A stretch of DNA of 64,000 nt from Candidatus Bathyarchaeum sp. (GTDB lineage Archaea; Thermoproteota; Bathyarchaeia; Bathyarchaeales; Bathyarchaeaceae): positions 1 to 64,000 of the forward strand of contig JAOZIF010000171.1 of the NCBI GenBank assembly GCA_026014495.1, written 5' to 3'. Of this stretch, positions 1-64,000 are shown in pieces. Numbering within the stretch: the first letter of the stretch is position 1; every line of letters begins with the position of its first letter. The position numbers were made by a program, and so were the translations under genes. Under the pieces are notes generated by a model, which was not told the origin of the DNA, ran no database searches, and saw only the letters and a list, made by a program, of their open reading frames with translations.

Positions 1-53
1 CTTCTTTTGTAGATTAGAAGTCCAATGCCTTATCCTGGCTAGGCCACGGACCC
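1..53 (-). tRNA. tRNA-Arg(TCT), 5' part, probably intron-containing; truncated by window edge
   Basis: Reverse complement reads GGGTCCG-TG-GCCT-AGCCAGGATA-AGGC-A-TTGGA-CT-TCT-A, i.e. acceptor 5' strand, D arm and anticodon 5' stem plus loop. The following bases (ATCTACAAAAG) do not complete the stem cleanly, consistent with an intron at 37/38. Confidence 0.85.
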
Positions 54-122
54 AAGTGAGCCTTCATAGTGTAATAATTGCCTAGATATAATCTTTCATT
101 AAACAGCAATGTAGTAGCCCTG

Positions 123-3008
123 TTATGTCATGTAAATCGCGGGACGGTACGGTTTAGCAAACCCAGCCTTCCGTTGCGGATCATGTATGTTTGGGTCATC
201 TTCGCTGTAAGCTTGAATTTTCACGTTGAATTCTCTTTCAAAGAAACTCTTTGCTGTTTTTAGCAATTTTGTTTCATCGAGTACTCCAATGTGCAGTTGT
301 TTTTGTTTCATGTCTTCTGGCATGCGGTTGATTTCTTGTGTGATTGATTGGGCAAATTTAGCGACTTTTCCTGCCACTGTTTTCAGGTCAGGGTCAGCCA
401 TTAATTCTTTCATTAGCTCGCCTATGACAAGTGTTCCTGAAGGCGATTTTTTGAGTGCTGTTATGTAGACTTTCCATTTCCATGATGCAGATGAGTAGTA
501 GTAGATTTGTTTTGGTTCCATCTTTGTTGCTCTGAGAATGTTTGAGGTGTCTTCCATCACGTTTTTGATTAGATTTTCTGTTTCTTGTGCCTGAACATTT
601 ACTTTGTTTTTGTCGTAAATTGGCCACTGTGCTAAGGAAACAAAGTCTGTGTGTCCCATTTTGTTCCAGATTTCCTCACACATGTATGGTGCAAAGGGCG
701 CCAGTAGCCGAATCCAAGTTTCTAGTGCTTGTTTTAGTGTGTTTGAGTCAAACTTTTCTTTTCTTCGAATGTACCACCGGAAGTCGTTCCAAACTTCGAA
801 GAGCGCATTTTCTAGTGCTGTTCTGGTTTTCAGTGATTCCATGTTGTCTGTTACAATTTTAATTCTGTCCTGTAGTACGCTGATGAGCCACTGTTCCAGA
901 TTCCCTGTTGTTGGCTGTTTTGCGTTTTCGATTATGTTCTCTGTTAGGCTCTGGAATCCGCGAAGCTTGGTTTTAACATCCCCGACAGTGCCTCTTCTCC
1001 AGTCTGGGTCGTTCATTCCTTCTCCGCCTAGAAGCAAAGCACAACGAGTGGCGTCTGCTCCAAAACTGTTGAGGGCATCTTTGAGGGTTATGAAGTTGCC
1101 CTTTGATTTGGACATCTTCTTTCCTTCTATGCTTAGCATGCCGTTTACGCCAACTCCCTTGGGCAGATGGTCAGGAAACAGTGCGGTGTGCTGGAACAAA
1201 AAGAACGTTAAGTGATTTGGAAGCAGTTCTTTTGCTGAGATTCTTAAGTCCACGGGGTACCAGTAGAGGTACTCGTTTCGTATTTCATCCAAAACTGTAA
1301 CATCAATTTTTGTTTGTTCAGCAATTTTTTTGGCATTGCCTTTTCCGTAGAAAATGTAATCAAAAACTTCTGGCGTCAACTGTTCGCCTTTTATGTTGTA
1401 TTTTTTGAGGTGCTTGTTTATTGTGTAAAATGCCATGTAAACTGTAGAATCTGTTAATGTTTCAACAATCCATCCGGGACTCCATGGAAGGGCTGTTCCC
1501 AGTCCGCTTTTTCTTGCGCATGGCCACTCTTTAAGCCAGTCGATAATGTTAAGGAACCATTGCCTAGCCGATTCAGGGTAGATTGCGGCTTGGTTTAGGG
1601 TGTCTTTGGTTTTTTGTTTCCATGTTTCGTCTGAATATTTTATGAACCATTGCTCTTCAAGAAGCTTAACTACACAGGGCGTCATGCATCTGCAGACTAC
1701 GGGGTCGGGTAGGTCATACATGGAGTCTGCTATGCCTTGTTTTTTGAAGTCTTTAATCAGCAAGTCTTTTACTTTGTTGACTTGTTTTCCAGAGTATTCT
1801 TTGCAGATTTCTTTTAGGGTTCCGCCGTGGAACTCTTTTTTGTAGAGCGCTTTTGTTGCTTCTTCGGCTTTGGGGTCATGCTGGTCTTTTACTTGCATTT
1901 GGTCGACCAGTTCGACTGCGGGGTATTCTCCAAAGCCCTCCACTTTGATGAGTGAAATTGGTTTGATGTTTTTGACCATTTCTGGGTCTATGCCAAATTC
2001 TTTTAGCATTTCTGGGTTGTTTTGCAGGTCTCTTAAGGCTAGGTAGTCAAATGGTGCGTGGGCTGGGACGCTGTAGACTACTCCTGTTGCGTTGTCTGGG
2101 CTTACGAACCAGCCTGGGAGAATCAGCATTTTTCTGGTGCTAAGAGGGCTTGTGAACAGTTTTCCAATTATCTGTTTGCCCTTGAATGTTTCTTGTATTA
2201 TTACTTTCTTTAGTTGCTCACCTAGTTTGTTTGCGGCGGTTTTGCTGATTATCCATTTTTCGTCATTCACTTGGGCTTTGACGTAGTCGGCGTCGGGGTT
2301 TATCCAGATGTTTGTTATGCCGTAGATTGTTTCTGGTCGAAAAGTTGCTGATGGAAGAATTGTTCCGTCTTCCATCTTGTATTTGATGAGTGTGTATTCT
2401 TCTGCGACTACGCCTTCTCCTGTTTGGCGGTCATGGTCGCCTGTTGGGCTTTGGTCATGTGGGCACCAGACCACAGGGTATGTTCCTTTTATTATGTAGC
2501 CCTTTTCTCGCAATCGTTCACATTGCCATTCTATGAACTTGCTAAATGTTGGATAAAGGGAGGTTGTGTGGAATTCTCGTCTCCAGTCTACGGAGTATCC
2601 GATTCGTTTCACGGATTCTCGGCTGTCGTCGGTGTAATATTTTGCCATAAAGACTGGGTCAACAAATTTTTTGAGGTTCTCGTCTGAAACCCCGTCCATT
2701 TCTTTGAATGCTCGAATCAGGGTTTCGTCCCCGTTTTTTACGCGTTCGCTTGCGCCTGCTATGGTTTCGCCTGTCCAGTGCCATGCCCATGGAAACAGGA
2801 CATTGTAGCCTTGCATTCTTTTGAAGCGTGCGTACGCGTCTACGCGGGTGGCTGTGAAGCCATGCCCCACGTGGAGTGGACCGTTCATGTATGAGAAAGG
2901 AAATGTGATGAAACACTTTTCTTTGGATGCGTCTGGGTCAGCCTCGAATATTTTGGCTTTTTCCCATGCCCCTCTCCACTTTTCTTCGAGTTGCCTTAAA
3001 GATGTCAT
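123..3008 (-). CDS. leuS: Leucine--tRNA ligase (archaeal type)
   Basis: 961 aa; HVGH (HIGH) and KMSKS motifs, editing domain, archaeal LeuRS layout. Confidence 0.97.
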   Translation of the reverse strand: MTSLRQLEEKWRGAWEKAKIFEADPDASKEKCFITFPFSYMNGPLHVGHGFTATRVDAYARFKRMQGYNVLFPWAWHWTGETIAGASERVKNGDETLIRAFKEMDGVSDENLKKFVDPVFMAKYYTDDSRESVKRIGYSVDWRREFHTTSLYPTFSKFIEWQCERLREKGYIIKGTYPVVWCPHDQSPTGDHDRQTGEGVVAEEYTLIKYKMEDGTILPSATFRPETIYGITNIWINPDADYVKAQVNDEKWIISKTAANKLGEQLKKVIIQETFKGKQIIGKLFTSPLSTRKMLILPGWFVSPDNATGVVYSVPAHAPFDYLALRDLQNNPEMLKEFGIDPEMVKNIKPISLIKVEGFGEYPAVELVDQMQVKDQHDPKAEEATKALYKKEFHGGTLKEICKEYSGKQVNKVKDLLIKDFKKQGIADSMYDLPDPVVCRCMTPCVVKLLEEQWFIKYSDETWKQKTKDTLNQAAIYPESARQWFLNIIDWLKEWPCARKSGLGTALPWSPGWIVETLTDSTVYMAFYTINKHLKKYNIKGEQLTPEVFDYIFYGKGNAKKIAEQTKIDVTVLDEIRNEYLYWYPVDLRISAKELLPNHLTFFLFQHTALFPDHLPKGVGVNGMLSIEGKKMSKSKGNFITLKDALNSFGADATRCALLLGGEGMNDPDWRRGTVGDVKTKLRGFQSLTENIIENAKQPTTGNLEQWLISVLQDRIKIVTDNMESLKTRTALENALFEVWNDFRWYIRRKEKFDSNTLKQALETWIRLLAPFAPYMCEEIWNKMGHTDFVSLAQWPIYDKNKVNVQAQETENLIKNVMEDTSNILRATKMEPKQIYYYSSASWKWKVYITALKKSPSGTLVIGELMKELMADPDLKTVAGKVAKFAQSITQEINRMPEDMKQKQLHIGVLDETKLLKTAKSFFEREFNVKIQAYSEDDPNIHDPQRKAGFAKPYRPAIYMT

Positions 3009-3060
3009 TAAGCCATTGGAGTGCCAAGAGAGTTAAAAGTTTTTTCAATCAGAATTCCTA

Positions 3061-3107
3061 AAAAAAGGTTGTTTTCAACAATGTTCTGCTATTAGTATCC
3101 TAATATG
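3061..3107 (+). repeat. Dispersed repeat copy B (matches terS 5' region)
   Basis: 3071-3098 gttttcaacaatgttctgctattagtat is identical to 30373-30400. Confidence 0.9.
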
Positions 3108-3230
3108 ATTGTTGGATTTTGGCGAACAATAGTTTTTCGAATGTTTTTAGGTTTATTGCGTGAAATCATGGAATATAATACATCATATATACAGTAAAAT
3201 GACCATTATTTTTAGGGGAAGGTTCAGAAG

Positions 3231-4484
3231 GTGAGAAAACCAAAGTGGTTCATAGTATTTCTAGCTGCAATTCTTTTAACTTCAGCTTATGTATCATCAA
3301 CAAAAGCCCAAGTAAACACAACAGCATTAACAACACAGACACCGCCCGAAGGCTCAATTATTGTCCCAGACGATTACGCCACAATACAAGATGCAGTAGA
3401 TAATGCTTCAGCAGGCGGCACAGTTTTTGTGAAAAACGGTGTTTACAGTGAACCTATAGAAATACATAAGCCCTTGACATTACTTGGTGAAGACAGCCAA
3501 AACACAATACTTGACATGCCACAGATAAAGTACGAACCATATGCAGCAATTGTGATAGCAGCAAACAATGTCACGGTTTCTGGTTTTACAATAAAAAACA
3601 GCAACATAGGAATAGCATTAGAAAGTGATTTCCCGGGTCCAGAGGGTCTCCGTTACCCGCTTGGATGTAAAATAACAGGTAATAATTTTATAAATAATTC
3701 AGGTGGAGTTGCCTCATTTTATGGGAGTTACCTTACCCTTTCTGGAAATAACTTCACTGAAAATGATAATGGCATATATCAGCATTCTTCATCAAATAAC
3801 ACTATTTCATCAAACAACATCACCAACAACCGTAGTGCAGGCATATATGTTGTCGAGTGCACTAACGTGACAATAAAAGGGAACAACATAACAGGTAACG
3901 GCCTGAATAACGGTGGCGAAGTCGGTGGTATCTGGGTTTACGGGGGTGGGCCTTTCAACATTTGTGAAAACAACATAACCGACAATTATGTAGGCATTCA
4001 GTTTCAATGGTGCAACAACTCCACAGTAAACCAAAACAACATACAACGAAACAGGATTGGGATTGAATTTCTAAACGTTGAAGAATCTGGCGAATATCAT
4101 TTAGGGTCAGGTAATACGGTTTACTCCAACAATTTCATAGCCAATTCCCAGCAGGTATTGATAAACAAAGAATACTGGCTTTTATGGAATTACAGCGCCT
4201 TAATAATTAATGGGACAGACACAGTTTCATGGGACAATGGCACAACGGGCAACTACTGGAGCAACTACAACGGAATAGACAACAACGGCGACGGAATCGG
4301 AGACACGCCCTACGTGATAGATGAAAACAACACAGACCATTACCCTTTCATGAGTGCAGTTACGATTTCAACACCAAACTTGGAACAAATTTCGCCACTA
4401 ACGATTGCAACAATTATAGGAATGGCAACCATAATTTTGGTTGTTGTCGTCTACGCTTACAGAGTCCATCGAAAAATACAGTAG
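3231..4484 (+). CDS. Secreted NosD/right-handed beta-helix protein with C-terminal membrane anchor
   Basis: Signal peptide, IIVPDDYATIQDAV, Asn-rich parallel beta-helix repeats, GNYWSNYNGIDNNGDGIGDTPY...D.YP motif, C-terminal TM segment. Confidence 0.88.
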   Translation: MRKPKWFIVFLAAILLTSAYVSSTKAQVNTTALTTQTPPEGSIIVPDDYATIQDAVDNASAGGTVFVKNGVYSEPIEIHKPLTLLGEDSQNTILDMPQIKYEPYAAIVIAANNVTVSGFTIKNSNIGIALESDFPGPEGLRYPLGCKITGNNFINNSGGVASFYGSYLTLSGNNFTENDNGIYQHSSSNNTISSNNITNNRSAGIYVVECTNVTIKGNNITGNGLNNGGEVGGIWVYGGGPFNICENNITDNYVGIQFQWCNNSTVNQNNIQRNRIGIEFLNVEESGEYHLGSGNTVYSNNFIANSQQVLINKEYWLLWNYSALIINGTDTVSWDNGTTGNYWSNYNGIDNNGDGIGDTPYVIDENNTDHYPFMSAVTISTPNLEQISPLTIATIIGMATIILVVVVYAYRVHRKIQ

Positions 4485-4490
4485 CTAATG

Positions 4491-4540
4491 TTTTCCTGAA
4501 AAAACCTAGTTTTCAACAATATACCTCTATTAGTCTCCTA
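4491..4540 (+). repeat. Dispersed repeat copy C
   Basis: 4497-4520 tgaaaaaacctagttttcaacaat is identical to 30361-30384; continues ctattagtctccta as in copy D. Confidence 0.85.
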
Positions 4541-5470
4541 ATGTGCTGTGCTTTTGTTGTCATGTTTTCCGTTTCGTTTTCTGAGTTTTCTGATTAAAAA
4601 TATTCCAAACCCAAACCAGAACAGTAGGATGCCTCCGATTATGAGTAAAAGTGGAAACAAAATATGTGCGAGTTCGATTGGAAGAGCAAGGTAGTGAAAA
4701 ATTAAACCTAGTACTCCCAAAGATGTTCCAATGCCTCCAAAGAAGAGTAGAGGTCGAATGTCCAGCATTAACCTTAACGTGACTCCAAGTATCCTGCCGC
4801 CATCTTTTAATGGATTAAGTTTTGTTTCTCCCACCCTTGTGCTGTAACTTATGGGAACTTCACGTATTCTGGCATCAGCAGAATGGGCTTCTGCGAGTAT
4901 TTCCATTGCTAAAGGCATGCCTACAGCCACTAAATTCATGCGTTCTAGGAGCTCAGATTTGAAGGCTCTCATGCCACTTTGAGTGTCAAACACGCTAAGT
5001 CCCAAAGCTAATTTCGCAACTAGCGAGAGCATTCTGTTTCCAAACCTGTTAACTAATGGCATTGCCCCCTTTTCCATTCCCGCAAACCTGTTACCTACCA
5101 CCATGTCTGATTCATCCTTCAAGATAGGCTCTACCAGTTCGGGTATATGCTTGGGGTCATAGGTCATGTCTGCGTCCATCATCACAATAATGTTAGCATT
5201 TAGTTGCTTTCTAGCATACAAAAAACCAGTTTTCAAGGCATCTCCATACCCTTTGCCTCGCTGGTAAATTACATCTGCGCCCATGTCCTTAGCAATTTGG
5301 TCTGTACCATCACTGGATCGTCCATCTACAATCAGTACTCGATGGTTATAGTTGGTCATTGCCTCTTTTATGCCGCTCAACACTTTTCCCACAGCTTTGG
5401 ACTCGTTTAATGTGGGGATTACAACGACAATTTTTGTTGCAGAACGTTTAGCTTTGGTTATTTTTTTCAT
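4538..5470 (-). CDS. GT2 glycosyltransferase (dolichol-phosphate mannose synthase-like)
   Basis: VVIPTLNE, VDGRSSDGT, DADMTYDP, DTQSGMRAF motifs; two C-terminal TM helices. Confidence 0.9.
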   Translation of the reverse strand: MKKITKAKRSATKIVVVIPTLNESKAVGKVLSGIKEAMTNYNHRVLIVDGRSSDGTDQIAKDMGADVIYQRGKGYGDALKTGFLYARKQLNANIIVMMDADMTYDPKHIPELVEPILKDESDMVVGNRFAGMEKGAMPLVNRFGNRMLSLVAKLALGLSVFDTQSGMRAFKSELLERMNLVAVGMPLAMEILAEAHSADARIREVPISYSTRVGETKLNPLKDGGRILGVTLRLMLDIRPLLFFGGIGTSLGVLGLIFHYLALPIELAHILFPLLLIIGGILLFWFGFGIFLIRKLRKRNGKHDNKSTAH

Positions 5471-5616
5471 CCACCAGATTTGCTGAAGCTAAATATTCAC
5501 TACTCCACTTCTTAGCATTTACGCAAGAAACAACGTGAAAACAACAAAAAGCCCCCAAGTCGCCCTTACGGCTATGAGATTATTGCAACAAACTGGATTA
5601 ACTGGCGCTTTGGCTG

Positions 5617-6579
5617 CTATGTAGCTAGTGTTTGTGCAAGTTTCATCAGGGTTAAGTCTAGTTGTTTTTGGTTGGTTGTAACTTCTTGCAGACCTATACT
5701 GGTTACTTTGCCTTCTTCTAACCCAACCATCATGTTCCCCTGCTTTTGCAGTAACAGGTCTACCGCTTTTTCTCCAAACAAGTTAGCCAATAATCTGCTT
5801 CTGGCTGTGGGGTTGCCGCCTCTTTGCGCATACCCTGTAACACTCAACCTGACCTCTACCCCTGCTCTCTCCTCGATGGCTTTTAGCAGTTTATATGTGT
5901 CACCGATTCCTTCTGCAGCCACAATAATACCAGACTTTTTGCCTTTAGCACCATTAACTTCCAAAGTGTGCACAATGCTTTCTAGGTTGTACTCAACTTC
6001 TGGAACTAAAATCACCTCAGCACCAACAGTTAACCCAATAGTCAAGGCAAGAAAGCCTCTTGTTCTACCCATAACTTCAACAACAAAAATTCGTTCATGC
6101 GAATTTGCTGTATCCCTAATTTTGTCAATCTCACCAATCGCCGTGTTCACTGCAGTGTCAAAGCCGATTGTCTCTTCAGTGCCATACACATCATTGTCGA
6201 TTGTTGCGGGAATGCCAACAATCAAAGTGTCCGAGATTTTGCTTAACTCTAAAGCGCCACGTAACGAGCCATCCCCGCCAACAACAACCAGCCCATCAAC
6301 ATCATTTACTTCAAGAGCCTTTACAGCCTTTTTTCTGCCTTCTGGCTTTCGAAACTCTGGGCTTCGGGATGTTCGAAGAATCGTGCCGCCAACATGAAGG
6401 ATGCCGCCGACGTTTCGGGGAGTCAATTCCCTAAATGTGTTACTGATAAGTCCATCCCATCCACGCTCAAAACCAATAACTTCCAAACCTTTCGAACAAG
6501 CAACACGAGTAACTGCTCGTATTGCAGCATTCATTCCGGGAGCATCTCCTCCGCTTGTCACCAATGCAATTCTCTTCAT
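5617..6579 (-). CDS. pfkA: ATP-dependent 6-phosphofructokinase (PfkA family); start moved to MKRIALVTSGG
   Basis: TSGGDAPGMNA, GGDGS, PATIDND, EVMGR motifs. Confidence 0.93.
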   Translation of the reverse strand: MKRIALVTSGGDAPGMNAAIRAVTRVACSKGLEVIGFERGWDGLISNTFRELTPRNVGGILHVGGTILRTSRSPEFRKPEGRKKAVKALEVNDVDGLVVVGGDGSLRGALELSKISDTLIVGIPATIDNDVYGTEETIGFDTAVNTAIGEIDKIRDTANSHERIFVVEVMGRTRGFLALTIGLTVGAEVILVPEVEYNLESIVHTLEVNGAKGKKSGIIVAAEGIGDTYKLLKAIEERAGVEVRLSVTGYAQRGGNPTARSRLLANLFGEKAVDLLLQKQGNMMVGLEEGKVTSIGLQEVTTNQKQLDLTLMKLAQTLAT

Positions 6580-6725
6580 TGCAAACTTGTCCCCCAACAA
6601 CAAAACCTGCCATTCAACAAAAAACAAATAACCTGCAATTATATATATCCACACGATTAACAGTTTACAATTAAGTTTAATAGCCCCTTTTAGGTCATTA
6701 CTGCAAGAAACTGGAGGAACAACAT

Positions 6726-7340
6726 TTGAGTGACCAAGCCCAAGGACGATATTACATGCCCGGAGCCACAACAATAGGTCTAGTTTTTGATGGCGGAGTA
6801 ATTTTAGCCTCAGAAAAAAGAGTCACATACGGCTCCATGATAATGAGCAAAACCGGAAAAAAGGTCTTCAAAATCGCTGACCAAGTCGGCGTAGCCTGTG
6901 CAGGTCTAGTTTCTGACATGCAAATTTTGGCGCGAGAAATTGAAGCCCAAGCAAAACTGTTTACGTACGACACAAAAAGACCAATGCCTGCAAAGGCAGC
7001 GGCTAAACTCACTTCAAACGTTCTATTCAACAGGCGCATGGCTCCATTAATCACACAAACAATTGTGGGCGGAATGGACTACGACAAACCAGCAATATAT
7101 GTGCTAGATGTTCTGGGTTCATTTTTACCTGACACCTACGCATCTGTAGGCTCAGGAGCCACTATGGCAACGGGTGTTTTGGAGGCAGGATACAAAGACA
7201 ACATGACCGAGAAAGACGCAAAAGCGTTGGTGCTAACAGCCATAAAATCTGCTATACGCCGAGATTCCATGAGCGGCGACGGAGTCGACATGTTAATTAT
7301 CACAAAGGATGGCATCAAAGAAGAAGCCATCAGTTTCTAA
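6726..7340 (+). CDS. psmB: Proteasome beta subunit (Thr1-to-Ala type)
   Basis: PG-ATTIGL...ASEKR, GSGA, RDSMSG motifs of the Ntn-hydrolase beta subunit. Confidence 0.93.
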   Translation: MSDQAQGRYYMPGATTIGLVFDGGVILASEKRVTYGSMIMSKTGKKVFKIADQVGVACAGLVSDMQILAREIEAQAKLFTYDTKRPMPAKAAAKLTSNVLFNRRMAPLITQTIVGGMDYDKPAIYVLDVLGSFLPDTYASVGSGATMATGVLEAGYKDNMTEKDAKALVLTAIKSAIRRDSMSGDGVDMLIITKDGIKEEAISF

Positions 7341-7452
7341 TCAGCCCAATAACTTGCCTCTGTAATCTTTTAGGCTTTCAGTTTTGGGACTTTTTCTTCA
7401 GAAACTTTAATACCGTTACGGCTGACTTTCCAGTAGGTCAGGGGCAAAGCAT

Positions 7453-8070
7453 GTGACGTTCCAGTTGACGCCTGAAGAAGGCAATTTGCTAGTAAATCTG
7501 GCAAGACAAACAGTAAACGAGTACCTGAAAAGTGGTAGACTAATGCAGGTTCCAAAGAGTGTTTCATCCAATTTGATGGAGCCATGTGGAGTTTTTGTTA
7601 CATTAAATCTTTTCAATAAAGGAGCAAAAATGTTGAGGGGCTGTATTGGGCTTCCTTATCCTACAACGCCCCTAGCTCAGGCGGTGATAGATGCTGCAGT
7701 AAGCGCTGCAACACAAGACCCACGTTTTCCGCCAGTCGTAATTGAAGAACTTGACAGCATAGTCTTTGAAGTTAGCGTTCTAACTCCTCCTGAGCGGGTC
7801 ACAGTTGATACGCCAACAAAATATCCAACAAAAATCAAGGTTGGACGCGACGGACTAATAATGGAGAAGGGCTACCACAAGGGATTGCTTCTGCCGCAAG
7901 TGCCAGTTGAACTTGACTGGAACACGGAAGAGTTTCTTTCCCAAACCGCAATGAAAGCAGGCTTACCGCCAGACTCTTGGCTACTAAAGGATACCAAAAT
8001 ATACAAGTTCCAAGCGATAATTTTTGAAGAAGCCACACCAAAAGGCGAAATCAAACAGAAAAAAATCTAA
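7453..8070 (+). CDS. AMMECR1/TIGR00296 family protein
   Basis: GVFVTL, LRGCIG, DPRF, EVSVLT, GLLLPQV motifs. Confidence 0.92.
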   Translation: MTFQLTPEEGNLLVNLARQTVNEYLKSGRLMQVPKSVSSNLMEPCGVFVTLNLFNKGAKMLRGCIGLPYPTTPLAQAVIDAAVSAATQDPRFPPVVIEELDSIVFEVSVLTPPERVTVDTPTKYPTKIKVGRDGLIMEKGYHKGLLLPQVPVELDWNTEEFLSQTAMKAGLPPDSWLLKDTKIYKFQAIIFEEATPKGEIKQKKI

Positions 8071-8084
8071 AGGAAATTACACTA

Positions 8085-9260
8085 ATGCGCGTTCTTTTCA
8101 CTCCTTCTGGCACGGGGCTGGGTCATGTTGGCAGATGTATCCCAATAGCCAAACGGCTTGAAAAGAACGGAGCCCAGACTCTATTTTCTACATACCGTGA
8201 AGGCCTAAAGTACGTCAAACAGGAAGGCTTCCAAGCCGTAGAGGCACCAGATATTGGAGTTCAAGTTAAGCCTGACGGAAGCATAGACTTCAGGTTAACA
8301 ACAGTTGACCCTGGGCCCTTTCTGACCGTTTACACAATAATGAAACAAGTTGACGCCGAAATCGACTTCATGCAAGCCTTCAAACCTGACGTTGTAGTTT
8401 CAGACTCAAGGGCATCATCTCTTGTTGCCGCAAAGCTGCTGGATATCCCAAGAATCTGCATTTTAAACCAGTTTCAAGTGTTTATTCCTCGCCGAAACAG
8501 GTTCCTAAAACTTGCCCGAATAGCAGACGCCACAACTTTGACTCTTGTCGGCAAAGTATGGGCAGACGTGAAGCAGGTTTTGATTCCAGACTTTCCTCCA
8601 CCATACACCCTTTCAACAAGAAATCTGCATATTCCAAAAGCTTACCACAAAAAAACAAGATTCATAGGTCCAATTATTCCAGTAAGCCCTGACGAATTGC
8701 CTGACAAACAGCAGCTTCGAAAAAAACTTGGTTTATCAGCGGATAAGCCTGTAATCTTTGCGCCTATCAGTGGACCAGCAAAGGAGCGTGCATATTTCAC
8801 GGGTCTTCTCAGGCAAATTTTGGGCAACTTTCCAGATGATTACCAGATAGTCATGTCCCTTGGTTACCCGACAGCTTCAACAGAGCCCGTTAACGGCGAA
8901 AACCTGATTATTCATGGCTGGATTCCAAACCGCTTCGAATACCTCAAAGCCTGTGACATTGTCATCTCGCGTGGTGGTCATGGAACATTGTCTCAGTCAA
9001 TTTGTTACGGCAAGCCAACTATTCTTGTTCCTACTCCAAGCCATACCGAGCAACTAAACAATGCAAAAAAGGCTGTTGAGTTAGGAGCTTCAGAGCTTAT
9101 TCTACAAAAAGACCTAAACAAAGATGTCTTGTTAACTGCCGTAAGAAAACTTTTGAAACCCGCGTTTCAGCAAAAAACAAATCAACTCAAAAAAGAGCTT
9201 TGTGCGTGCAATGGTTTGGAAACTGCAGCAAAAATAATCTCAGAGGCTGCAAATCTATAG
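8085..9260 (+). CDS. GT-B glycosyltransferase (GT28/MurG-like)
   Basis: GLGHVGR N-terminal motif; ISRGGHGTLS...EQ..NA C-terminal motif. Confidence 0.85.
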   Translation: MRVLFTPSGTGLGHVGRCIPIAKRLEKNGAQTLFSTYREGLKYVKQEGFQAVEAPDIGVQVKPDGSIDFRLTTVDPGPFLTVYTIMKQVDAEIDFMQAFKPDVVVSDSRASSLVAAKLLDIPRICILNQFQVFIPRRNRFLKLARIADATTLTLVGKVWADVKQVLIPDFPPPYTLSTRNLHIPKAYHKKTRFIGPIIPVSPDELPDKQQLRKKLGLSADKPVIFAPISGPAKERAYFTGLLRQILGNFPDDYQIVMSLGYPTASTEPVNGENLIIHGWIPNRFEYLKACDIVISRGGHGTLSQSICYGKPTILVPTPSHTEQLNNAKKAVELGASELILQKDLNKDVLLTAVRKLLKPAFQQKTNQLKKELCACNGLETAAKIISEAANL

Positions 9261-9370
9261 CGGGGTTATTTCCAGCAGTTTGAATCTTCTGGCACATGGA
9301 TTAATCCTCTTTTCACTATTTTTGTAATTTCCAACTGCCTCGCAAAAACAACAGCAAAACGTCAATTACG

Positions 9371-9985
9371 TTAACGTTTTTTTCTAAACTTCATCGCAAG
9401 CAGATACAGTTCCGCGCTCTGTGACCTGCTGGCTTTTGGTTTAACAAGCTTCACGAAACTAAAATGTCGTTTTGTGTCGTGAACAAACTTGTTTGTCATA
9501 TCGCCCTGAAATGTTTTAACAAAAAAGTTTCCTCCAGACCTAAGAACTGCTGTGGCTATGTTCAATGACTTGGTTGCAAGGTCAATTTGTCTTGCATGAT
9601 CTAGTTCCCAGACTCCTGAAATGTTAGGTGAAACATCTGAGATAACAACATCTGCAGAGCGGGGCAAAAGCTCCTTAATGGTTTGAACTGTTTTTTGTTC
9701 AGTAACATCACCGACTACAGTTTGGATGTTCTTCTCATCAAAAGGAGCTATTGGCTTTAGGTCAACGGCTAACACAAAACCTGAATCTTCCACAAGCTGT
9801 CGTGCGGCTTGACTCCATCCTCCGGGAGCAGCACCAACATCGACAACTACGTCGCCAGACTTGATGAAGTTGTACTTTTTTACTGCCTGCAAAAGTTTGT
9901 AGGATGCACGTGAACGAAAGTTTTCTTTTTTTGCTTTCCTGTAATAATATTCTCTTTTCCTTTCATTTACCCATCCGCTAGGCAA
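9371..9985 (-). CDS. rlmE: 23S rRNA 2'-O-methyltransferase RlmE/FtsJ
   Basis: FRSRASYKL, DVGAAPGGWSQ, SDVSPN, KPKASR..SAE.Y motifs. Confidence 0.95.
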   Translation of the reverse strand: MPSGWVNERKREYYYRKAKKENFRSRASYKLLQAVKKYNFIKSGDVVVDVGAAPGGWSQAARQLVEDSGFVLAVDLKPIAPFDEKNIQTVVGDVTEQKTVQTIKELLPRSADVVISDVSPNISGVWELDHARQIDLATKSLNIATAVLRSGGNFFVKTFQGDMTNKFVHDTKRHFSFVKLVKPKASRSQSAELYLLAMKFRKKR

Positions 9986-9987
9986 AA

Positions 9988-10365
9988 CTAGTCTTCACCA
10001 GGCTCTTCCATTTCGGGTTGGTCTATGCCCAAAATCCATGCTGTCAACATTCGACATTCATGCGGAGAAATTGGACCCCATGCACCGCATCTTGCATCAT
10101 TTGGGCACATCAAACATGGAGAATCAATAATGGAGTTGAGTGATGCAGGTTTTCGTTTAGGGTAAAGACGGTACGTCCATCTTCCTTCATACAATTCTTT
10201 TTCGCGCAGGATTAGGCCTTTGGTTTCCAGTTTTAGGGCGATTCTGCTTCCTTCTCTGCTGGTTGCGTCCAGTTCTCGCCAAAGTTCTGATTGAAGCACG
10301 CCATCGTTTCCGTTGTTGGAAATGACAGTTAATGCTTTGTATTCTAGTTCGTTGCGTCTGGGCAT
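9988..10365 (-). CDS. Winged-helix + Fe-S protein, TFE-beta / RPC34-like; start moved to MPRRNELE
   Basis: wHTH followed by PCLMCPNDARCGAWGPISPHECRMLTAW, matching the RPC34/TFE-beta four-cysteine cluster pattern. Confidence 0.75.
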   Translation of the reverse strand: MPRRNELEYKALTVISNNGNDGVLQSELWRELDATSREGSRIALKLETKGLILREKELYEGRWTYRLYPKRKPASLNSIIDSPCLMCPNDARCGAWGPISPHECRMLTAWILGIDQPEMEEPGED

Positions 10366-10577
10366 GTAATATCTGTCCTTCACGTCTTCATAATATATGG
10401 TCACGTTAAGGCATAAAAAGATGTATGTTTTTTCCACTATTTACATATATCAGTAAAAAAGCATGTTACTATTTGCTGCAACTGAACTACGAAACGTTTT
10501 AACACCGCCAAACAGAATAAACTTTCTCGATGAAACAAAAAGCCAATCAAAATGTTTAGAGAGAAGGGAACCCAAAG

Positions 10578-11606
10578 TTGCCCAAAAAAAAGCCATCACA
10601 CTCTTACTGTCTAGGAATCGAGTCCACAGCAGACGATTTCGGTGCTGCAGTAGTCTCTTTTGATGGCAAGGTTCTCTCAAACGCAAACGATGCCTACCTG
10701 CCAAAAGAGGGAGGAATCCACCCACGGGAGGCTGCTAGGCATCACGCAGAAGTCTCAGAGAAAGTGCTTGCAGAAGCGTTTGAAACTGCTTCAGTAAAGC
10801 CCCGTGAGATTAGTTTAGTCGCGTTTTCTCAGGGTCCAGGGTTAGGTCCTTGTCTTCGAACGGGTGCAACCGCAGCACGTGCATTAGCTTCCTATCTTGC
10901 TGTTCCTTTGGTGGGCGTTAATCACTGTGTAGGGCATATCGAAATTGGTAAACTGGCAACTGGCGCAGTTGACCCTGTTACTCTGTATGTTTCAGGAGGA
11001 AACACAATAGTTTCAGCCTTTGAAGCAGGCAAATACAGAATTTTCGGAGAAACCCTTGACATTGCTATGGGTAACTGCTTGGATGTTTTTGCAAGGGCTG
11101 TGGGTTTGCAGCAACGTAAGGGTGCACCTTTTGGCGCTGTTGTCGAAGAGTTGGCGCGTAAGGGCAAGAAGTTTGTTTCTCTTCCTTACACCGTGAAGGG
11201 CATGGACTTGTCTTTTAGTGGGCTTCACACCGCAGCTGTGAATGCGTTTGAGTCAAACAAGGGCACAGTCGAGGACATCTGTTATAGTCTTCAGGAAGTC
11301 GCCTTTTCCATGTTAACCGAGGTTACCGAGCGTGCTTTAGCTCATACACAAAAGCCTGAAGTGCTGTTAACTGGCGGAGTTGCGGCTAACAAGAAGCTGC
11401 AGTCGATGCTTAAAGTGGTTGCAGATGAGCATGGTGCACGTTTCTGTGTTGTTCCCCTAAAGCTTGCCGCAGACAACGGTGCTATGATTGCTTGGGCAGG
11501 AATTCTTGCATACAATAGCGGCATTTCTACGCCTATAGAGAAGAGTTTTGTTAATGTAAAGTGGCGCTTGGAGGAAGTTTATGCGCCTTGGGTGGAGGCA
11601 AAATAG
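10578..11606 (+). CDS. kae1: KEOPS t6A synthase Kae1
   Basis: GIESTA, GGIHPREAARHH, GPGLGPCL, NHCVGHIE, VSGGNT, DNGAMIA motifs. Confidence 0.96.
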   Translation: MPKKKPSHSYCLGIESTADDFGAAVVSFDGKVLSNANDAYLPKEGGIHPREAARHHAEVSEKVLAEAFETASVKPREISLVAFSQGPGLGPCLRTGATAARALASYLAVPLVGVNHCVGHIEIGKLATGAVDPVTLYVSGGNTIVSAFEAGKYRIFGETLDIAMGNCLDVFARAVGLQQRKGAPFGAVVEELARKGKKFVSLPYTVKGMDLSFSGLHTAAVNAFESNKGTVEDICYSLQEVAFSMLTEVTERALAHTQKPEVLLTGGVAANKKLQSMLKVVADEHGARFCVVPLKLAADNGAMIAWAGILAYNSGISTPIEKSFVNVKWRLEEVYAPWVEAK

Positions 11607-11607
11607 T

Positions 11608-12246
11608 GTGGTGCTGATAAAGAAAGGAGCCGAAGCCAGCCTATATTTGGAGACGTGGCATGACCGCAAAGTCATCATGAAACGGCGGCTGCCCAAAAAA
11701 TATCGTATCCCAGAACTGGACAATATGATTCGTTCTCAGCGCACAACACATGAGCCCCACATCATGCATAAGGCTAAGGAGGCTGGGGTTCCTACTCCCA
11801 CGATTTTAATGGTTGACGTTGCAGACGCTAACATTGTGATGGAGTTTGTGGAAGGAAAACAGGTTAAAGAGGTTTTGGACGCGGTTTCCAAAGAAGAACG
11901 GCTAAGTCTGTGCCGACTTATCGGCAAAATGATTGGTCGACTCCACAAGAATGGAATCATACATGGTGACCTCACAACCTCAAACATGATTTTGACGCCG
12001 TACGGCAAGGTTGTTTTTGTTGATTTCGGGTTAAGCGAACGCTCAGTTGAGTTGGAGCCTAAAGGTGTTGATTTGCATCTCATGAAGCGGACTTTGAATA
12101 GTACTCATTACAAGCACGCAAAAGAGTGCTTCAAAGCAATCATGGACGGATACGCTGAATCTGTTGGAGAAAAAGAAACAAAACAGGTCACAGCTAAAAT
12201 TCGGGAAATAGAAAAAAGAGGACGCTACGTCGCCGACAGAGAATAA
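11608..12246 (+). CDS. bud32: KEOPS kinase Bud32; GTG start after GGAGG
   Basis: KGAEA, K.RLPKKYR, HGDLTTSN, DFGL motifs; directly follows kae1. Confidence 0.95.
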   Translation: MVLIKKGAEASLYLETWHDRKVIMKRRLPKKYRIPELDNMIRSQRTTHEPHIMHKAKEAGVPTPTILMVDVADANIVMEFVEGKQVKEVLDAVSKEERLSLCRLIGKMIGRLHKNGIIHGDLTTSNMILTPYGKVVFVDFGLSERSVELEPKGVDLHLMKRTLNSTHYKHAKECFKAIMDGYAESVGEKETKQVTAKIREIEKRGRYVADRE

Positions 12247-12255
12247 TTTACAGAA

Positions 12256-13419
12256 CTAGTCTTGGTTTAATTTTGCCATCTGCTTTTTGATTATTGCAGA
12301 AAATAGTGTAGAACTTAGCAGCAAAGCTATAATGGTCCAGTTAGGAAACTCTGGAATTGCAATGGGCTGGATGAGTGGATAACTGTCTTGGGCATTGACT
12401 CCGTGAGTCACGGGCGTGTTTGTTGTTGGTTCAGTTTGGGTTGTTGCTGTCTGGATTATATGTTCTGTGTCTCCTATGCCGTCGCCATCATTGTCTATTC
12501 CGTTGTAGTTGCTCCAGTAGTTTCCATGTGTTCCATTATCCCACACGATTTGTCGTTGACCCATAGAATCTGTTTGGGAATAGGATGAACCGTAGAACTG
12601 TTCGGTGTTATCGATGAAGGAATTATGGTAAATTGTGCAGTTGCTGTAAGATAGGTAAACTCCTCTTGTGTTGTTTTCTATGTTATTCCCAACTATAACA
12701 ATGTCTATGCCGCCATAAACTGCGATGCCTGTTCCTGCACTTGCAATTCCTGTTTCTCGGTTACCCGTTATGTTGTTTCCTGTTATGTTAATGTGATGAG
12801 ACGAATCAGGGTTACAGTCCGCGTTTATTCCTATGCTGTTTTTTGTAATCAAATTTCCAGCAATGTTTACGTGGTTAGATGAACCCAGCACTATTGCCAT
12901 GATGCTTTTTGTTATGATGTTTGTTTCTATGCTTATGTTAGAAGAATAAATCAGTGTGATGCCGTTCTCGTTGTCTGTTAATGTGTTTTGGGTAATGCGA
13001 CAGTGTGAAGAGTTGTAAATCCGTATGCCGTCATGATACTTTTGTATCTCCAAATCCTTCACAGTCACATTAGTTGTGCTCTCCAAAATTACTCCAGCGC
13101 TTGCATATGTACGCCCCGTAAAATCGTATACGTGGCTTTGAATGCAATAGCCTGCCCCATCAATTATGATGTTGTTTCGCTGAATTTCAAGGGTGTAATT
13201 CACAACGTTGTTTGTGAACACATACATATCTCCAACTTGTTGTATCGGAGCCGTTACGGGGTCAACTGTTCCATCACTTCTAATGTAGATGCGTGGCAGA
13301 CTTGTGTATGGAATCGGGTCTGCGCCTACAATGTTTGTGCCTAAAAAAGAGAAGACTCCAAAGGTAAGTATCAGAACGAGAAACGCTGTTGATTTTGTTT
13401 TTTGGTTCTTTAGAGTCAT
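12256..13419 (-). CDS. Secreted NosD/beta-helix protein with PEF-CTERM-like anchor
   Basis: IYIRSDGTVDP N-terminus, beta-helix repeats, GNYWSNYNG..GDGIGD, IPEFP + TM + basic tail. Confidence 0.87.
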   Translation of the reverse strand: MTLKNQKTKSTAFLVLILTFGVFSFLGTNIVGADPIPYTSLPRIYIRSDGTVDPVTAPIQQVGDMYVFTNNVVNYTLEIQRNNIIIDGAGYCIQSHVYDFTGRTYASAGVILESTTNVTVKDLEIQKYHDGIRIYNSSHCRITQNTLTDNENGITLIYSSNISIETNIITKSIMAIVLGSSNHVNIAGNLITKNSIGINADCNPDSSHHINITGNNITGNRETGIASAGTGIAVYGGIDIVIVGNNIENNTRGVYLSYSNCTIYHNSFIDNTEQFYGSSYSQTDSMGQRQIVWDNGTHGNYWSNYNGIDNDGDGIGDTEHIIQTATTQTEPTTNTPVTHGVNAQDSYPLIQPIAIPEFPNWTIIALLLSSTLFSAIIKKQMAKLNQD

Positions 13420-13461
13420 TGTTTGGTTAATTTGTGACGAACTACTCCTAAAAACGTTTTT

Positions 13462-13512
13462 GTAAAGGTTTCTTGACCAAACAAATGATTCATTTAGTCA
13501 ATCTTTTTTGAC
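13462..13512. promoter_or_regulatory. Tandem palindromic operator GTCAA-N6-TTGAC x2 (35-bp period)
   Basis: GTCAA-TCTTTT-TTGAC at 13497-13512 and GTAAA-GGTTTC-TTGAC at 13462-13477; same architecture at 37965-38015. Confidence 0.6.
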
Positions 13513-13619
13513 CAAATTTCACCAAACCCATAACCTGCCCAAAAACAACGGTATGGTTAGGTATAAATTGCAAATCTCCAAATATGTTGACAAACTATTG
13601 TGTTGTTCTTTGAGGTGGT

Positions 13620-13901
13620 TTGTTGAGGATTCTGCTTGACGAGATGTTTGCTGGCTTAAAGGAGTATTTTGAGATTTTAGGCTGGGACGTGTTAACTGTT
13701 CAGGATGCTGGACTGCGTGGGGCAAAGGACAGAGCCGTTGCGGAGTATGCAGCAAATAATGATTTACTTCTTGTAACCGAAGACCAAAAGCCCGCGGAAC
13801 TCATGAATTTGAAAGGCGCCAAATATGTACTCATATCAAATGCAATGATTGCCAAGATAGCGGATGAGAAAATCCGAGAAAAGTATCCTGACCTCAAATG
13901 A
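13620..13901 (+). CDS. DUF5615/Mut7-like PIN-fold protein
   Basis: ILLDEM...LGWDV...GAKDRAVAEYA....LLVTED pattern. Confidence 0.75.
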   Translation: MLRILLDEMFAGLKEYFEILGWDVLTVQDAGLRGAKDRAVAEYAANNDLLLVTEDQKPAELMNLKGAKYVLISNAMIAKIADEKIREKYPDLK

Positions 13902-13957
13902 CTTTCCATAAAACATCTTAAAGTGTTGTATCCCTCTTTCATTAAGGAACAAGGACC

Positions 13958-14554
13958 ATGAAACAAAAAACATGTATTCCACAGGGTTTTCCAATGGGCA
14001 AAGTAGCCTACTTTGTGACAAGTAACGTTCACAAGTTCTTGGAAGCCCGAAACGTGCTCTCTGAATACAAACTGGCAACCGCTAAACTTGGGGTAGATGC
14101 AGTTGAGATTCAAGACCCCCGCCTAGAGACCATCGCAAAGTACAGTGTTTTGGATGCTGTCAAAAACTGTGGACTGCCAGTTTTTGTGGAGGATGCTGGG
14201 CTTTTTGTTGAGGCACTGGAAGGTTTTCCTGGACCTTATTCCAAGTATGTGTACAATACAGTTGGAGTTGAGGGGATTCTTAAACTGATGAAAAACATAG
14301 CTAATCGAAACGCCTACTTTATGTCAGTTATTGCTTTTGCCAGCCCAGACAAGCAGCCTGTGTGTTTTGTAGGCAAAGTAGAGGGAAAGCTTTCTTTACA
14401 GATGCATGGCACTTTGGGTTTTGGTTATGATCCCATATTTGTGCCGTCAGAGGGGGATGGTAGAACTTTTGCGGAGATGGCTACTGACGAAAAAAATGTG
14501 TATTCTCATCGTGCAAAGGCTCTAAGAACGTTTGCCGAGTGGTATTCATCATAA
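13958..14554 (+). CDS. rdgB: Non-canonical purine NTP pyrophosphatase (RdgB/HAM1); start may be ~13994
   Basis: TSNVHKF.E, EDAGL, GFPGPYSK, GFGYDPIF, SHR motifs. Confidence 0.94.
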   Translation: MKQKTCIPQGFPMGKVAYFVTSNVHKFLEARNVLSEYKLATAKLGVDAVEIQDPRLETIAKYSVLDAVKNCGLPVFVEDAGLFVEALEGFPGPYSKYVYNTVGVEGILKLMKNIANRNAYFMSVIAFASPDKQPVCFVGKVEGKLSLQMHGTLGFGYDPIFVPSEGDGRTFAEMATDEKNVYSHRAKALRTFAEWYSS

Positions 14555-14620
14555 AACAAACGGAGATTTTAAATACTTGCGTTCCCCTCGAAGGTAAGGA
14601 GCTTCTGGAGAAGAAGAAAC

Positions 14621-15061
14621 ATGCCAAAACAAGAAAAGGGATTATCCCATCAAACAAGACCTGTAACAAAAAGACCACCTGCATGGTGCAGATACACAGC
14701 TGAAGAAGTGGAAGCTCTGATAATGAAGCTATCCAAAGAGGGACATCCCGCAAGCAAGATAGGAATCATTCTTCGTGACCAGTATGGGGTTCCATTGGCT
14801 AAGCCGATTACAGGAAAATCGGTTACGCAAGTTCTTAAAGAACGCAAATTGTACTCGTCTCTTCCTGAAGATTTAGAGAATCTGCTAAGAAAAGCTACAA
14901 GGCTTCATGTGCACTACGACAAAAATAAGGCGGATTTACACAATAAACGAGCACTTCAGATTGCTGAAGCAAAAATCTACAAGCTCTCAAGATACTACAA
15001 GAAACGTGGAGTTCTTCCAGCAGACTGGAAATATTCGCCAAAAGCAATTGCCCTGTTCTAG
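14621..15061 (+). CDS. rps15: 30S ribosomal protein S15 (uS15)
   Basis: IGIILRDQYGVP, LPEDL.NL, EAKI.KL.RYYK motifs. Confidence 0.96.
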   Translation: MPKQEKGLSHQTRPVTKRPPAWCRYTAEEVEALIMKLSKEGHPASKIGIILRDQYGVPLAKPITGKSVTQVLKERKLYSSLPEDLENLLRKATRLHVHYDKNKADLHNKRALQIAEAKIYKLSRYYKKRGVLPADWKYSPKAIALF

Positions 15062-15367
15062 TTTTAGGGCGCTTTATTCTTAATTAAAGTTCAACACGGG
15101 TAGTGTACATAAGGAACTGGTAGAGTCGAACACTAGATTTGGTAGTTCCAGTGCTTGTCGGCACCTGTGCTGTTCTTGGAAGTTACGCATTTTTGATTTT
15201 GGTTTCTGGAACACTTTTAATGTAGTTGCTTGTTTTGTGAACTTGCAGTGTAATCCTAAGATGGTGTATGTGTGTTTCCACATGTAACTTCAAGATTATC
15301 GTATTTGTAATAAAAATTATAAACTGCAGTGTATGATATTTTACATATTCTTTGAACCGAGTATAAG

Positions 15368-16042
15368 TTGGACAAAACATCAACGTGTGAAAAGATGAAC
15401 AAACAAAAAATTAGCGTAATCTTGCTTGCAGTTGCCCTCATAATAACAGTAGTCACTATTGCGTTCATATACGCTGATGTTGCAGCTAAAAACGCTGAGC
15501 TTGACGCCAAGAATGCTGAGATTGAAGCAAAAGACGAAGACCAAACCAACGATGTGGATTCTCAGGTTGAAGACCAAAATGATTGGGAGATTGACGATGA
15601 AGATGATACTCCAATTGAGGAGCCTGAAGAAACCGATGATAACAACCCTCCGGTTGAAGAGCAAACTGGTGAACTTGACGATAAAGATGCTGTGATTGCC
15701 GCTAAAGACGCTGAAATCGCGCGTCTAAAAGAGCCAAAGGTCAGTTGGGACCTTTCATATGAAGATGTTAGACAGGAAATGGCTAACCCTGGATACCACC
15801 TCACCGTTACCGGAACAATAATCAACTATGGAGTAACCGACGTCTATAATCTTCAATTGCATGTAGTAGCCTACTATGTAACTGGTGAACTAGCAATAAA
15901 CAAATTAGAGCCTCCTGGACCATCAGAACGGCCGCCAGACTTGCCAGCAGGTACCATCTATGAAGTTGGTCGGTGGGTATATTACGAGCCAGGCTTAATT
16001 GACACTGTTAGTATAACGCCTGTATGGGATTTATCGCCATAA
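15368..16042 (+). CDS. Membrane-anchored acidic protein with C-terminal Ig-like (FxLYD-like) domain
   Basis: N-terminal TM helix, acidic linker, VTGTIINYG..VYNLQLHVVAY; resembles 18340-19074. Confidence 0.6.
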   Translation: MDKTSTCEKMNKQKISVILLAVALIITVVTIAFIYADVAAKNAELDAKNAEIEAKDEDQTNDVDSQVEDQNDWEIDDEDDTPIEEPEETDDNNPPVEEQTGELDDKDAVIAAKDAEIARLKEPKVSWDLSYEDVRQEMANPGYHLTVTGTIINYGVTDVYNLQLHVVAYYVTGELAINKLEPPGPSERPPDLPAGTIYEVGRWVYYEPGLIDTVSITPVWDLSP

Positions 16043-16153
16043 GTTGTAGTGTTCAATTATTATTTTTCATTAACACGAGCATTCGGTTGCGGTAAACTTT
16101 CAGTTAGCTGTAACCAAGAATGAGTTACATTTACCTGTGTTGCTCTGGCAAAA

Positions 16154-16369
16154 TTAGAGGTAATTCGATTTGTATTTACGTGTTTTATTATAGATTTGTC
16201 CTATCAGGAAAGCCACGACAAATGTGTAAATGATTGCAATGCTGATTGCTGTGTTTCGGTCTCCGTATATGGTGTCGACAAAAAGGAAAACTAGTATGCC
16301 CGCTACAATAATTGGGATGTAATGTAAATTAGTTATTTGCATTGAAACCCAGTTCTCTCCTTTTGACAA
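16154..16369 (-). CDS. Small two-TM hypothetical protein
   Basis: 71-aa ORF with two hydrophobic segments and a basic tail. Confidence 0.45.
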   Translation of the reverse strand: MSKGENWVSMQITNLHYIPIIVAGILVFLFVDTIYGDRNTAISIAIIYTFVVAFLIGQIYNKTRKYKSNYL

Positions 16370-16532
16370 TCCTTGTATATAATTGACATTCGTGTATATT
16401 TACTATGCTTCTGGTAGCAGTAATTACTTTTGTCTCCTAACAATTTTTCGTGAACAAAGAGAATGCCAATTTTTCCAATAACAATTAAACTGGAAAGTTT
16501 TAATATGGTCTCTTATATCTGAATTATACTCC

Positions 16533-16571
16533 GGTGACACCAAAAATTACAGCAAAAATGTTGGTGACACC
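16533..16571. promoter_or_regulatory. Two GGTGACACC palindromes 30 bp apart, next to a TATA-like box
   Basis: ggtgacacc at 16533-16541 and 16563-16571, followed by ctatatatct, upstream of the DHH gene. Confidence 0.5.
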
Positions 16572-16591
16572 CTCTATATATCTAAAATAAT

Positions 16592-18055
16592 GTGAAAATT
16601 ATGTCCGTTAGTAACCAGCAAATTGCAGACCTAACAAAAGACGCCACAGAGGCAGCCAACCTTATTTTAGAGCACATCGAAAACGGCGATGTTATTCATG
16701 TTTCTTCACATGTTGACGCTGACGGCATATCTGCAGGCGGAATCATGGGAAAAGCATTGCTTCGGGCAGGAGCAATGTTTCGTTTACGGCTAGAGCGGTG
16801 GATGGACGAGAAGGTTGCCGACAGAATTGCCGAAGAAAATGCTGCGTTAACAATTTTTACTGATATGGGAAGTGGTTACCTTGACTTGCTAGGCGAACGT
16901 CTGGCAAAAAAGGATGTTATAATTCTTGACCATCACCAGCCTGTTGCGGAGGCTCCTTCAAGTTTTGTTCAAGTTAACCCGCACACGCATGGAATAGATG
17001 GAACCCGTGACATCAGCGGCTCAGGAGTTGCGTATTTTGCAGCCAAAGCTTTGGATAAAAAGAACATTGATTTAGCCTGTTTAGCGGTTGTGGGTGCCTT
17101 GGGTGATCTGCAGGACAAGAATAAGGAGCGCAAGCTTGGTGGAGTTAACAAGGTTATTGTCCAAGATGCGGTTAAGTCGGGTTTTCTTGAAGTGGAAACT
17201 GATTTGATGTTCTTTGGACGGGAGACTCGTCCTATTCATCAGGCTCTTGCGCGTACAACAAACCCGTTTATTCCCGAGATAAGCGGTGAAGAGGACAAGA
17301 GTCTTGCTTTTCTTGTGAATTTGGGAATTAAGCCTAAACGAAATGACACGTGGCGGGCGTTAAGGGACCTTTCTTCTGACGAAAAAAAGACTTTGCTTTC
17401 TGCTATTGCAGACCATCTTGTGTCAAAGGGGTTAGGCGGAGATATTGTGTCGGATTTGGTGGGTGATGTTTACACGTTGACTACTGAAGAGCCGTGGACT
17501 CCTCTTAGGGATGCTCGAGAGTTTTCTGTTCTTCTTAACGCCACTGGACGAATGGACAAAGCTGGGTTAGGTGCAGCTATCTGTATGGGCGACAGAAAAA
17601 AGTGTCTAGAGCAGGCAACACAGGTGATACAGGATTACCGTGGTACCATCACCAGGTATCTGCGTTGGGTCACTGAAAAGCCAGAACGCCTAGAAGAGAT
17701 GGAAAGCATCTATGTTGTTCGTGGGGACGGCTTCATAGATGAAAAGGTTCTAAGTCCAGTATGCACCATCCTGTCAACAACTCTTACTCAGCTAGGAAAA
17801 CCAATAATCGCGTACGCCACCATATCTGGAGAAGACCAAGTTAAAATATCGTCTAGAGGCTCAGAGCCCCTGATACAAAAGGGCTTAAACCTTGGAGACA
17901 TCATGCAGTTTGCTGCAGAGAAGTACTCTGGCAGAGGCGGGGGACACGATGTGGCTGCTGGAGCACAAGTACCAATCAAAAATGTGGAAGCATTCCTCAA
18001 GTTGGTTAACGATTCAGTAAAGAAGCAGTTGGCAGGGGAACAGATTGGAAACTGA
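16592..18055 (+). CDS. DHH/RecJ-Cdc45 family nuclease (GAN-like)
   Basis: DADG, TDMG, DHH, GALGD, GGGH motifs; conserved rps15-DHH-pcc1-rps3ae context. Confidence 0.9.
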   Translation: MKIMSVSNQQIADLTKDATEAANLILEHIENGDVIHVSSHVDADGISAGGIMGKALLRAGAMFRLRLERWMDEKVADRIAEENAALTIFTDMGSGYLDLLGERLAKKDVIILDHHQPVAEAPSSFVQVNPHTHGIDGTRDISGSGVAYFAAKALDKKNIDLACLAVVGALGDLQDKNKERKLGGVNKVIVQDAVKSGFLEVETDLMFFGRETRPIHQALARTTNPFIPEISGEEDKSLAFLVNLGIKPKRNDTWRALRDLSSDEKKTLLSAIADHLVSKGLGGDIVSDLVGDVYTLTTEEPWTPLRDAREFSVLLNATGRMDKAGLGAAICMGDRKKCLEQATQVIQDYRGTITRYLRWVTEKPERLEEMESIYVVRGDGFIDEKVLSPVCTILSTTLTQLGKPIIAYATISGEDQVKISSRGSEPLIQKGLNLGDIMQFAAEKYSGRGGGHDVAAGAQVPIKNVEAFLKLVNDSVKKQLAGEQIGN

Positions 18056-18287
18056 GATTCGTTTAATTTACAAGAATGAACGGGAAGCCCAAGCCGTGGC
18101 AAAAGCTGTTTCTCCAGACAACGTTGAAGTTCCTTTAGGCTTAAATGTTTACACCGTAAGAAACGGCTCTGAAGTCAACACAAAAATACAGTGCCAAACA
18201 AGGTTGGAAACACTTATAGCTACCATTGATGACCTTTTGGCTTGCGTTTCAGTGGCGGAAAAAACATTCAAAGTAGCAAAAAAGTAG
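18045..18287 (+). CDS. pcc1: KEOPS subunit Pcc1
   Basis: 80 aa, A.AV.PDN motif and TLIATIDDLL helix; overlaps the DHH gene. Confidence 0.88.
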   Translation: METEIRLIYKNEREAQAVAKAVSPDNVEVPLGLNVYTVRNGSEVNTKIQCQTRLETLIATIDDLLACVSVAEKTFKVAKK

Positions 18288-18290
18288 GTT

Positions 18291-18307
18291 CCTCAAACAG
18301 TTTGAGG
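18291..18307. terminator. Perfect inverted repeat between convergent genes
   Basis: CCTCAAAC-A-GTTTGAGG. Confidence 0.35.
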
Positions 18308-18339
18308 CACAATTTTTTCCTATTTTATGTAAGTACGTG

Positions 18340-19074
18340 TTATGCATCCCATACTACAGTTATTGTCCAGTCTGCAAGCGGTTGTCCTTCATAGCTCACG
18401 TAAGTATTGATGTAATTGTGACCTGCAGGATGCAACCAATTCATTTCATACGCAGTTGTGTTTATAACCAAATTGTCTAAGGAATCATACGCCTCTACCT
18501 GCACTTTCACATTATACGCAGGACTTCCACCTACGTTGACAAGATAGCCTGAGATTTCAAGCCTGTCGGGGTTGTATGCTCTTTCATCACTTGATTGCAG
18601 GTTGATGGTTACTATATTAGGTTCCTTCAAACTTTCATATTCTGGAGCCATCTTTGCAACTTCTGCTAGTGCTTCATCCCTTTCAATAATAAGCGCAGCT
18701 ACCTCAGCTTTGAGGGCATCCCTTTCAGATTCTAGAGCATTATTATCAGCAATTAGTATTGAATTAATGCCGAAGTATTCTTCCGCTTCTGCTTTTGCGC
18801 TGTCTCTTTCAGCAACTACTGAGTCTACTTCACTCTTCAAAGCATCCCTTTCTGCAGTCAACCCTGATACTTCACTGTCCAATACATCATTTTCAATAAC
18901 CAGCGCATCTACCTGAGCATCCAAGGAGTTGCGCTCGACAACCACTTCATCATAAACAGTGCTTAAATCATCAAATTTGTTTTGAGCCTGAAAATATGCA
19001 ATAACCAAAAAAACATTTGTTACAACACTAACAGCTACTACCGCCACCAAAATCCATAACATTTTTTTGTTCAA
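18340..19074 (-). CDS. Membrane-anchored coiled-coil protein with C-terminal Ig-like (FxLYD-like) domain
   Basis: TM helix, (L/V).AERD heptad repeats, ISGYLVNVG...YNVKVQVEAYD. Confidence 0.65.
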   Translation of the reverse strand: MNKKMLWILVAVVAVSVVTNVFLVIAYFQAQNKFDDLSTVYDEVVVERNSLDAQVDALVIENDVLDSEVSGLTAERDALKSEVDSVVAERDSAKAEAEEYFGINSILIADNNALESERDALKAEVAALIIERDEALAEVAKMAPEYESLKEPNIVTINLQSSDERAYNPDRLEISGYLVNVGGSPAYNVKVQVEAYDSLDNLVINTTAYEMNWLHPAGHNYINTYVSYEGQPLADWTITVVWDA

Positions 19075-19250
19075 ACTGTTTTCTTCCCCTGTTTTTTTAC
19101 TTGATTTGTAACATGTAACTCAGTTGAAATAAAGGTTTTTTCTAATTCTAACTTTACCTCAACAAAAGGCGTTCCGCTTATTTTCCAATCTTACCGTTAG
19201 CTCTACCGTCCGTAATGCCCAAAAAACTGCAAAAACCAACAATGCAACCA

Positions 19251-19300
19251 TAATAGGAGACTAATAGCAGAACATTGTTGAAAACTAGGTTTTTTCAAAA
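19251..19300 (-). repeat. Dispersed repeat copy D
   Basis: Reverse complement of 19260-19297 is identical to 30361-30398 (38 bp). Confidence 0.92.
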
Positions 19301-19423
19301 AATTTACACACCACAGCAGTAAGCAACCCTAGAACCTGTTTGTGTCTTCACGGTTTGCGCTATAATGTTAAATATTGAGTTAGGTTAAACTTTGAAGCGA
19401 AAGCTTACAGAGGAGCACAATCG

Positions 19424-20701
19424 ATGTTAGACATTAAACTTGTTCGTGAGCATCCAGAAACAATAAAAAAAGACCTAGAAAAAAGAGGAGAACCCGAAAA
19501 ACTTGAGGTGCTCAACAACCTCATCGAATACGACAAAAAGTGGAGAACTCTGCTAACACAAGTAAACGAACTCCGACACAAACGCAAACTAATAACTGCA
19601 GAAGTTGCAAACCTGAAGAAACAAAAAAAGGATGCGACCAAACAAATACAGCAAGCAAAAAATATTCCACAACAAATCAAAGAACTAGAAACACAAGTTA
19701 CAGAGTGCCGCGAAAAAGCCGATACATTACTGATGAAGCTTCCTAACATACTGCACGAAAGTGTTCCTTTTGGAAAAGACGAACACGAAAACGTTGTTGA
19801 AAAACTGGTTGGCAAAGCTCCAAAATTTGATTTTACTCCCAAAAGCCACGTAGAACTTGCCTCAGATTTGGGTTTGGTAGATTTTGAGCGTGCAGCCAAG
19901 GTTTCTGGTCACGGATTTTATTATCTGAAAGGCGATTTGGCTAGGCTCGACTTTGCAATAATAACCTACACAATAGACTTTCTGCGCGACAGAGGCTACA
20001 CTCTAATTGAGCCACCGTTGATGATGCACAGAAAACCGTATCTGGGCGTCACAGACCTAGAATTCTTTGGCGACCAACTCTACAAAATAGAAAACGACGA
20101 TCTATACCTCATAGCAACAAGCGAGCATCCCATGGCAGCCTCATTTATGGACGAAGTTATTCTCCAACAAGAACTGCCCATAAAGTATGTTGGAGTCAGT
20201 CCCTGTTTCAGAAAAGAAGTCGGCGCCCACGGCAAATACACCAAAGGCTTATTCAGGGTGCACCAATTCAACAAAATCGAACAATTCATCTTCTGTCACC
20301 CCGAAGACTCGTGGAAACTCCATGAAGAACTACAAAAAAACAGCGAAGACCTCTACCAAAGCCTAGGACTACACTACAGAGTCGTAAACGTGTGCACAGG
20401 AGACATCGGAATAATCGCAGCCAAAAAATATGACATAGAAGTTTGGATGGCGGACGGAACATACCGAGAAGCAGGCTCAAACAGCAACTGCACAGACTAC
20501 CAAGCCAGAAGACTAAACATAAAATACAGAGAAAAAGAAGGTCAATCACCAATCGGGCACGTTCACACCTTAAACAACACCGCCATTGCCACCAGCAGAA
20601 CCCTGATTGCCATACTGGAACAGTATCAACAAAAAGACGGCACAGTTAAGATTCCTGACGCTCTAAGACCTTTAATGGGTAGAATTGAGCAACTGGGATG
20701 A
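19424..20701 (+). CDS. serS: Serine--tRNA ligase
   Basis: MLDIKLVRE, N-terminal coiled coil, ATSEH, FRKE...GLFRVHQF, NCTDYQARRL, LNNTAIA motifs. Confidence 0.97.
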   Translation: MLDIKLVREHPETIKKDLEKRGEPEKLEVLNNLIEYDKKWRTLLTQVNELRHKRKLITAEVANLKKQKKDATKQIQQAKNIPQQIKELETQVTECREKADTLLMKLPNILHESVPFGKDEHENVVEKLVGKAPKFDFTPKSHVELASDLGLVDFERAAKVSGHGFYYLKGDLARLDFAIITYTIDFLRDRGYTLIEPPLMMHRKPYLGVTDLEFFGDQLYKIENDDLYLIATSEHPMAASFMDEVILQQELPIKYVGVSPCFRKEVGAHGKYTKGLFRVHQFNKIEQFIFCHPEDSWKLHEELQKNSEDLYQSLGLHYRVVNVCTGDIGIIAAKKYDIEVWMADGTYREAGSNSNCTDYQARRLNIKYREKEGQSPIGHVHTLNNTAIATSRTLIAILEQYQQKDGTVKIPDALRPLMGRIEQLG

Positions 20702-20765
20702 ACCAAAAAGCCGAAGCTTTTAATACTTCCACGCTAAATCTTTCAACCCACAATGAGGGACTCTG

Positions 20766-21353
20766 ATGTCAAAGAGAAGAGGACGCATTAAAGACAAGTG
20801 GCGCGACAAGAAATGGTACAATGTAATGTCTCCACCATACTTCGGCGGAGTTGAACTAGGAGCTGTACCTGCAGATGACCCTGCAAAACTTGTTGGAAGA
20901 ATTGTAGACGGTACCCTATACGACATCACCAACGACTTCGCGCACCAATACCTCAAACTATATTTCAGAGTCGAGGAAGTTGAAGGCAAAACCGCCCGAA
21001 CAGTCTTTAAAGGACATGAATACTCCCGAGATTTTCTGAGAAGCCTAGTTAGAAGAAGAACAACACGAGTAGACGGAATATTCAACACCACAACCAGCGA
21101 TGCTTATGGATTAACACTAGCTGTTTCCGTTTTCACACTCTCACGCATAAAAACCTCCCAAGAACACGAAATACGTGCTATAATGAGCAAAATCATCAAA
21201 GACAAAGCAGCAACTCTAACATTCGACCAGTTCGTTCAAGAACTTGTTCTAGGAAAAATCGCATCAGACATCTATAACGAATCCAAGAAAATATCGCCAC
21301 TGCGTCATGTAGGCGTCCGAAAATCAAAACTCACCGTCCAGCCAGCCGCGTAA
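20766..21353 (+). CDS. rps3ae: 30S ribosomal protein S3Ae (eS1)
   Basis: KDKWRDKKWY.V.SP, SLVRRRTTRVD, ISPLR.V.VRK motifs. Confidence 0.95.
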   Translation: MSKRRGRIKDKWRDKKWYNVMSPPYFGGVELGAVPADDPAKLVGRIVDGTLYDITNDFAHQYLKLYFRVEEVEGKTARTVFKGHEYSRDFLRSLVRRRTTRVDGIFNTTTSDAYGLTLAVSVFTLSRIKTSQEHEIRAIMSKIIKDKAATLTFDQFVQELVLGKIASDIYNESKKISPLRHVGVRKSKLTVQPAA

Positions 21354-21575
21354 CTGCCTGTTGCAGTGATAATTGTAGCACTTGTAGAGAGGAGTTAACT
21401 CCTTCTTTTCATTACATTCCTCTAGAATACGATTTAAGCAACAAACAATCTTAGTTTAGGCGCTATCTGAATCGCTCATAATGTTTAACTCGACGATTTT
21501 ATGTCCCTATATTCATGTTAGTTTTTTCGGTTCGAATTGCTAATTAGTATGTAGCTAACAACCTAATGATACAGT

Positions 21576-22145
21576 TTGACGATGCATTACGTTTATTTAT
21601 CTAGCAGCCATTATGCTATAATTGCCCAAGGAGACACCGAAATGGAACGGAAATCAAACAAAAACGAAGCTCTAGAAGCTCTAGACTTTATTATAAACGT
21701 CTTGAAGGAACACGAAAAAGACCTAGACCGTCTCATAAGCCAACTGGGCATAATAACCGAAAGCTTGGGCGAAACTGGAGAAATAACCGGCAAAATAGAA
21801 AATATAGAAGATCGTATCTCAACTCTTCAGGGCGAAATAACTAACCTAGTCAATCACCTTGCCGTGCCCAAAGACTCCACACCATCTTATACATCCGGAA
21901 AGCCAGTGAACGTTAAATGCAGACGATGGGAAGACTTCAAGAATCTGGCGGCAGGCGCAGAAACCGTTTCGTACCTTTTCAAAGCCTCAGAAAATACTTT
22001 CCAAGCTGACGCACTCAAAAACGGCAAAATCGTTTCATACACTGGAGATTTTCCGCCAAACACCAATCTTTTGAAGTTATGGATTTCGCAAGAACTGAAT
22101 GTTGATGAATGCTCTGTCTTTGAGGGTGTTTTGAACATCAGCTAA
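21576..22145 (+). CDS. Hypothetical protein with coiled-coil N-terminus (start probably ~21642)
   Basis: Long ORF with protein-like composition; no family recognised. Confidence 0.6.
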   Translation: MTMHYVYLSSSHYAIIAQGDTEMERKSNKNEALEALDFIINVLKEHEKDLDRLISQLGIITESLGETGEITGKIENIEDRISTLQGEITNLVNHLAVPKDSTPSYTSGKPVNVKCRRWEDFKNLAAGAETVSYLFKASENTFQADALKNGKIVSYTGDFPPNTNLLKLWISQELNVDECSVFEGVLNIS

Positions 22146-22363
22146 AAAATGGTTTGACACATGTTTCTTAATTGATACCACGTTTAGGTACCTAGTTTTG
22201 TAGCAAAACTTAGACTAAACGCGCACCTAAGTTAGCCTTTTTTGGAATACTCTTTCGCGTATTAAGCCATCTGTTTAATAAACCTGTAAAATGCACAAAG
22301 CGCATTTTGAACTGAAAACAAGTTAAAAAACAAAAATATGGGCTAAGCCTAGATATTCTAGGC

Positions 22364-25000
22364 TTAGTTTTCTTCAGAGTTTTTCTTTTTCCTTCTTCTT
22401 ATGAACAAGCCATAAAGAAGAGATGCTGTTAGAGATGCTACGCCTAAACCAATCACTGAAAGAACTGCCAAAGATACAGCAATTTCTGGTTCCACGGTCT
22501 TTTCGACAACTGCCGATGACGAATCACCATCGTTGTCTGTGACTGTCAATGTTACTGTGTAGTTGCCGTCTTCGATGTATGTGTGGTCTACTGCCATGCC
22601 TGTTGCTATGTTTCCGTCGCCAAAGTCCCACGAGTAGGTAACGATTGTGCCGTCAAGGTCATAGCTGTTGGAAGCATCAAAGCGGATTGCCTCATTTTGA
22701 ATAATTTCTGTAACGTTTTCAGTGAACGCTGCGATAGGTGCTTTGTTCAAGACAGTGTTTGTTGCAGCGGCTGAGTCTGTTGCGCCGTCGTCGTCAGTAA
22801 CTGTCAAAGTGACAGTGTAAACGCCGTTGTCTTCATACGTGTGCTCTACCGTAGCTCCAGTTGCTGTGTTTCCGTCGCCAAAATCCCATGCATAACTTAC
22901 TATAGAACCGTCAGAATCATAGCTGCCTGTGCCATCAAAGTGTATTTCTTCGTCAGTGTATGTTGTTTCCGCCGACTGAGTGAACGAAGCTACTGGTTCC
23001 TGATTTAGAGCCCTCTCAGTTGCACTGGCAGTATTTGTTGCGTCGTCATCATCTGTTACCGTCAAAGTCACAACGTAAGAGCCATCATCTGCGTAGGCAT
23101 GAGAAACACTGACACCTGTTGCTGTGTTTCCGTCGCCAAAGTCCCACGAGTAGGTAACGATTGTGCCGTCAAGGTCATAGCTATCAGCCGCGTCGAATGT
23201 AATAGCTTCGTTAACATTCACTATTTCATTAGATTCTGTAAATGCCGCTACAGGGGCTTGGTTTCTGATTGTGTTTGTGATGGTTGCAGTGTCTATTGCT
23301 CCGTCGTTGTCGGTTACTGTAAGCGTCACAGTGTATGACCCGTTATCTGGGTATGAGTGAGTTGCGCTAACGCCTGTTGCTGTTGTTCCATCTCCGAAGT
23401 TCCATGCATAAGCAACGATTGTGCCGTCGGAATCATAACTTTGACTCGCATCAAAAGTCAAGGTCTCTTGTGTGTCAATAACTGTCGCGGATGCAGTTAC
23501 ATCTGCTACTGGGGCTCTGTTTTTCACAACAATAGATGCTGTTGTACTGTCTGATGCACCTTTATTGTCAGTAACTGTAAGAGTAACAACATATTCGCCA
23601 TCCTCCACGTACGAGTGAGTTGCAGTAACTTCTGAACCAACGTTTCCGTCTCCAAAGTCCCAGACGTAACTTGTAATGGAGCCATCTGGGTCCTTGCTGG
23701 CAGAAGCATCAAACTCTACAACTTCATCAGTGTAAACAGTGGACGGCGAAGCAGTAAAGTCGGCTGTTGGTGAACGGTTTGGAACTTTGACTTTGTAACT
23801 GGAAGTGGATGTTTTAGCGCTGTTTTCTGCGTTGTCAACTGCTTCAACGAAAAAGTTGACAGTGGTACCTGCGCTTTGTCCTGGAATCGTAGCAGTCCAC
23901 AAACCATCTTGCATCGTCATGTCTATTGATGACCAAACTGTATTTGTTGTGTACCATAAAATGACTTCCTTGACTCCGCTGGCTTCTAGTGGCTCAGTAA
24001 CGTTTGCTGAAACTGTGACTGCTTCCTTGGGGTTTGGTGAGTTGGCGCTTTTAGCAATGTTAGAGATAACTGGGGCAACAAAATCGTCTACTGTGTACGA
24101 GTAAAGTGCTGAAACATCAGTTCTTCCCAGTGTGTCAGCTGCGTAGACTCTGTATTTTACTACAGTGTTGTATGGTTGAGCTGGAATGTCTGCAACGTAG
24201 TATCCGCCCTCTAGGCTCATTGTTACGTTGACCCAACTGCCTAAGCCAATTTGGTATCCCAAGATAACCGAATCAACTTCAGCACTTCCGCTGTTGACTT
24301 GAGCTGTGACTGTTACTGACTCATCATAGTTGGGCTCTGCTGGAGACCTGCTGACGCTAATGATTTCCAGAGGGTCTGTGAGAACCAAAGAGAAGACCAT
24401 GTCGTTGTAGTCTCTGTCATTTCCTTCTCCATAAAAGTTCTCAAAGCCTATCAGAAACATGTTTGGTTCATCTAAATTCACGTATACTTGACAATGCTGT
24501 TCAGGACTATCAGGATTTAGCGAATGTTCTGTAAAGTATCTGTATACAGGAGTCAGTATTGTTATGCCAAACTCTGCGTCAATCGAAAACACTTTGGATA
24601 GCGGCGGAACCACATATCCCCCATAAAGTTCTGTTGTTCCTTCAGGTCCAGTGAAAAGTGTTTGGTAGTCACTTGTACCCACTTCGTAGTAGCTGAGCAC
24701 GTTCACACTGTGGTAGCCTGCAATTTCTGCATACAATGTGATGTTGTATATCCCTGGTACAAATGTCTGATCATCTGCAAGGGCAATGTTAGTGAAGCCC
24801 AGGTCGTTTAGAATATAATCTAAAGAAGGCTCAGCATCAATTGCTGATACGGACAAGAACGTGAATGGTGCCGAAATTAGTAAAGCAACTAGTGTTAGAC
24901 TTACTAGACTAAGAATCAACCGTTTCCTTGTATTCACTTTGCTTTCAAAGCTTGCACTATTTTTTTTGTTAAACCTAAATTCTGGAAGGTAATGATTCAT
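22364..25000 (-). CDS. Surface protein with DUF4114-like motif, Ig-like domains and about five PKD domains
   Basis: IGFEN....DRDYND motif; repeated FDAS.S.D.DG.IV.Y.WDFGDG...H.Y...G.Y.VTLTVTD; C-terminal TM + RRRKKK. Confidence 0.9.
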   Translation of the reverse strand: MNHYLPEFRFNKKNSASFESKVNTRKRLILSLVSLTLVALLISAPFTFLSVSAIDAEPSLDYILNDLGFTNIALADDQTFVPGIYNITLYAEIAGYHSVNVLSYYEVGTSDYQTLFTGPEGTTELYGGYVVPPLSKVFSIDAEFGITILTPVYRYFTEHSLNPDSPEQHCQVYVNLDEPNMFLIGFENFYGEGNDRDYNDMVFSLVLTDPLEIISVSRSPAEPNYDESVTVTAQVNSGSAEVDSVILGYQIGLGSWVNVTMSLEGGYYVADIPAQPYNTVVKYRVYAADTLGRTDVSALYSYTVDDFVAPVISNIAKSANSPNPKEAVTVSANVTEPLEASGVKEVILWYTTNTVWSSIDMTMQDGLWTATIPGQSAGTTVNFFVEAVDNAENSAKTSTSSYKVKVPNRSPTADFTASPSTVYTDEVVEFDASASKDPDGSITSYVWDFGDGNVGSEVTATHSYVEDGEYVVTLTVTDNKGASDSTTASIVVKNRAPVADVTASATVIDTQETLTFDASQSYDSDGTIVAYAWNFGDGTTATGVSATHSYPDNGSYTVTLTVTDNDGAIDTATITNTIRNQAPVAAFTESNEIVNVNEAITFDAADSYDLDGTIVTYSWDFGDGNTATGVSVSHAYADDGSYVVTLTVTDDDDATNTASATERALNQEPVASFTQSAETTYTDEEIHFDGTGSYDSDGSIVSYAWDFGDGNTATGATVEHTYEDNGVYTVTLTVTDDDGATDSAAATNTVLNKAPIAAFTENVTEIIQNEAIRFDASNSYDLDGTIVTYSWDFGDGNIATGMAVDHTYIEDGNYTVTLTVTDNDGDSSSAVVEKTVEPEIAVSLAVLSVIGLGVASLTASLLYGLFIRRRKKKNSEEN

Positions 25001-25509
25001 TACGATATACTCCTTCTATTTACTATCTTGATGCATATTTGATGTCTTAAGATAAAGGCGATATTTCCCTGAGTGAAATATTCCTGAGAAAATATGTAAA
25101 ATTGTTATAGAACTAAACTTCATGTTGTTGAAATTTTTCTGTTTAATTTCAGCATGTGGTGTCCATAATGTGTTAGAATTTGCTATCATGAAGGGCTAAT
25201 CTTGTTTTGTCTTTTATATCTTAAGCGAAAACGGGTCTGTCATGTCTCAATACGGCATATATCTAGTTTTGACTTATGACTTTTAATAGTCGCTTGTCTA
25301 CAACAAAAATGGAGACACTCAAATGGACCCACAAGAAGCTAGATGGAATATAGTAAAAGCATTGCTTGAAGGTTTTCCGTCTTTGAAAGAAAAGACAATC
25401 GAATACCTGAAAACTCAGTGATTTTGTGTAGATTGTACCGAAGATAATGAATCCGAACTGTGGATTCATAAATTATTAATTGCTGAATTTGATTTTTTTA
25501 ATCGTATAG

Positions 25510-26238
25510 GTGTTATATTTGAGCGAGATCCCTTCTCTTCCAGAAAAGATTAGCGAAAGAAAAATTATTGTTTATAAATCTCGTGTTGACCCTACCGTAG
25601 TCAAGCTTACTGCAGAGAAAATGAAGTATAAATTGTTTGCCAAGTTTGGTTTTTCGAAGAGTAGGGCTGAGGAAATACGGGTTGTTTCTGTTGATAAGTA
25701 TTATGAGCCGTATGTTCTTGTTGATGCGAAGTATAGTGTGCGGTATTTTAAGAAGCAGGTTTTCTCTTTTGGTGTTGGGTCTGAAACTGATGAGGTTAAG
25801 ATTTCTGGTGTGTCTTATGTTCCTAAGGTGGAAGAGGATACGGAGTCTGGTTTGTCTCGTAAGGTGATTAGGTTGGAGGCTGAGCTGTGGTCTTTGTATC
25901 GGGATAAGGCGTATTTGGTGTTTGATAGGGAGGGTCGTGAGATTGCGCCTAGTTTGGTGCCTGCTGCGCCGTCTGAGGATCATCCTGAGGAGATTTTGGC
26001 GGAGTTTAATAAGAAGGCGGGGGTTGATGAGGTTTCTTCTCAAAGGGAGATTGATTTGGTTAAAGCTAGGATTGTGAAGCGGCCTTCTGGTGTGGTTAAG
26101 GTTAAGGATGAGCTTTTTCATGTTTTGGAGCAGGCTGTGATTTATAGTCCGATTTATGAGATTACTTTTCGTAATGTGCGGACTGGTGAAGAGAAGCTCG
26201 TTAAAATTGATGGGGTTACTGCAAAGATTATTTCTTAG
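25510..26238 (+). CDS. Hypothetical protein (strongly G/T-ending codons)
   Basis: 242-aa ORF; no family recognised. Confidence 0.65.
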   Translation: MLYLSEIPSLPEKISERKIIVYKSRVDPTVVKLTAEKMKYKLFAKFGFSKSRAEEIRVVSVDKYYEPYVLVDAKYSVRYFKKQVFSFGVGSETDEVKISGVSYVPKVEEDTESGLSRKVIRLEAELWSLYRDKAYLVFDREGREIAPSLVPAAPSEDHPEEILAEFNKKAGVDEVSSQREIDLVKARIVKRPSGVVKVKDELFHVLEQAVIYSPIYEITFRNVRTGEEKLVKIDGVTAKIIS

Positions 26239-26305
26239 TGGAGTTTTTGCTTTAGTCTGGTACTTTAGAAATTGTTTTGTGGAGCCTTTTTTTGGCTCTT
26301 GGTTT

Positions 26306-26626
26306 TTAGTTTTCTCCTAGTATGTCTGCGATGTCTTCGTATTTTTCTAGGTATCTGTCGCCTTTGGGGGTTGTTTTGTAGATGTTTTTGTTGTTTTCTT
26401 TGTCGATTTTAAGAAGTTCCATCTTTATGAGAAATTCGAGGTACTCGTTTAGTTGTGCGAAGCTTAGGTTTGCTCTGTACATGATTTGTGTTTTTAGGCT
26501 GCCTTCTTTGGTGATTGTTAGTATCTCTGCTATTATGTAGAGGCGGTCTCTGCGTCTGTTTGTGGTTTCCAATGCATTAGCACTCTCTAAGTTCTTTCTA
26601 TAGGTTTTGTCTATATCTTTAGTCAA
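26306..26626 (-). CDS. Archaeal winged-helix transcription regulator
   Basis: RRDRLYIIAEIL...KTQIMYRANLS...YL..L...Y.TTPKG pattern. Confidence 0.85.
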   Translation of the reverse strand: MTKDIDKTYRKNLESANALETTNRRRDRLYIIAEILTITKEGSLKTQIMYRANLSFAQLNEYLEFLIKMELLKIDKENNKNIYKTTPKGDRYLEKYEDIADILGEN

Positions 26627-27000
26627 TTAGGTTGAATAAAAGTGGTGTTTCTGACTTCCGTATATTCCCGTGAAGCGAATATGTGGCTAATTTGATGAAA
26701 TTGTAGCTGTTTGTAGAAAAACTACGTAATATTTATATGCAAAAACCACACCTTCGCTGTTTAACAAGCATTGCTGGGCGATTGGTTTGAGTAGAGACAA
26801 AATGAAGCGACGTGCCTTTCACTTGCGCTCCCTGCTGGGTAATATCAAGAACAAAAAGGCTAGACAAGAGGTTATCGAGGAGTATGTTAGCCTCATTTCG
26901 CAGATGAGCCGGAACAATTAAGTTTTGTTTTAGATTTTAACGCGTTCTTTTTGTTTTTAATTGTTTCCAGAATTTATTATTTTTATCTTCAAATTTCTTA

Positions 27001-27017
27001 TTTTTGTGACACAAAAA
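27001..27017. promoter_or_regulatory. Perfect palindrome TTTTTGTG-A-CACAAAAA
   Basis: AT-rich intergenic DNA at the left edge of the viral module; shares the GTGACAC core with 16533/16563. Confidence 0.4.
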
Positions 27018-27084
27018 GTTAATTGATTTTTCTAGAAAAAAGTTTCATAACTGTTATTATTTTAAACCACTAAAAAAAGAGGAT

Positions 27085-27291
27085 ATGTTGTTGGGTAAGG
27101 TTCGAAACGCTTGGAGGCGACGAGCCAGACAATATTTAATCAAAAATGTGGGTAAAGAAGATTGGTGCATCTTCGCAAAGGCTCTATGTAGTTCATCGGG
27201 CAGTTGTCGTGGATTTCCTTATGATTGCATATCCTGTTTTGATGCATACTTCAATTCTAGGGATGTTCTACAGAATGCTTTGAAACAATAG
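27085..27291 (+). CDS. Small Cys-rich hypothetical protein
   Basis: 68 aa, GAGG upstream of ATG, five Cys. Confidence 0.4.
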   Translation: MLLGKVRNAWRRRARQYLIKNVGKEDWCIFAKALCSSSGSCRGFPYDCISCFDAYFNSRDVLQNALKQ

Positions 27292-27306
27292 ACTTGGTAC
27301 TTGTTG

Positions 27307-28743
27307 TCATTCACGTTTCCAGAATAGGTAAACTTTGGTTTGTGTTAGAAAGCCGATGATTCGCATCATTTTTGCTAGCTTGGTTGTGTCTGCATTGTCT
27401 ACAATATTTGCGTATTCTTTGTTGTTTAGGAATGGCTTTTTGGTGCCTGCGACTCTTTTTCGGTAGATGCCTTTGACCTCTTTAATGATGTCTCTAACTT
27501 TGTTAAGTTCTGTTTTTGTCATGTTTTGTAGTTTGTTTATGTTTGCTTTTTCTGAGGTGAGAAAGACTGGGTTGAAGTTGAGGTCTGCTAGTTTTTCTAC
27601 GGTTTTTGTTACCTGTGGGTTGGGTGTGCTTTGGGTAATTTTGGTCATTCCTGCTTTTTCTAAGAATGGGTTGTATTTTGCCATAACTGCTATTGTTTCA
27701 ACGTAGGGTTTTCCTGCTAAATGGAGTGTTTCTTCTACGATTTTTGCTCCTAGTCCGATTGTGCGGTATTTTGGGTGGATTACTACTCTACTGATGCGGA
27801 TTATGTCTCGGTTGATTTCTTGTATTGTCATTTTTTTTCCTATGGCTTCTCGTCTGCCTGTTACTGCTAGTGGTGGGGAGCCATAGACTATGGCGCCTAT
27901 TGTTTCGTCGCCTCTTTTCATGACAAAGATTTTGTGGTGCGCAAAGAGTCTAGAGTCTCTGTAATGGAAGTGTGCTAATTTTTTGTAGTCTGCTTTTGTT
28001 CCTTTTTCGATGTGCATCTGTTTTATGATGCTGCATTGCTTGTTGAGGCTGTTTGGGTAGTAGTTGACTTTGATTTCTTTTCCGAACCTTTTATGGATGT
28101 GAATTGAAGGTTTTAGGTCGTCAAAAAGGTCCGTGTGTGTTGTAGCGACAAATAATGCTATGCCTTCTTTTCTTGCAATTTTTTGTATATTGTAGGCTAC
28201 GATTTTGGCTGTGTCTCTGTCTAAGGTGGAGCAGAATTCGTCTGCGAACCAGTATTTTTTGTTTGATTCTATCATTTTGGCTAGGCGATATCTGTATTTT
28301 TGTCCGTCGCTGAGTTGGCTGTATCGTCGCACGAAAAGAAAAGCGTCATTTAATCCAACTCTGGAGAGCAGGTTTAGGCCCTCGTCAAAGTTTTTGCCGA
28401 CACTATCTATGAGGGGCTTGTCGGGGTCGATTTTTATGTTCTCTAGGTTTACTGTTTCTGGCTGTAGGTCTTTTTCTAGTGCTTTTAGTAGGACGCTTTT
28501 TCCGCTTCCACTGTCTCCCGTGATGTAGACTATGTCGTTGGGTGCAATCTTTAGCTCCAAATTGTCGTAGATTACGTGTTCTTGGTAGTTGTCTACTCCG
28601 ATGCCAAATGCTTCGGCGACTTTGATTGTGCGGTCTGTGACATCTGTTCTTGTTTTGTATGATATGTTGACTTTGTATGTGCCTGTTTTTTTGTCGTACT
28701 TTTTTTGGAATCTTGTTATTTTGAAAATTTCACGCATTCCCAT
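27307..28743 (-). CDS. ABC-type ATPase fused to a GNAT acetyltransferase
   Basis: Walker A GDSGSGKS, signature LSDGQKYR, Walker B FADEF, VATTH; GNAT motif RVVIHPKYRTIGLG; no TM segments. Confidence 0.88.
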   Translation of the reverse strand: MGMREIFKITRFQKKYDKKTGTYKVNISYKTRTDVTDRTIKVAEAFGIGVDNYQEHVIYDNLELKIAPNDIVYITGDSGSGKSVLLKALEKDLQPETVNLENIKIDPDKPLIDSVGKNFDEGLNLLSRVGLNDAFLFVRRYSQLSDGQKYRYRLAKMIESNKKYWFADEFCSTLDRDTAKIVAYNIQKIARKEGIALFVATTHTDLFDDLKPSIHIHKRFGKEIKVNYYPNSLNKQCSIIKQMHIEKGTKADYKKLAHFHYRDSRLFAHHKIFVMKRGDETIGAIVYGSPPLAVTGRREAIGKKMTIQEINRDIIRISRVVIHPKYRTIGLGAKIVEETLHLAGKPYVETIAVMAKYNPFLEKAGMTKITQSTPNPQVTKTVEKLADLNFNPVFLTSEKANINKLQNMTKTELNKVRDIIKEVKGIYRKRVAGTKKPFLNNKEYANIVDNADTTKLAKMMRIIGFLTQTKVYLFWKRE

Positions 28744-28744
28744 T

Positions 28745-30103
28745 TTACCACGCTCTGATTAGTCTTGATGGGGCTTGGGTTTTTCTTGTTGATATGCAGG
28801 CTAGGGCTAGTGCCCAGAGTCTGTCGTCGTGTGTTCCTTCTGGGTGACTGAATTTTGTGTGTCCGTCTTTGGTGAGTTCATATTTTTCGCAGTGTATCTC
28901 GGCGATTAGCTGGCTGTCATAGGGCATGGATAGTTTGTTTGTTTGCATTTGTTCACGTAAGTGGCTTAGTATCTCCTCTTTTCGTTTGGTTGTCAAAACG
29001 ACGCCTTTGGTGTTGGCGACTATTGTTGTCATGTCTTCTGTGATGTATTCGCCGATTCCTGTTTGGTCAACGTAGACTGATTCTACTGTTTGGTAACGGT
29101 CGGTTAGGGCTTTGATGTAGCCGATTACGCTAGCGTATGGTGTACCTAGCTTGAATCTGTGCATGTGAACAAGACGAACCTGGCCGTCTGCTAGAAGCTG
29201 AACTACTGCAACTGCGCTGTGGTCACGTTTTTTTCCCAAATCTACGCCGACACAGAATCTGCCGTTTAATCTGTTGATGAAGCTTGCGTATGTCAGGTTA
29301 CCGTTTACGCATTTGGTGATGAGTTCTTGTGGGAAGTAGCGGCTTTCGTCTTCTGCCCATTGTGCCTCCATTTCTCTGTGCCATCGCCATGGGTCGCCTG
29401 TTAGTTGTCTTCGTATTTTTTGTAGAATCTGCTCTTTGAGTGGTCCATGTGGTTCCACGGCGTCTTTCCAGGTGATGTGTGATTTAGCAAAGTCGCTAAA
29501 GTCTTCGTGGTTGAAGATTCTGTAAAAAACATGGTCTGTGCTCCATGGTGTACTGGAGCAGACAAACTTTCCATTTGTAGTGCCCAACGTAAACAGTATA
29601 GCGTCATACATTTCTTCGTCATTAGCTGTAAAATTCATTTCATCCCAGTAGACCAGATGCAAGGTAGGTCCGCGAATAGTGTCGGGATTGTTTGGGTAAC
29701 ATTCTATGATGCTGCCGTTAGAGAAGTAAATGACAGTTTTTCTTGACTTTACAACCCAGCCTTCAGGTAAATGTTTGAGAAAAGCGGATATTTTGCGTAT
29801 AATCAGCTTGGCTTGGCGGTAGCTTGGACCCACAACTCCGATGGATGTGTCGTGTTTGGTTAATGCGTAATACAGAAGAAGTGCAGCGATTGTGTGGCTT
29901 TTTCCGCTTTGTCGGCACCATCGGGCTGCAACAAACTGTTTTTCCATGAAGTTGCGGGTTAACTGTTTTTGGTATTGTGTTGGCGTGAATTTGAGTGTTT
30001 GTTCAAAAAAGTCTATGGGGTTGTCTTGGACTTTACTTGTTTTTTGAAGTTTTTGCCTGATTTGTTGTTCAAGCTTTTGGGTTTGTTTCTCCAAGTTGTT
30101 CAT
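28745..30103 (-). CDS. terL: Terminase large subunit
   Basis: Walker A WCRQSGKS, Walker B LVYWDE, nuclease motifs GVDLG, VDQTGIG, HDDRLWALALA. Confidence 0.95.
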   Translation of the reverse strand: MNNLEKQTQKLEQQIRQKLQKTSKVQDNPIDFFEQTLKFTPTQYQKQLTRNFMEKQFVAARWCRQSGKSHTIAALLLYYALTKHDTSIGVVGPSYRQAKLIIRKISAFLKHLPEGWVVKSRKTVIYFSNGSIIECYPNNPDTIRGPTLHLVYWDEMNFTANDEEMYDAILFTLGTTNGKFVCSSTPWSTDHVFYRIFNHEDFSDFAKSHITWKDAVEPHGPLKEQILQKIRRQLTGDPWRWHREMEAQWAEDESRYFPQELITKCVNGNLTYASFINRLNGRFCVGVDLGKKRDHSAVAVVQLLADGQVRLVHMHRFKLGTPYASVIGYIKALTDRYQTVESVYVDQTGIGEYITEDMTTIVANTKGVVLTTKRKEEILSHLREQMQTNKLSMPYDSQLIAEIHCEKYELTKDGHTKFSHPEGTHDDRLWALALACISTRKTQAPSRLIRAW

Positions 30104-30404
30104 CGACTATCTTCCTTAGTTCGTCGAGTTTTTCTTTGATTTTGCCTGTGTCGTATTCTTTGGCGATGATGTTGATGCTTCGGCTGATGTAGGCTGCTAG
30201 TTGTGCCCATTTTTGTTGTTGTTTGGTTGGTTTGCCCCTTTCTTTGGTTTTGGTTGCTTGGTCGTATGCCATTTCTGCTAGAACTTTGAGGTCTAAAATC
30301 AGGTCTGTGCGTAGTTCCTGTGTGTTTAGGTTGAATTTTTTTGCTGTGCGTCTGATTTTCTGAAAAAACCTAGTTTTCAACAATGTTCTGCTATTAGTAT
30401 TCAA
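30069..30404 (-). CDS. Putative terminase small subunit
   Basis: Helical 111-aa protein overlapping the terL start; call is positional. Confidence 0.55.
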   Translation of the reverse strand: MNTNSRTLLKTRFFQKIRRTAKKFNLNTQELRTDLILDLKVLAEMAYDQATKTKERGKPTKQQQKWAQLAAYISRSINIIAKEYDTGKIKEKLDELRKIVDEQLGETNPKA

Positions 30405-30409
30405 ATATG
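30356..30409 (+). repeat. Dispersed repeat copy A overlapping the terS start
   Basis: tgaaaaaacctagttttcaacaatgttctgctattagt; related copies at ~3070, ~4497 and ~19260. Confidence 0.92.
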
Positions 30410-30410
30410 T

Positions 30411-30680
30411 TCACGCCCTTTGTCCAAAGAATGTTCCCAGAAGTGTTCCTACAACCAGTGTTATGGTGGCAAAGATTTCTGCATTGAATTTACCCAGAAA
30501 CATCATGTGTGCAATCTCTAGTGCAGTTAACAGGGCTAATATTGCAGTGGCTGCTATCACGCCATAAATTATTGTTTGGCTGGGTGGGATTTCGACGCGT
30601 TTTGTTTGTTGTCCCGATTTTAGCAGAACCTTTTTTGTGAAGAGTTTTGAGATTCGCTCTTTCACTTTTGCCACCTGCAT
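30411..30680 (-). CDS. Small two-TM protein (holin-like candidate)
   Basis: Basic N-terminus, two hydrophobic helices, located between tail genes and terS. Confidence 0.45.
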   Translation of the reverse strand: MQVAKVKERISKLFTKKVLLKSGQQTKRVEIPPSQTIIYGVIAATAILALLTALEIAHMMFLGKFNAEIFATITLVVGTLLGTFFGQRA

Positions 30681-31045
30681 TTGACTTTGACGAAGTGTCC
30701 GCTTTTGGTTTTGATTTTCATGAGGTTTTTCTTGATTATTTCGTGGTAGTTTTCTTCGAGGTCGTGGTGTCGTCTGACGTTGACTTTTTCTATCATGCCT
30801 AATGGGATGCAGTTGTAGACTAGGTCGTAGGTTTTTTCTGTGATTTGGAAAATGTCTTTTAGCAAAATCAGGTGTTTTGTGCGTTTTCCTTTGACTCCAA
30901 CGTAGTGCCCGATGCTGGCTACTGGAGTGTCAAAGTGGGGTTCTCCGCCTTCTCCTGTTCTGCCCATTGCTTCGCTTGCGTCTAGCCAGTATACTCTGAC
31001 AAGGTCTCCAAAACTTAGTTCTTCGATTTGGTTTTCTTTTTTCAT
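30662..31045 (-). CDS. Phage-type hypothetical protein
   Basis: GDLVRVYWLDA small beta-barrel-like pattern; coupled in the operon. Confidence 0.55.
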   Translation of the reverse strand: MKKENQIEELSFGDLVRVYWLDASEAMGRTGEGGEPHFDTPVASIGHYVGVKGKRTKHLILLKDIFQITEKTYDLVYNCIPLGMIEKVNVRRHHDLEENYHEIIKKNLMKIKTKSGHFVKVKCRWQK

Positions 31046-31049
31046 TTTT

Positions 31050-32708
31050 TTATTTTCCTTTTTTGTATCGTGATAAAGCGCTGCTTGTGCTTCGTAGAGT
31101 ATACAGGTAATCTGCTAGTAGTGGCGCTTGTTTTCCTAGTTCCAAAACAACCTCAAGAGTCTGATTTGACGCGTTAACCCTGTATTCTACGCTTACGATG
31201 CGGTAGTCTGCGTCTATGTTTTCGTTTGGAAGCGTAACATGAATCTTGTCTGCAGGCAACAGCACATCTGTGCCATAGTCCAACACTGTACTCCGCACTG
31301 TTATGGACTCAGCAGGGCTATCCAGCTGTGCAAGCAACGCCTTAGCCCGAAGGTCACACTCGTTGTTGCTGTGAAGCTCCTCATCCACCTCAGCTAACTC
31401 GCGTACACCATACGCTGTTTGGCTGCTTGTTGGCTCCTGTGCCTCTAGGGGACGCCTTGCACTCCAGCGACCATTACCAAAATAGAACCTGTCAACCCAG
31501 ACATCGCCATATACTCCAGACTTCTGGTTAACAACAAACCTCACGCCACGTATCAAATCCCACCTAAAATCGCTGGTATTGAAGCTGCTTTCCGTCCACT
31601 CATCAACATGATTGTTGCCAATATCCAGCTTGATTAGCTGCCACTCGTCGGTTTCAGAAATCGTGAAGCCTCTCCACGCTACATTGTCGTCGCCTGTGCC
31701 GTCATGAAGCTCAATTGTATGATTCAATGAATGGTTGCTGTCTGCTTTGATGGCAAAAACTAGAGATGAGTAACTGTTCGCGTTCACGTAGTTGGCAGGG
31801 AACACCCACCAAAAAGAAACATAATACATGTACGACGTGCAGTGTGCTTTAACACAATTTGAGCCCTGAAGAACATTAGACGTTTCTATGCTCATGGTTG
31901 TGTTTCCCGTTATGGGTTCCCACTTACCCAGACTATGCTCAAGCCAATACTCTACTTGACTAACATCCTCTGTAAGCGTGTCACTCCACTGCTGCCCATC
32001 AAAATCCAGCGGATACGGTTGCTCCTCAGCGCCATACGTCATGATCCTGTTTCGTATTCTTTGAATATCTGTTGTATACTCGCTTGACTCTATCACGTCA
32101 GACAAGCTAACTGAACTCGTTTTGCTGTTTTTAGCAAAAAACGCAAACTTTGCATCAGGCTCAACCCTAAAATCATACCCAATAACTCCGCTGTCATCAG
32201 CCGAAGACGCTATGTCCTGCAAAATATCAAAAACAGGCGCATCCTCATACTCCAGCAGCGTATACGTCGTATCCGTGTCCTCTATAAGCTCTGTTGAGTC
32301 ACGAACATGACTTAAACCAGCATAATAATCAACCAAATCTTTGACAACATCTTCGCCTTTTTGGTTCTCATACGTTTTTGTAACAACCTGCCGGAAAAGC
32401 TTCTCACCCCAACAACGCCCCTTAACCCACATGTAATTCTCGGAAGCAGAAGACTCATACGTAACCTCCTCAACCCGTATCGTAGCAATCAACGGACAGT
32501 TCACGCCTCTTCCAACACTCAAACTTCCCTCATCTCCAACATTGATGGGATACGTCTGAGTGTACTTCTTGTCAAAATTCTGCAAGCGACACGAAAAACT
32601 CGAAACCTCATTCGTACAACCCAAATGAACACTCAACTCAAGCACATCACCCTGAGGCGGAGTAACCGAACCAAAAACCAAAGCAACAACAGGCAAACCA
32701 ACACTCAC
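31050..32708 (-). CDS. Tail tip/hub protein with inserted CBM-like domain
   Basis: Directly follows the tape measure (GTGA overlap); hub-like N- and C-termini; aromatic-rich jelly-roll-like insert (DEWQLIKLDI, DFRWDLIRGVRF, WVDRFYF). Confidence 0.7.
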   Translation of the reverse strand: MSVGLPVVALVFGSVTPPQGDVLELSVHLGCTNEVSSFSCRLQNFDKKYTQTYPINVGDEGSLSVGRGVNCPLIATIRVEEVTYESSASENYMWVKGRCWGEKLFRQVVTKTYENQKGEDVVKDLVDYYAGLSHVRDSTELIEDTDTTYTLLEYEDAPVFDILQDIASSADDSGVIGYDFRVEPDAKFAFFAKNSKTSSVSLSDVIESSEYTTDIQRIRNRIMTYGAEEQPYPLDFDGQQWSDTLTEDVSQVEYWLEHSLGKWEPITGNTTMSIETSNVLQGSNCVKAHCTSYMYYVSFWWVFPANYVNANSYSSLVFAIKADSNHSLNHTIELHDGTGDDNVAWRGFTISETDEWQLIKLDIGNNHVDEWTESSFNTSDFRWDLIRGVRFVVNQKSGVYGDVWVDRFYFGNGRWSARRPLEAQEPTSSQTAYGVRELAEVDEELHSNNECDLRAKALLAQLDSPAESITVRSTVLDYGTDVLLPADKIHVTLPNENIDADYRIVSVEYRVNASNQTLEVVLELGKQAPLLADYLYTLRSTSSALSRYKKGK

Positions 32709-33250
32709 TCAACACCCCTCATCAACAAAGACTCCTCCTCACCAGCCCTGCGCACATTACGAGTATACGTGGAAGTCTCAGAACACGCAGCATTATAGCT
32801 CTGAACCGAAGCAGTCGCCGAATCCATCTGCGAAGCAAACTGCGCCATAGCAACGCCCGCAGCAAGAATCACCGCCACGCCCACACCAGTCAAAGCCAAA
32901 AACGTAGCATAACTAATATTCAACGCATTCTGAGCCGAAGACGCAACCCAACAAGCCGCAGCATACACCTTCTGAGCAACAGCCACGCCCACACTGGTCC
33001 GCATAAACGTTCCCATAACCGTCACAACCGCCATTGCACTATTGAAAACCCGTGCCTGCTCACTATCAAGCAAACCAAACTGCTCCGCAACATACCCAAC
33101 AGCAACACCAGCAGCACCCAAACCCGCAACAGCAGAACCCAAACTCTTAATCCGCGCAGTCAACGCTTCTGCATCAGTTTGAATCCTCGAAAACTCGTTA
33201 CTTGCACGATTAACCGCCCGCACCGTAACCGCGATTTCACTAAAACTCAC
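32705..33250 (-). CDS. Tape measure protein, very short (181 aa)
   Basis: IAVTVRAVNRASNEF N-terminus typical of TMPs; Ala/Gly-rich amphipathic helices; canonical position. Confidence 0.75.
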   Translation of the reverse strand: MSFSEIAVTVRAVNRASNEFSRIQTDAEALTARIKSLGSAVAGLGAAGVAVGYVAEQFGLLDSEQARVFNSAMAVVTVMGTFMRTSVGVAVAQKVYAAACWVASSAQNALNISYATFLALTGVGVAVILAAGVAMAQFASQMDSATASVQSYNAACSETSTYTRNVRRAGEEESLLMRGVE

Positions 33251-33615
33251 AAACCAGCCTCCCTTTTTGCAGACTCTAAGGATTCACAGATTATCGCCTC
33301 CAGCCGAGGCAAAGCCTCCCTAACTGCAGGATACAAAAACGGACGAGCCCTCATGTAACGCGTTCCAAACTCAACAGCCATTGCATAAGTTGTTTGTGCG
33401 CCAACCTCTGCAATCCATTCACTTATTTTAGAGTAAATTGAGCTTTGTAGTTGCCCAGTTTTTACGGGAACCCGTTGTTTAGCCGATTCTTTAACGTCCG
33501 TAGCCCACTTTGTTAACTGTTCATGGACTTGGCGCTGCATGCCCGAATCAAATTTGTTCATTGCAGTCTTGAATTCTTCAACGCCGTTTATGTCAAGGCT
33601 TATCTGGATCGACAT
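33247..33615 (-). CDS. HK97 gp10-like tail component
   Basis: PVKTGQLQSSI, YAMAVEFGTRYMRARPFLYPA. Confidence 0.9.
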   Translation of the reverse strand: MSIQISLDINGVEEFKTAMNKFDSGMQRQVHEQLTKWATDVKESAKQRVPVKTGQLQSSIYSKISEWIAEVGAQTTYAMAVEFGTRYMRARPFLYPAVREALPRLEAIICESLESAKREAGL

Positions 33616-33809
33616 CTGGTTTGTTTCTCCATTTTCTGTTTTTCTTCCTCTGCTTGGCGGTCTAGTTCGTTAAGAATTACTATGAACTCCTGCACCGTTT
33701 TGGCTGGCTGCCTATCGAGCTGGGTTGGTGTGAACCCGAATTCCTTGCAGAGACGAAACCTTGTGACTGCACTGTGGGGCTTTGCTCGTCTGATTGCCCT
33801 GATAAAAAA
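33600..33809 (-). CDS. -1 frame extension of the tail assembly chaperone (gpGT-like)
   Basis: Open -1 frame from the T TTT TTA slippery site (33809-33803) to TAA at 33602-33600, with no start codon of its own near the site: IRAIRRAKPHSAVTRFRLCKEFGFTPTQLDRQPAKTVQEFIVILNELDRQAEEEKQKMEKQ. Confidence 0.75.
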   Translation of the reverse strand, partial: FFIRAIRRAKPHSAVTRFRLCKEFGFTPTQLDRQPAKTVQEFIVILNELDRQAEEEKQKMEKQTRCRSR

Positions 33810-34150
33810 CGTGTCTCCTCTACAGTTACGCTGCAGAGCATGTTAGCCGTTTGGCTGAACAACTCACCAAGCTCAATGGGAATTCCAACATCTTCACTAA
33901 GCAGCCTTTCAAGACTTATTGGCTCACTTTGTGGCTGCTCTTTAAGGCTAGCCCAGATTGTCTCTGCCTGAATTGCAACATAGTCGCTTTTTACAACCTG
34001 ACCAGACACAGGATGATACCGTGTGTGCTTTTGGATGATGCGGTTACGTTTTGCCCAAGAAATCTCCCCAAAAACGTAACTGCCAACATAGTCTTCGCCG
34101 AATCGGCTGTCAATTTCGATAGTTTGTGTTCTCAATGTCAATAACTCCAT
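33680..34150 (-). CDS. Tail assembly chaperone (gpG-like); start at 34150 or TTG 34135
   Basis: Directly downstream of the tail tube gene; carries an in-frame slippery heptamer. Confidence 0.75.
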   Translation of the reverse strand: MELLTLRTQTIEIDSRFGEDYVGSYVFGEISWAKRNRIIQKHTRYHPVSGQVVKSDYVAIQAETIWASLKEQPQSEPISLERLLSEDVGIPIELGELFSQTANMLCSVTVEETRFLSGQSDEQSPTVQSQGFVSARNSGSHQPSSIGSQPKRCRSS

Positions 34151-34152
34151 TT

Positions 34153-34995
34153 TTAGTTGATTGCCACGCTCTTTGCAACAAAAGGCGCTTTTACAGAAAC
34201 CAAGTCCTCGATTCGAGTCGGCGGCGAAATGCTCTCCCATTTGCAATCACTAAAAACTGCCTTGCTTGTTCCACCTAGCCCAAACTCTAAGCTGAAGTCG
34301 CTGTCGTTTATGATGTCGTCAAATTCATTTTTGGTTTCAAAATCAAAAGTTAGTTCTCCTGTGCAGTTTCTGTGACGTTCTGGCAGGTACTTGAGCAGGT
34401 GACCGTCTGTTGTTCTGATAACGGGTACGCGTTTAAGGTTGTTTTCTATGGTGAACCGAAAATCTGTTACATGGTCTATTGTGGTTGTGTCTTTTTTGAT
34501 GTAACTCTCGTAGTAGGGCACGGCTCCAGAATGGTCTGCGTATGTTGCGCCGCTGATTTTGTCTGTTCCAATCGTCACGTCCTGTCCAATTAGCTCTGCG
34601 GTTGCTTTGAGTATGTCTTCTACTGAACATTCGACAGTTAATGTGTTGAATCTGCAGCCCGTATAGAGCAAATCAATTGTTTCTGATGTTTTCTCGTAGA
34701 CAACCTCTATGCTTAGTGATTCTAGGGTCTGCACGTTTAGTAGAAAGTCTATGGGCGATGCACTAGGCAGGTTGTATTCGATTTTGAGTCCTACCTGACG
34801 TAATCCCGTTTTTATTGTTTGCAGGTCCCGTGAGCCTGTGCCTCTAACTTTGATTAGTCCAGGATTCAGGGTTGGCTCCACATTTTCTGTAGTTGCTAGT
34901 CCTGTCATGGACGGGGTTGATGGGGTTACGCCGTAGCTTGATTCTACAACGTAGTATGCTTTTGCCTCATGGGCTCCATATACTGGTGTAGTCAC
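34153..34995 (-). CDS. Major tail tube protein
   Basis: 280 aa, beta-rich; YVVESSYGVTP, FRFTIENNL, TGELTFDFE patterns; GGAG SD before GTG. Confidence 0.85.
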   Translation of the reverse strand: MTTPVYGAHEAKAYYVVESSYGVTPSTPSMTGLATTENVEPTLNPGLIKVRGTGSRDLQTIKTGLRQVGLKIEYNLPSASPIDFLLNVQTLESLSIEVVYEKTSETIDLLYTGCRFNTLTVECSVEDILKATAELIGQDVTIGTDKISGATYADHSGAVPYYESYIKKDTTTIDHVTDFRFTIENNLKRVPVIRTTDGHLLKYLPERHRNCTGELTFDFETKNEFDDIINDSDFSLEFGLGGTSKAVFSDCKWESISPPTRIEDLVSVKAPFVAKSVAIN

Positions 34996-35009
34996 TTTTT
35001 TGTCTCCTT

Positions 35010-35984
35010 TTATGTGATTGTTACCTCTTCAAACAGCCAAGTTTTGACTGTGAATTCTGTGCGCCAAATGTAGGGCTTAAAGCGCACATCATCGGTGTCC
35101 CTGTAAGAGACCATGTCCACGTAGCAGATTCCCTCAACAGTTACAATACAGTCTGCATAGTCACAGTGGATAGCCGCTGGAGAAACACCGTCGCTTGGGT
35201 TGGTTGTTCTGGCAAGCAGATACATGTAACCTTCAGAATCTATGTAGTCTGCGACGGAAGACTCCAAACTTATCGTGACATCCTCGTCTGCGTCTCCTGT
35301 TCCAGTTTGCGTGTTCTGCCACTCAGACCCTTCAGAGTTCCAAACTTTCACTGTAACTCCGTTTCCTGCAGGCGCAGTTCCATAGCCTTCAAACTTGAGC
35401 ACAGCCTTCTTGACAAATTCCTTGTTGGATTCGATTTTGATACAAAACAACAAAAGCGAATATTCTCCATTTTCAGCCTGTTCGTAACTGAAGCTGTTCT
35501 CGTCGCTTTGCCACAGCTTCTTGTAATCTGCTGATGAAAACTCTGTCCACTCTACAGAGCTCGGAGCTAATTCAGAAGACGACCCTGTATAGTATGCTCC
35601 GTGACCTGCCGTTTCTGCTCCAATATTGACGTAATTGTAGACTGTTTGGTTGGGTTTTGTTCTCTTTTCCCGAACAACCCTGTTAACTTCCTCTCTGAGC
35701 TTGTTTCTGATTTGCCTTCCAGCAAAACCTGTCCTCTCAACAACCCAAATTTTGATCCGAGCATACCCGACTCTTCGTCGCAAAGTCGCAGAAAAGCCAA
35801 GTTTTTGGTCATCACTATGGTCTAGTCCAACCGTTACCTGTCCGTCAACATCTTTGAGCAACTCCCTGTTATAGTACTCTGTTGTGACACAGATGTCCGC
35901 CAAAGAGCCATCATCCTTCACAACCTGAATGTTATTCTCCAACAGCCGCGCAAGAGTCACTGTCGGCTCCTCAATCTGCGCCAT
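35010..35984 (-). CDS. Tail terminator/neck-like protein with beta-sandwich insertion; start moved to MAQIEEP
   Basis: TAATG overlap with the upstream gene; lies just before the tail tube; terminator-like termini (IWRTEFTVKTW). Confidence 0.55.
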   Translation of the reverse strand: MAQIEEPTVTLARLLENNIQVVKDDGSLADICVTTEYYNRELLKDVDGQVTVGLDHSDDQKLGFSATLRRRVGYARIKIWVVERTGFAGRQIRNKLREEVNRVVREKRTKPNQTVYNYVNIGAETAGHGAYYTGSSSELAPSSVEWTEFSSADYKKLWQSDENSFSYEQAENGEYSLLLFCIKIESNKEFVKKAVLKFEGYGTAPAGNGVTVKVWNSEGSEWQNTQTGTGDADEDVTISLESSVADYIDSEGYMYLLARTTNPSDGVSPAAIHCDYADCIVTVEGICYVDMVSYRDTDDVRFKPYIWRTEFTVKTWLFEEVTIT

Positions 35985-37393
35985 TATGCTATAAGCCTCC
36001 TGCAAACTGATCTGCGAAACAAAACTTGCCCCCGAAAACTGTAACACTCAACCGGGCCCACTTCATAGTCGGTGCCGTTGTATCGTAGTTTGCTGTGGTG
36101 CAGTATAGGAGCAAAAGTGTGAACCGTAACGTAGTCGTTTACAACGTAACCCGGCTCCATTACGGTCTCGTCGCTTTTGGCTGGGCAGACTAACGCTTTG
36201 ATTGTTGTGCCTTCCCCATAACTGAATGTTTGCTTGTTTTCTACCACTGGATAAACTGTAACATCTACACCATGCGACCGCAAAATTCTGGTGAATGGGG
36301 TTAGTGGAGCCTGGTAATTCAAAAACAGCAATCCCAGCCACGAAACAGTTACAACAGACTGCTTGTTTTCCACAGCACTGTAATCGTCAAATTTGGTTCC
36401 CCAAAACATGAACTCGCTGCTGTGGTTGCTTATGACATTGAAGCTAAACTCTAGGGATGACTTGTCGTGCCCACTTCTAAGCTGCCACAATATTCCCGAG
36501 GTTACAGCATCATAGTAGTTGCTATCCACCTTTCTGGCAACCACGTCAACGTACCCTGACCAGCAAACCGCAGGATTATATGCAGGATAATCTGCACTTG
36601 AGCCAATAGCGTTGATGTAATCGTAAACCTGCTTAACCGTGCAACTCCAGCCTTCATAACTAAAAAGCCCATTTAATGCGTAGCCAAAGTCATCATCATA
36701 GACTACGTCTGATTCTGCAATTCTGTGCCATTCACCGTCTCCGGTTGGAAGTGGAGAATAACGGCTATACAGAGCCTCAAACCCGCTTCTATAAAATGCT
36801 GTGGCATCATCAATCATGGATTGATACACTGTTTCGCCTGTTTTACTATAGAGCATCTGCAACCCAATCAAGCCATAAAGGTCGATGATGTGCATCTCAC
36901 CAAACCACTCATCTGCAATAGTGACTGCCTGAGCAAACCCACCATAATACTGGTCATGCACCCCCAAGTTGCTGGGCTGATGCTGCGTACTGTACAGAAA
37001 AGTTTCCCCAGCCAAAGTAGCACAGTCAAGGTAGGAACTGGTGCCTGTTATATCGTAGGCTTTCAGGAGCGCAGGAATTGCTCGCATTGCATCAATGCTG
37101 TAATACTGCTCACTGCCATCTTTGCTCTGAAAACCCCCATACGCCAGTTTCCCATCATCTGTACACTGGATTGAAACCAGATAATCCGCAAGCTCAACGA
37201 TTTTATCGAAAATATCCGTTATTTGTTCCTCAAACTGGGAACTCTCATACGTTTCAGCTAAAAAGTCGATAGCATGAGCTGCTGGAGCTGGACCTTGCCC
37301 CCACTGTGTGTCAACTCCTGTTCCGGGGATGACATAAAAGTATGGAGCATAATCCATAATAAAATCGAAATATGCTTGCGGAACTGTTTCCAT
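35984..37393 (-). CDS. Alpha/alpha-toroid-like domain fused to a head-closure-like C-terminal domain
   Basis: Helical hairpin repeats (LLKAYDITGTSSYLDCA; LYSKTGETVYQSMI); C-terminal ~100 aa KLRYNGTDYEVGPV resembles gp16-type stoppers; follows the adaptor gene. Confidence 0.55.
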   Translation of the reverse strand: METVPQAYFDFIMDYAPYFYVIPGTGVDTQWGQGPAPAAHAIDFLAETYESSQFEEQITDIFDKIVELADYLVSIQCTDDGKLAYGGFQSKDGSEQYYSIDAMRAIPALLKAYDITGTSSYLDCATLAGETFLYSTQHQPSNLGVHDQYYGGFAQAVTIADEWFGEMHIIDLYGLIGLQMLYSKTGETVYQSMIDDATAFYRSGFEALYSRYSPLPTGDGEWHRIAESDVVYDDDFGYALNGLFSYEGWSCTVKQVYDYINAIGSSADYPAYNPAVCWSGYVDVVARKVDSNYYDAVTSGILWQLRSGHDKSSLEFSFNVISNHSSEFMFWGTKFDDYSAVENKQSVVTVSWLGLLFLNYQAPLTPFTRILRSHGVDVTVYPVVENKQTFSYGEGTTIKALVCPAKSDETVMEPGYVVNDYVTVHTFAPILHHSKLRYNGTDYEVGPVECYSFRGQVLFRRSVCRRLIA

Positions 37394-37396
37394 CTT

Positions 37397-37750
37397 CTAT
37401 ATTCTCCTCAGGGTTGACCCCCGCAGCTTGTTCAGGATTCGTTCCAGTTCAGACTGCAGAACCATCAATGGTGGAGCACTATCCAAAACATTGACGTCTT
37501 GGTCGCCCACCGAAAAGCTCAGTCCCACGGCTGAGCCGCCTGTCAGGTAGCAGATTGCATATACTGCAGAAAGGATGGTTATGGCCTCTTTTTCTGCCTC
37601 ACTGCAGTCGCTACTGTCTACCTGTTTGTTTGTTTCCAGCTCCAGCGTGACTTGGGCTCGTTTGATCATTTTGGATATTTTATCGTCTGAGACCTCTTCT
37701 GAGGTTATGTTGATTACGTCACGGACGTCGTCGGCTGAAACGGATGCCAA
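37397..37750 (-). CDS. Head-tail adaptor (gp15/gp6-like); TTG start after GGTGA
   Basis: SADDVRDVI...DDKISKMIKRAQVTLE helical pattern; ~117 aa. Confidence 0.7.
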   Translation of the reverse strand: MASVSADDVRDVINITSEEVSDDKISKMIKRAQVTLELETNKQVDSSDCSEAEKEAITILSAVYAICYLTGGSAVGLSFSVGDQDVNVLDSAPPLMVLQSELERILNKLRGSTLRRI

Positions 37751-37964
37751 ATCGCAAGTCACCAAACATAATAGAGGAAATAAGGCAGATTTAATGTTAG
37801 TTCACAAAAATAACTGTTTAAAAAGGATTATTTGTAAAATAAAGCGTTTAAATCAGAGTTTTTATTTGATGGTTTGTAGATTAATTGCTCGAAAACAGCC
37901 TCTCAAAATCAAGGAAACCGAAACGTGGAAACATGACTTCGTGGATGCGACTGTAATTATTTTT

Positions 37965-38015
37965 GTCAAGAAACTTTGACTGACTTGTATCTTAAGTTGG
38001 TCAAGAAAGTTTTAC
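37965..38015. promoter_or_regulatory. Tandem palindromic operator GTCAA-N6-TTGAC x2 (35-bp period)
   Basis: GTCAA-GAAACT-TTGAC at 37965-37980 and GTCAA-GAAAGT-TTTAC at 38000-38015; mirrors 13462-13512. Confidence 0.6.
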
Positions 38016-38055
38016 AAAAATCCTTTTAGACCTATTTTGGACACATTTTCTTGTT

Positions 38056-39360
38056 ATGCATTATAACTTAAGGAAAACTGTAGCAACAGTTGGCTTGTTT
38101 CTTGTTTTTTCTTTTGTTTTAGTACTTGTTGCTCCAGCAGTTAAAGTTGAAACGGAACCGAACACTCTTGTTGTTCCAGACGATTACGCCACGATTCAGC
38201 ACGCTATTAACAGTGCAACTCCTAGAGACACTGTGTTTGTTAGAAAAGGCATCTATAACGAAAGTCTGGTAATCAGCAACAAATCTATACAGCTAGTAGG
38301 CGAAGACATGAACTCAACAATTGTGGTTGGAAATGGAAACACTGCTCTTGTTATTCAACATGACAACGTTAACGTGACAGGCTTTACGTTCAAACGCCCT
38401 TCAACGATGAGGTGGCACCGTGGAATTCATCTGCTTGAAGTCAAAAACTGTAATGTGTACGGAAACATGATAACAAGCACCTACTACGGTATATGGTGCT
38501 ACAATTCTATGTTCAATAATGTTTACGAAAACATCGTAACAGGAAACATGGCTGGAATAATCTTAGAAATATCGCACAACAACACGGTAACCAGAAACTA
38601 CGTCATAGGCAACGATGGTCAAGGCATAGGAACAATTGGAGCAGATAATAACACAATAACCGAAAACTACGTTGCATCAAATGGTTGGGTGGGCATCTGC
38701 TTGGATGGCGGCAGCCCCAACTGTAATAACTTGATTTCAGCAAATGTTGTGACACAGAATACTGCCGTTGGAATAAGCATAACATCTGACGGTTCAGCCT
38801 TCAACAGGATTATAGGAAACAACGTTACTGCAAATGGAGACTTAATCGCCTATAATCCGAGTGGCACTGGAATATTACTTAACATTCACGACAACTTGGT
38901 GATGGACAATTACATTATTGGAAATCAAGCGGGAATTCAGCTTGAGTATGCATACAACAACACAGTATACCGCAACTTGATAGCAAACAACACCTACGGT
39001 GGTATTCGCGACCGCTTCCTGTCAGCTTCTCAAAACATAATTTACGAAAACAACTTCATCAATAACACCGCTAATTTTTCCCAGAATGTCGGCGTAAACG
39101 TTTGGGATGTTAACTCCAAAGGTAACTACTGGAACAACTACAACGGCACAGACAGTAACAATGATGGAATCGGAGATACAGCCCACATCATAGCCGAAAA
39201 CAACACTGACTACTATCCACTGATGGAACCTGTTCAAATCCCTGCGCTTGAAATACCTGACACAATCCCAGAATTTCCTTTATGGCTTGTATTGCCCTTA
39301 TTTTTTGTTGTTAGTCTAACTGTTTTTGTTGCCAAAACCAAAATTTGCCATCCAATTTAA
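38056..39360 (+). CDS. Secreted NosD/beta-helix protein with PEF-CTERM-like anchor
   Basis: LVVPDDYATIQHAI, beta-helix repeats, GNYWNNYNGTDSNNDGIGD, IPEFP + TM. Confidence 0.88.
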   Translation: MHYNLRKTVATVGLFLVFSFVLVLVAPAVKVETEPNTLVVPDDYATIQHAINSATPRDTVFVRKGIYNESLVISNKSIQLVGEDMNSTIVVGNGNTALVIQHDNVNVTGFTFKRPSTMRWHRGIHLLEVKNCNVYGNMITSTYYGIWCYNSMFNNVYENIVTGNMAGIILEISHNNTVTRNYVIGNDGQGIGTIGADNNTITENYVASNGWVGICLDGGSPNCNNLISANVVTQNTAVGISITSDGSAFNRIIGNNVTANGDLIAYNPSGTGILLNIHDNLVMDNYIIGNQAGIQLEYAYNNTVYRNLIANNTYGGIRDRFLSASQNIIYENNFINNTANFSQNVGVNVWDVNSKGNYWNNYNGTDSNNDGIGDTAHIIAENNTDYYPLMEPVQIPALEIPDTIPEFPLWLVLPLFFVVSLTVFVAKTKICHPI

Positions 39361-39397
39361 TAGTCAATACGTAACAAAATACAATCAAGGGTACACA

Positions 39398-40183
39398 ATG
39401 TTCTACGAGAAGTACTTGAAGGCAACCAATGAAAAAGGTAGTTTCATTAACATCAACCTTGATCCAGCACTGCCAAAACAAAGAAGCAGCAACGTAGTCC
39501 CAGACAAATACACATCCAAAGAAGATGCGCAAGCGCTGCTAGACTTTTCTTTGGACATCATCGAGCAGGTCAGCGATTACTGCTGTTCCATAAAACCTAA
39601 TACCCAATATTTCCTTGGACACACAGAGATACTAAAGAAGATAGCAAAAAAGACCCACGACGAAGGTATGCTAGCAATTCTTGACCATAAGCTTAGTGAC
39701 ATAGGTTCTACAAATGGTTCTGCAATGTTTTGGATACGCGAAATGGGGTTTGATGCGTTCACTTTTTCTCCGTTTGCTGGTAACACGCAAAAGACTGTGG
39801 AGAAAGCTCACGAAAACAACTTGGGCGTAATAGTTCTTACGTTAATGTCTAATCCTGAAGCTGAAAAGATGATGCTGGATGCAACAGTCAACGGGCGACC
39901 TTACTATTTGCACACCGCTAAAACCGTGAAAGAAACACAAGCAGACGGCTGTGTGGTAGGTTTAACCTGCTTTGTTGAAGACAAGTACATCAAAAACATC
40001 CAGGAGAGTGTAGGAGACAAAGTGATATTTTTGTTGCAGGGCATAGGACCTCAAGGTGGAAGCGCTAACAAGATACGCTATGTTACTAACCCCTTGGTTA
40101 GTTTAGGACGGGCGGTCATCTATTCTGACGACCCCAAAGATGCTGTTGAACAGTATCATCAAATCTTCAAAAAATACCTGTAA
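39398..40183 (+). CDS. pyrF: Orotidine-5'-phosphate decarboxylase; start moved to MFYEKY
   Basis: INLDP, IKPNTQYF, ILDHKLSDIGST (DxKxxD) motif, GIGPQGG, GRAVIYS. Confidence 0.9.
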   Translation: MFYEKYLKATNEKGSFININLDPALPKQRSSNVVPDKYTSKEDAQALLDFSLDIIEQVSDYCCSIKPNTQYFLGHTEILKKIAKKTHDEGMLAILDHKLSDIGSTNGSAMFWIREMGFDAFTFSPFAGNTQKTVEKAHENNLGVIVLTLMSNPEAEKMMLDATVNGRPYYLHTAKTVKETQADGCVVGLTCFVEDKYIKNIQESVGDKVIFLLQGIGPQGGSANKIRYVTNPLVSLGRAVIYSDDPKDAVEQYHQIFKKYL

Positions 40184-40189
40184 CCTTTG

Positions 40190-40432
40190 TTATATTACTT
40201 CCATGTATTTTGTTCCTTTCTCTGTAATTGTGTACACTCCTCTGCTAACCCGTTCAATGTACTCTTTTTGCAGTAAATACCTCAGCCGATTATCAAACCG
40301 TGTCCGAGTAGCCAAAGAATGACAGGTAGTCAAAACATTCTTCTCCAAAACTGTCCAACGCATATCACCCCCCTTAAGGGCAGACAAAATAACCTTATCC
40401 ATCATGTCCTGTTCCTCTCGGCGACGACTCAT
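40190..40432 (-). CDS. Small winged-helix protein
   Basis: LRYLLQKEYIERVSRGVYTITEKG wing pattern. Confidence 0.75.
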   Translation of the reverse strand: MSRRREEQDMMDKVILSALKGGDMRWTVLEKNVLTTCHSLATRTRFDNRLRYLLQKEYIERVSRGVYTITEKGTKYMEVI

Positions 40433-40743
40433 GACATCTTCACCTCCACAGGCTTCTGGCTAGAATAATACGGCGGAGAATGATTATTGCACACATAAAC
40501 TGTTTCTACACTCCACTCTGACGACTCCACAGCTTGCCCCTTCAAAGCTGCACTCTGTTGACTTCCATACGTTTTGGCGTTTAAATCAGCATAAAACGGG
40601 GTCATCTCGGCGCCACACAAAGGGCAAACACGATAACAACTACACACTGCAGTGTCAGCTGGCCGCTTTTGGTGCATGGTTTTTCCGCACCGCGAACAGG
40701 TTCCTGTTGCGTATCCAATTTTTGTTGTCAAGTTCCCACCCAC
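40429..40743 (-). CDS. Zinc-finger protein
   Basis: CSRC, CSC..VCPLC, C.NH motifs. Confidence 0.65.
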   Translation of the reverse strand: MGGNLTTKIGYATGTCSRCGKTMHQKRPADTAVCSCYRVCPLCGAEMTPFYADLNAKTYGSQQSAALKGQAVESSEWSVETVYVCNNHSPPYYSSQKPVEVKMS

Positions 40744-42035
40744 ACGTAAGGTTTCGAAATGTTCAAAACGATTTTTCCGTTTTCGTCAAGCCACAGTTCT
40801 GGTAGCCTAACCTTGTACGCGAACACAGCATCTAAGCCAACAGTTTTTGTGTAAGTTTCTGCCTCAACTGCTCCAAAGTAAGCGTCTAAACCAAAATCCG
40901 TTGCCAAATTAAGCTTCTTGAAAAGTGCATCTAGCTGCATTGCTACTGTTTTGTTGGTTAAAGTGCCAAAGCAAGTGTCCACTGTGAAATTTTTCAGTAT
41001 GTCTGGTTTCTTGAAGAGTGCATCAATCTGTTTTTGAAGAGCTACACCTTTTTGAAGCATGGAGTCCAGAGCAAACGTTTTTGGAACATCCTGTTTTTGT
41101 AATTCTATGTCCAAGTTGAAGCTTTGTGTTATTCCCAATTTTTTGAAGAGCGCATCAGTTGTCCACGTTTTTGTATAAGTCTGCTCAGTGGTTTCTGGTC
41201 CAATGTATGTATCTGCGACAACTACGCAGTCAACGTATGTTGTTATTGCTGTTCCTTGTTGTGCACGTTGACCTATGTCGATGCTGTCAAACTCTGCTGC
41301 ACCTGATGTGTCCAACCCTGTTTGTGTGATGACCTCAGAGCCATCAAGCCAGACTCTAAATTCGCCATTAGAAGCGTCATTTACAACAGCTTTCACTTCT
41401 ATACAATACCATGTGTCAACTTGGAAACTATGTGTGTAATCATAGTTTGCTGAATTCAGTTGGTCTTCAAGGCGCAATGTTGTGCCAAACACTTCGATTT
41501 CACAAATACTCGTGTAGGGTGTCCAATCTCGGCACACCATTATCCAGCTACCTGAACCCGTCGGAATTGTAGGCCATCTAAAATACGCTCTCGCATAACC
41601 TGCTGTTAATCCAGTTGTGAAATTTCGTTTTTGAGCATACGCATTCGACCACGCAGAGGGCGTGCATTCCATTACATAGCTTCCATGATGAGTTGGGCTT
41701 TCGGCAACTGCCACGTTTCCTGACGTAGTAGTCCATGCACTAAAGCCTCCGCTTTCAAAGCCGTCATTAAGAAATTCTGTAAAATACTCAAACAACAGTT
41801 CTCGTTGCTTTGCAGATAATTTAGGCACCAAAACCTTATGAGCATACTCACTCATGTCCTCGTGGCTTTTGAGAAACCTCGGCGGAACACGCCACCCTTC
41901 TTTTTCAAAAGGGGTTTCGCAATTAGGGCAAAACGAGACCTTAGATTCAACGTAAGTGTAGCAGTCTGGGCAGCGGTACTCCCATCTTGGAAACAGGTTT
42001 AAGACTTTTTTTGGAAGTTTAACTGGAGTCGTCAA
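40728..42035 (-). CDS. Putative fibre/spike: Zn ribbon + LamG/ConA-like domain + DALFKK repeats
   Basis: CPDC/CPNC; DTWYCIEV...GEFRVWLDG jelly-roll pattern; repeated xDALFKK. Confidence 0.6.
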   Translation of the reverse strand: MTTPVKLPKKVLNLFPRWEYRCPDCYTYVESKVSFCPNCETPFEKEGWRVPPRFLKSHEDMSEYAHKVLVPKLSAKQRELLFEYFTEFLNDGFESGGFSAWTTTSGNVAVAESPTHHGSYVMECTPSAWSNAYAQKRNFTTGLTAGYARAYFRWPTIPTGSGSWIMVCRDWTPYTSICEIEVFGTTLRLEDQLNSANYDYTHSFQVDTWYCIEVKAVVNDASNGEFRVWLDGSEVITQTGLDTSGAAEFDSIDIGQRAQQGTAITTYVDCVVVADTYIGPETTEQTYTKTWTTDALFKKLGITQSFNLDIELQKQDVPKTFALDSMLQKGVALQKQIDALFKKPDILKNFTVDTCFGTLTNKTVAMQLDALFKKLNLATDFGLDAYFGAVEAETYTKTVGLDAVFAYKVRLPELWLDENGKIVLNISKPYVWVGT

Positions 42036-42414
42036 TCAAGTTTCCTCCTTCGTCTATGTGCATGACCTGTTTGCCTTCAACACCCAAAACGTAGACTATC
42101 GGTTTGTGGGCAGCTCCGCCTTTGTGTATCCGCAACTTGATTGTGTTCGTTCTGTACGCCACAAGCTTGTCTCCTTGCTCTAAACTTATGGTGTATGACG
42201 GATTTTTGGTTGGAACAACAAGAATTTTCTCTGTTTTTAGTATCTTCTGAAATAGCTCCATCGAAAACGGATACCAACCAAAACGCTCTAGCTTCTGCTG
42301 GTTAACTTCTAGGAACATGTTTTCTTTACCTGTTTCTGGGTCAAACTGGGGCAAAGCAGAGCCATCAGTGTATTCGGCTATCCAAAAATAAACTAGGGGA
42401 CGATAGCCGATCAT
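42019..42414 (-). CDS. Phage-type hypothetical protein
   Basis: 131 aa, coupled within the structural operon. Confidence 0.55.
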   Translation of the reverse strand: MIGYRPLVYFWIAEYTDGSALPQFDPETGKENMFLEVNQQKLERFGWYPFSMELFQKILKTEKILVVPTKNPSYTISLEQGDKLVAYRTNTIKLRIHKGGAAHKPIVYVLGVEGKQVMHIDEGGNLIDDSS

Positions 42415-42426
42415 CTTTTGGTCTCC

Positions 42427-43035
42427 TTAAATCTCGTCGTACTTGAAGCTTAGCGTCTCGTCTGCTTGTTCCCCTTGCACAGCGTCATTTGCTACTTTAC
42501 ACTGCAAAACCACTGCTTTGGTTTTCTCTGCACTGGTATGGTCAGTAGAGTCAATTATCGCAGGTGAACCTTCAGTGTCACTGGCTACGTCCGCGGTTGG
42601 AGTTGTTTGACTGTTATAGTAACTGTGTCCATTTGTGGCGTCTTCTATGCTGTCTCCCGTGTCTGCTTCTGTTCCCGTTGCCACCTCATACTCCGAGGGC
42701 ATCGCACATCCGTGGTCGCCAGAGTCCCTGTTTCCACGTCGAAGTTCGCCTCCTGTTCCAAAATTCCATCCAATTGCCCCATCAGAACAAAAACGCACAT
42801 TGTTAATCTGCGTAAAAGTTCCACTAAGGTCCAAACAGACATGAATCCAGTAGCTATAATTGAAGTCACTGCTCGGTATAGAAATCGGGTAAGACGTGTC
42901 TGCAGGAGCAAACTGGTCTTTTGTCTGCAATCGCGTACTTGCTGTGACATTATTGTAGCTTGCTGGGCTGCCGTCTGAGCCGCCAACTGTTTGCTGCACA
43001 TTTACTGTTGCAACCATCTCTTTTGTTTCCTCCAT
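42427..43035 (-). CDS. Putative virion structural protein
   Basis: 202 aa, acidic and beta-rich, downstream of MCP. Confidence 0.55.
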   Translation of the reverse strand: MEETKEMVATVNVQQTVGGSDGSPASYNNVTASTRLQTKDQFAPADTSYPISIPSSDFNYSYWIHVCLDLSGTFTQINNVRFCSDGAIGWNFGTGGELRRGNRDSGDHGCAMPSEYEVATGTEADTGDSIEDATNGHSYYNSQTTPTADVASDTEGSPAIIDSTDHTSAEKTKAVVLQCKVANDAVQGEQADETLSFKYDEI

Positions 43036-43044
43036 TCTCCTTTT

Positions 43045-43260
43045 TTATGATATATTTTCTGAAATTTGTTCAATGAACTTAGCTGGGTCTCGGGTTATTG
43101 TGACCGTTTTTGTGGTTGTGTCACTGGTAACTTGGAGCTGTGTGATGTAACCTGCATCATCACGGGTTATTGTGACGGTGTGTGGTGTCTTGATTCCGTG
43201 GATTGCGTCATGGATTGCTTTGTAAGCTTCAGTGTAGTTGCCCCAGTTAGTTTCACTCAT
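43045..43260 (-). CDS. Small protein with duplicated TVTITRD motif
   Basis: 71 aa; DNA repeat cgggttattgtgac at 43091 and 43163. Confidence 0.55.
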   Translation of the reverse strand: MSETNWGNYTEAYKAIHDAIHGIKTPHTVTITRDDAGYITQLQVTSDTTTKTVTITRDPAKFIEQISENIS

Positions 43261-43310
43261 GTTTTTTCACCAAAAAATGGGGAAGTTGAGTCAACGGCTA
43301 ACAAACTGTT

Positions 43311-44231
43311 TTACCAGCCTGTTCCCCGTGCCACAGCCTTACTTCGTAGTACTCCAAGACCAACACGTTCCGATGCTGCGATGCCGTATCTGTCTTGTTT
43401 GGGGTTCTCGAAGGGCTCTGTTATGATGTCTCTTCGCAGAAGCATTACAGCGGCTACGTCTGTGTCTATGCAGTAGACTGTTCCATCAGCTACTTTGGTG
43501 CTGACAACAATCTTCATTCCAAGATATGTTTCGCCCAAGATTCCTCGGCGAATGTCAGCCATGCCTCCAAAATAGAAACTGTGAATAAACTGGTCTTGCT
43601 GCCATAGGTCAGCGAGCTGCGCAGGGTTTATCACTAGTGCTTTGGCGTTGAAGTTTTCGGCTTTTATTCTGTTCCAAAATCCAACAAGCCCTGCCCAGTC
43701 TAGGGTTCCGGAGCCATTGTATTCGTTTCCTCCTGCTAGGTCGCTTGTTGCTATGTTGTCGTATGCTTCTAGGATTTTTTCGGTTTCTAGTTCTGCGATT
43801 GCTCTTCCTACTTCAGCTGTTTGGCGTTCCATTACGCCCCATGATGCGTCTTCGAAGAATTTTTTGGAGTATTCTGCTCCTGCTTTGATTTCCATGTCCG
43901 CCTTGACGTCTACAGTGTCATATTTTTCTTGGGTAATCCACACCTGTGAGAGTTCAGCTGTTCTGTGAGCTTTTCCTAGTTTTGCTTTAGGAAATCTAAC
44001 AAGAGTTTCAGTAGTGGGTAAAACCCAGATGATTTCTCTTCCAATCAGTGCAGGTTGCGCTGCGTCCACGACCACATCATGCATCTTTCCAAGAGCATTG
44101 GCAGTGTCGCTGAGGATGGCTTCTCGCATTACTGCATTGACCATCAGATTCGATTTAGCTCGCTCCAAGAGTTCAGGAAGGATTGGCTTGTATTCGGGGT
44201 CTTTTGTTATGGCTTCAAAAAGTTTTGGCAT
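43311..44231 (-). CDS. Major capsid protein, HK97 fold
   Basis: 306 aa; E-loop-like VRFPK, spine helix (ERQTAEVGRAIAELETEKIL), ALVINP, LGMKIVVS, ERVGLGVLR. Confidence 0.88.
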   Translation of the reverse strand: MPKLFEAITKDPEYKPILPELLERAKSNLMVNAVMREAILSDTANALGKMHDVVVDAAQPALIGREIIWVLPTTETLVRFPKAKLGKAHRTAELSQVWITQEKYDTVDVKADMEIKAGAEYSKKFFEDASWGVMERQTAEVGRAIAELETEKILEAYDNIATSDLAGGNEYNGSGTLDWAGLVGFWNRIKAENFNAKALVINPAQLADLWQQDQFIHSFYFGGMADIRRGILGETYLGMKIVVSTKVADGTVYCIDTDVAAVMLLRRDIITEPFENPKQDRYGIAASERVGLGVLRSKAVARGTGW

Positions 44232-44245
44232 AGTATATTCCTCTG

Positions 44246-44665
44246 TTAGGCTTTTGTAACGTGGATCAGTCCAGTGTCGCCGCTTCCAAAGCTCTGTAGG
44301 GCTACTCCTACTGCTCTTGCGATTCTATCGGGGACTTCAGTTTGGTCGTATGTTGCTGAGCCGTCAGCTAATGATATGGCTTGGGCGTCTGCGTCTGTTT
44401 GCACAGCTTCGCCTCGAGCTATTGTGTCTCCTGCTGTTACTTTCACTACTCCACGGGTGCACACTGAGCAAAATTCTCCACTTACTACAGTGGTTAAGGC
44501 TACTCCAAGTGCATGCTGGGTTGTTGCAGTGCATTTGTTGACTGTCATGTCTGCGCTCAGGTACACAAGGTCGCCTTTTGTTATGGTTGAGGCAGCCTCA
44601 AAACTTAGTGCTGTCCCGTCGCTTATCATTTCTCCAACTTCTGCGTCAGGCCATAGGTCAGTCAC
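44246..44665 (-). CDS. Capsid cement/decoration protein (DUF2190-like)
   Basis: ITKGDLVYL, ALGVA, VCTRGVVKV, IARG..V patterns; GGAGG SD before GTG. Confidence 0.75.
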   Translation of the reverse strand: MTDLWPDAEVGEMISDGTALSFEAASTITKGDLVYLSADMTVNKCTATTQHALGVALTTVVSGEFCSVCTRGVVKVTAGDTIARGEAVQTDADAQAISLADGSATYDQTEVPDRIARAVGVALQSFGSGDTGLIHVTKA

Positions 44666-44702
44666 GTTAACTTCCTCCAGTTTTTTTGCGGTTTCGTCAA
44701 GT

Positions 44703-45920
44703 TCATCCTTGCTTACTCCCGGTCACTTTTGTTGACTGTGAAGTTAGCCTGTGCCGTAATTGTCGCACAAGCAGTTGCGGTCCAATGCTCCAGGCTCTGA
44801 CTATCCAGTCTTCGGGCAACATGTTTAGAACATCCTTTCTAAGTATCAAGTCAGAGTTCTGGGGCTCAGAAGGTGTGATAATTGCCTCTTCCAACGGTTT
44901 TGGCACTTCAGGCTCTGTTTCTGGTTGAGGCGATTTAACTGGAGGTGTTTGTGTTTGTTTTTGCACATACTGTGGATGGGTACTAACCCACTCCTTCACT
45001 TTTTCTAATGTCCAGCCTTTGTCCTTCATGAAAAGCAGTGCCATAGGCTGGGGATTCTCTGGTTTATCGCGCAGTAGCCCGTAGATTGCTTGTATTCCGT
45101 TGGTTTGGTCAATCCAAACTGTGGAGAAATGCTCTTCCATGAATACTGCGGACTCAATTATTGGATAAAATATAAATTGCTGTTGAAGCGAAACCTGTTC
45201 GTTCGCTTTTGTTTCATTCTCTTTGAACTTGTTGATTATTGCTTCCCAGAGTTCCACGGTTGTTTGGGGGTCTCCAGGCTGGTAATCTTTCAGGAGTGAA
45301 AGTCCTGTGAATTTGATTCCTCTTGGTGCGTGTCCGTTGAGTTTTTCTAGGGTTTTCCACTCGAATTCTACGCTGCAGTGTTGTATTGTGCCATCCTCGA
45401 TCTGTTTTGTTATATCAGGGTCGTCAAGTTGAGCTACATATTCAATTGCTCCATCTTCATACTCTGCACCGAGTACCCTGCCGTTAATTGGTGTTTTGTG
45501 GTCAAGAATCAGATGTGTTCCTGCTAAGGTGTGAGCGGATTTTTCTAGTTCTTCTTTGAGGTATTCTCTTATCTGTGGCCACTCTTGGGGGTGGACTGTT
45601 CTGATTGGGTGTAGGGCTTTTCCTCGGATCAGGTTTCCTGTTTGTGGAATATTTTTGATTGTGCCTGTCCAGTTGAATGATTCTTTAGCCTGTTTTTCAT
45701 GCTCATTAAACCATTCTTGTGCTTTTTCTGTTGTCCATCCTTTTTCTTTGTTGAACAGGTAACTTACAACTTCTGTTGCTTCTTTATTCCATTGTTTTGC
45801 TGTTATTGCTTGAATGCCTTCTTCTTGGTTGAGGGTTATTGTTTTGAGGGTTTCTGGGTCAAAATCTTCAGGGTTGTTGTGTCCTGAACGAATGACTGTT
45901 TGGGTTTGGTCCCATGGCAA
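44703..45920 (-). CDS. Prohead protease/scaffold with a duplicated accessory domain; TTG start (LPWDQT)
   Basis: Central LILDH...CSVEF protease-like core flanked by two GIQAI...LF.K.KGWT.EK..EW domains. Confidence 0.7.
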   Translation of the reverse strand: MPWDQTQTVIRSGHNNPEDFDPETLKTITLNQEEGIQAITAKQWNKEATEVVSYLFNKEKGWTTEKAQEWFNEHEKQAKESFNWTGTIKNIPQTGNLIRGKALHPIRTVHPQEWPQIREYLKEELEKSAHTLAGTHLILDHKTPINGRVLGAEYEDGAIEYVAQLDDPDITKQIEDGTIQHCSVEFEWKTLEKLNGHAPRGIKFTGLSLLKDYQPGDPQTTVELWEAIINKFKENETKANEQVSLQQQFIFYPIIESAVFMEEHFSTVWIDQTNGIQAIYGLLRDKPENPQPMALLFMKDKGWTLEKVKEWVSTHPQYVQKQTQTPPVKSPQPETEPEVPKPLEEAIITPSEPQNSDLILRKDVLNMLPEDWIVRAWSIGPQLLVRQLRHRLTSQSTKVTGSKQG

Positions 45921-46100
45921 ACTTTTGCACCTAACATGATTGGTGCGATGCAATGTTAAAAGATGAAATCAGCACTTGAGACAGATTAACTATTGTGCCA
46001 TACTTGGTTTTTGTTGTTTTATTTTCGGTTACCTCTCTATGGAACGTTGTTGTTTGTTGGTTAACAGCCTTTTTAGCTGTATTTAGTGAACTTCTTGGTT

Positions 46101-46316
46101 ATGGTAAAAATACAAAAACGGCTAGTGAAGAAGCGATACTACAGTAAGGCAGAATACAAGTACCCAGTGTATTCTTTGACTATACCTAAGGAGTTTCACG
46201 ACCTTCTTAAACCGTTCTTAGATGAAGACTTGGAAGCAAAAGTAGAACACAAAACAGATGTTTTAACAATCACTCTAATGCCAAGCAGTCACAATTCATC
46301 CCGAACCAAGTTTTGA
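46101..46316 (+). CDS. AbrB-like DNA-binding protein
   Basis: YSLTIPKEF motif, ~71 aa. Confidence 0.55.
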   Translation: MVKIQKRLVKKRYYSKAEYKYPVYSLTIPKEFHDLLKPFLDEDLEAKVEHKTDVLTITLMPSSHNSSRTKF

Positions 46317-46999
46317 AATCTTTTTTTGAACTTCAGAAATTATTTATCTGGATTCTTGTTAACTCAGCTTGGGGCATGCTTGTTATGTTTAATAGTAAAA
46401 AGAATCCTGAGCCTTTTACAGACTTTCTTTATTGTTTAGGGAGTTTGGAGCGCAAAAACAGCCAACTATTTGCTGAATTGGCAAGCAAAACCGTTCTTTC
46501 TGAGGTTCGGGGCAACTTGCTCAAGATTTCTGAGGGCAATGAAATGCATGCCAAAGTTCTCATCGAATTGAGTGGTCGGGTTGAGGGTCCAAAGCCAAAA
46601 ACAGGTGAGTGTAAACGAAAACTAAGACCTGTGTGTAAACTTACTGAGTCACTTCTTAATCAGGTGCACAAAAAGAAGACGCTTTCTGCAGATGAGCTTT
46701 CATCTATTTTGCTGACTTTGGAGCGTTCAGGTGGTGCTATGCAGTATTTGCAGATTCAGGCTGAAACTTTTCTTTTTATGTCAAAAGAAATCAGTCAACT
46801 GTATGGCATGAACTTGGAAGTTTTTCATGACCATATTATGGAAATTGCTCAACAAGTGGAAGAACATATAGAACTTTTGGAGGAAGTGAAAACGATGATT
46901 GCACAGAGCACTAGGAAAAAGGATGGAATGCATCATCCAGTGGTTAAGTACCAAACTCCTGATGCATGGTTTCAACCAAGAACTATGGGTGAATCATAG
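46313..46999 (+). CDS. Ferritin-like four-helix hypothetical protein (start probably ~46377)
   Basis: LE...LF..L, E..H..VL and E.H..LL helix pattern. Confidence 0.5.
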   Translation: MKSFFELQKLFIWILVNSAWGMLVMFNSKKNPEPFTDFLYCLGSLERKNSQLFAELASKTVLSEVRGNLLKISEGNEMHAKVLIELSGRVEGPKPKTGECKRKLRPVCKLTESLLNQVHKKKTLSADELSSILLTLERSGGAMQYLQIQAETFLFMSKEISQLYGMNLEVFHDHIMEIAQQVEEHIELLEEVKTMIAQSTRKKDGMHHPVVKYQTPDAWFQPRTMGES

Positions 47000-47503
47000 T
47001 TAAAACTGGTTTAGGCTAAACAGTTCGTCTTTTTGTTTCTTTTTTCTTGGTTTGGGTGTTTCTGCAGGATACCCAAAAGTGACTAGGGCTACGACTTTCC
47101 AGTCTTGAGGAATTTTCAGAGCCTGTTTGATTTTCTCTTCGTTGAAACTTCCTATCCAGCATGAACCGACTCCTAAGCTCCAAGCAGCAAGAACCATGTT
47201 TTCTAAGGCAATTGTAGTGTCGATTGTTGCCCATTTTCCAGTTAACACTGCTTTTGGGTTAGCACATCCAACAATTATAACAGGGGCTTTTTCGAGGAAT
47301 TGACTAAGAAGCCCCTTCAGTTCTTTTTTGATTTTGGCATCTGTTACAATAACGAAGCGGTATGGCTGTCTGTTTGCTGCGGAAGGTGACTGTCTACCTG
47401 CTTCAACTATCTGATCCAAAACATCTTTTGGAATTTCCTTGTTTTCGTAACGTCTAATGCTTTTGCGACTTAAAATAATTTTAAGTATGGACATGAGCAT
47501 CAA
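47000..47503 (-). CDS. Nitroreductase family protein
   Basis: RKSIRRY, PSAANRQP, LGVGSCWIG motifs. Confidence 0.92.
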   Translation of the reverse strand: MMLMSILKIILSRKSIRRYENKEIPKDVLDQIVEAGRQSPSAANRQPYRFVIVTDAKIKKELKGLLSQFLEKAPVIIVGCANPKAVLTGKWATIDTTIALENMVLAAWSLGVGSCWIGSFNEEKIKQALKIPQDWKVVALVTFGYPAETPKPRKKKQKDELFSLNQF

Positions 47504-47581
47504 TACTATTTTGTGGTTTATTGTATATTTATCTGTTCAAACAGTGTGTTTTTGGTTAGTTAATTGCTTGATGGAAATATT

Positions 47582-47595
47582 TAATTAGCTAACTA
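47582..47595. promoter_or_regulatory. Candidate MarR operator
   Basis: TAATTAGCTAACTA near-palindrome overlapping the AT-rich promoter region between divergent nitroreductase and marR genes. Confidence 0.35.
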
Positions 47596-47633
47596 ACTAT
47601 TTTTGATTGATCCTAAACACTAGAGGAATCTGA

Positions 47634-48059
47634 TTGGAAGACAGTTTGAGCTATTTGTTACGCACTGTTGCAATGCGATACCGTTACTATGCACACAACA
47701 TGTTAGGTAAAGACAAATGGGGCGTCAGCCAAGATTTAATCATTTACCATCTTGCAAAACAAAAACATCTTAATCAAAAGGACCTTGTCAACAAACTAAA
47801 CATTACACCCGCTTCAGTTTCAAGTGTTGTTGGTCAGATGGAATCTGAAGGATTACTTGTAAGAGTTCAAGACGAAGAAGATGCAAGAAAATTTAGATTA
47901 TCGCTAACCGAGAAAGGCCAGAATCTGTTGCCCCCTGTAATAAATTCGTGGCTTAACATCCAAGAAGACATAACCAAAGGGTTCACTGAAGAAGAAAAAG
48001 TAACCTTTTTACGTCTTTTAAAGCAAGTAGAACGGAATCTTGACGAGCTAACCCATTAA
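47634..48059 (+). CDS. MarR family regulator
   Basis: NQKDLV...ITPASVS..V.QME..GLLVR..D.EDARKF.LSLTEKG. Confidence 0.92.
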   Translation: MEDSLSYLLRTVAMRYRYYAHNMLGKDKWGVSQDLIIYHLAKQKHLNQKDLVNKLNITPASVSSVVGQMESEGLLVRVQDEEDARKFRLSLTEKGQNLLPPVINSWLNIQEDITKGFTEEEKVTFLRLLKQVERNLDELTH

Positions 48060-48061
48060 CA

Positions 48062-49276
48062 TTGAAAGAGGACTATTTGTTGAAAAATAACCAAAAACCT
48101 GAAGCAGACGATTTCGTGTTTGACAAGCGACTCTACGTAATATTCTTGATAATATTCACAGAAGTGTTGGGTTTCAGCATAGTCTTGCCGTTAATCCCCT
48201 TTTTAGGATTAGAGCTTGGATTAACTGCAGTGCAAATAGGGCTTATTGCAAGTGTGTTCAGTGTCTGTCAATTATTTGCCAGCCCAATAACAGGCAAACT
48301 AAGTGACCACTTTGGACGCAAACCATTGTTCATCTTAAGTCAAATAAGCACATTTGCTGGTTTCATCTTCCTTGGATTTGCTACAACTGCAATTCTGTTA
48401 ATTATTGCACGGTTAATTGACGGATTACTCGGAAGTAACATGACTGTCAGCGAAGCCTACATCAGCGACATAACTGAACCTAAACACCGAACCCGAGTCT
48501 ACGGATATTCCAGTGGAGTATTTGGCGCTGGGTTGATATTTGGTCCTGTTATTGGCGGTGTTCTATCTACAATTAATTATTCTATTCCAATGTTCTTTGC
48601 AGCAGGCATAACATTGGTTTCAATTATCCTGATTTTTTTCCTTCCTGAAACAGTAACTAAAAAGACAGGCAAACTTTCTCTTAGCTTCAATGATGTTCTT
48701 CCTGTTAATGATGTTAAATCCTTCATAAAAAACCACAAAGTAAGAAACAGTTTGTTAATGTTTTTTATTTACAACATCGGATTTCAATTGTTTATCTCTA
48801 ACTTTAGTTTACTCGCAGAAAGCCAATTTAACGCCAGCGCTAACCAAGTTAGCTTTTACATGGCATGGATTGGCATACTACGCGTAATCATCCAAACACT
48901 CCTAATTGCCCGTGTACTGCGCGCCTTGGGTGAAAGACACATCCTAATAACAGGAATACTTTCCATGGCCCTTTCAATGATAACTATTGCATTTTCGACA
49001 GAATATCTGTTTGTTTTCGTTCCATTAATCTTTCTTGCCTATGGCACAGGAGTCAGCAGACCCATTTTAACAAGTAAACTAACAAACAGCGTTACACAAA
49101 AGGAAACTGCAACAATCCTAGGCGTTAACAACTCACTAAATAGCGTAGCCCAAATAATAACACCAATTGTAGGAGGATTTGTAATTGAGTACTTGCCATC
49201 ACAAACGTTACCTATAATGTCAACTGTGTTCTTTGCATCACTGTTACTCTTTCTAAGAAACAGGGCTAAACCTTAA
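48062..49276 (+). CDS. MFS transporter (DHA1/TetA-like)
   Basis: 12 TM segments; GKLSDHFGRK motif A; AYISDIT motif. Confidence 0.92.
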   Translation: MKEDYLLKNNQKPEADDFVFDKRLYVIFLIIFTEVLGFSIVLPLIPFLGLELGLTAVQIGLIASVFSVCQLFASPITGKLSDHFGRKPLFILSQISTFAGFIFLGFATTAILLIIARLIDGLLGSNMTVSEAYISDITEPKHRTRVYGYSSGVFGAGLIFGPVIGGVLSTINYSIPMFFAAGITLVSIILIFFLPETVTKKTGKLSLSFNDVLPVNDVKSFIKNHKVRNSLLMFFIYNIGFQLFISNFSLLAESQFNASANQVSFYMAWIGILRVIIQTLLIARVLRALGERHILITGILSMALSMITIAFSTEYLFVFVPLIFLAYGTGVSRPILTSKLTNSVTQKETATILGVNNSLNSVAQIITPIVGGFVIEYLPSQTLPIMSTVFFASLLLFLRNRAKP

Positions 49277-49309
49277 TCCTACTACCATACAAATAGTGTT
49301 TGAATTAGC

Positions 49310-50584
49310 ATGGTTAATTTAGCAGTTATAGGCGCAGGAATCGGAGGTTGTTCTGCAGCATATTTTGCTCACAAATATATTCCAGACTCAAAGGTGACTG
49401 TTTATGAGATGGAAAACAGAGTCGGTGGAAGAGCCTTTACTTACTCTAAAGAAGAAATGAACACTGAGTTGGGTGCAGAGTTCTTCAATCCCACTAACAA
49501 GACAGTCTGCAACCTTGTAGATGAACTGGGTCTCAAAGTAAAGAAACTCAAGGAGACTACAGATATTGCAGTATGGAATGGAACAGAAATCATCTTCAAG
49601 TCAAGTCAGCCAATGTTTTATAATCTGCTAAAACTGTTCACCAAATACAAGCTTAGTGTGCCACGGCTACTTCGCATGTTAAGAGAAGCAAATGGACAAA
49701 TAAAAAAATTATACACAAAAGAAAAACCTGCAGAGTTCTGGGAACATTTTGAAAATGTTGGTCTTGACAAGTGGCATAAACTGCGGTTTGACAACATTTT
49801 GGTTAACATGGGAATTGACCACAAATTTATAGATGAAATAATCACGCCTATCACAAGGATAATTTACTCCCAAAACGCTGAGCTGGGAGGATTCGCTGGG
49901 CTCTCAGCTTTACTGGGCGTCTATGGAGAAGCAATTTACCGTCTCAAAGACGGCAACGATAGTTTGCCAAGAAAGCTTCTTGAAGCATCCCCTTCTAAGC
50001 TTGAATTAGAAAGCAAAGTGAAAAGCATCGAAAAAACCTCTAAAGGCTCTTTTAGGATCTTAGTTGGAGAGAATGCCTCAGTTTTTGATGCCGTGATTAT
50101 TGCAACACCATTAGAAGTCGCTGATATAGCCATTGACGGAGTGCCAAAACAGTTGCAAGCACGTGAATACCAGAAAATCTACATCAGATTAATGAAGGGA
50201 ACTGTAAATTTGAGGTATTTTAATCTTAATGCATCCGATAAATTGCCCTCTATTATCCTCACTTCCAAACAAGCAGATCCACTAACTCGGTTTTCATTTA
50301 ATAAATCACCAAAAAGCGATGAAACGTGGGTGAGTGTCACCTCAACGGAGCCAATAGGAAACGATCTTTTAGACGAGCTTTTCGAGAACGGGAGAACTAT
50401 TGTAGATCATACTTGGAATGCAGCATACCCAATTTTCAAACCAACCCCGAAACTTCCATCTACTTGCCTTGACAAGGGACTACTATACCTTAACTCGATA
50501 GAATCTGCAGCCTCAAGCCTAGAATCATCAACGTTTGCCGCCCTAAACAGCATAAAAATAATAAAAGAACAACTAGACACCTAA
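49310..50584 (+). CDS. FAD oxidoreductase resembling prenylcysteine oxidase/lyase
   Basis: GAGIGG Rossmann motif, RVGGR, WNGTEIIF, R.IYSQN, GN..L...LL.AS, YLNSIESAASSLE. Confidence 0.75.
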   Translation: MVNLAVIGAGIGGCSAAYFAHKYIPDSKVTVYEMENRVGGRAFTYSKEEMNTELGAEFFNPTNKTVCNLVDELGLKVKKLKETTDIAVWNGTEIIFKSSQPMFYNLLKLFTKYKLSVPRLLRMLREANGQIKKLYTKEKPAEFWEHFENVGLDKWHKLRFDNILVNMGIDHKFIDEIITPITRIIYSQNAELGGFAGLSALLGVYGEAIYRLKDGNDSLPRKLLEASPSKLELESKVKSIEKTSKGSFRILVGENASVFDAVIIATPLEVADIAIDGVPKQLQAREYQKIYIRLMKGTVNLRYFNLNASDKLPSIILTSKQADPLTRFSFNKSPKSDETWVSVTSTEPIGNDLLDELFENGRTIVDHTWNAAYPIFKPTPKLPSTCLDKGLLYLNSIESAASSLESSTFAALNSIKIIKEQLDT

Positions 50585-50729
50585 CATTGCAGCAAAACTA
50601 ATGCTAGATTGTGTTATCACCTGAATAACAGTAATTGCCAGTTCTCTCAAGCTGAGGATTAAAATTTGACTTTTCCTTTTTTATTTATTCAAGATATCTT
50701 TTTATCAACTAGCTAATCTAGTAATATTC

Positions 50730-51632
50730 ATGCCTGAGAGGGAGAAACGGGTTCGTTTTGCTGCGTTTTTGAATGTTGCCTTCACTATCTTAGAGCTTGT
50801 TGGCGGATTGTGGACAAACAGCCTTGCAATTCTTTCTGACGCATTACATGACTTCGGCGACAGTGTCGCATTACTAGCCTCATGGCTTTTCGAACGTGGC
50901 GCACGCAAATCACCTGATACAAACCGAACATTCGGGTACCAACGGCTATCCCTGTTTTCTGCAATATTTGCCGCTTCTATCCTTATTGGAGGTTCTATCA
51001 TAATCATCTTTCAGGCCATACCTCGTTTATTAAATCCAGAAGCTGTAAACGCAACTGGAATGGTTGGCATCGCCATCATAGGCATCGTATTCAATGGCAC
51101 AGGATTCTTTTTACTAAAAAAAGGAGAAAGCCTAAACGAAAAAGTGCTTTCTTGGCATCTCCTAGAAGATGTACTAGGTTGGGTAGGCATTCTTGCTGGA
51201 GCAATAGTAATCTACTTCTGGAAAATTTACATCCTTGACCCAATAATAACAATCGGCTTAACTGTCTTCATCCTCTACAACGTAACAAAAAGTCTCACAG
51301 AAGCAATCAATATCCTTTTGCAGGGTGTGCCAAAACACATCAATCTCGAAGTCGTCAAACAAGACCTAAAATCAATCAAAGGCGTAATTGGAATCCACGA
51401 TATCCACATCTGGTCCTTAGAGGGAGAAACCGATGTCTTCACAGCACATGTAGTGCTAGACAATGAAACCCTAAAAAGCCCTGAACCCACCAAACAAACA
51501 ATCAAAAAAACACTCCAAAAACATCACATTGAACATTCAACAATTGAACTAGAAAGCAAATACCACTGCTCAGGCATGATATGTGAAGAACGGCACACAA
51601 ACAACAAACCAAACAGCGCCCCTGAAAAATAG
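50730..51632 (+). CDS. Cation diffusion facilitator (CzcD-like Zn/Co/Cd exporter)
   Basis: SDALHD, TFGYQR, HLLEDV, IHDIHIW, HSTIE motifs. Confidence 0.93.
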   Translation: MPEREKRVRFAAFLNVAFTILELVGGLWTNSLAILSDALHDFGDSVALLASWLFERGARKSPDTNRTFGYQRLSLFSAIFAASILIGGSIIIIFQAIPRLLNPEAVNATGMVGIAIIGIVFNGTGFFLLKKGESLNEKVLSWHLLEDVLGWVGILAGAIVIYFWKIYILDPIITIGLTVFILYNVTKSLTEAINILLQGVPKHINLEVVKQDLKSIKGVIGIHDIHIWSLEGETDVFTAHVVLDNETLKSPEPTKQTIKKTLQKHHIEHSTIELESKYHCSGMICEERHTNNKPNSAPEK

Positions 51633-51866
51633 TTCTTATCCAAGAAAAACAAGGTTTTTGACCCCGGCAAAACAACACAAACAGCCTCACTCAAGCAGCA
51701 GTTTTAACATGAACTTAGATACTGTTTTCATATATCTACCCGAAGAAACGTTTTCGCCCTAGGCGTTTCTTTCCGAATAACTGTTTTACCGCAGCCCAAA
51801 ACAGACCAAACATGTAAAAAAAAGTGATAGCTCCGAAAAAGCTTTCATTTTAGTTGGTGATGCTGT

Positions 51867-52178
51867 ATGCGTCGTGGACCAAAAAAAGGCTCAAAATTCT
51901 GTGACTTGCTAGAGGCACTAAAATTTCTTAACATGTTCAAAAAAACTCCAAAAAACGTGTACCAACTCTATCACAGTAGCCTGCATTTTGACACCAAAAA
52001 AATCTACCGTTACCTTAGATACTGTATCAAAGAAGAGCTTCTAGAAATTGACCACATCGAAGAGGCAAAATTTCTTCCCTCAAAATACTACAGGCTCACA
52101 CAGAAAGGAAGAGACTTCATTGACCTCTTCAATGATTCACACAAGAAACCATTAGCACCTAAACAAAACTCGGCATAG
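51867..52178 (+). CDS. Winged-helix protein upstream of the portal gene
   Basis: YLRYCIKEELL...YYRLTQKG. Confidence 0.7.
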   Translation: MRRGPKKGSKFCDLLEALKFLNMFKKTPKNVYQLYHSSLHFDTKKIYRYLRYCIKEELLEIDHIEEAKFLPSKYYRLTQKGRDFIDLFNDSHKKPLAPKQNSA

Positions 52179-52220
52179 ATGCTCATTTTAACTTAAGACC
52201 AAAAATCACCCACAAAACTG

Positions 52221-53438
52221 TTGGATGTAACAACCTTGAGCGCAGTTGTAAAAAAATTCAAACACCTATACGAAAAACTGCAACCAAACACCGGAACTCT
52301 TCTTCCTGCATGGCGACAAGTCTATGGAGAAACTCGAACAGTCAGTTTCGGTGACATGCTAACCGCTTATGGTCAAGATCCAAGCTGCAAGGCTTTTGTT
52401 GATTTCTTGGCTGACCAAGCTGTAGGTGCAGGGTTCTATACTACAGTTAACGAGCAATACGGCAAAGCTGACCAAACAAAACAAATAGTGGACGACTTCA
52501 ACGAAGCCGTCAACCTTGATGAACTACTCCAAATCGCAGCCAGAGAAATTGTAGCATCAGGCAATAGTTTTTGGCTAAAAACTGAACCCGAAAATCTGCA
52601 AAACCTCAAAATCCTTCCACTAACCGGATTTGATAACCCAACTGCAATAAAACGAAACCAATACGGCACCGTAACAGGTTACAACTACATCTACGGCGAA
52701 GTAAAAACGGCCTTTACACCAGAAAAAATAGTCCACTTCCGTTGGAACCCAACAAATTTTTCAGCATATGGAACTGGTGTCCTTCAAGTATTGCTCAGCG
52801 AACTATGCTTCAACGGAGAAACCAGACTCAGCTTTTTGGAAATGAAAGCCCGAATCGAAAAAATTATGCCTGAAATCTTCGAAAAATATGCAGGACCAGA
52901 CGAACTGTGGATATTCGCCGGGGCAAGCGACGAAAAACTTGCAGAATACCAAAAACTCATAAAAACAAAACCCAAAGCTGGTGCACGATTTGTTTACAAC
53001 AAACCAGAAGCAGACATAAAAACTGTTTCTGTTGACCCAAGGGCACGGTACGAACCCTACATAGATCATGTTCTAAACCAAGTCTATCTGGGCGGACAAA
53101 CTCCCCTGCCAAAGCTTTTTACAACTCCTGGATTCACAGAAGCATCTGCCCGAGCAGCCCTAGACATCGCAGAAAGGAAAGTCATGGCACTGCAACGCTT
53201 CGTAAAACGAACCTGCGAGCGAGAAATCTTTTCTCCTATAATACAGCAGGCGGGACTTGACCCCAAAAAGGCAAATTGCAGACTAAACTGGGGCACAGAA
53301 AAACCTGAAGTTAAACTCGAAGACCTAATCCGATTAGCCGAAATGAGCTCTAATCAAGAAAATCCGATTGTGAGACCTGAGGAAGTGAGAAAAAACTTGG
53401 TTAAAGCAGGCTTTGAGTTGTGGGAAAGAAACCAGTAA
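52221..53438 (+). CDS. Phage portal protein
   Basis: 405 aa; GNSFW, EKIVHFRWN...YGTG, GGQTP, ANCRLNW patterns typical of portals. Confidence 0.88.
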   Translation: MDVTTLSAVVKKFKHLYEKLQPNTGTLLPAWRQVYGETRTVSFGDMLTAYGQDPSCKAFVDFLADQAVGAGFYTTVNEQYGKADQTKQIVDDFNEAVNLDELLQIAAREIVASGNSFWLKTEPENLQNLKILPLTGFDNPTAIKRNQYGTVTGYNYIYGEVKTAFTPEKIVHFRWNPTNFSAYGTGVLQVLLSELCFNGETRLSFLEMKARIEKIMPEIFEKYAGPDELWIFAGASDEKLAEYQKLIKTKPKAGARFVYNKPEADIKTVSVDPRARYEPYIDHVLNQVYLGGQTPLPKLFTTPGFTEASARAALDIAERKVMALQRFVKRTCEREIFSPIIQQAGLDPKKANCRLNWGTEKPEVKLEDLIRLAEMSSNQENPIVRPEEVRKNLVKAGFELWERNQ

Positions 53439-53658
53439 CCGGGAGGTGAGGTATTTGGGATTAGAATTTAAGCCAAAACTCTCCGTTATTATAGCGGCAA
53501 TTCATGGTGTATCTATAGCTTTGTCTTACATAGTTACTCAGGGCGACATTACCGCCATGGTTTTGTGGGCAGCGGTATCTGCGGGTGCAACAGCGGGACT
53601 AAGTTACTACACGGAGCAAGAACAAACAGACGATTCAGTCGAGAGTTCTGCATCATAA
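53413..53658 (+). CDS. Small membrane protein (holin-like candidate); true start may be a TTG ~15 codons downstream
   Basis: Two hydrophobic helices, acidic tail, GGAGGTGA SD. Confidence 0.45.
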   Translation: MSCGKETSNREVRYLGLEFKPKLSVIIAAIHGVSIALSYIVTQGDITAMVLWAAVSAGATAGLSYYTEQEQTDDSVESSAS

Positions 53659-53793
53659 GCATGTGCTAACATTTTTACGTTAGTTGTAGTATTTCACATC
53701 CATTTTTCTATATTTTTTTTCTATAACATAACTTCAGAAGCCATTTAAATGAATGTATGCTTACGTAACTAGTCTCTAAAGGAGATTTCCGTC

Positions 53794-54024
53794 ATGCCGA
53801 CTGAGACAATTCTTCAACTACTGGAGAACGGAAAATGGCATTATCTCAAGGACATGCCTGAAAAAACGCGTTTAACCAGTTTCACGGTTGAGGCTGTTAC
53901 AAATTTTCTGGTAAATTACAATTTTGTCAAATTTGATGCTTCAAAACAAAAAATAAGGTTAGATTCGCCAGCAAACAAATTCTTTAAAAGATTTCGGCAA
54001 CTGGAAACTGTTGAAAATCTCTAA
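53794..54024 (+). CDS. Small HTH-like hypothetical protein
   Basis: GGAG SD; ILQLLENGKWH.L...L..YNFV pattern. Confidence 0.55.
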   Translation: MPTETILQLLENGKWHYLKDMPEKTRLTSFTVEAVTNFLVNYNFVKFDASKQKIRLDSPANKFFKRFRQLETVENL

Positions 54025-54162
54025 AATACTATTGTCTTGTTAATCTTGATTGTGCTTGTAGTCTATGTTTTTCAGAAATTGTTGTTGCTCTTTGTCAGTA
54101 AACTTGTTTAGGTAACTTGCAGACTTTTTCAATCGCACATATTACTATGTTTTGGAGTTAAG

Positions 54163-55047
54163 CTAGGAAACATATCCCATAAAATTATAAAGTTTAATCA
54201 AAGGGTGGACGATGCAAATCAAAGGATTTCTCATTTTAGCGGAAATAAAAACTCCAACGAAAGGGCTCATCAGCAACCTGTTGAGAGAATGTTTAGGACC
54301 GTATCGTAGCTTGTTAGTTGAAAACCCTAGCTGTTCAAGTTTAATTGTTATCTCTTGAGATGCTACTGCATACCATTTTTGGTGATTAAGAATTTGCTGA
54401 AAGCCTCTTCGTAAATGAACGCTCTGACACAATGGGTTAACTTTCCACTCGTAGCCGTGCTTAAGTAACTGGAAAACTAGAATTGTGTCGATGCCACAAT
54501 TCCCAGATGCCATATACGGGAAACCTCCAGCAGCACGAACAATGTCTGTTTTGTACATTGTATTGTCAAGAGTTTTTCCAAGAGTTAAAGAGCTTAGCTT
54601 ACGGTTGCTCAAATAGGAAGCGATATTTTTGTCAACTAAATATTTGCGGTAAACAAATTTTTCCAAGTCATGAACTGCCTGCGGTTTGCTACTGAATCGG
54701 ACACCAGATGCAGTCCCGATTTTGTCATCATTTAGTAAAGGAGAGACTTGGTTCCACCAGTTTTTGGATAGCAACAAATCCTGTTCTACACTCATAAAGT
54801 ATGGGCAGTCAACCATGCTTAACGCGAAATTAGCTCCGCTTGAAATTCCAGATTCAGGGTTTGTGTAAACTTCCCAGCCAAAACTCTTGGCGATTTCTCT
54901 TGTTTCGTCTGTGCTGCGGTCGTCAACCATTATTTTGCGGTGCACCAGCTTGTTTGGCAAAACCTGTTCTAGTCTACGAAGAGTTGTAGGTAACACCCAA
55001 GCGCCATCTTTTGCCCACATGACTATGTCAAAGCTTTGTATGCTCAA
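54163..55047 (-). CDS. GT2 glycosyltransferase
   Basis: VDDRSTDET, EQD (DxD-like) motif. Confidence 0.8.
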   Translation of the reverse strand: MSIQSFDIVMWAKDGAWVLPTTLRRLEQVLPNKLVHRKIMVDDRSTDETREIAKSFGWEVYTNPESGISSGANFALSMVDCPYFMSVEQDLLLSKNWWNQVSPLLNDDKIGTASGVRFSSKPQAVHDLEKFVYRKYLVDKNIASYLSNRKLSSLTLGKTLDNTMYKTDIVRAAGGFPYMASGNCGIDTILVFQLLKHGYEWKVNPLCQSVHLRRGFQQILNHQKWYAVASQEITIKLEQLGFSTNKLRYGPKHSLNRLLMSPFVGVFISAKMRNPLICIVHPLIKLYNFMGYVS

Positions 55048-55077
55048 CGTTTTTTGTCTCCTTTAAACATTGCACCG

Positions 55078-56184
55078 TTACAATTCTAAACTTTCTAGAA
55101 CAGCTAATATTTGCTCAATGCCTTTTTTGTCAACCAACGGATGAACAGGCAAACTTAACACCTTTTTACAAGCTTCTTCAGTGTTAGGGCACAAAGTCTC
55201 TTTGTAGCCTAAGGCTTGATATATCGGCTGACGATAAATGGGAACTGGATAATGAACGGCAACGCCAACACCATTCTCTGTTAGACTTTCAGCAAGCTCG
55301 TTTCTGTCTAGGGAACAATTATCTTCCACTCTTATTACATACTGATGGAAAACGTGCTTCACGTCTTTCATTACGTATGGTACCGTTAAACCCTGCAACT
55401 TGCGGATTCCATTACTCAAAAGCTGGGCGTTCTCTATTCTTTTTTCGTTAAATCCGTCAAGTTTCTTAAGTTGGGCTAATCCAATGGCTGCACAGAACTC
55501 GGTCATGCGGTAATTGTAGCCCAAAATTTCATGGTGATATTTCTGGCTTTCTCCATGACTTCTAAGTAATCGTGCTTTATCTGCCAGTTTCTGGTTGTCG
55601 GTGGTGATTACTCCTCCTTCACCCTGTGTTATGTTTTTTGTTGCGTAGAAACTAAAGCATCCCATGTCTCCAAGGCTCCCTGCCTTCTGTTCTTTGTATG
55701 TGGCGCCATGGGCTTGAGCAGCATCTTCTACTACTGCAATTTTATTGTCTTGAGCAATTTCTTTTAGAGCCCCCATGTTTGCAGGTTGACCAAACAGGTG
55801 AACTGGTATTACTGCCTTGGTTTTCGACGTTATTTTCTCAGCTACCTCTTGGGGGTCGATGTTGAATGTTTTTGGGTCTATGTCCGCGAAAACAGGTTTT
55901 GCATTCTGGAATAATATGCAGTTTCCTGATGCGATGAAAGAGAACGCTGAGGTTATCACTTCGTCTCCTGGACCTATATCTAGTGCTTTAAGTGCCACAT
56001 CTAAAGATACTGTCCCGTTTGTTACTGCAACAGCATGTTTTACGCCAACATATTCTGCGTATTGTTTTTCAAACAGTCTAGTTTTTGGTCCAGAAACTAG
56101 AATCCCTGATTCCAAAACCTCTTTCATTGCGGCTAATTCTTCTTTGCCTAAATTGGGTTTTGCGATGGGAATCTTTTGTGTCAA
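55078..56184 (-). CDS. DegT/DnrJ/EryC1/StrS aminotransferase (WbpE-like)
   Basis: EDAAQAHG, SFYATKN, GEGG, GYNYRM motifs. Confidence 0.93.
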   Translation of the reverse strand: MTQKIPIAKPNLGKEELAAMKEVLESGILVSGPKTRLFEKQYAEYVGVKHAVAVTNGTVSLDVALKALDIGPGDEVITSAFSFIASGNCILFQNAKPVFADIDPKTFNIDPQEVAEKITSKTKAVIPVHLFGQPANMGALKEIAQDNKIAVVEDAAQAHGATYKEQKAGSLGDMGCFSFYATKNITQGEGGVITTDNQKLADKARLLRSHGESQKYHHEILGYNYRMTEFCAAIGLAQLKKLDGFNEKRIENAQLLSNGIRKLQGLTVPYVMKDVKHVFHQYVIRVEDNCSLDRNELAESLTENGVGVAVHYPVPIYRQPIYQALGYKETLCPNTEEACKKVLSLPVHPLVDKKGIEQILAVLESLEL

Positions 56185-56191
56185 CAGCTTT

Positions 56192-56803
56192 TCACTCTTC
56201 CTTTTTTATTCTAGCGTAATCTTCTGCAGGTATCTTGATTTGTGTGTTGCAAATTTGACACTCCATGACAACATGTTTTTCTTCCCTCTTTATTGTCTCA
56301 AGTTTTCTGCCGCACCTGCAAACAAATCCTCGTATGCTAGCTGGATTTCCATAAGCTAAAGCATAATCAGGTATTTTCTCTGTTACTACGCTCCCTGCCC
56401 CTATTAACGCATATTTTCCTATTGTGGTTCCGCAAACTATTACTGTTCTTGCCCCAATTGAACTACCTTCTTTTACAAGTGTTGGCTGGATTTTCCAGTC
56501 TTTGTTAAAACTTCTTGGATGCCTGTCATTTGTGAATGTAACGTGAGGCCCAACAAAAACGTCATCTTTGATTGTCACTCCTTCATAAACTGTTGCTCTG
56601 TTTTCCAGCTTTACTTTATTTCCAATTTTTACGGCTCTGCCCACATAAACATAATCTGCGATTATGCAATCTTTGCCTATTTGTGCATCTTGCATTATGT
56701 GAACAAAATGCCAAACTTTTGTGCCGCTTCCTAGGTTGACCCCATTATCAATGATTGCCGTAGGATCCACGTAAACGTTGGTCACGAAACTCCCCCTTTT
56801 CAT
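56192..56803 (-). CDS. Hexapeptide N-acetyltransferase (WbpD-like)
   Basis: GTKVWHF, FTNDRHPRS, IGAGSVV, GNPA; C-terminal CRC..C..C. Confidence 0.88.
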   Translation of the reverse strand: MKRGSFVTNVYVDPTAIIDNGVNLGSGTKVWHFVHIMQDAQIGKDCIIADYVYVGRAVKIGNKVKLENRATVYEGVTIKDDVFVGPHVTFTNDRHPRSFNKDWKIQPTLVKEGSSIGARTVIVCGTTIGKYALIGAGSVVTEKIPDYALAYGNPASIRGFVCRCGRKLETIKREEKHVVMECQICNTQIKIPAEDYARIKKEE

Positions 56804-57109
56804 ACTGAACCTGAACTAAATAACAGTTTACTTGATGTTGTAATTATTAATTTTAGCCATGAGCGCTTTTGTGCTCAAAACTGGTTATATTTGTTGCTCG
56901 GAGTCTGCTGGTTTATTACAAAATTTATTGTTGCTGATTTGTGTTGATGTTGTGGATGGGAGATTTCGTTGTTGTGTGTGTTTTTTGAGTTGACTTTTTA
57001 ATCTGGAATAAAGTTATAATTAAAAGTTATATTTTTAGTTTTACTAAATGAAATAATCACCAAACAATATTATACTCAAAAACCTTAATTGTGTGCTTAG
57101 TGAAAACTG

Positions 57110-58384
57110 ATGTCTTATAAGAAACAATTTGCCTCAAGCATTGTTCTAGTGTTGCTTATTTTTTCATTAATTACTTTTGTTGGAGCATCTTCGACAATGT
57201 GGAGCCAAACCTATGGAGGCGCAAGTTCTGATGTTGCTTATGCCTTCATCAAAACATCTGATGGCGGGTACGCTATTGCTGGAGGTACAGAATCTTTTGG
57301 TGCTGGTGGCGCCGATTTTTGGTTAGTCAAAGCGGACTCCTCTGGTAACATGGAATGGAATCAAACATACGGCGGAGAAAACGATGATTGTGCTAACGCG
57401 TTGATTGAGTCTTCTGATGGTGGATACGTTCTAGCTGGAGGCACCGACTCTTTTGGTGCTGGTCTTTATGATTTTTGGTTAATTAAAACTGACGCGACTG
57501 GAAATATGGAATGGAATCAAACATACGGCGGAGAAGAAGATGATTGCGCTTACACGCTGATTGAAGCATCTGGTGGTGGATACGTTCTAGCTGGAGAAAC
57601 ATCTTCTGTTGGTGCTGGTGAAGTTGATTTTTGGTTAATTAAAGTTGATTCCTCTGGTAACATGGAATGGAATCAAACATACGGAGGAACCGCGTATGAA
57701 AATGTTTACGCAATAGTTGAGGTATCTGATGGCGGGTACGTTCTAGCTGGAGAAACAGAAACCTTCAGTACTCTTGGTTATGATTGCTGGTTAATTAAAA
57801 CTGATGCGGCTGGAAACATGGAATGGAACCAGACATACAGCGGAGAAAGCTCTACTGGTGGTTCTGCATTTGTTCAAACGTCTGATGGTGGCTACGCCTT
57901 GGCTGGAGGTGCAGCTTCTGTTGACGGTGCTGACTATGATTTTTGGTTAGTTAAAACCGATGCAAATGGAACTCTACTGTGGACCCAAACATACGGCGGA
58001 GAAAGTTATGATGTTGCTTGGTCAATCGCTGAGGCATCTGATGGCGGCTACCTTATAGCTGGAGGCACATCGTCTTTTGGTGCTGGCGTTTATGATTTTT
58101 GGTTAGTCAAAACCGATGAAACTGGAAACATGGACTGGAACCAGACATACGGCGGAGAAAGTTATGATGTTGCTTGGTCAATCGCTGAGGCATCTGATGG
58201 CGGCTACATTTTAGTTGGAGAAACATCTTCTTTTGGTGCTGGAGACTCTGACTTTTGGTTAGTTAAAACTGACGAAAACGGAATTATCCCCGAGTTTCCC
58301 TCTTGGATTCTTGTTCCACTATTTGTCACTGCAACAATGGTTGCTATGCTTTACAAAAAGAAACTAAAACATACAATTACGTGA
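57110..58384 (+). CDS. Secreted repeat (beta-propeller-like) protein with PEF-CTERM-like anchor
   Basis: Seven ~52-aa repeats W.QTYGG...SDGGY.LAG...DFWL.K.D; IPEFP + TM + KKK. Confidence 0.85.
   Translation: MSYKKQFASSIVLVLLIFSLITFVGASSTMWSQTYGGASSDVAYAFIKTSDGGYAIAGGTESFGAGGADFWLVKADSSGNMEWNQTYGGENDDCANALIESSDGGYVLAGGTDSFGAGLYDFWLIKTDATGNMEWNQTYGGEEDDCAYTLIEASGGGYVLAGETSSVGAGEVDFWLIKVDSSGNMEWNQTYGGTAYENVYAIVEVSDGGYVLAGETETFSTLGYDCWLIKTDAAGNMEWNQTYSGESSTGGSAFVQTSDGGYALAGGAASVDGADYDFWLVKTDANGTLLWTQTYGGESYDVAWSIAEASDGGYLIAGGTSSFGAGVYDFWLVKTDETGNMDWNQTYGGESYDVAWSIAEASDGGYILVGETSSFGAGDSDFWLVKTDENGIIPEFPSWILVPLFVTATMVAMLYKKKLKHTIT
57989..58207 (+). repeat. Exact 63-bp intragenic direct repeat
   Basis: 57989-58051 is identical to 58145-58207 (156-nt period). 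Confidence 0.9.
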
Positions 58385-58428
58385 TAACCACAAACGCCCT
58401 TTCTGGGCACTAACCTTTTGCGTAATAT

Positions 58429-58800
58429 TTACGTTAGTTTTGCTGTCTTTTTCTTTTTAGAACACTCTTTCAGGACGCTCAGCAGTGTTTCCATCTCTTG
58501 AACATCTATATTGAGAAGGTTTCCGTTGATGCACAGCTTCAGTTTTGGGTTTTCAATATTATGCTGTTTTTCTCTTTCTCGAAGCCAATTAATAGTTGTT
58601 TTAACCAGTGCCTCTGTTACATCAACGAACATTCCTGAAATAACTGCATCACCAAAATCGGTTGAGTCTGGTATTGGCGGAGGAGAAATGTTTACGTAAT
58701 AATCTTCATCCAAATTCAGGTCTATCTTTCGTTTTATTAACGCCATTATTAGACTGTCGACAGCATATGAAACTCCAAAAATTAATGCTTTCTCACCCAT
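58429..58800 (-). CDS. Hypothetical protein
   Basis: 123-aa ORF with GGAG upstream. Confidence 0.5.
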   Translation of the reverse strand: MGEKALIFGVSYAVDSLIMALIKRKIDLNLDEDYYVNISPPPIPDSTDFGDAVISGMFVDVTEALVKTTINWLREREKQHNIENPKLKLCINGNLLNIDVQEMETLLSVLKECSKKKKTAKLT

Positions 58801-58951
58801 ATTTTAATCCTCCAGCACACTATTTTTCCAATTAACTATAAAAAATGTAGCCATTTTTGAGAAATTGTGTTGCCTTCTGCACTTTCAAGTTATGTTATCA
58901 AATTAGTGAAAAAAAGGGAAATGTGGGAGATGTCTCCATTTTTATTTGGAT

Positions 58952-59533
58952 TCAACTCTGATCTGGAGGACTTGCTGCATCTGTTTCCTCTTTTTGTTCC
59001 TGCTCTTTATCCTTCCTCTTGCCTAAAATGAATAGAACAATGATCAACACTAGCACTATGATTGCAAGAATCAGCAGCCATATTGCATTTTGGTATAGCA
59101 TCCATGCAAGGGCTAAAAGGAACGCTTCAGGCACTTGCAAAGAAGTTTGAGCTGTTGTTGTTGCACCACTTGTTGTGGTTCCTGTTGCCGTAACTGCCTT
59201 TGTGCCTCCTGATATGTACTTCGATAGCCGATAGTCAACTGTAACTGACCCGCCAGGATTCAATGTTCCACCAGTTAAGCTAAGAACGTTACCTGCCAAG
59301 TTTGTAGTCCATCCTGCGGCTTGTTCGTCAGCGATTGCGTCAGCTAGCTCTTGGGGCAACGTGTAAGTGATAGAAACTATGGGTTCGCTCCCTGCCATAT
59401 ACGTGTAGGTGAACGACCCTCTAGCTGTTAAACTACTCACAAGTTCAACGAGTGTGCCTGCAAACAAGAACAAGAACAGCAATATGATAAAGAGGATGAT
59501 TAGCGGGATTGATGGTCTTCTACGTTTTGCCAT
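58952..59533 (-). CDS. Membrane protein with an extracellular Thr-rich beta domain
   Basis: N- and C-terminal TM helices. Confidence 0.65.
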   Translation of the reverse strand: MAKRRRPSIPLIILFIILLFLFLFAGTLVELVSSLTARGSFTYTYMAGSEPIVSITYTLPQELADAIADEQAAGWTTNLAGNVLSLTGGTLNPGGSVTVDYRLSKYISGGTKAVTATGTTTSGATTTAQTSLQVPEAFLLALAWMLYQNAIWLLILAIIVLVLIIVLFILGKRKDKEQEQKEETDAASPPDQS

Positions 59534-59619
59534 ATTAAAAACAACTCCAAATGTAGAAAAACGTATCTTCCGTTTTAGATATTTAATATTTGTCTCTGAA
59601 CTAGACGCTAAATCCTATC

Positions 59620-60453
59620 TTATGACTTTATTAACTTGGTTCTATCTACTCCTTTTTTTGCATCCAAGTAGCCTTTTATCATGTTAAATCTGTTAAAAAT
59701 AATGGCTTGCGCCAAAATTAGTGGAAATGACCTTTTCGCTACATTCCAAGAAATCTGCCCTCTTACATAATGACGTTTTGGCGATTCCACAGGTCTTAAA
59801 TGAAGAGTATTTGTTAAAACGATTACACTTTTACGGTGCTGCTCTGAAATCAGCAACTTGTGAAACAGTGTATCTTCTCCTCTTTTTATGTTAGTCAAAT
59901 CCACTTTCTTGTTCTCGTCTTCCTGTCTTTTGCTAAATGCCATTTTCCAATCTTCAAGAAAAAAGAGAATATTTCCGCCAAGCCAACTCTCGTTTTGAGG
60001 TAATGGCGCTTTTATTTTCTCTAAAAACCGCTTTATCATGTGCCTGTAAGAAATGGGATAATCAAGGTACTCAAAAGTTATAATCCCCACATTATTCCTT
60101 CCAAGCAAAGGAATGTACTTCTTTATTTTTGGGTCTAACACCAAGTCCGCGTCAGTCTTTAATATCTTGTTGCATTTCGCCATTGAATAGCCCATTCTTC
60201 TCAAAAATGTTGGTCTAAACGAAAATTGAGCGCCCTCTTCGCCACTAACCTCCTTGAAGATTGTTTTTTCAAAGAATTTTGTTTTCTTTGCTATATTCAC
60301 AGCCACATTGTATGACTCGTCTGTACAATTATCAAAGAGCAAAATCGTTTCTGCTGGGTCTAGCCTGTATACAGATGGTAAGCTGAGTTTTAGTAGCTCA
60401 GATTCGTTATGAATTGGCATTACAACAGAAAAATCTGTAATTGTTTCATACAT
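59620..60453 (-). CDS. GT2 glycosyltransferase
   Basis: VVMPIHNE, DNCTD, DAD, GED motifs. Confidence 0.8.
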   Translation of the reverse strand: MYETITDFSVVMPIHNESELLKLSLPSVYRLDPAETILLFDNCTDESYNVAVNIAKKTKFFEKTIFKEVSGEEGAQFSFRPTFLRRMGYSMAKCNKILKTDADLVLDPKIKKYIPLLGRNNVGIITFEYLDYPISYRHMIKRFLEKIKAPLPQNESWLGGNILFFLEDWKMAFSKRQEDENKKVDLTNIKRGEDTLFHKLLISEQHRKSVIVLTNTLHLRPVESPKRHYVRGQISWNVAKRSFPLILAQAIIFNRFNMIKGYLDAKKGVDRTKLIKS

Positions 60454-60572
60454 ATCTACTCATCTTTCACGACTGCTATATGCGACCTAACTGGCACGTA
60501 AACAAAAACAGATGAAACAAAAATCCCCCTTTCAGGCTCTGGTTTAGTCAAGTTAACTCACCATCAATTATA

Positions 60573-61976
60573 TCATCCAGATTTTAGTGGCTTTCCTAAA
60601 CATCGGTAAATTATCGACTTTTTTAATTTTGATGAATCAATGAAGTTTCTAGTGTCAATTAGACAACAGTTAGGCGCCAGCTCATTTATTTTGTCTTCAA
60701 TACTGTTTTCTCTAAAATAGGAGTGATTAACCAACAAAATTATGCAATCCTTGCCTTTGATTGTTTCTTCTAGGCTTCCAGTTTTTGCGCCAAAAGTTTC
60801 GTCAGTTAAAGGGTCAAACGCCATAACATTTTTTGATACTTTTCTTAATTCGGTTATAACCGTTTTTGAAGGCGTTCGACGTATGTCCAGCACATCCTTT
60901 TTGTATGTGACCCCCAGAACAGCAAAACTTGACTCCCGCACATTCTTGTTACATGTGTTAAGAGTTTCTTCTGCAATGTGAACCACATAAAGTGGCATGT
61001 TCCTGTTTATGCATGCTGCTTCCTCAATAAATTCAAGATTGGTTCCCATTTTTCTTGCCTTATACAGAAGATAAAATGGGTCTTTTGGAATACAATGACC
61101 GCCAACTCCTGGTCCTGGATAATGAGGCAAAAACCCAAACGGCTTTGTTGAGGCTGCTGCAACGGTTTCCCAAGTGTCTATTCCCATTTTTTCAAAAAAC
61201 TTTGAAAGGTCATTAACAAGTGCAATGTTAACGCTTCTGAAAATGTTTTCCAGCATTTTTGTGGCTTCTGCAACTTGCAAAGAAGACACTGGAACCACTT
61301 TTTCAACGATTTGAGAAAACAGTGAACTTGCAACATCAACGCTTTCTTTGTTTATTCCGCCAACAATTTTAGGTATCTTTTCGAGGCTCCATTTTTTGTT
61401 TCCAGGGTCAATTCGTTCTGGAGAAAACGATAGATAAAAATCGTCTCCAGCATGAAGCCCAGATTCTTCGAGTAACGGTTTGACTATTTCTTCTGTTGCT
61501 CCAGGATAGATTGTGCTCTCTACTATCACTAGAGTTTCTTTTCTAAGAAATTTGGTGATTGTTTTACATGTTTTTGTTAGGAAAAGCAGGTTTGGTGTCT
61601 CGTTTTCTTTCAAGGGCGTAGGCACGTCAACAACAAAAACATCGGCGCTCTTCAGGATTTCTTCTTTATTTGAAATCTTCAGATTATTTGCGATTTCCGA
61701 TAACGTTTTTTGCTTGTGTGTTTCATCATTTGGCAGTATAGACGTAAGTTCAGAGATGACCTTGCCTTGATTTATATCGCTTAATCTTTTACTACTAATG
61801 TCATAGCCGATGGTTTGGAACCCATTTTTAGCAAAAAGTGAGGACATCGGATACCCTACGTGTCCTAAACCTAAGACTGCGACCACAACTGTCTTGTCTT
61901 TGATTTTTTGCTTTAACATTTCAGTTCTATACTGAACTTTAGGTGTATTTGTTTTTTGTCCATGTTTTTGTAACAT
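60573..61976 (-). CDS. Nucleotide-sugar dehydrogenase (WbpA/WecC-like)
   Basis: GLGHVG, VPTP, ESTIYPG, SPERIDPG, GVGGHCIPKDP, YKKDV.D.R motifs. Confidence 0.93.
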   Translation of the reverse strand: MLQKHGQKTNTPKVQYRTEMLKQKIKDKTVVVAVLGLGHVGYPMSSLFAKNGFQTIGYDISSKRLSDINQGKVISELTSILPNDETHKQKTLSEIANNLKISNKEEILKSADVFVVDVPTPLKENETPNLLFLTKTCKTITKFLRKETLVIVESTIYPGATEEIVKPLLEESGLHAGDDFYLSFSPERIDPGNKKWSLEKIPKIVGGINKESVDVASSLFSQIVEKVVPVSSLQVAEATKMLENIFRSVNIALVNDLSKFFEKMGIDTWETVAAASTKPFGFLPHYPGPGVGGHCIPKDPFYLLYKARKMGTNLEFIEEAACINRNMPLYVVHIAEETLNTCNKNVRESSFAVLGVTYKKDVLDIRRTPSKTVITELRKVSKNVMAFDPLTDETFGAKTGSLEETIKGKDCIILLVNHSYFRENSIEDKINELAPNCCLIDTRNFIDSSKLKKSIIYRCLGKPLKSG

Positions 61977-62056
61977 TTACGGCTATAGTTCGTTTTTTAA
62001 AATAGAAAACATTTAAATCCTGTGAGGCATCGTTACCAAGTTTAGAGGCTTATATA

Positions 62057-62227
62057 ATGTCAGAAAGAGTTTCACGTGGATTAACATATGAATGCGTGAA
62101 ATGTGGCGCCAAAGTTAAAACCGAAGAACTTGAGTTACGTGGCGGAGGCGTAAAATGCACTTACTGTGGTTATCGTGTCCTAAAAAAGAAGAGACCACCA
62201 GTAGTGAAACGGGTCTCCACCGGATAA
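62057..62227 (+). CDS. rpoP: RNA polymerase subunit P (Rpo12); below the ORF-track size cutoff
   Basis: MSERVSRGLTYECVKCGAKVKTEELELRGGGVKCTYCGYRVLKKKRPPVVKRVSTG. Confidence 0.93.
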   Translation: MSERVSRGLTYECVKCGAKVKTEELELRGGGVKCTYCGYRVLKKKRPPVVKRVSTG

Positions 62228-62401
62228 AATGAACAATATTCTTATAAAAATAGCTTCTAGTCTTTATTGCTTAAGCAAAAAAGCCGATTTTTCAAGGTAT
62301 TTTCTTGTAAGAAGCTGGTTTTTCGTCTTTTTTCCAAAAACTGCATGTTTAAATACGAGTCTAGCAGACACGTTTAAAATTAAAAAAGGAGATTAAATCA
62401 T

Positions 62402-63466
62402 ATGAGAATCCCTTTGACTAAAAAAGTTGAAGGTTTCACCGTTAAGGAAAAATCTGTTTCTCAGCTTATTTCCGAAATGGGCAAAACAGCGTATCAGGGC
62501 AGAAAACTTGCAGAAGCTGTGGACCTATGGGAAAAAATGGTGAAAGAAGACGACCTTGTAATTGTTTTGGGCTTAGCTGGTTCCATGAGCACTGCTGGAC
62601 AGTGGACTCTTGTTAATTGGCTCATCAAAAATAGGTTCGTTGACGTTATTGTTTCTACAGGCGCAAACGTGTCAGAGGATATTGTTGATGCAATGGGACT
62701 TGGATATTATCAAGCCACCCAAAACATTAACGATGAAGAGCTTTTGGAAGCAGACATAAACAGATACTACGACGTTTACGGCATAGAAACAGACTACAGA
62801 AAAATGGAAGAGCTTCTTACAGAGTTCCTGTTAACTCTGAAACCAGACAGTCCATACTCTTCCATGGAGATTTTACACTTGCTCGGTAAGTATTTGAGCA
62901 AAAAGAAGATAGAAAGCATAACTGCGACTGCCGCAGAGAATGGTGTTCCAATTTTTAGTCCTGCGTTACTTGACAGCGCGTACGGAGAAGCTGTTTTAAT
63001 GGCAAAAAATGAGGGACACAACCTAATAGTGGATCAAGTTAAAGAGTTCGACCAGTTTGTTGGCATCGGCGAAAAAACCAAAGAGACTGCGGTCATTTAT
63101 GTTGGTGGTGGAGTGCCAAAAGATTTCACTCAGCTCTTAGCAATTTCGATTTCGCCAAAAACTATGGATCAGCAGATACCTGGGCGCGAAGGCAACTGCC
63201 GTAAAAGCCTGCAGGAATACTATTATCCCCACAAATATGCCATTCAAATTACAACTGATTCGCCGCAATGGGGTGGACTATCAGGCTGTACTCTTGAGGA
63301 AGCTAAAAGTTGGGGCAAAGTTTCAGGCAAAGGAAAAGATGTTACCTGTTACTGTGATGCAACCATCGCTTTGCCTCTTATAACTCATGCACTTAACGAA
63401 CGTGTGAAAGCGGACGCACGCAAGAAACGGGCTCCAGATTTTTCATGGCTTTTCCCAAAAACTTGA
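62402..63466 (+). CDS. dys: Deoxyhypusine synthase family protein
   Basis: STGAN, SPA..DS, GGGVPK, GGLSGCTLEEA.SWGK, DATIALP motifs. Confidence 0.9.
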   Translation: MRIPLTKKVEGFTVKEKSVSQLISEMGKTAYQGRKLAEAVDLWEKMVKEDDLVIVLGLAGSMSTAGQWTLVNWLIKNRFVDVIVSTGANVSEDIVDAMGLGYYQATQNINDEELLEADINRYYDVYGIETDYRKMEELLTEFLLTLKPDSPYSSMEILHLLGKYLSKKKIESITATAAENGVPIFSPALLDSAYGEAVLMAKNEGHNLIVDQVKEFDQFVGIGEKTKETAVIYVGGGVPKDFTQLLAISISPKTMDQQIPGREGNCRKSLQEYYYPHKYAIQITTDSPQWGGLSGCTLEEAKSWGKVSGKGKDVTCYCDATIALPLITHALNERVKADARKKRAPDFSWLFPKT

Positions 63467-63508
63467 ACAAAAAACTAATAAACCTGTGGTAGGAGGTAAT
63501 TGAACGAA

Positions 63509-64000
63509 ATGATTCCAAAATATGTGTTCCTCACAAAGGGTGTAGGCAAACATAAAGACTATTTACAGTCATTTGAGTTAGCCCTAAGAAACGCTGGCAT
63601 ACAGGCATGCAACATAGTAACTGTTTCTAGTATACTGCCGCCAGGATGTAAAGTAATCTCAAAAGAGCAAGGTCTAAAGATGCTTCACCCGGGTGAGATA
63701 ACGTTTGCCGTCATGTCAAAAAACTCTGTTCAGGAGCCGCACCGGCTAATTGCAGCGTCAATTGGTATGGCGATTCCCGCAAGCCAAAACACTTACGGTT
63801 ACCTCTCTGAGCACCACTCTTTTGGTCAAACAGCAGTAATGGCAGGAAACTATGCTGAAGACTTGGCGGCGACAATGTTGGCAACAACTATGGGTATTCC
63901 TTTTGACTCTGAGCAAGCGTGGGACGAGAAAAAGCAGATTTTTCAAACTAGCGGATTGATAATAAAGACAAGTAACATAACACAATCGGCGAAAGGAGAA
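63509..64000 (+). CDS. pdaD: Pyruvoyl-dependent arginine decarboxylase, partial (runs off the window)
   Basis: [44 protein letters not shown]; open frame to the window end. Confidence 0.92.

Follow-up and report, generated by a model that had tools for sequence, protein, structure and literature searches.

An endogenised tailed-virus gene set in Candidatus Bathyarchaeum is a candidate gene-transfer-agent-like particle system

Here we describe a viral gene set at 27.3–53.7 kb of a 64,000-nucleotide stretch of DNA (hereafter referred to as the window) in a MAG of its host, Candidatus (Ca.) Bathyarchaeum, and comparative analysis suggests that it is probably an endogenised particle system maintained by selection, making it a candidate gene-transfer-agent (GTA)-like viriform. 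The genes for TerL, portal, prohead protease, cement, HK97 MCP, tail tube, frameshifted chaperone, gp10-like protein and hub are all intact, and the set is organised as three transcription units (portal; protease–cement–MCP; and neck–tail–TerS–TerL–ABC/GNAT) with host genes between them. The same three-block layout is present on 264-kb and 119-kb contigs from other MAGs, and an assembly artefact is therefore excluded as its origin.

GTAs, as viriforms, are defined by the formation of caudovirion-like particles from caudoviricete-derived proteins and by a fully endogenised genome (Kogay et al. 2022, PMC9662315). The definition further includes mostly vertical inheritance, random host DNA in the particles, delivery to other cells and a head too small for the element's own complete genome (PMC9662315).

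Organisation of the locus

The element is bounded on the left by the ABC/GNAT gene and on the right by the PadR/portal/81-aa gene group ending at position 53658 (Table 1). The next gene beyond the right edge (53794–54024) is also found at element-empty sites. In this genome, a check for pseudogenisation found every ORF at full length relative to its orthologues. The locus measures 23–26 kb in G000, G001 and G018, as against ~24 kb for the related provirus of G005, and spans >42 kb in G011; size by itself therefore does not show the element to be too large for its own head. Matches to tailed-virus families were obtained for TerL, MCP, cement, tube, gp10-like protein, portal, protease and hub, which are known here from their genes alone. 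These matches confirm the intact virion-morphogenesis ORFs reported at these positions in a preliminary description of this DNA, and uphold its names for the eight proteins. The portal, protease and hub matches are weaker than those of the other five, but concordant. By contrast, the labels given to TerS, the tape measure and the neck genes derive from position or composition: profile searches returned no family match for the putative TerS, nor did the putative tape measure and neck genes have one. No Pfam match was found for the 345-, 469- and 122-aa neck/tail proteins, and no significant family match for the 89- and 127-aa proteins. Lysis genes and links to host-type regulators are not recognisable in the element.

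Table 1 Features of the element and of the host genes within it (window coordinates)
Position	Strand	Feature	Basis or remark
27307..28743	-	ABC-type ATPase/GNAT acetyltransferase fusion, 478 aa	ABC_tran 9.6e-13; phrog_11143 1e-36
28745..30103	-	TerL, 452 aa, T4-type ATPase and nuclease	Terminase_6N 1.5e-19; phrog_2 5e-45
30069..30404	-	Putative TerS, 111 aa	Position only; overlaps TerL start
30411..31045	-	89-aa protein (two predicted membrane helices) and 127-aa protein	70-88% conserved
31050..32708	-	Tail hub/distal tail protein, 552 aa	phrog_400 tail protein 1e-5; Prophage_tail 3e-3
32705..33250	-	Putative tape measure, 181 aa	Position and composition (Ala/Gly/Val-rich hydrophobic segments)
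33247..33615	-	HK97 gp10-like tail-completion/neck protein, 122 aa	HK97-gp10_like 4.8e-7; phrog_5 1.3e-20
33600..34246	-	Tail assembly chaperone, programmed frameshift (G/GT type)	Slippery CGTTTTTTATC and -1 frame peptide; chaperone at 33680-34246
34153..34995	-	Tail tube protein, 280 aa	Phage_tube_2 4.3e-24; phrog_290 1e-29
35010..37765	-	Three neck/tail genes, 345, 469 and 122 aa	Position; open the tail-terminase unit
38056..40183	+	NosD-like beta-helix protein and OMP-decarboxylase/HUMPS-family gene (host)	Pfam; synteny
40190..40743	-	Winged-helix regulator, 80 aa, and zinc-ribbon protein, 104 aa	phrog_2440 transcriptional regulator 5e-8
40728..43260	-	Variable slot after MCP: 71-, 202-, 131- and 435-aa genes	No counterpart in related viruses
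43311..44231	-	HK97-fold MCP, 306 aa	Phage_capsid_4 6.6e-7; five MCP PHROGs
44246..44665	-	Capsid cement/decoration protein, 139 aa	Phage_cement_2 3.1e-10; phrog_673 8e-16
44703..45953	-	Prohead protease, first gene of head unit	tblastn to HGTV-1 prohead protease 7e-3
46086..46316	+	76-aa gene, native first gene of divergent portal unit	Synteny in relatives
46313..51632	.	Host genes splitting the portal unit	Pfam; synteny
51867..53658	+	PadR-like winged-helix protein, 103 aa; portal; 81-aa membrane protein	Right edge
52221-53438	+	Portal protein, 405 aa	phrog_2662 4.4e-5; tblastn 1e-8 to Nvie-Pro1 'putative portal'

Head, portal and regulator genes

The MCP is 91–95% identical across 8 congeneric species, in which LeuRS is 78–86% identical, and has an omega of 0.02–0.12. 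The best Foldseek match of the protease is T4 gp21 (5jbl; prob 0.99, E 3.9e-3), obtained with a query model of pLDDT 59. Its central domain (~109–237) is flanked by N- and C-terminal extensions that are possibly scaffold, and the protease has invariant His, Ser and Asp columns. Portal orthologues are present in 12 of 24 species (82–91% identity; omega 0.06–0.15), and PF04860 is present in one portal homologue. The 76-aa gene adjoins PadR and portal in G033 and in the IMG/VR contig L113, with host genes intervening in the window. A divergently oriented portal, like a TerL-last order, is the native arrangement in this virus group, and the inverted portal thus does not hold as an argument for domestication.

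The winged-helix and zinc-ribbon pair closes the head unit and has homologues after MCP in every related lineage. The winged-helix gene is intact (82–90%) in G006 and G020 despite near-total deletion of the remaining element. Between this pair and MCP lies the variable slot, whose genes had been labelled adaptor and the like; they are lineage-specific genes, missing or replaced in G005, G011:C5, G033 and the IMG/VR lineages. Their identity is 41–64%, against 80–94% for neighbouring genes. The 435-aa protein, encoded by the fastest-evolving gene of the element, combines a Zn-ribbon with a jelly-roll/polysaccharide-lyase-like region (atlas structure match with a TM of 0.70 by target; weak Polysacc_lyase match, 7e-5), and may be a surface-glycan binding protein.

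Tail and terminase genes

ABC/GNAT, the last gene of the tail-terminase unit, follows TerL in all lineages and is a hallmark of the virus group, with >540 metagenome relatives and an omega of 0.06–0.13. TerL is 81–85% identical across 8 congeneric species (omega 0.06–0.10) and at most 27% identical to that of any cultured virus. The putative TerS is 69–83% conserved and is truncated by deletion in G015. The hub is 54–58% identical to 805- and 852-aa homologues of integrase-bearing proviruses (omega 0.06–0.10), and the tube is 79–88% identical across 6 species. The putative tape measure is 83–86% conserved (omega 0.03–0.10). Its shortness had been taken as a sign of a GTA, an argument that falls away because the homologue in integrase-bearing relatives is, at 205 aa, of similar size. 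The slippery sequence of the chaperone and the -1 frame peptide are kept in seven of seven orthologues (G000, G001, G007, G011, G014, G018 and G021), and the chaperone of the outgroup provirus has another slippery run at the same place. The three genes opening the unit are kept in all lineages, including outgroups. In an atlas feature search, the 469-aa protein scored 0.97–0.98 with viral clusters and 0.81 with GH88/GH127-like clusters, a lead that would place it in a family associated with viruses and resembling (alpha/alpha)6 glycosidases in its features.

Host genes within the element

The separation of the blocks by host-type genes, noted in the preliminary description, recurs in other MAGs. 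Between the tail-terminase and head units, the NosD-like gene is specific to the window, and the OMP-decarboxylase/HUMPS gene occupies this position in all species, including those free of viral genes. A second PF00215 gene is located on contig C52. The portal unit is split by genes for a 228-aa protein of unknown function, a nitroreductase, MarR, an MFS transporter, a prenylcysteine-lyase-like flavoprotein and a CDF transporter. The closed G005 genome, which is virus-free at this locus, carries the nitroreductase, MFS, flavoprotein and CDF genes in identical order, and other element-free species retain subsets of these four.

The element cannot excise as a unit

An integrase and att sites around one contiguous viral genome, together with a replication or lysogeny-control module, characterise a temperate provirus; here, the viral blocks are interleaved with host genes and no such module was found. 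A profile search with PF00589 gave no match on the window contig C113 or on the element contigs of G001, G018 and G013. Replication and recombinase families were missing from the ORFs of ≥70 aa at 19.4–56.8 kb, and the sole lysogeny-control candidates among the ORFs of this interval are two small wHTH proteins. No tRNA was found, nor any att-like repeat of >14 bp at the block borders. The reported lack of integrase, replication genes and att repeats is thus confirmed for C113 and for 19.4–56.8 kb.

The suggested search for an integrase found none on the element contigs, but one in related lineages, located after ABC/GNAT at a distance of 59 bp (L124/L208), 4.2 kb (G005) or 6.7 kb (G011:C5). 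Since the relatives retain an integrase, the window lineage has lost it. The element's left end enters the identical host flank in all eight environmental contigs with an ABC/GNAT identity of ≥70% and sufficient downstream sequence. In G011, an inversion, deduced from a 55-bp contig overlap, has carried the head and portal blocks away from the tail-terminase block, to a distance of >17 kb, and leaves every gene unbroken. These comparisons show that the element is unable to excise as a unit. Its three units among native host genes, further apart in G011, correspond to the full endogenisation, often at several loci, of GTAs.

Vertical descent and purifying selection

The element occupies the same locus, with identical host-gene interruptions, in at least five other species, and G001, G018, G014 and G013 are collinear there; orthologous clusters at a syntenic position, proposed earlier as a check, thus exist in several Bathyarchaeum species. 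Synonymous divergence of the element equals that of the host flanks (dS 0.321 versus 0.334 for G001–G018, 0.444 versus 0.419 for G001–G023 and 0.588 versus 0.523 for G011–G013). The element tree agrees with the host trees at well-supported clades, and the proposed tree comparison accordingly shows congruence. Synteny in at least six species, flank-like dS and congruent trees are the pattern of mostly vertical inheritance and co-diversification expected of a GTA.

The integrase-less, host-interleaved layout is common to lineages near synonymous saturation (pS 0.45–0.8), and immobilisation is therefore older than their split. Since then, the reading frames of ~18 kb of coding sequence have remained open in at least five species. 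The dN/dS analysis called for earlier gave values far below 1: pooled omega is 0.14 (5130 codons), and per-gene values are 0.03–0.28 except in the pair of hypervariable slot genes, where one value reaches ~0.31. Omega was calculated by NG86, which is rough for saturated pairs and reliable for closer ones (dS ~0.3). Terminase and portal are constrained as strongly as the tail genes. Purifying selection is thus shown, by sequence comparison, to act on all tested structural genes and on the translational frameshift wherever lineages have retained them. The pseudogenes and the omega approaching 1 of a decaying cryptic prophage are not seen in this genome; decay is present in other species. These data, with synteny and the trees, also reject the assembly artefact and the recently decayed provirus that had been listed as alternatives. 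A tailocin is excluded as well, MCP, portal, protease and TerL being present and constrained.

Repeated loss across the genus

An apparently complete set is present in only about one-third to one-half of the sampled species. Tail and terminase are lost in G013, the tail and half of TerS in G015, and nearly everything in G006 and others, and the portal is split into two pieces in G017. At least seven species carry remnants only and at least four have nothing; remnants are seen in G004, G006, G009, G019, G020, G024 and G002. From these deletions and tiny remnants it follows that the element is ancestral to the genus and has been lost repeatedly. Blocks disappear one by one and the host genes between them remain, which indicates deletion rather than excision. 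The earlier proposal of a domesticated DNA-packaging particle is thus supported as to domestication, by synteny, omega, trees and integrase loss, with the reservation that repeated deletion has made its presence in the genus patchy.

Relationship to known systems

One close comparison is with integrase-bearing proviruses in G005 (Ca. Bathyarchaeum tardum; ~630.4–654.4 kb), in G011:C5 (~14.8–43 kb) and on contigs L124/L208. They share the structural module and its order at 43–76% identity, the divergent portal, the Zn-ribbon and wHTH pair after MCP, the frameshifted chaperone and ABC/GNAT after TerL. They differ in being compact (structural module of ~19 kb), in occupying other loci and in being followed by small ORFs of early type and by a tyrosine integrase. 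Homology of the portal extends detectably to Nvie-Pro1 of Nitrososphaera viennensis (1e-8). A precedent for a GTA in archaea is VTA of Methanococcus voltae, which is defined by its transduction activity and whose genetic basis is not known to have been established. It resembles the element in its archaeal host and as a tailed-virus-like particle system that does not act as a virus. The likeness is one of description, as the Bathyarchaeum element is defined by genes and evolution and VTA by activity.

Nvie-Pro1 and the tailed (pro)viruses known from Bathyarchaeia (Fuxiviridae, Kunpengviridae and BATPV1/2) are described as carrying integrase and/or replication genes (PMC10848311, PMC11705971). 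They have in common with the element tailed-virus genes in related archaea and are set apart by their descriptions; no syntenic, vertically inherited element was found in the literature on these (pro)viruses. RcGTA (Rhodogtaviriformidae) of Alphaproteobacteria likewise consists of a head–tail–terminase set that derives from caudoviricetes and lacks integrase and replication genes. It, too, is fully endogenised, with host genes between its parts; it has descended vertically, with numerous secondary losses, and selection on it is purifying (PMC9662315). In contrast to RcGTA, the Bathyarchaeum element is of independent origin, from an archaeal virus group, has the order portal, protease–MCP ... 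tail–TerS–TerL–ABC/GNAT, and has a tape measure whose shortness is ancestral rather than a reduction; it gives no sign of a reduced head.

Alternative explanations

The evolutionary evidence for domestication would equally fit a PBSX-like 'killer particle' derived from a defective virus, or another non-transfer role, in which packaged host DNA is incidental and not productively delivered. A known precedent is PBSX of Bacillus, a defective prophage that is conserved and whose particles, loaded with host DNA, kill cells instead of transducing them. PBSX-type defective prophages and phage-like bacteriocins share with the element a chromosomally fixed, non-replicating, complete head–tail set retained by the host. 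The fastest evolution in the putative glycan-binding protein is, moreover, what strain-specific targeting would produce. Sequence does not separate killing from transfer. However, PBSX itself is known for its induction and lysis genes and for a killing phenotype, none of which has a recognisable counterpart in the element, where no toxin or lysis cassette is apparent either; and the terminase and portal, dispensable for a pure tailocin, are constrained like tail genes. We therefore regard such a role as unlikely. The continuum of decay from G013, G015, G006 and G017 to remnant-only species could instead reflect a provirus grounded by integrase loss and of no benefit to the host, with intact copies being those that deletions have yet to reach and the low omega stemming mostly from past viral life. 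Neutral drift since an immobilisation that predates the split of near-saturated lineages should, however, have left many stops and frameshifts, rather than ~18 kb of open sequence with an omega of 0.14, host-like dS and a retained slippery site. Slow decay is accordingly quite improbable.

Packaging could also serve other ends: a pac-like site within the immobile element might start in-situ headful packaging of the neighbouring chromosome as in lateral transduction, or the particles might serve another element in trans, in either case in place of random packaging of the GTA type. The T4-type terminase, for which family knowledge suggests headful packaging, is compatible with the former, and a satellite or the second, related provirus lineage, which co-occurs in certain genomes (G011:C5, with fragments also on C67 and C160 of G000), could provide cargo for the latter. 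Neither a pac site nor a satellite was found, however, and the co-resident lineage is missing from most element-bearing genomes searched, which makes this platform highly unlikely. We find it barely credible that the locus is a still-active temperate virus with host genes as cargo and a recombinase that escaped recognition, or that it is an artefact of assembly or binning. Several ORFs do lack a known family, the MAG comprises 196 contigs and a flank gene has a second copy on C120. Against this stand the recurrence of the layout on contigs as long as 264 kb in independent MAGs, the block-by-block loss by deletion with host genes staying, the inverted and separated blocks of G011, and a phylogeny that tracks the host.

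Model and implications

For the endogenised, GTA-like particle system that we favour, a small archaeal tailed virus would have become fixed at a single site in the chromosome of the ancestor of the genus Ca. Bathyarchaeum. The ancestral provirus would have shed its integrase and early/replication module and would then have descended vertically as three transcription units with host genes among them. The selected function would be the making of complete, DNA-filled tailed particles. Because the element has no replicating or excising genome, its T4-type, presumably headful, terminase would fill the particles with host chromosomal DNA, either at random or starting in situ at a pac-like site, and such filling would make the element a gene-transfer-agent-like viriform. 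The two glycan-enzyme-like and glycan-binding-like proteins, together with the tail, may mediate attachment to other cells. Where selection lapsed, blocks would have vanished through large deletions. The element thus represents a strong genomic candidate for a virus-derived, gene-transfer-agent-like particle of archaea, in a genus that lives in sediments.

Structural genes and layout of the element

With the genes of the window listed as ORFs and their families assigned by Pfam and PHROG scans, the tailed-virus particle genes of the element fall into three groups, the tail-terminase (T), head (H) and portal (P) units, which are interleaved with host-type genes.

Features of the element and associated repeats in the window
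Feature	Position	Strand	Place or size	Match or basis
Unit T, tail-terminase genes	37765 to 27307	minus		
T: first genes			122, 469 and 345 aa, in that order	
T: tail tube			after 345-aa gene	Phage_tube_2 4e-24
T: chaperone			after tail tube	
T: HK97 gp10-like protein			after chaperone	phrog_5 1e-20
T: putative tape measure			181 aa, Ala/Gly-rich, hydrophobic; after gp10-like protein	position only
T: tail/hub protein			552 aa; after tape-measure position	phrog_400
T: two small genes			between 552-aa hub and TerS position	
T: putative TerS			111 aa; upstream of TerL	position only
T: TerL			after TerS position	Terminase_6N 1.5e-19, phrog_2 5e-45
T: ABC-ATPase/GNAT fusion	27307-28743		last gene, directly after TerL	
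Unit H, head genes	45953 to 40190	minus		
H: 416-aa protein			first gene	
H: cement			second	Phage_cement_2 3e-10
H: HK97 MCP			third	Phage_capsid_4 6.6e-7
H: four genes			71, 202, 131 and 435 aa; after MCP	
H: Zn-ribbon protein			second last	
H: winged-helix protein	40190-40432		80 aa; last	
P: 76-aa gene	46086	plus	separated from rest of unit by host genes	
P: PadR-like, 405-aa and 81-aa membrane proteins	51867-53658	plus		
Host-type genes			between units; NosD-like, OMP-decarboxylase/HUMPS family, nitroreductase, MarR, MFS, prenylcysteine-lyase-like flavoprotein, CDF	Pfam
13-nt direct repeats	37830-37990		upstream of 122-aa gene	
24-38-bp dispersed repeat	30373-30396, 3071-3094, 19262-19285 (rc)		overlaps start of putative terS	
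NosD-like/beta-helix paralogues	3231-4484, 12256-13419, 38056-39360		n = 3	

The neck labels, like those of TerS and the tape measure, are positional only. The 405-aa protein of unit P is a portal; its matches are phrog_2662 (4e-5) and, in the Nitrososphaera provirus Nvie-Pro1, the protein labelled 'putative portal' (1e-8), and PF04860 is present in one homologue. The core of the 416-aa protein is that of a prohead protease, with a match to the HGTV-1 protease at 7e-3 and, for a medium-quality model, T4 gp21 as the top Foldseek match (probability 0.99). An AlphaFold model of the portal, built from a 15-sequence alignment, had a pLDDT of 45 and was therefore dropped for fold search, and profile searches with the portal and protease alignments against PDB sequences gave spurious matches or none.

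No integrase was found on the contig, no replication gene among ORFs of 70 aa or more between 19.4 and 56.8 kb, and no tRNA, and att-like repeats at the block borders were limited to 11–14-bp low-complexity matches. These scans thus confirm the observation in the preliminary description that the particle genes are present and integrase and replication genes absent. A tblastn search with two integrases of relatives (L124 and L208) detected no integrase remnant beside the ABC/GNAT gene at E values up to 1. No operator or promoter motif common to the upstream regions of all three units was found, and no CRISPR arrays, which were sought to test spacer targeting, were found in the MAG. GC content was discarded as a signal of foreign DNA, the difference being small and not diagnostic (GC3 0.44 versus 0.38–0.40).

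Upstream of the tail-terminase unit, a 13-nt sequence is directly repeated in two nearly identical copies, AAACTTTCTTGAC and AAAGTTTCTTGAC, which could be an operator. The dispersed repeat has further copies elsewhere in the MAG (C101:17695 and C193:45232), and its 24-mer core occurs exactly five times in the MAG as a whole; a MITE end and a regulatory site are candidates. The NosD-like copy inside the element is unique to this MAG, and related copies lie near the locus in other species.

Synteny and losses across Ca. Bathyarchaeum

The MAG holding the window, as its contig C113, is 2.19 Mb long and 93% complete. We searched regions taken from congeneric species (genomes denoted G) with all window ORFs by tblastn. 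Window positions 19.4–59.5 kb are collinear with G001 (264-kb contig) and G018 (119-kb contig), with the three viral units and the host genes that separate them, and G014 (two contigs) and G013 are likewise collinear. In the window's MAG, G001 and G018 the locus measures 23–26 kb. The orthologous clusters at syntenic positions that the preliminary description had suggested seeking therefore exist, and the three-block layout split by host genes recurs in G001 and G018. In G011, a 55-bp overlap of two contigs inside the DegT gene reveals an inverted segment that starts with the OMP-decarboxylase gene and extends as far as the gene at 56192; more than 17 kb now separates the head and portal units from the tail-terminase unit, with all genes intact. 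Metagenome contigs from IMG/VR or JGI whose ABC/GNAT identity reaches 70% or more and which have sufficient downstream sequence all enter the same host flank (8/8), and none of the eight has an integrase after ABC/GNAT. The element is neither an artefact nor recent.

In the closed chromosome of the cultivated Ca. Bathyarchaeum tardum (G005) this locus is free of viral genes and comprises, in order, the left flank, the wHTH gene (26306), the OMP-decarboxylase-family, nitroreductase, MFS, flavoprotein and CDF genes, the 53794 gene and DegT. Viral genes are likewise absent from the locus in G003, G016 and G010, which carry only subsets of the host genes; in G016 and G010 the locus breaks off at a contig end. 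Host genes between the units are native to the locus. Remnants of the element sit exactly where expected: G006 retains pieces of the ABC/GNAT, 469-aa, 435-aa and 416-aa genes together with intact 122-aa, wHTH and portal genes, and tiny fragments occur in G009, G004, G019, G020, G024 and G002. G013 lacks the whole tail-terminase unit, and a deletion in G015, seen through a 55-bp contig overlap, joins the 469-aa gene at residue 268 to TerS at residue 64. In host trees (LeuRS, and LeuRS with six flank genes), species bearing the element or its remnants are spread over all major clades. The common ancestor of the genus, as sampled, therefore already carried the element, and the many later losses came about by deletion rather than excision. 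In G006:C6 and G020:C6 (L075–L078), where nearly all other element genes are deleted, the 80-aa winged-helix gene is intact at 82–90% identity; the host may have co-opted it as a regulator.

Selection and co-divergence

Between the window and five species, NG86 estimates of ω for the element genes range from 0.02 to 0.31, the highest values being those of the hypervariable 435-aa gene, and pS (0.45–0.8) is as high as in the flanking host genes. Pooled estimates were taken from closer pairs, in which dS is unsaturated. For G001–G018, the element (5130 codons) has a dS of 0.321 and an ω of 0.142, as compared with 0.334 and 0.177 for the host flanks (2141 codons). This dN/dS check, proposed in the preliminary description, indicates purifying selection at a dS like that of the flanks. 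The element ω is 0.136 for G018–G007, and element and flank dS are 0.444 versus 0.419 for G001–G023 and 0.588 versus 0.523 for G011–G013. The MCP is 91–95% identical among species whose LeuRS is 78–86% identical. In the lineages that retain the element, purifying selection maintains all the structural genes examined, among them those for the portal, terminase and tail.

Comparison of viral and host trees, also proposed there, bears out co-divergence: with the integrase-bearing lineage as root, the tree of concatenated element genes contains the host clades (G011,G013), (G012,G015) and (G001,G018,G007), and taken unrooted it has no conflict with the host trees. An apparent conflict over G014, which the element tree places with the window's MAG and the host trees place with G017, vanishes in the unrooted comparison.

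The slippery site of the chaperone gene, CGTTTTTTATC, and the shifted-frame peptide are conserved in all seven orthologues, a pattern that would be hard to explain unless tail assembly were still under selection. Evolution is much faster in the 435-aa protein, which is jelly-roll/polysaccharide-lyase-like, and in the 131-aa protein next to it than in the surrounding genes, as expected of a surface-recognition component.

Integrase-bearing relatives

An ABC-ATPase/GNAT fusion next to TerL, on its downstream side, is the mark of a very large group of uncultured viruses, with more than 540 relatives in sediment metagenome contigs, 149 of them in IMG/VR (loci L119–L278); in several lineages an integrase immediately follows the fusion. 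A second, more divergent lineage of the group (MCP 71–76%, TerL 43–57% identity to the window) occupies other loci in G005 and G011:C5. Its compact structural module of about 19 kb has a gene order identical to that of the window (divergent portal, protease-cement-MCP, Zn-ribbon and wHTH, neck-tail-TerS-TerL-ABC/GNAT); small ORFs and a tyrosine integrase come after it. In metagenome contigs of a lineage with 64% ABC/GNAT identity, the integrase begins 59 bp past ABC/GNAT. Since relatives carry an integrase after this gene, the window's lineage has lost the integrase and early region.

These relatives also bear on two features that could be read as signs of domestication, the short tape measure, raised in the preliminary description, and a displaced, inverted portal. 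The divergent portal is native to the virus group, as is the TerL-last order, and the tape measures of integrase-bearing relatives are about as short (205 aa); neither the portal nor the tape measure therefore indicates domestication. The adaptor and stopper labels that the preliminary description gave to the 71-, 202- and 131-aa genes were dropped because these genes are lineage-specific: with the 435-aa gene they form a variable slot after the MCP, which is empty or different in other lineages.

The integrase-bearing proviruses of this group lie at about 630.4–654.4 kb of G005:C1 (L034–L036) and 14.8–43 kb of G011:C5 (L037–L039). In both, PLD-nuclease/helicase (DISARM-like) genes lie immediately beyond the portal, and the head/neck junction carries a restriction-type HSDR_N gene on the other strand. 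A genome of another genus, G033, holds a compact copy without an integrase (C1:1095.7–1114.7 kb, L116–L117), whose MCP and tube are 85% and 75% identical to those of the window and whose TerL is non-orthologous (33%), a sign that recombination has swapped the terminase. This copy, too, has a homologue of the wHTH gene at 26306 after it. The window's MAG has a second copy (C120:69-1334, 86% identity) of the flank gene at 19424-20701, and second-lineage MCP (75%) and TerL (44%) genes on short contigs C67 and C160; two congeneric populations may have been binned together, or a second provirus may be present.

Discussion

The element is immobile, dates back to the divergence of the genus and is inherited with the chromosome. 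It is a real and well-supported example of a tailed-virus particle system that has become endogenised in an archaeal genus and is maintained there by selection. Selection would act on the making of complete, DNA-filled tailed particles. Because the element has no genome able to excise or replicate, its T4-type terminase, which presumably packages by the headful mechanism, would load chromosomal DNA into the heads.

The low ω, the host-like dS and the conserved chaperone frameshift fit poorly with the rival view of a trapped provirus that has no function for the host. Particles maintained by selection could also be PBSX-like killer particles, or serve as a lateral-transduction or helper platform, and both are rivals to a GTA. 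On sequence grounds, the element is best filed as an independently derived GTA-like viriform. That it is a bona fide archaeal GTA, an independently domesticated tailed-virus particle, ancestral in Ca. Bathyarchaeum, that packages host DNA and moves it between cells, we hold only tentatively, as a possibility somewhat short of an even chance. Three of the six features that define GTAs (PMC9662315) are present, as assessed from sequence.

Viruses and proviruses of Bathyarchaeia have been described (PMC10848311, PMC11705971, PMC13573593), and provirus domestication has been treated in general (PMC13626063). We found no description of the syntenic element or of an archaeal GTA gene set in the literature searched. 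To our knowledge, all GTAs of known genetic basis are bacterial, and the sole archaeal example, VTA, is known by its activity rather than by established genes. The locus offers a natural series from intact through headless or tailless to remnant elements, together with integrase-bearing relatives, that can be used for studying the domestication and loss of a virus. If the GTA reading is true, this would be, as far as we know, the first archaeal GTA with known genes; viriform domestication would have occurred in Thermoproteota too, and host DNA would be moved between cells of abundant sediment archaea. The genus-wide, syntenic, selection-maintained head-tail-terminase set provides concrete targets for particle fractions, metatranscriptomes and enrichment cultures, so that the existence of domesticated DNA-packaging particles in archaea, and a role for them in driving gene flow through the deep sediment biosphere, can be tested directly.

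Follow-up and report, generated by a model that had tools for sequence, protein, structure and literature searches.

To our knowledge, work on prenylcysteine oxidases has been confined to animals and plants, where these enzymes complete the disposal of prenylated proteins. The Arabidopsis farnesylcysteine lyase (FCLY), a eukaryotic member of the same family, uses O2 to cleave farnesylcysteine into farnesal and cysteine, is targeted to the secretory pathway, and is tied to the turnover of CaaX-prenylated proteins. The nicotine oxidoreductase NicA2 shows little reactivity with O2 and donates its electrons to a cytochrome c, which provides a precedent for an O2-independent "oxidase". MepR-MepA and EmrR-EmrAB are MarR-regulated efflux pairs. 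In mammalian PCYOX1, a Tyr221 to Ala mutant is inactive; Tyr221 is proposed to grip the substrate by its polar cysteine head, and Tyr433 lies next to the flavin (PMC11530802). The structure PDB 9FXQ is an ancestral reconstruction (PMC11530802). Our literature survey recovered no experimental data on prokaryotic members of the prenylcysteine oxidase family.

Here we describe an archaeal enzyme, an uncharacterised member of this known family, encoded on contig JAOZIF010000171.1 of a Candidatus Bathyarchaeum sp. The whole stretch of DNA analysed, 64,000 nucleotides, is referred to as the window, and the coordinates of its relevant features are summarized in Table 1. An initial annotation had described marR, an MFS transporter gene, and the gene for a 424-aa FAD enzyme (hereafter, the oxidase) as tightly packed on one strand, and the three open reading frames are indeed separated by gaps of only 2 bp (marR to MFS) and 33 bp. 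The nitroreductase gene and marR are divergent. Scanning the window for Rfam families and tRNAs returned no matches.

Table 1. Features of the oxidase region, with coordinates in the window and the basis of each assignment.
Feature	Coordinates	Strand	Basis or remark
Nitroreductase-family gene	47000..47503	-	PF00881, 120 bits; left edge of syntenic block
Candidate marR-MFS promoter	47556..47596	+	Palindromes around TATA-like box; read from sequence
marR, MarR-family winged-helix regulator, 141 aa, TTG start	47634..48059	+	PF01047 and PF12802 above cut-off
12-TM-type MFS transporter (predicted drug:H+ antiporter kind), 404 aa, TTG start	48062..49276	+	MFS_1, 168 bits
MFS-oxidase junction, 33 bp	49277..49309	+	Sequence read; blastn junction mapping against L074
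Prenylcysteine-oxidase-family FAD enzyme, 424 aa, ATG start	49310..50584	+	PF07156, 171 bits
T-rich tract (T6 + T5), candidate archaeal terminator	50677..50703	+	3' of oxidase stop
Cation-diffusion-facilitator (CDF) gene	50730..51632	+	PF01545, 129 bits, plus ZT_dimer; right edge of syntenic block

The proposal that the enzyme resembles PCYOX1 along its whole length was borne out by profile, sequence, predicted fold, and key residues, and the peptide segments quoted in its favour are all present in the translation. The oxidase matched the Pfam Prenylcys_lyase profile (PF07156) with 171.4 bits (E 3.7e-50; cut-off 27) over residues 97-421 and profile positions 2-353 of 363, and a six-frame search of the genome with this profile gave the same result as the protein search. 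It further aligned full-length to 9FXQ (residues 4-415, E 6e-37), with which it shares the two-domain FAD architecture. An AlphaFold model (pLDDT 83, pTM 0.85) returned 9FXQ as its best Foldseek match (TM 0.87/0.80, E 3e-32), with NicA2 and amine oxidases next at TM values of only about 0.65-0.70 (E about 1e-20). While NicA2 and the flavin amine oxidases (7C49, 5TTJ, 6CR0, 2YG3) have the same Rossmann-plus-substrate-domain superfamily fold, they are 13-16% identical to the oxidase, target C-N bonds instead of C-S bonds, and lack a PF07156-specific domain match. Assignment to the PCYOX/Prenylcys_lyase family as a full-length member is therefore solid, although identity to PCYOX1 is only about 27% and the archaeal protein is about 60-80 residues shorter.

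Residues important in PCYOX1 are retained. Using a numbering offset derived from PMC11530802, the alignment places Y186 (in RIIYSQ) opposite Tyr221 and Y373 (in AAYP) opposite Tyr433. Both are invariant in 23/23 archaeal homologs, and across the family Y186 is near-invariant and Y373 conserved; R183, Q188, N216, W369, P374, E398, and E405 are also retained in the family alignment. Unlike PCYOX1, the oxidase has Ser (S199) at the position of the tunnel residue Val234, a position occupied by S, V, or A in archaeal sequences and by V or I in eukaryote-type sequences. As S199 is small, the substrate tunnel is probably open.

The oxidase also differs from PCYOX1 in having neither a signal peptide nor ER/lysosome targeting. 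Absence of a signal peptide, also noted in the initial annotation, was read from the sequence and the alignment: the protein enters its Rossmann strand and GxGxxG motif straight away (MVNLAVIGAGIGG), with two residues ahead of the strand and GAGIGG at residues 8-13 (NAD_binding_8, 52 bits), and thus has no N-terminal extension. The median N-terminal extension is 2 residues in Bathyarchaeia and Asgard sequences versus 30 in eukaryote-type sequences. A signal peptide and secretory location are features of the eukaryotic members and not of the Pfam family. That the oxidase is a real gene follows from its homologs, over 200 of them at about 424 aa, and from a dN/dS of 0.205, indicating purifying selection.

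The two genes upstream of the oxidase look like a conserved regulated pair. The MarR protein matched PF01047 with 39.8 bits (cut-off 24.6) and PF12802 with 40.2 bits (cut-off 27), and has 140 homologs at E<=1e-10, mostly of 141 aa and 63-81% identical; 80 further genomes from the order yielded no ortholog at that threshold. One MarR homolog is named "MarR family transcriptional repressor of mepA" in one source. Both genes show purifying selection (dN/dS 0.125 for marR, against the related contig L074, and 0.125 for the MFS gene). The best NCBIfam match of the MFS protein is the Tet(A)/(B)/(C) efflux family, but a Tet equivalog was rejected given a score of 199.5 bits, far under the cut-off of 475; the protein is predicted to be a general DHA-type transporter. 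The arrangement resembles MarR-regulated efflux pairs of the MepR-MepA or EmrR-EmrAB type in that a small MarR gene lies immediately upstream of, and nearly overlaps, the pump gene, with palindromes in the marR promoter; it differs in its archaeal promoter layout, in a pump only distantly Tet-like (199 bits versus 475), and in the flavoenzyme gene apparently appended via a local deletion.

The promoter consists of a half-degenerate palindrome (47556-47567), a TATA-like ATATTTAA (47577-47584), and a palindrome-like TTAGCTAACTAA (47585-47596), with an SD-like GAGG (47623-47626) ahead of marR. This palindrome-TATA-palindrome layout is kept 5' of marR in contigs L074, L075, L076, and L077 (five contigs with the window), where consensus palindromes TAGTTAATTAACTA and TTAGTTAACTAA flank an invariant TTTAA. 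We infer that the palindromes are a candidate MarR operator. The only match to the motif with a single mismatch in the window is the marR promoter itself, and no site precedes the oxidase or CDF genes. Window-wide, the motif has 6 matches versus 5.1 expected, which is at chance level and hence gives no evidence for a wider regulon.

The tight junction between the MFS and oxidase genes can be attributed to a local difference in length. By blastn, positions 49183-49279 of the window match L074 4951-5047, and positions 49297-49407 match L074 5988-6098, such that the 33-bp junction, which contains no T-tract, stands in place of about 940 bp in L074 comprising a spacer, a GT2 gene, a T-tract, and a TATA-like box. 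In L074 the oxidase therefore has an upstream spacer with its own T-tract and TATA-like box, and in all of the other marR-bearing contigs it lies about 0.5-1 kb from the MFS gene, with the GT2 gene or a spacer between. The difference of about 0.94 kb would have removed the GT2 gene along with the oxidase's own upstream spacer, placing the oxidase behind the putatively MarR-controlled promoter, from which it is now probably transcribed. Co-transcription with marR and the MFS gene is thus probable here, given the 2-bp and 33-bp gaps, the lack of a junction T-tract, the T-tracts after the oxidase, the spacer loss, and the conserved marR promoter. Oligo-T terminators are used in archaea, which suggests such a role for the tract downstream of the oxidase. 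T-runs also occur within the MFS gene, and these could lower read-through into the oxidase.

Gene order in related genomes reveals a syntenic block specific to the Ca. Bathyarchaeum lineage, composed of nitroreductase, MFS, oxidase, and CDF genes, with marR, GT2, and cysK-cysE present in some members. Nitroreductase orthologs (67-83% identity) occupy the equivalent position at six loci (L004, L005, L045, L047, L076, L077), and CDF orthologs (81-84% identity) lie downstream of the oxidase at five (L004, L047, L074, L075, L076). Linkage to marR is not unique to this genome, an idea rejected because the four further contigs L074-L077 carry MarR-MFS-[GT2]-oxidase, followed by CDF; MarR adjoins the oxidase in 0/48 loci from species-representative genomes. 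Same-genus genomes retain the MFS gene and the oxidase without marR, and in relatives of this kind the oxidase is instead followed by cysK-cysE. Near the closest homologs of the oxidase (77-79% identical) there is neither marR nor an MFS gene. No neighbour is conserved family-wide, the commonest occurring in at most 7 of about 60 loci, many of which are close kin. Of the three-gene operon initially proposed, the tight spacing and the MarR-MFS pair with its conserved promoter therefore stand for this genome; as a general arrangement it does not hold, given the GT2 gene or spacer that intervenes in the four other contigs, the sister genomes without marR, and the absence of both genes near the oxidase in most other lineages. 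In itself, the marR-MFS linkage is unremarkable and confined to this lineage.

With modest confidence, we favour the reading that the oxidase is a thioether oxidoreductase of the prenylcysteine oxidase family that works in the cytosol with bound FAD, situated in a lineage-specific block and probably expressed in this genome from the marR-MFS promoter. By analogy to PCYOX1, it would most likely abstract a hydride from the carbon adjoining sulfur in an S-substituted L-cysteine, the substituent being probably hydrophobic or isoprenoid, and would yield free cysteine and an aldehyde. A link to cysteine is suggested by cysK (TIGR01139, 460 bits versus a cut-off of 351) and serine O-acetyltransferase genes, which in Ca. 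B. tardum and related genomes come directly after the oxidase. The pair does not occur at the locus studied here; elsewhere in this genome only cysK paralogs of 45-47% identity were detected, and a search with the Ca. B. tardum-linked query found no cysE. A link to isoprenoids is suggested by genes directly upstream of the oxidase in some loci, namely a same-strand UbiA prenyltransferase (6 Bathyarchaeia loci and 1 Asgard locus) and a polyprenyl-phosphate glycosyltransferase-like GT2 (7 loci). The Bathyarchaeia and Asgard UbiA neighbours have no detectable similarity (BLASTP E 0.85), and a UbiA-oxidase cassette shared between the two groups was accordingly rejected.

The reduced flavin of PCYOX1 is re-oxidised by O2 to give H2O2, and in this anaerobic lineage the oxidase may use another acceptor, or trace O2 only. 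Ca. B. tardum, which carries the oxidase gene, is strictly anaerobic and inhibited by 2% O2 (PMC10477458), so an O2-dependent oxidase fits poorly and routine use of O2 is argued against. Unlike in hosts of PCYOX1 and FCLY, no source of substrate through protein prenylation or the turnover of CaaX-prenylated proteins was found: in the genome carrying the window (93% complete), no protein prenyltransferase subunit, alpha or beta, scored above cut-off (PF00432 best 21 bits versus 26.5; PF01239 25 versus 29.5). Five Asgard carriers of the oxidase gave no match to the protein prenyltransferase alpha subunit (PPTA), and their PF00432 repeats lie mostly within open frames of 1,800-2,000 aa. ICMT-family matches are present, but are non-diagnostic as they also occur in 5/14 control genomes.

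Among other explanations, a dedicated ligand-inducible system along the lines initially suggested, in which MarR senses a prenyl-thioether or aldehyde, the oxidase cleaves, and the MFS protein exports the product or imports the substrate, is possible but unlikely. In its favour are the close spacing and plausible co-transcription of the three genes, the recurrence of MarR-MFS-[GT2]-oxidase in four other contigs, the conserved palindromes in the marR promoter, and the transporters of other families that flank Asgard homologs (EamA twice, MFS once, ABC once). However, it is at odds with the 0.5-1 kb separation of MFS and oxidase in the other MarR-bearing contigs and the independent T-tract and TATA-like spacer of L074, with the retention of MFS and oxidase without marR in same-genus genomes, with the lack of both genes near the closest homologs, and with the absence of an operator motif before the oxidase, and the nitroreductase-MFS flank and the CDF flank look more like inherited synteny than like a functional unit. 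MarR-MFS-oxidase coupling thus looks secondary, rather than like a designed degrade-and-export system.

We regard as rather improbable a use of the PCYOX fold on a non-cysteine substrate, such as an isoprenoid-linked thioether, ether, or amine derived from UbiA-type or polyprenyl-phosphate enzymes, or a xenobiotic thioether. The UbiA and GT2 neighbours recurring in several clades, the failure to detect a protein prenyltransferase, the low identity to characterised members, and Ser at the Val234 position are all compatible with such a substrate, and one non-cysteine thioether, salirasib, is slowly broken down even by PCYOX1 (PMC11530802). Retention of the cysteine-head residue Tyr221 as Y186 and of Tyr433 as Y373, however, together with the linkage of cysK and cysE to the oxidase in Ca. 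B. tardum and its kin, speaks against it. Recycling of lipid-modified cysteine (S-archaeol, a diphytanylglyceryl thioether) from the breakdown of archaeal lipoproteins is very unlikely: while thioether-linked archaeol does exist on the cysteine of archaeal lipoproteins, the lipidation enzyme AliA is placed in Euryarchaeota and DPANN and not in this phylum (PMC12462473). Moreover, the oxidase gene occurs in only 7/301 Bathyarchaeia and 11/301 Asgard genomes (about 2-4%), far too rare for housekeeping, the archaeol thioether carbon is by our chemical reasoning not allylic, and the enzyme is predicted to be cytosolic whereas the anchors lie outside the membrane. Finally, eukaryotic contamination or a mis-binned contig, which the initial annotation had raised and which the eukaryotic reputation of the family and the placement of the archaeal clade near eukaryotic sequences might suggest, is effectively refuted by synteny: the flanking genes share 71-86% identity, and their order, with the complete Ca. 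B. tardum chromosome and with further Bathyarchaeia MAGs, which marks the contig as archaeal. The lack of introns, the many archaeal-type homologs of like length, and the separation of the archaeal clade from eukaryotic sequences also speak against it.

Prokaryotic relatives of the family, as anticipated in the initial annotation, were found in Bathyarchaeia, Asgard archaea, and bacteria. In quick LG+G4 trees with SH-aLRT support only, the archaeal sequences, which lack signal peptides, form a clade near the eukaryotic sequences yet separate from them; an AU test (p 0.069) did not fix the branching. It is conceivable, if doubtful, that this clade, with Asgard archaea basal and Bathyarchaeia nested, represents the stock of the eukaryotic prenylcysteine oxidases, and that in anaerobes the enzyme works independently of O2, dehydrogenating the thioethers of S-isoprenyl-cysteine-type metabolites that UbiA-type prenyltransferases encoded next to it produce. 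If this were true, the making and breaking of lipid-cysteine thioethers would be older than eukaryotic protein prenylation.

A clearly related enzyme is thus present in archaea of a strictly anaerobic type in which no protein-prenylation machinery was detected, and the genes around it hint independently at two things, the supply of cysteine (cysK, cysE) and the chemistry of isoprenoid lipids (UbiA, polyprenyl-phosphate GT2). This raises the testable questions of which thioether these archaea cleave and which electron acceptor serves them without O2. Since the family occurs in Asgard archaea, near the eukaryotic branch, a phylogeny with better sampling could also test where the eukaryotic enzyme came from.

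The 424-aa flavoenzyme encoded downstream of marR and the MFS transporter gene is a genuine member of the PCYOX family, as judged by its sequence, fold, and conserved residues. The initial annotation had placed three ORFs on one strand; their coordinates and plus-strand orientation were reproduced exactly (gaps of 2 bp for marR-MFS and 33 bp for MFS-oxidase), and all peptide segments quoted from the flavoenzyme were found in its translation. Its assignment to the prenylcysteine oxidase family was likewise upheld because PF07156 matched strongly, covering nearly the entire profile (171.4 bits, cut-off 27, E 3.7e-50), while the NCBIfam matches to protoporphyrinogen oxidases were limited to the N-terminal Rossmann region and fell far under their cut-offs. 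A sequence search of the PDB returned a sole strong match, the ancestral mammalian PCYOX1 structure 9FXQ (E 6e-37, residues 4-415), other matches being confined to the first ~90 residues. An AlphaFold model (23 homologs in input; pLDDT 83, pTM 0.85) superimposed on 9FXQ as a predicted structure with TM 0.87/0.80 and E 3e-32, followed by NicA2, putrescine oxidase, and monoamine oxidases (TM about 0.65-0.70, E ~1e-20). The Y221A variant of PCYOX1 is inactive, and Tyr433 is placed against the flavin (PMC11530802). After applying a 20-residue numbering offset, these residues aligned with Y186 (RIIYSQ) and Y373 (AAYP), both invariant in 23 archaeal homologs and conserved in an 87-sequence family alignment, as were R183, Q188, N216, W369, P374, E398, and E405. 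At the position of the PCYOX1 tunnel residue Val234, the window's enzyme has Ser. In archaeal sequences a median of 2 residues precedes the Rossmann strand, versus 30 in eukaryote-type sequences; the archaeal proteins therefore lack a signal peptide, as had been claimed for this enzyme. Its dN/dS of 0.205 against the closest syntenic ortholog shows that the gene is under purifying selection.

Coordinates of the genes discussed, in the window and at homologous loci (L-numbers) in other genomes
Feature	Locus	Position	Strand	Remarks
marR	window	47634-48059	+	141 aa, TTG start; Pfam MarR above cut-off
MFS transporter gene	window	48062-49276	+	404 aa; Pfam MFS_1, 168 bits
Flavoenzyme gene	window	49310-50584	+	424 aa; Pfam Prenylcys_lyase
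Genes flanking the redox/efflux block	window	43311-45953	-	matching L074 280-2884
Genes flanking the redox/efflux block	window	51867-53438	+	matching L074 8551-10122
cysK and serine O-acetyltransferase genes	L004	5119-7103		directly downstream of oxidase, marR-less variant
cysK and serine O-acetyltransferase genes	L005	7333-9317		as above
cysK and serine O-acetyltransferase genes	L045, L047			as above
emp24/gp25L/GOLD-domain protein	L005	5138-5596	+	152 aa; PF01105, 37.5 bits, cut-off 25.9
Rubrerythrin	L002	4645-5223		near oxidase homolog
Rubrerythrin	L017	2621-3199		near oxidase homolog
Rubrerythrin	L018			near oxidase homolog
UbiA-family prenyltransferase	L024, L026, L031, L035, L036, L046 (Bathyarchaeia)			upstream of oxidase, same strand
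UbiA-family prenyltransferase	L065 (Asgard)	2892-3782		upstream of oxidase, same strand
PF07156 match over two adjacent frames	L071, L073 (Asgard genome G841, contig C293)	7200-8170		in-frame stops

The contig is neither a contaminant nor eukaryotic in origin, given that the genes flanking the oxidase follow the gene order of the complete Ca. Bathyarchaeum tardum chromosome (L047; 71-86% identity). The genome to which the window belongs measures 2.19 Mb at 93% completeness, and homologs carry the names Candidatus Bathyarchaeota or Bathyarchaeum. An HK97-type capsid gene (PF25209/PF05065), a 139-aa cement-like gene, a 416-aa gene, and PadR-like and 405-aa genes flank the redox/efflux block; since another Bathyarchaeum MAG, GCA_003096235.1, carries the same genes in unchanged order (78-89% identity), these virus-like genes are conserved neighbours on the chromosome rather than recently inserted. 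G+C content is 0.38-0.40 over the nitroreductase-to-CDF (cation-diffusion-facilitator) block (46000-52000) versus 0.44-0.46 just upstream (42-46 kb). The oxidase shares 61-64% identity with same-genus oxidases, and its flanking genes share 71-82% with their counterparts in those genomes; the lower value reflects either faster oxidase evolution or replacement within the lineage.

PF07156 was detected in 7/301 Bathyarchaeia species genomes (5/107 genera; three of the eight genomes of the window's own genus), in 5/401 genomes across the phylum, all five in its own order, in 11/301 Asgard genomes, and in none of 14 control genomes. The G841 copy, with its in-frame stops, may be broken. An exhaustive profile search yielded 559 clusters (50% identity, E <= 1e-30), with named members from Amoebozoa, fungi, Ichthyosporea, Cnidaria, Diplonema, one Chloroflexota MAG, and Actinomycetota clusters. 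In quick LG+G4 trees, Bathyarchaeia sequences grouped together as a clade within the Asgard sequences (SH-aLRT 98), and the combined archaeal clade (support 92-99) fell among eukaryotic sequences when rooted on the bacterial-type clade. Eukaryote monophyly was not quite rejected by an AU test (delta lnL 37.2, p 0.069) whose groups were named after the first tree was seen. Given these post hoc groups, simple models, an assumed root, and only about a dozen named rows, any transfer may have run in either direction.

Within the Ca. Bathyarchaeum lineage, the gene lies in one block of variable content: nitroreductase (opposite strand), [marR], MFS, [GT2, a glycosyltransferase gene], oxidase, [cysK-cysE], and CDF. 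A species-representative survey had suggested that the MarR linkage is unique to the window's genome; this was rejected, as MarR homologs (68-79% identity) share contigs with oxidase homologs, confirmed at four loci. marR is present and cysK-cysE absent in the window and L074-L077, and the reverse holds in Ca. B. tardum, L004, L005, and L045, the two being mutually exclusive among the 10 loci seen. cysK is assigned at equivalog level (TIGR01139, 460 bits vs a cut-off of 351), and the gene after it encodes a serine O-acetyltransferase. Of cysK, the window's genome has distant paralogs only (contigs C97 and C194); the query used retrieved no cysE there. GT2 resembles polyprenyl-phosphate hexose transferases, scoring under their cut-offs. 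In or beside the GT2 slot, between MFS and oxidase, L005 encodes a PF01105 protein, with similar ORFs in L006, L009, and L045 (some Ca. Bathyarchaeum-lineage genomes); here one eukaryote-typical family adjoins a second, the oxidase.

Junction mapping revealed that ~940 bp of L074 are missing from the window: the whole GT2 gene, the spacer that separates it from MFS, and most of the spacer between it and the oxidase, including a T-tract and a TATA-like box. Because this spacer is lost, the remaining 33-bp junction has no T-run, and T-tracts follow the oxidase stop, the oxidase has probably become part of the marR-MFS transcription unit in this genome. Upstream of marR, five contigs share a conserved candidate promoter in which two palindromes (consensus TAGTTAATTAACTA, TTAGTTAACTAA) flank an invariant TTTAA; an SD and the TTG start come next. 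The motif is not enriched elsewhere within the window.

Beyond the lineage, the oxidase homologs closest to the window's (77-79% identity) adjoin GyrI-like and rubrerythrin genes, with neither MFS nor marR beside them. Loci of the homologs most similar to the window's oxidase (61-79% identity) have the rubrerythrin gene 0.8-2.8 kb upstream. Rubrerythrin serves anaerobes as a peroxide reductase, and its proximity may be relevant if the enzyme makes H2O2, or may be coincidence. Six loci of a clade whose oxidases share ~46% identity with the window's have a UbiA prenyltransferase gene immediately upstream, an arrangement also seen in one Asgard genome and thus in two archaeal phyla. These UbiAs belong to no recognised subfamily, and those of Bathyarchaeia and Asgard share no similarity detectable by BLASTP (E 0.85). 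Other Asgard neighbours include EamA transporters (two loci), MFS, ABC exporters, and a PALP-like gene. No universal oxidase neighbour occurs among the loci surveyed, and since many are close kin, independent associations are few.

Neither protein prenyltransferase subunit (alpha or beta) was detectable in the window's genome, nor was the alpha subunit found in five Asgard carriers. Ca. B. tardum is strictly anaerobic, without growth at 2% O2 (PMC10477458). Together, these observations disfavour a simple transfer of the PCYOX1 role. NicA2 provides a precedent for an O2-independent acceptor, and such an electron acceptor is plausible here. Recycling of archaeol-cysteine from lipoproteins is unlikely, as the gene is too rare and the lipidation enzyme is reported in other phyla (PMC12462473). 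Support for a reaction that would release cysteine from an S-substituted cysteine comes from the fold, from conservation of the catalytic tyrosine, and from the linkage to cysK-cysE. Family precedent and the neighbouring UbiA and polyprenyl-phosphate GT2 genes suggest an isoprenoid as the putative substituent on sulfur. Some database records already label these proteins "prenylcysteine oxidase family protein", and a full-text literature search for prokaryotic or Asgard members turned up no paper. The window's enzyme belongs to a known family, of which it is an uncharacterised archaeal representative standing beside an ordinary MarR-MFS pair through lineage-specific rearrangement.
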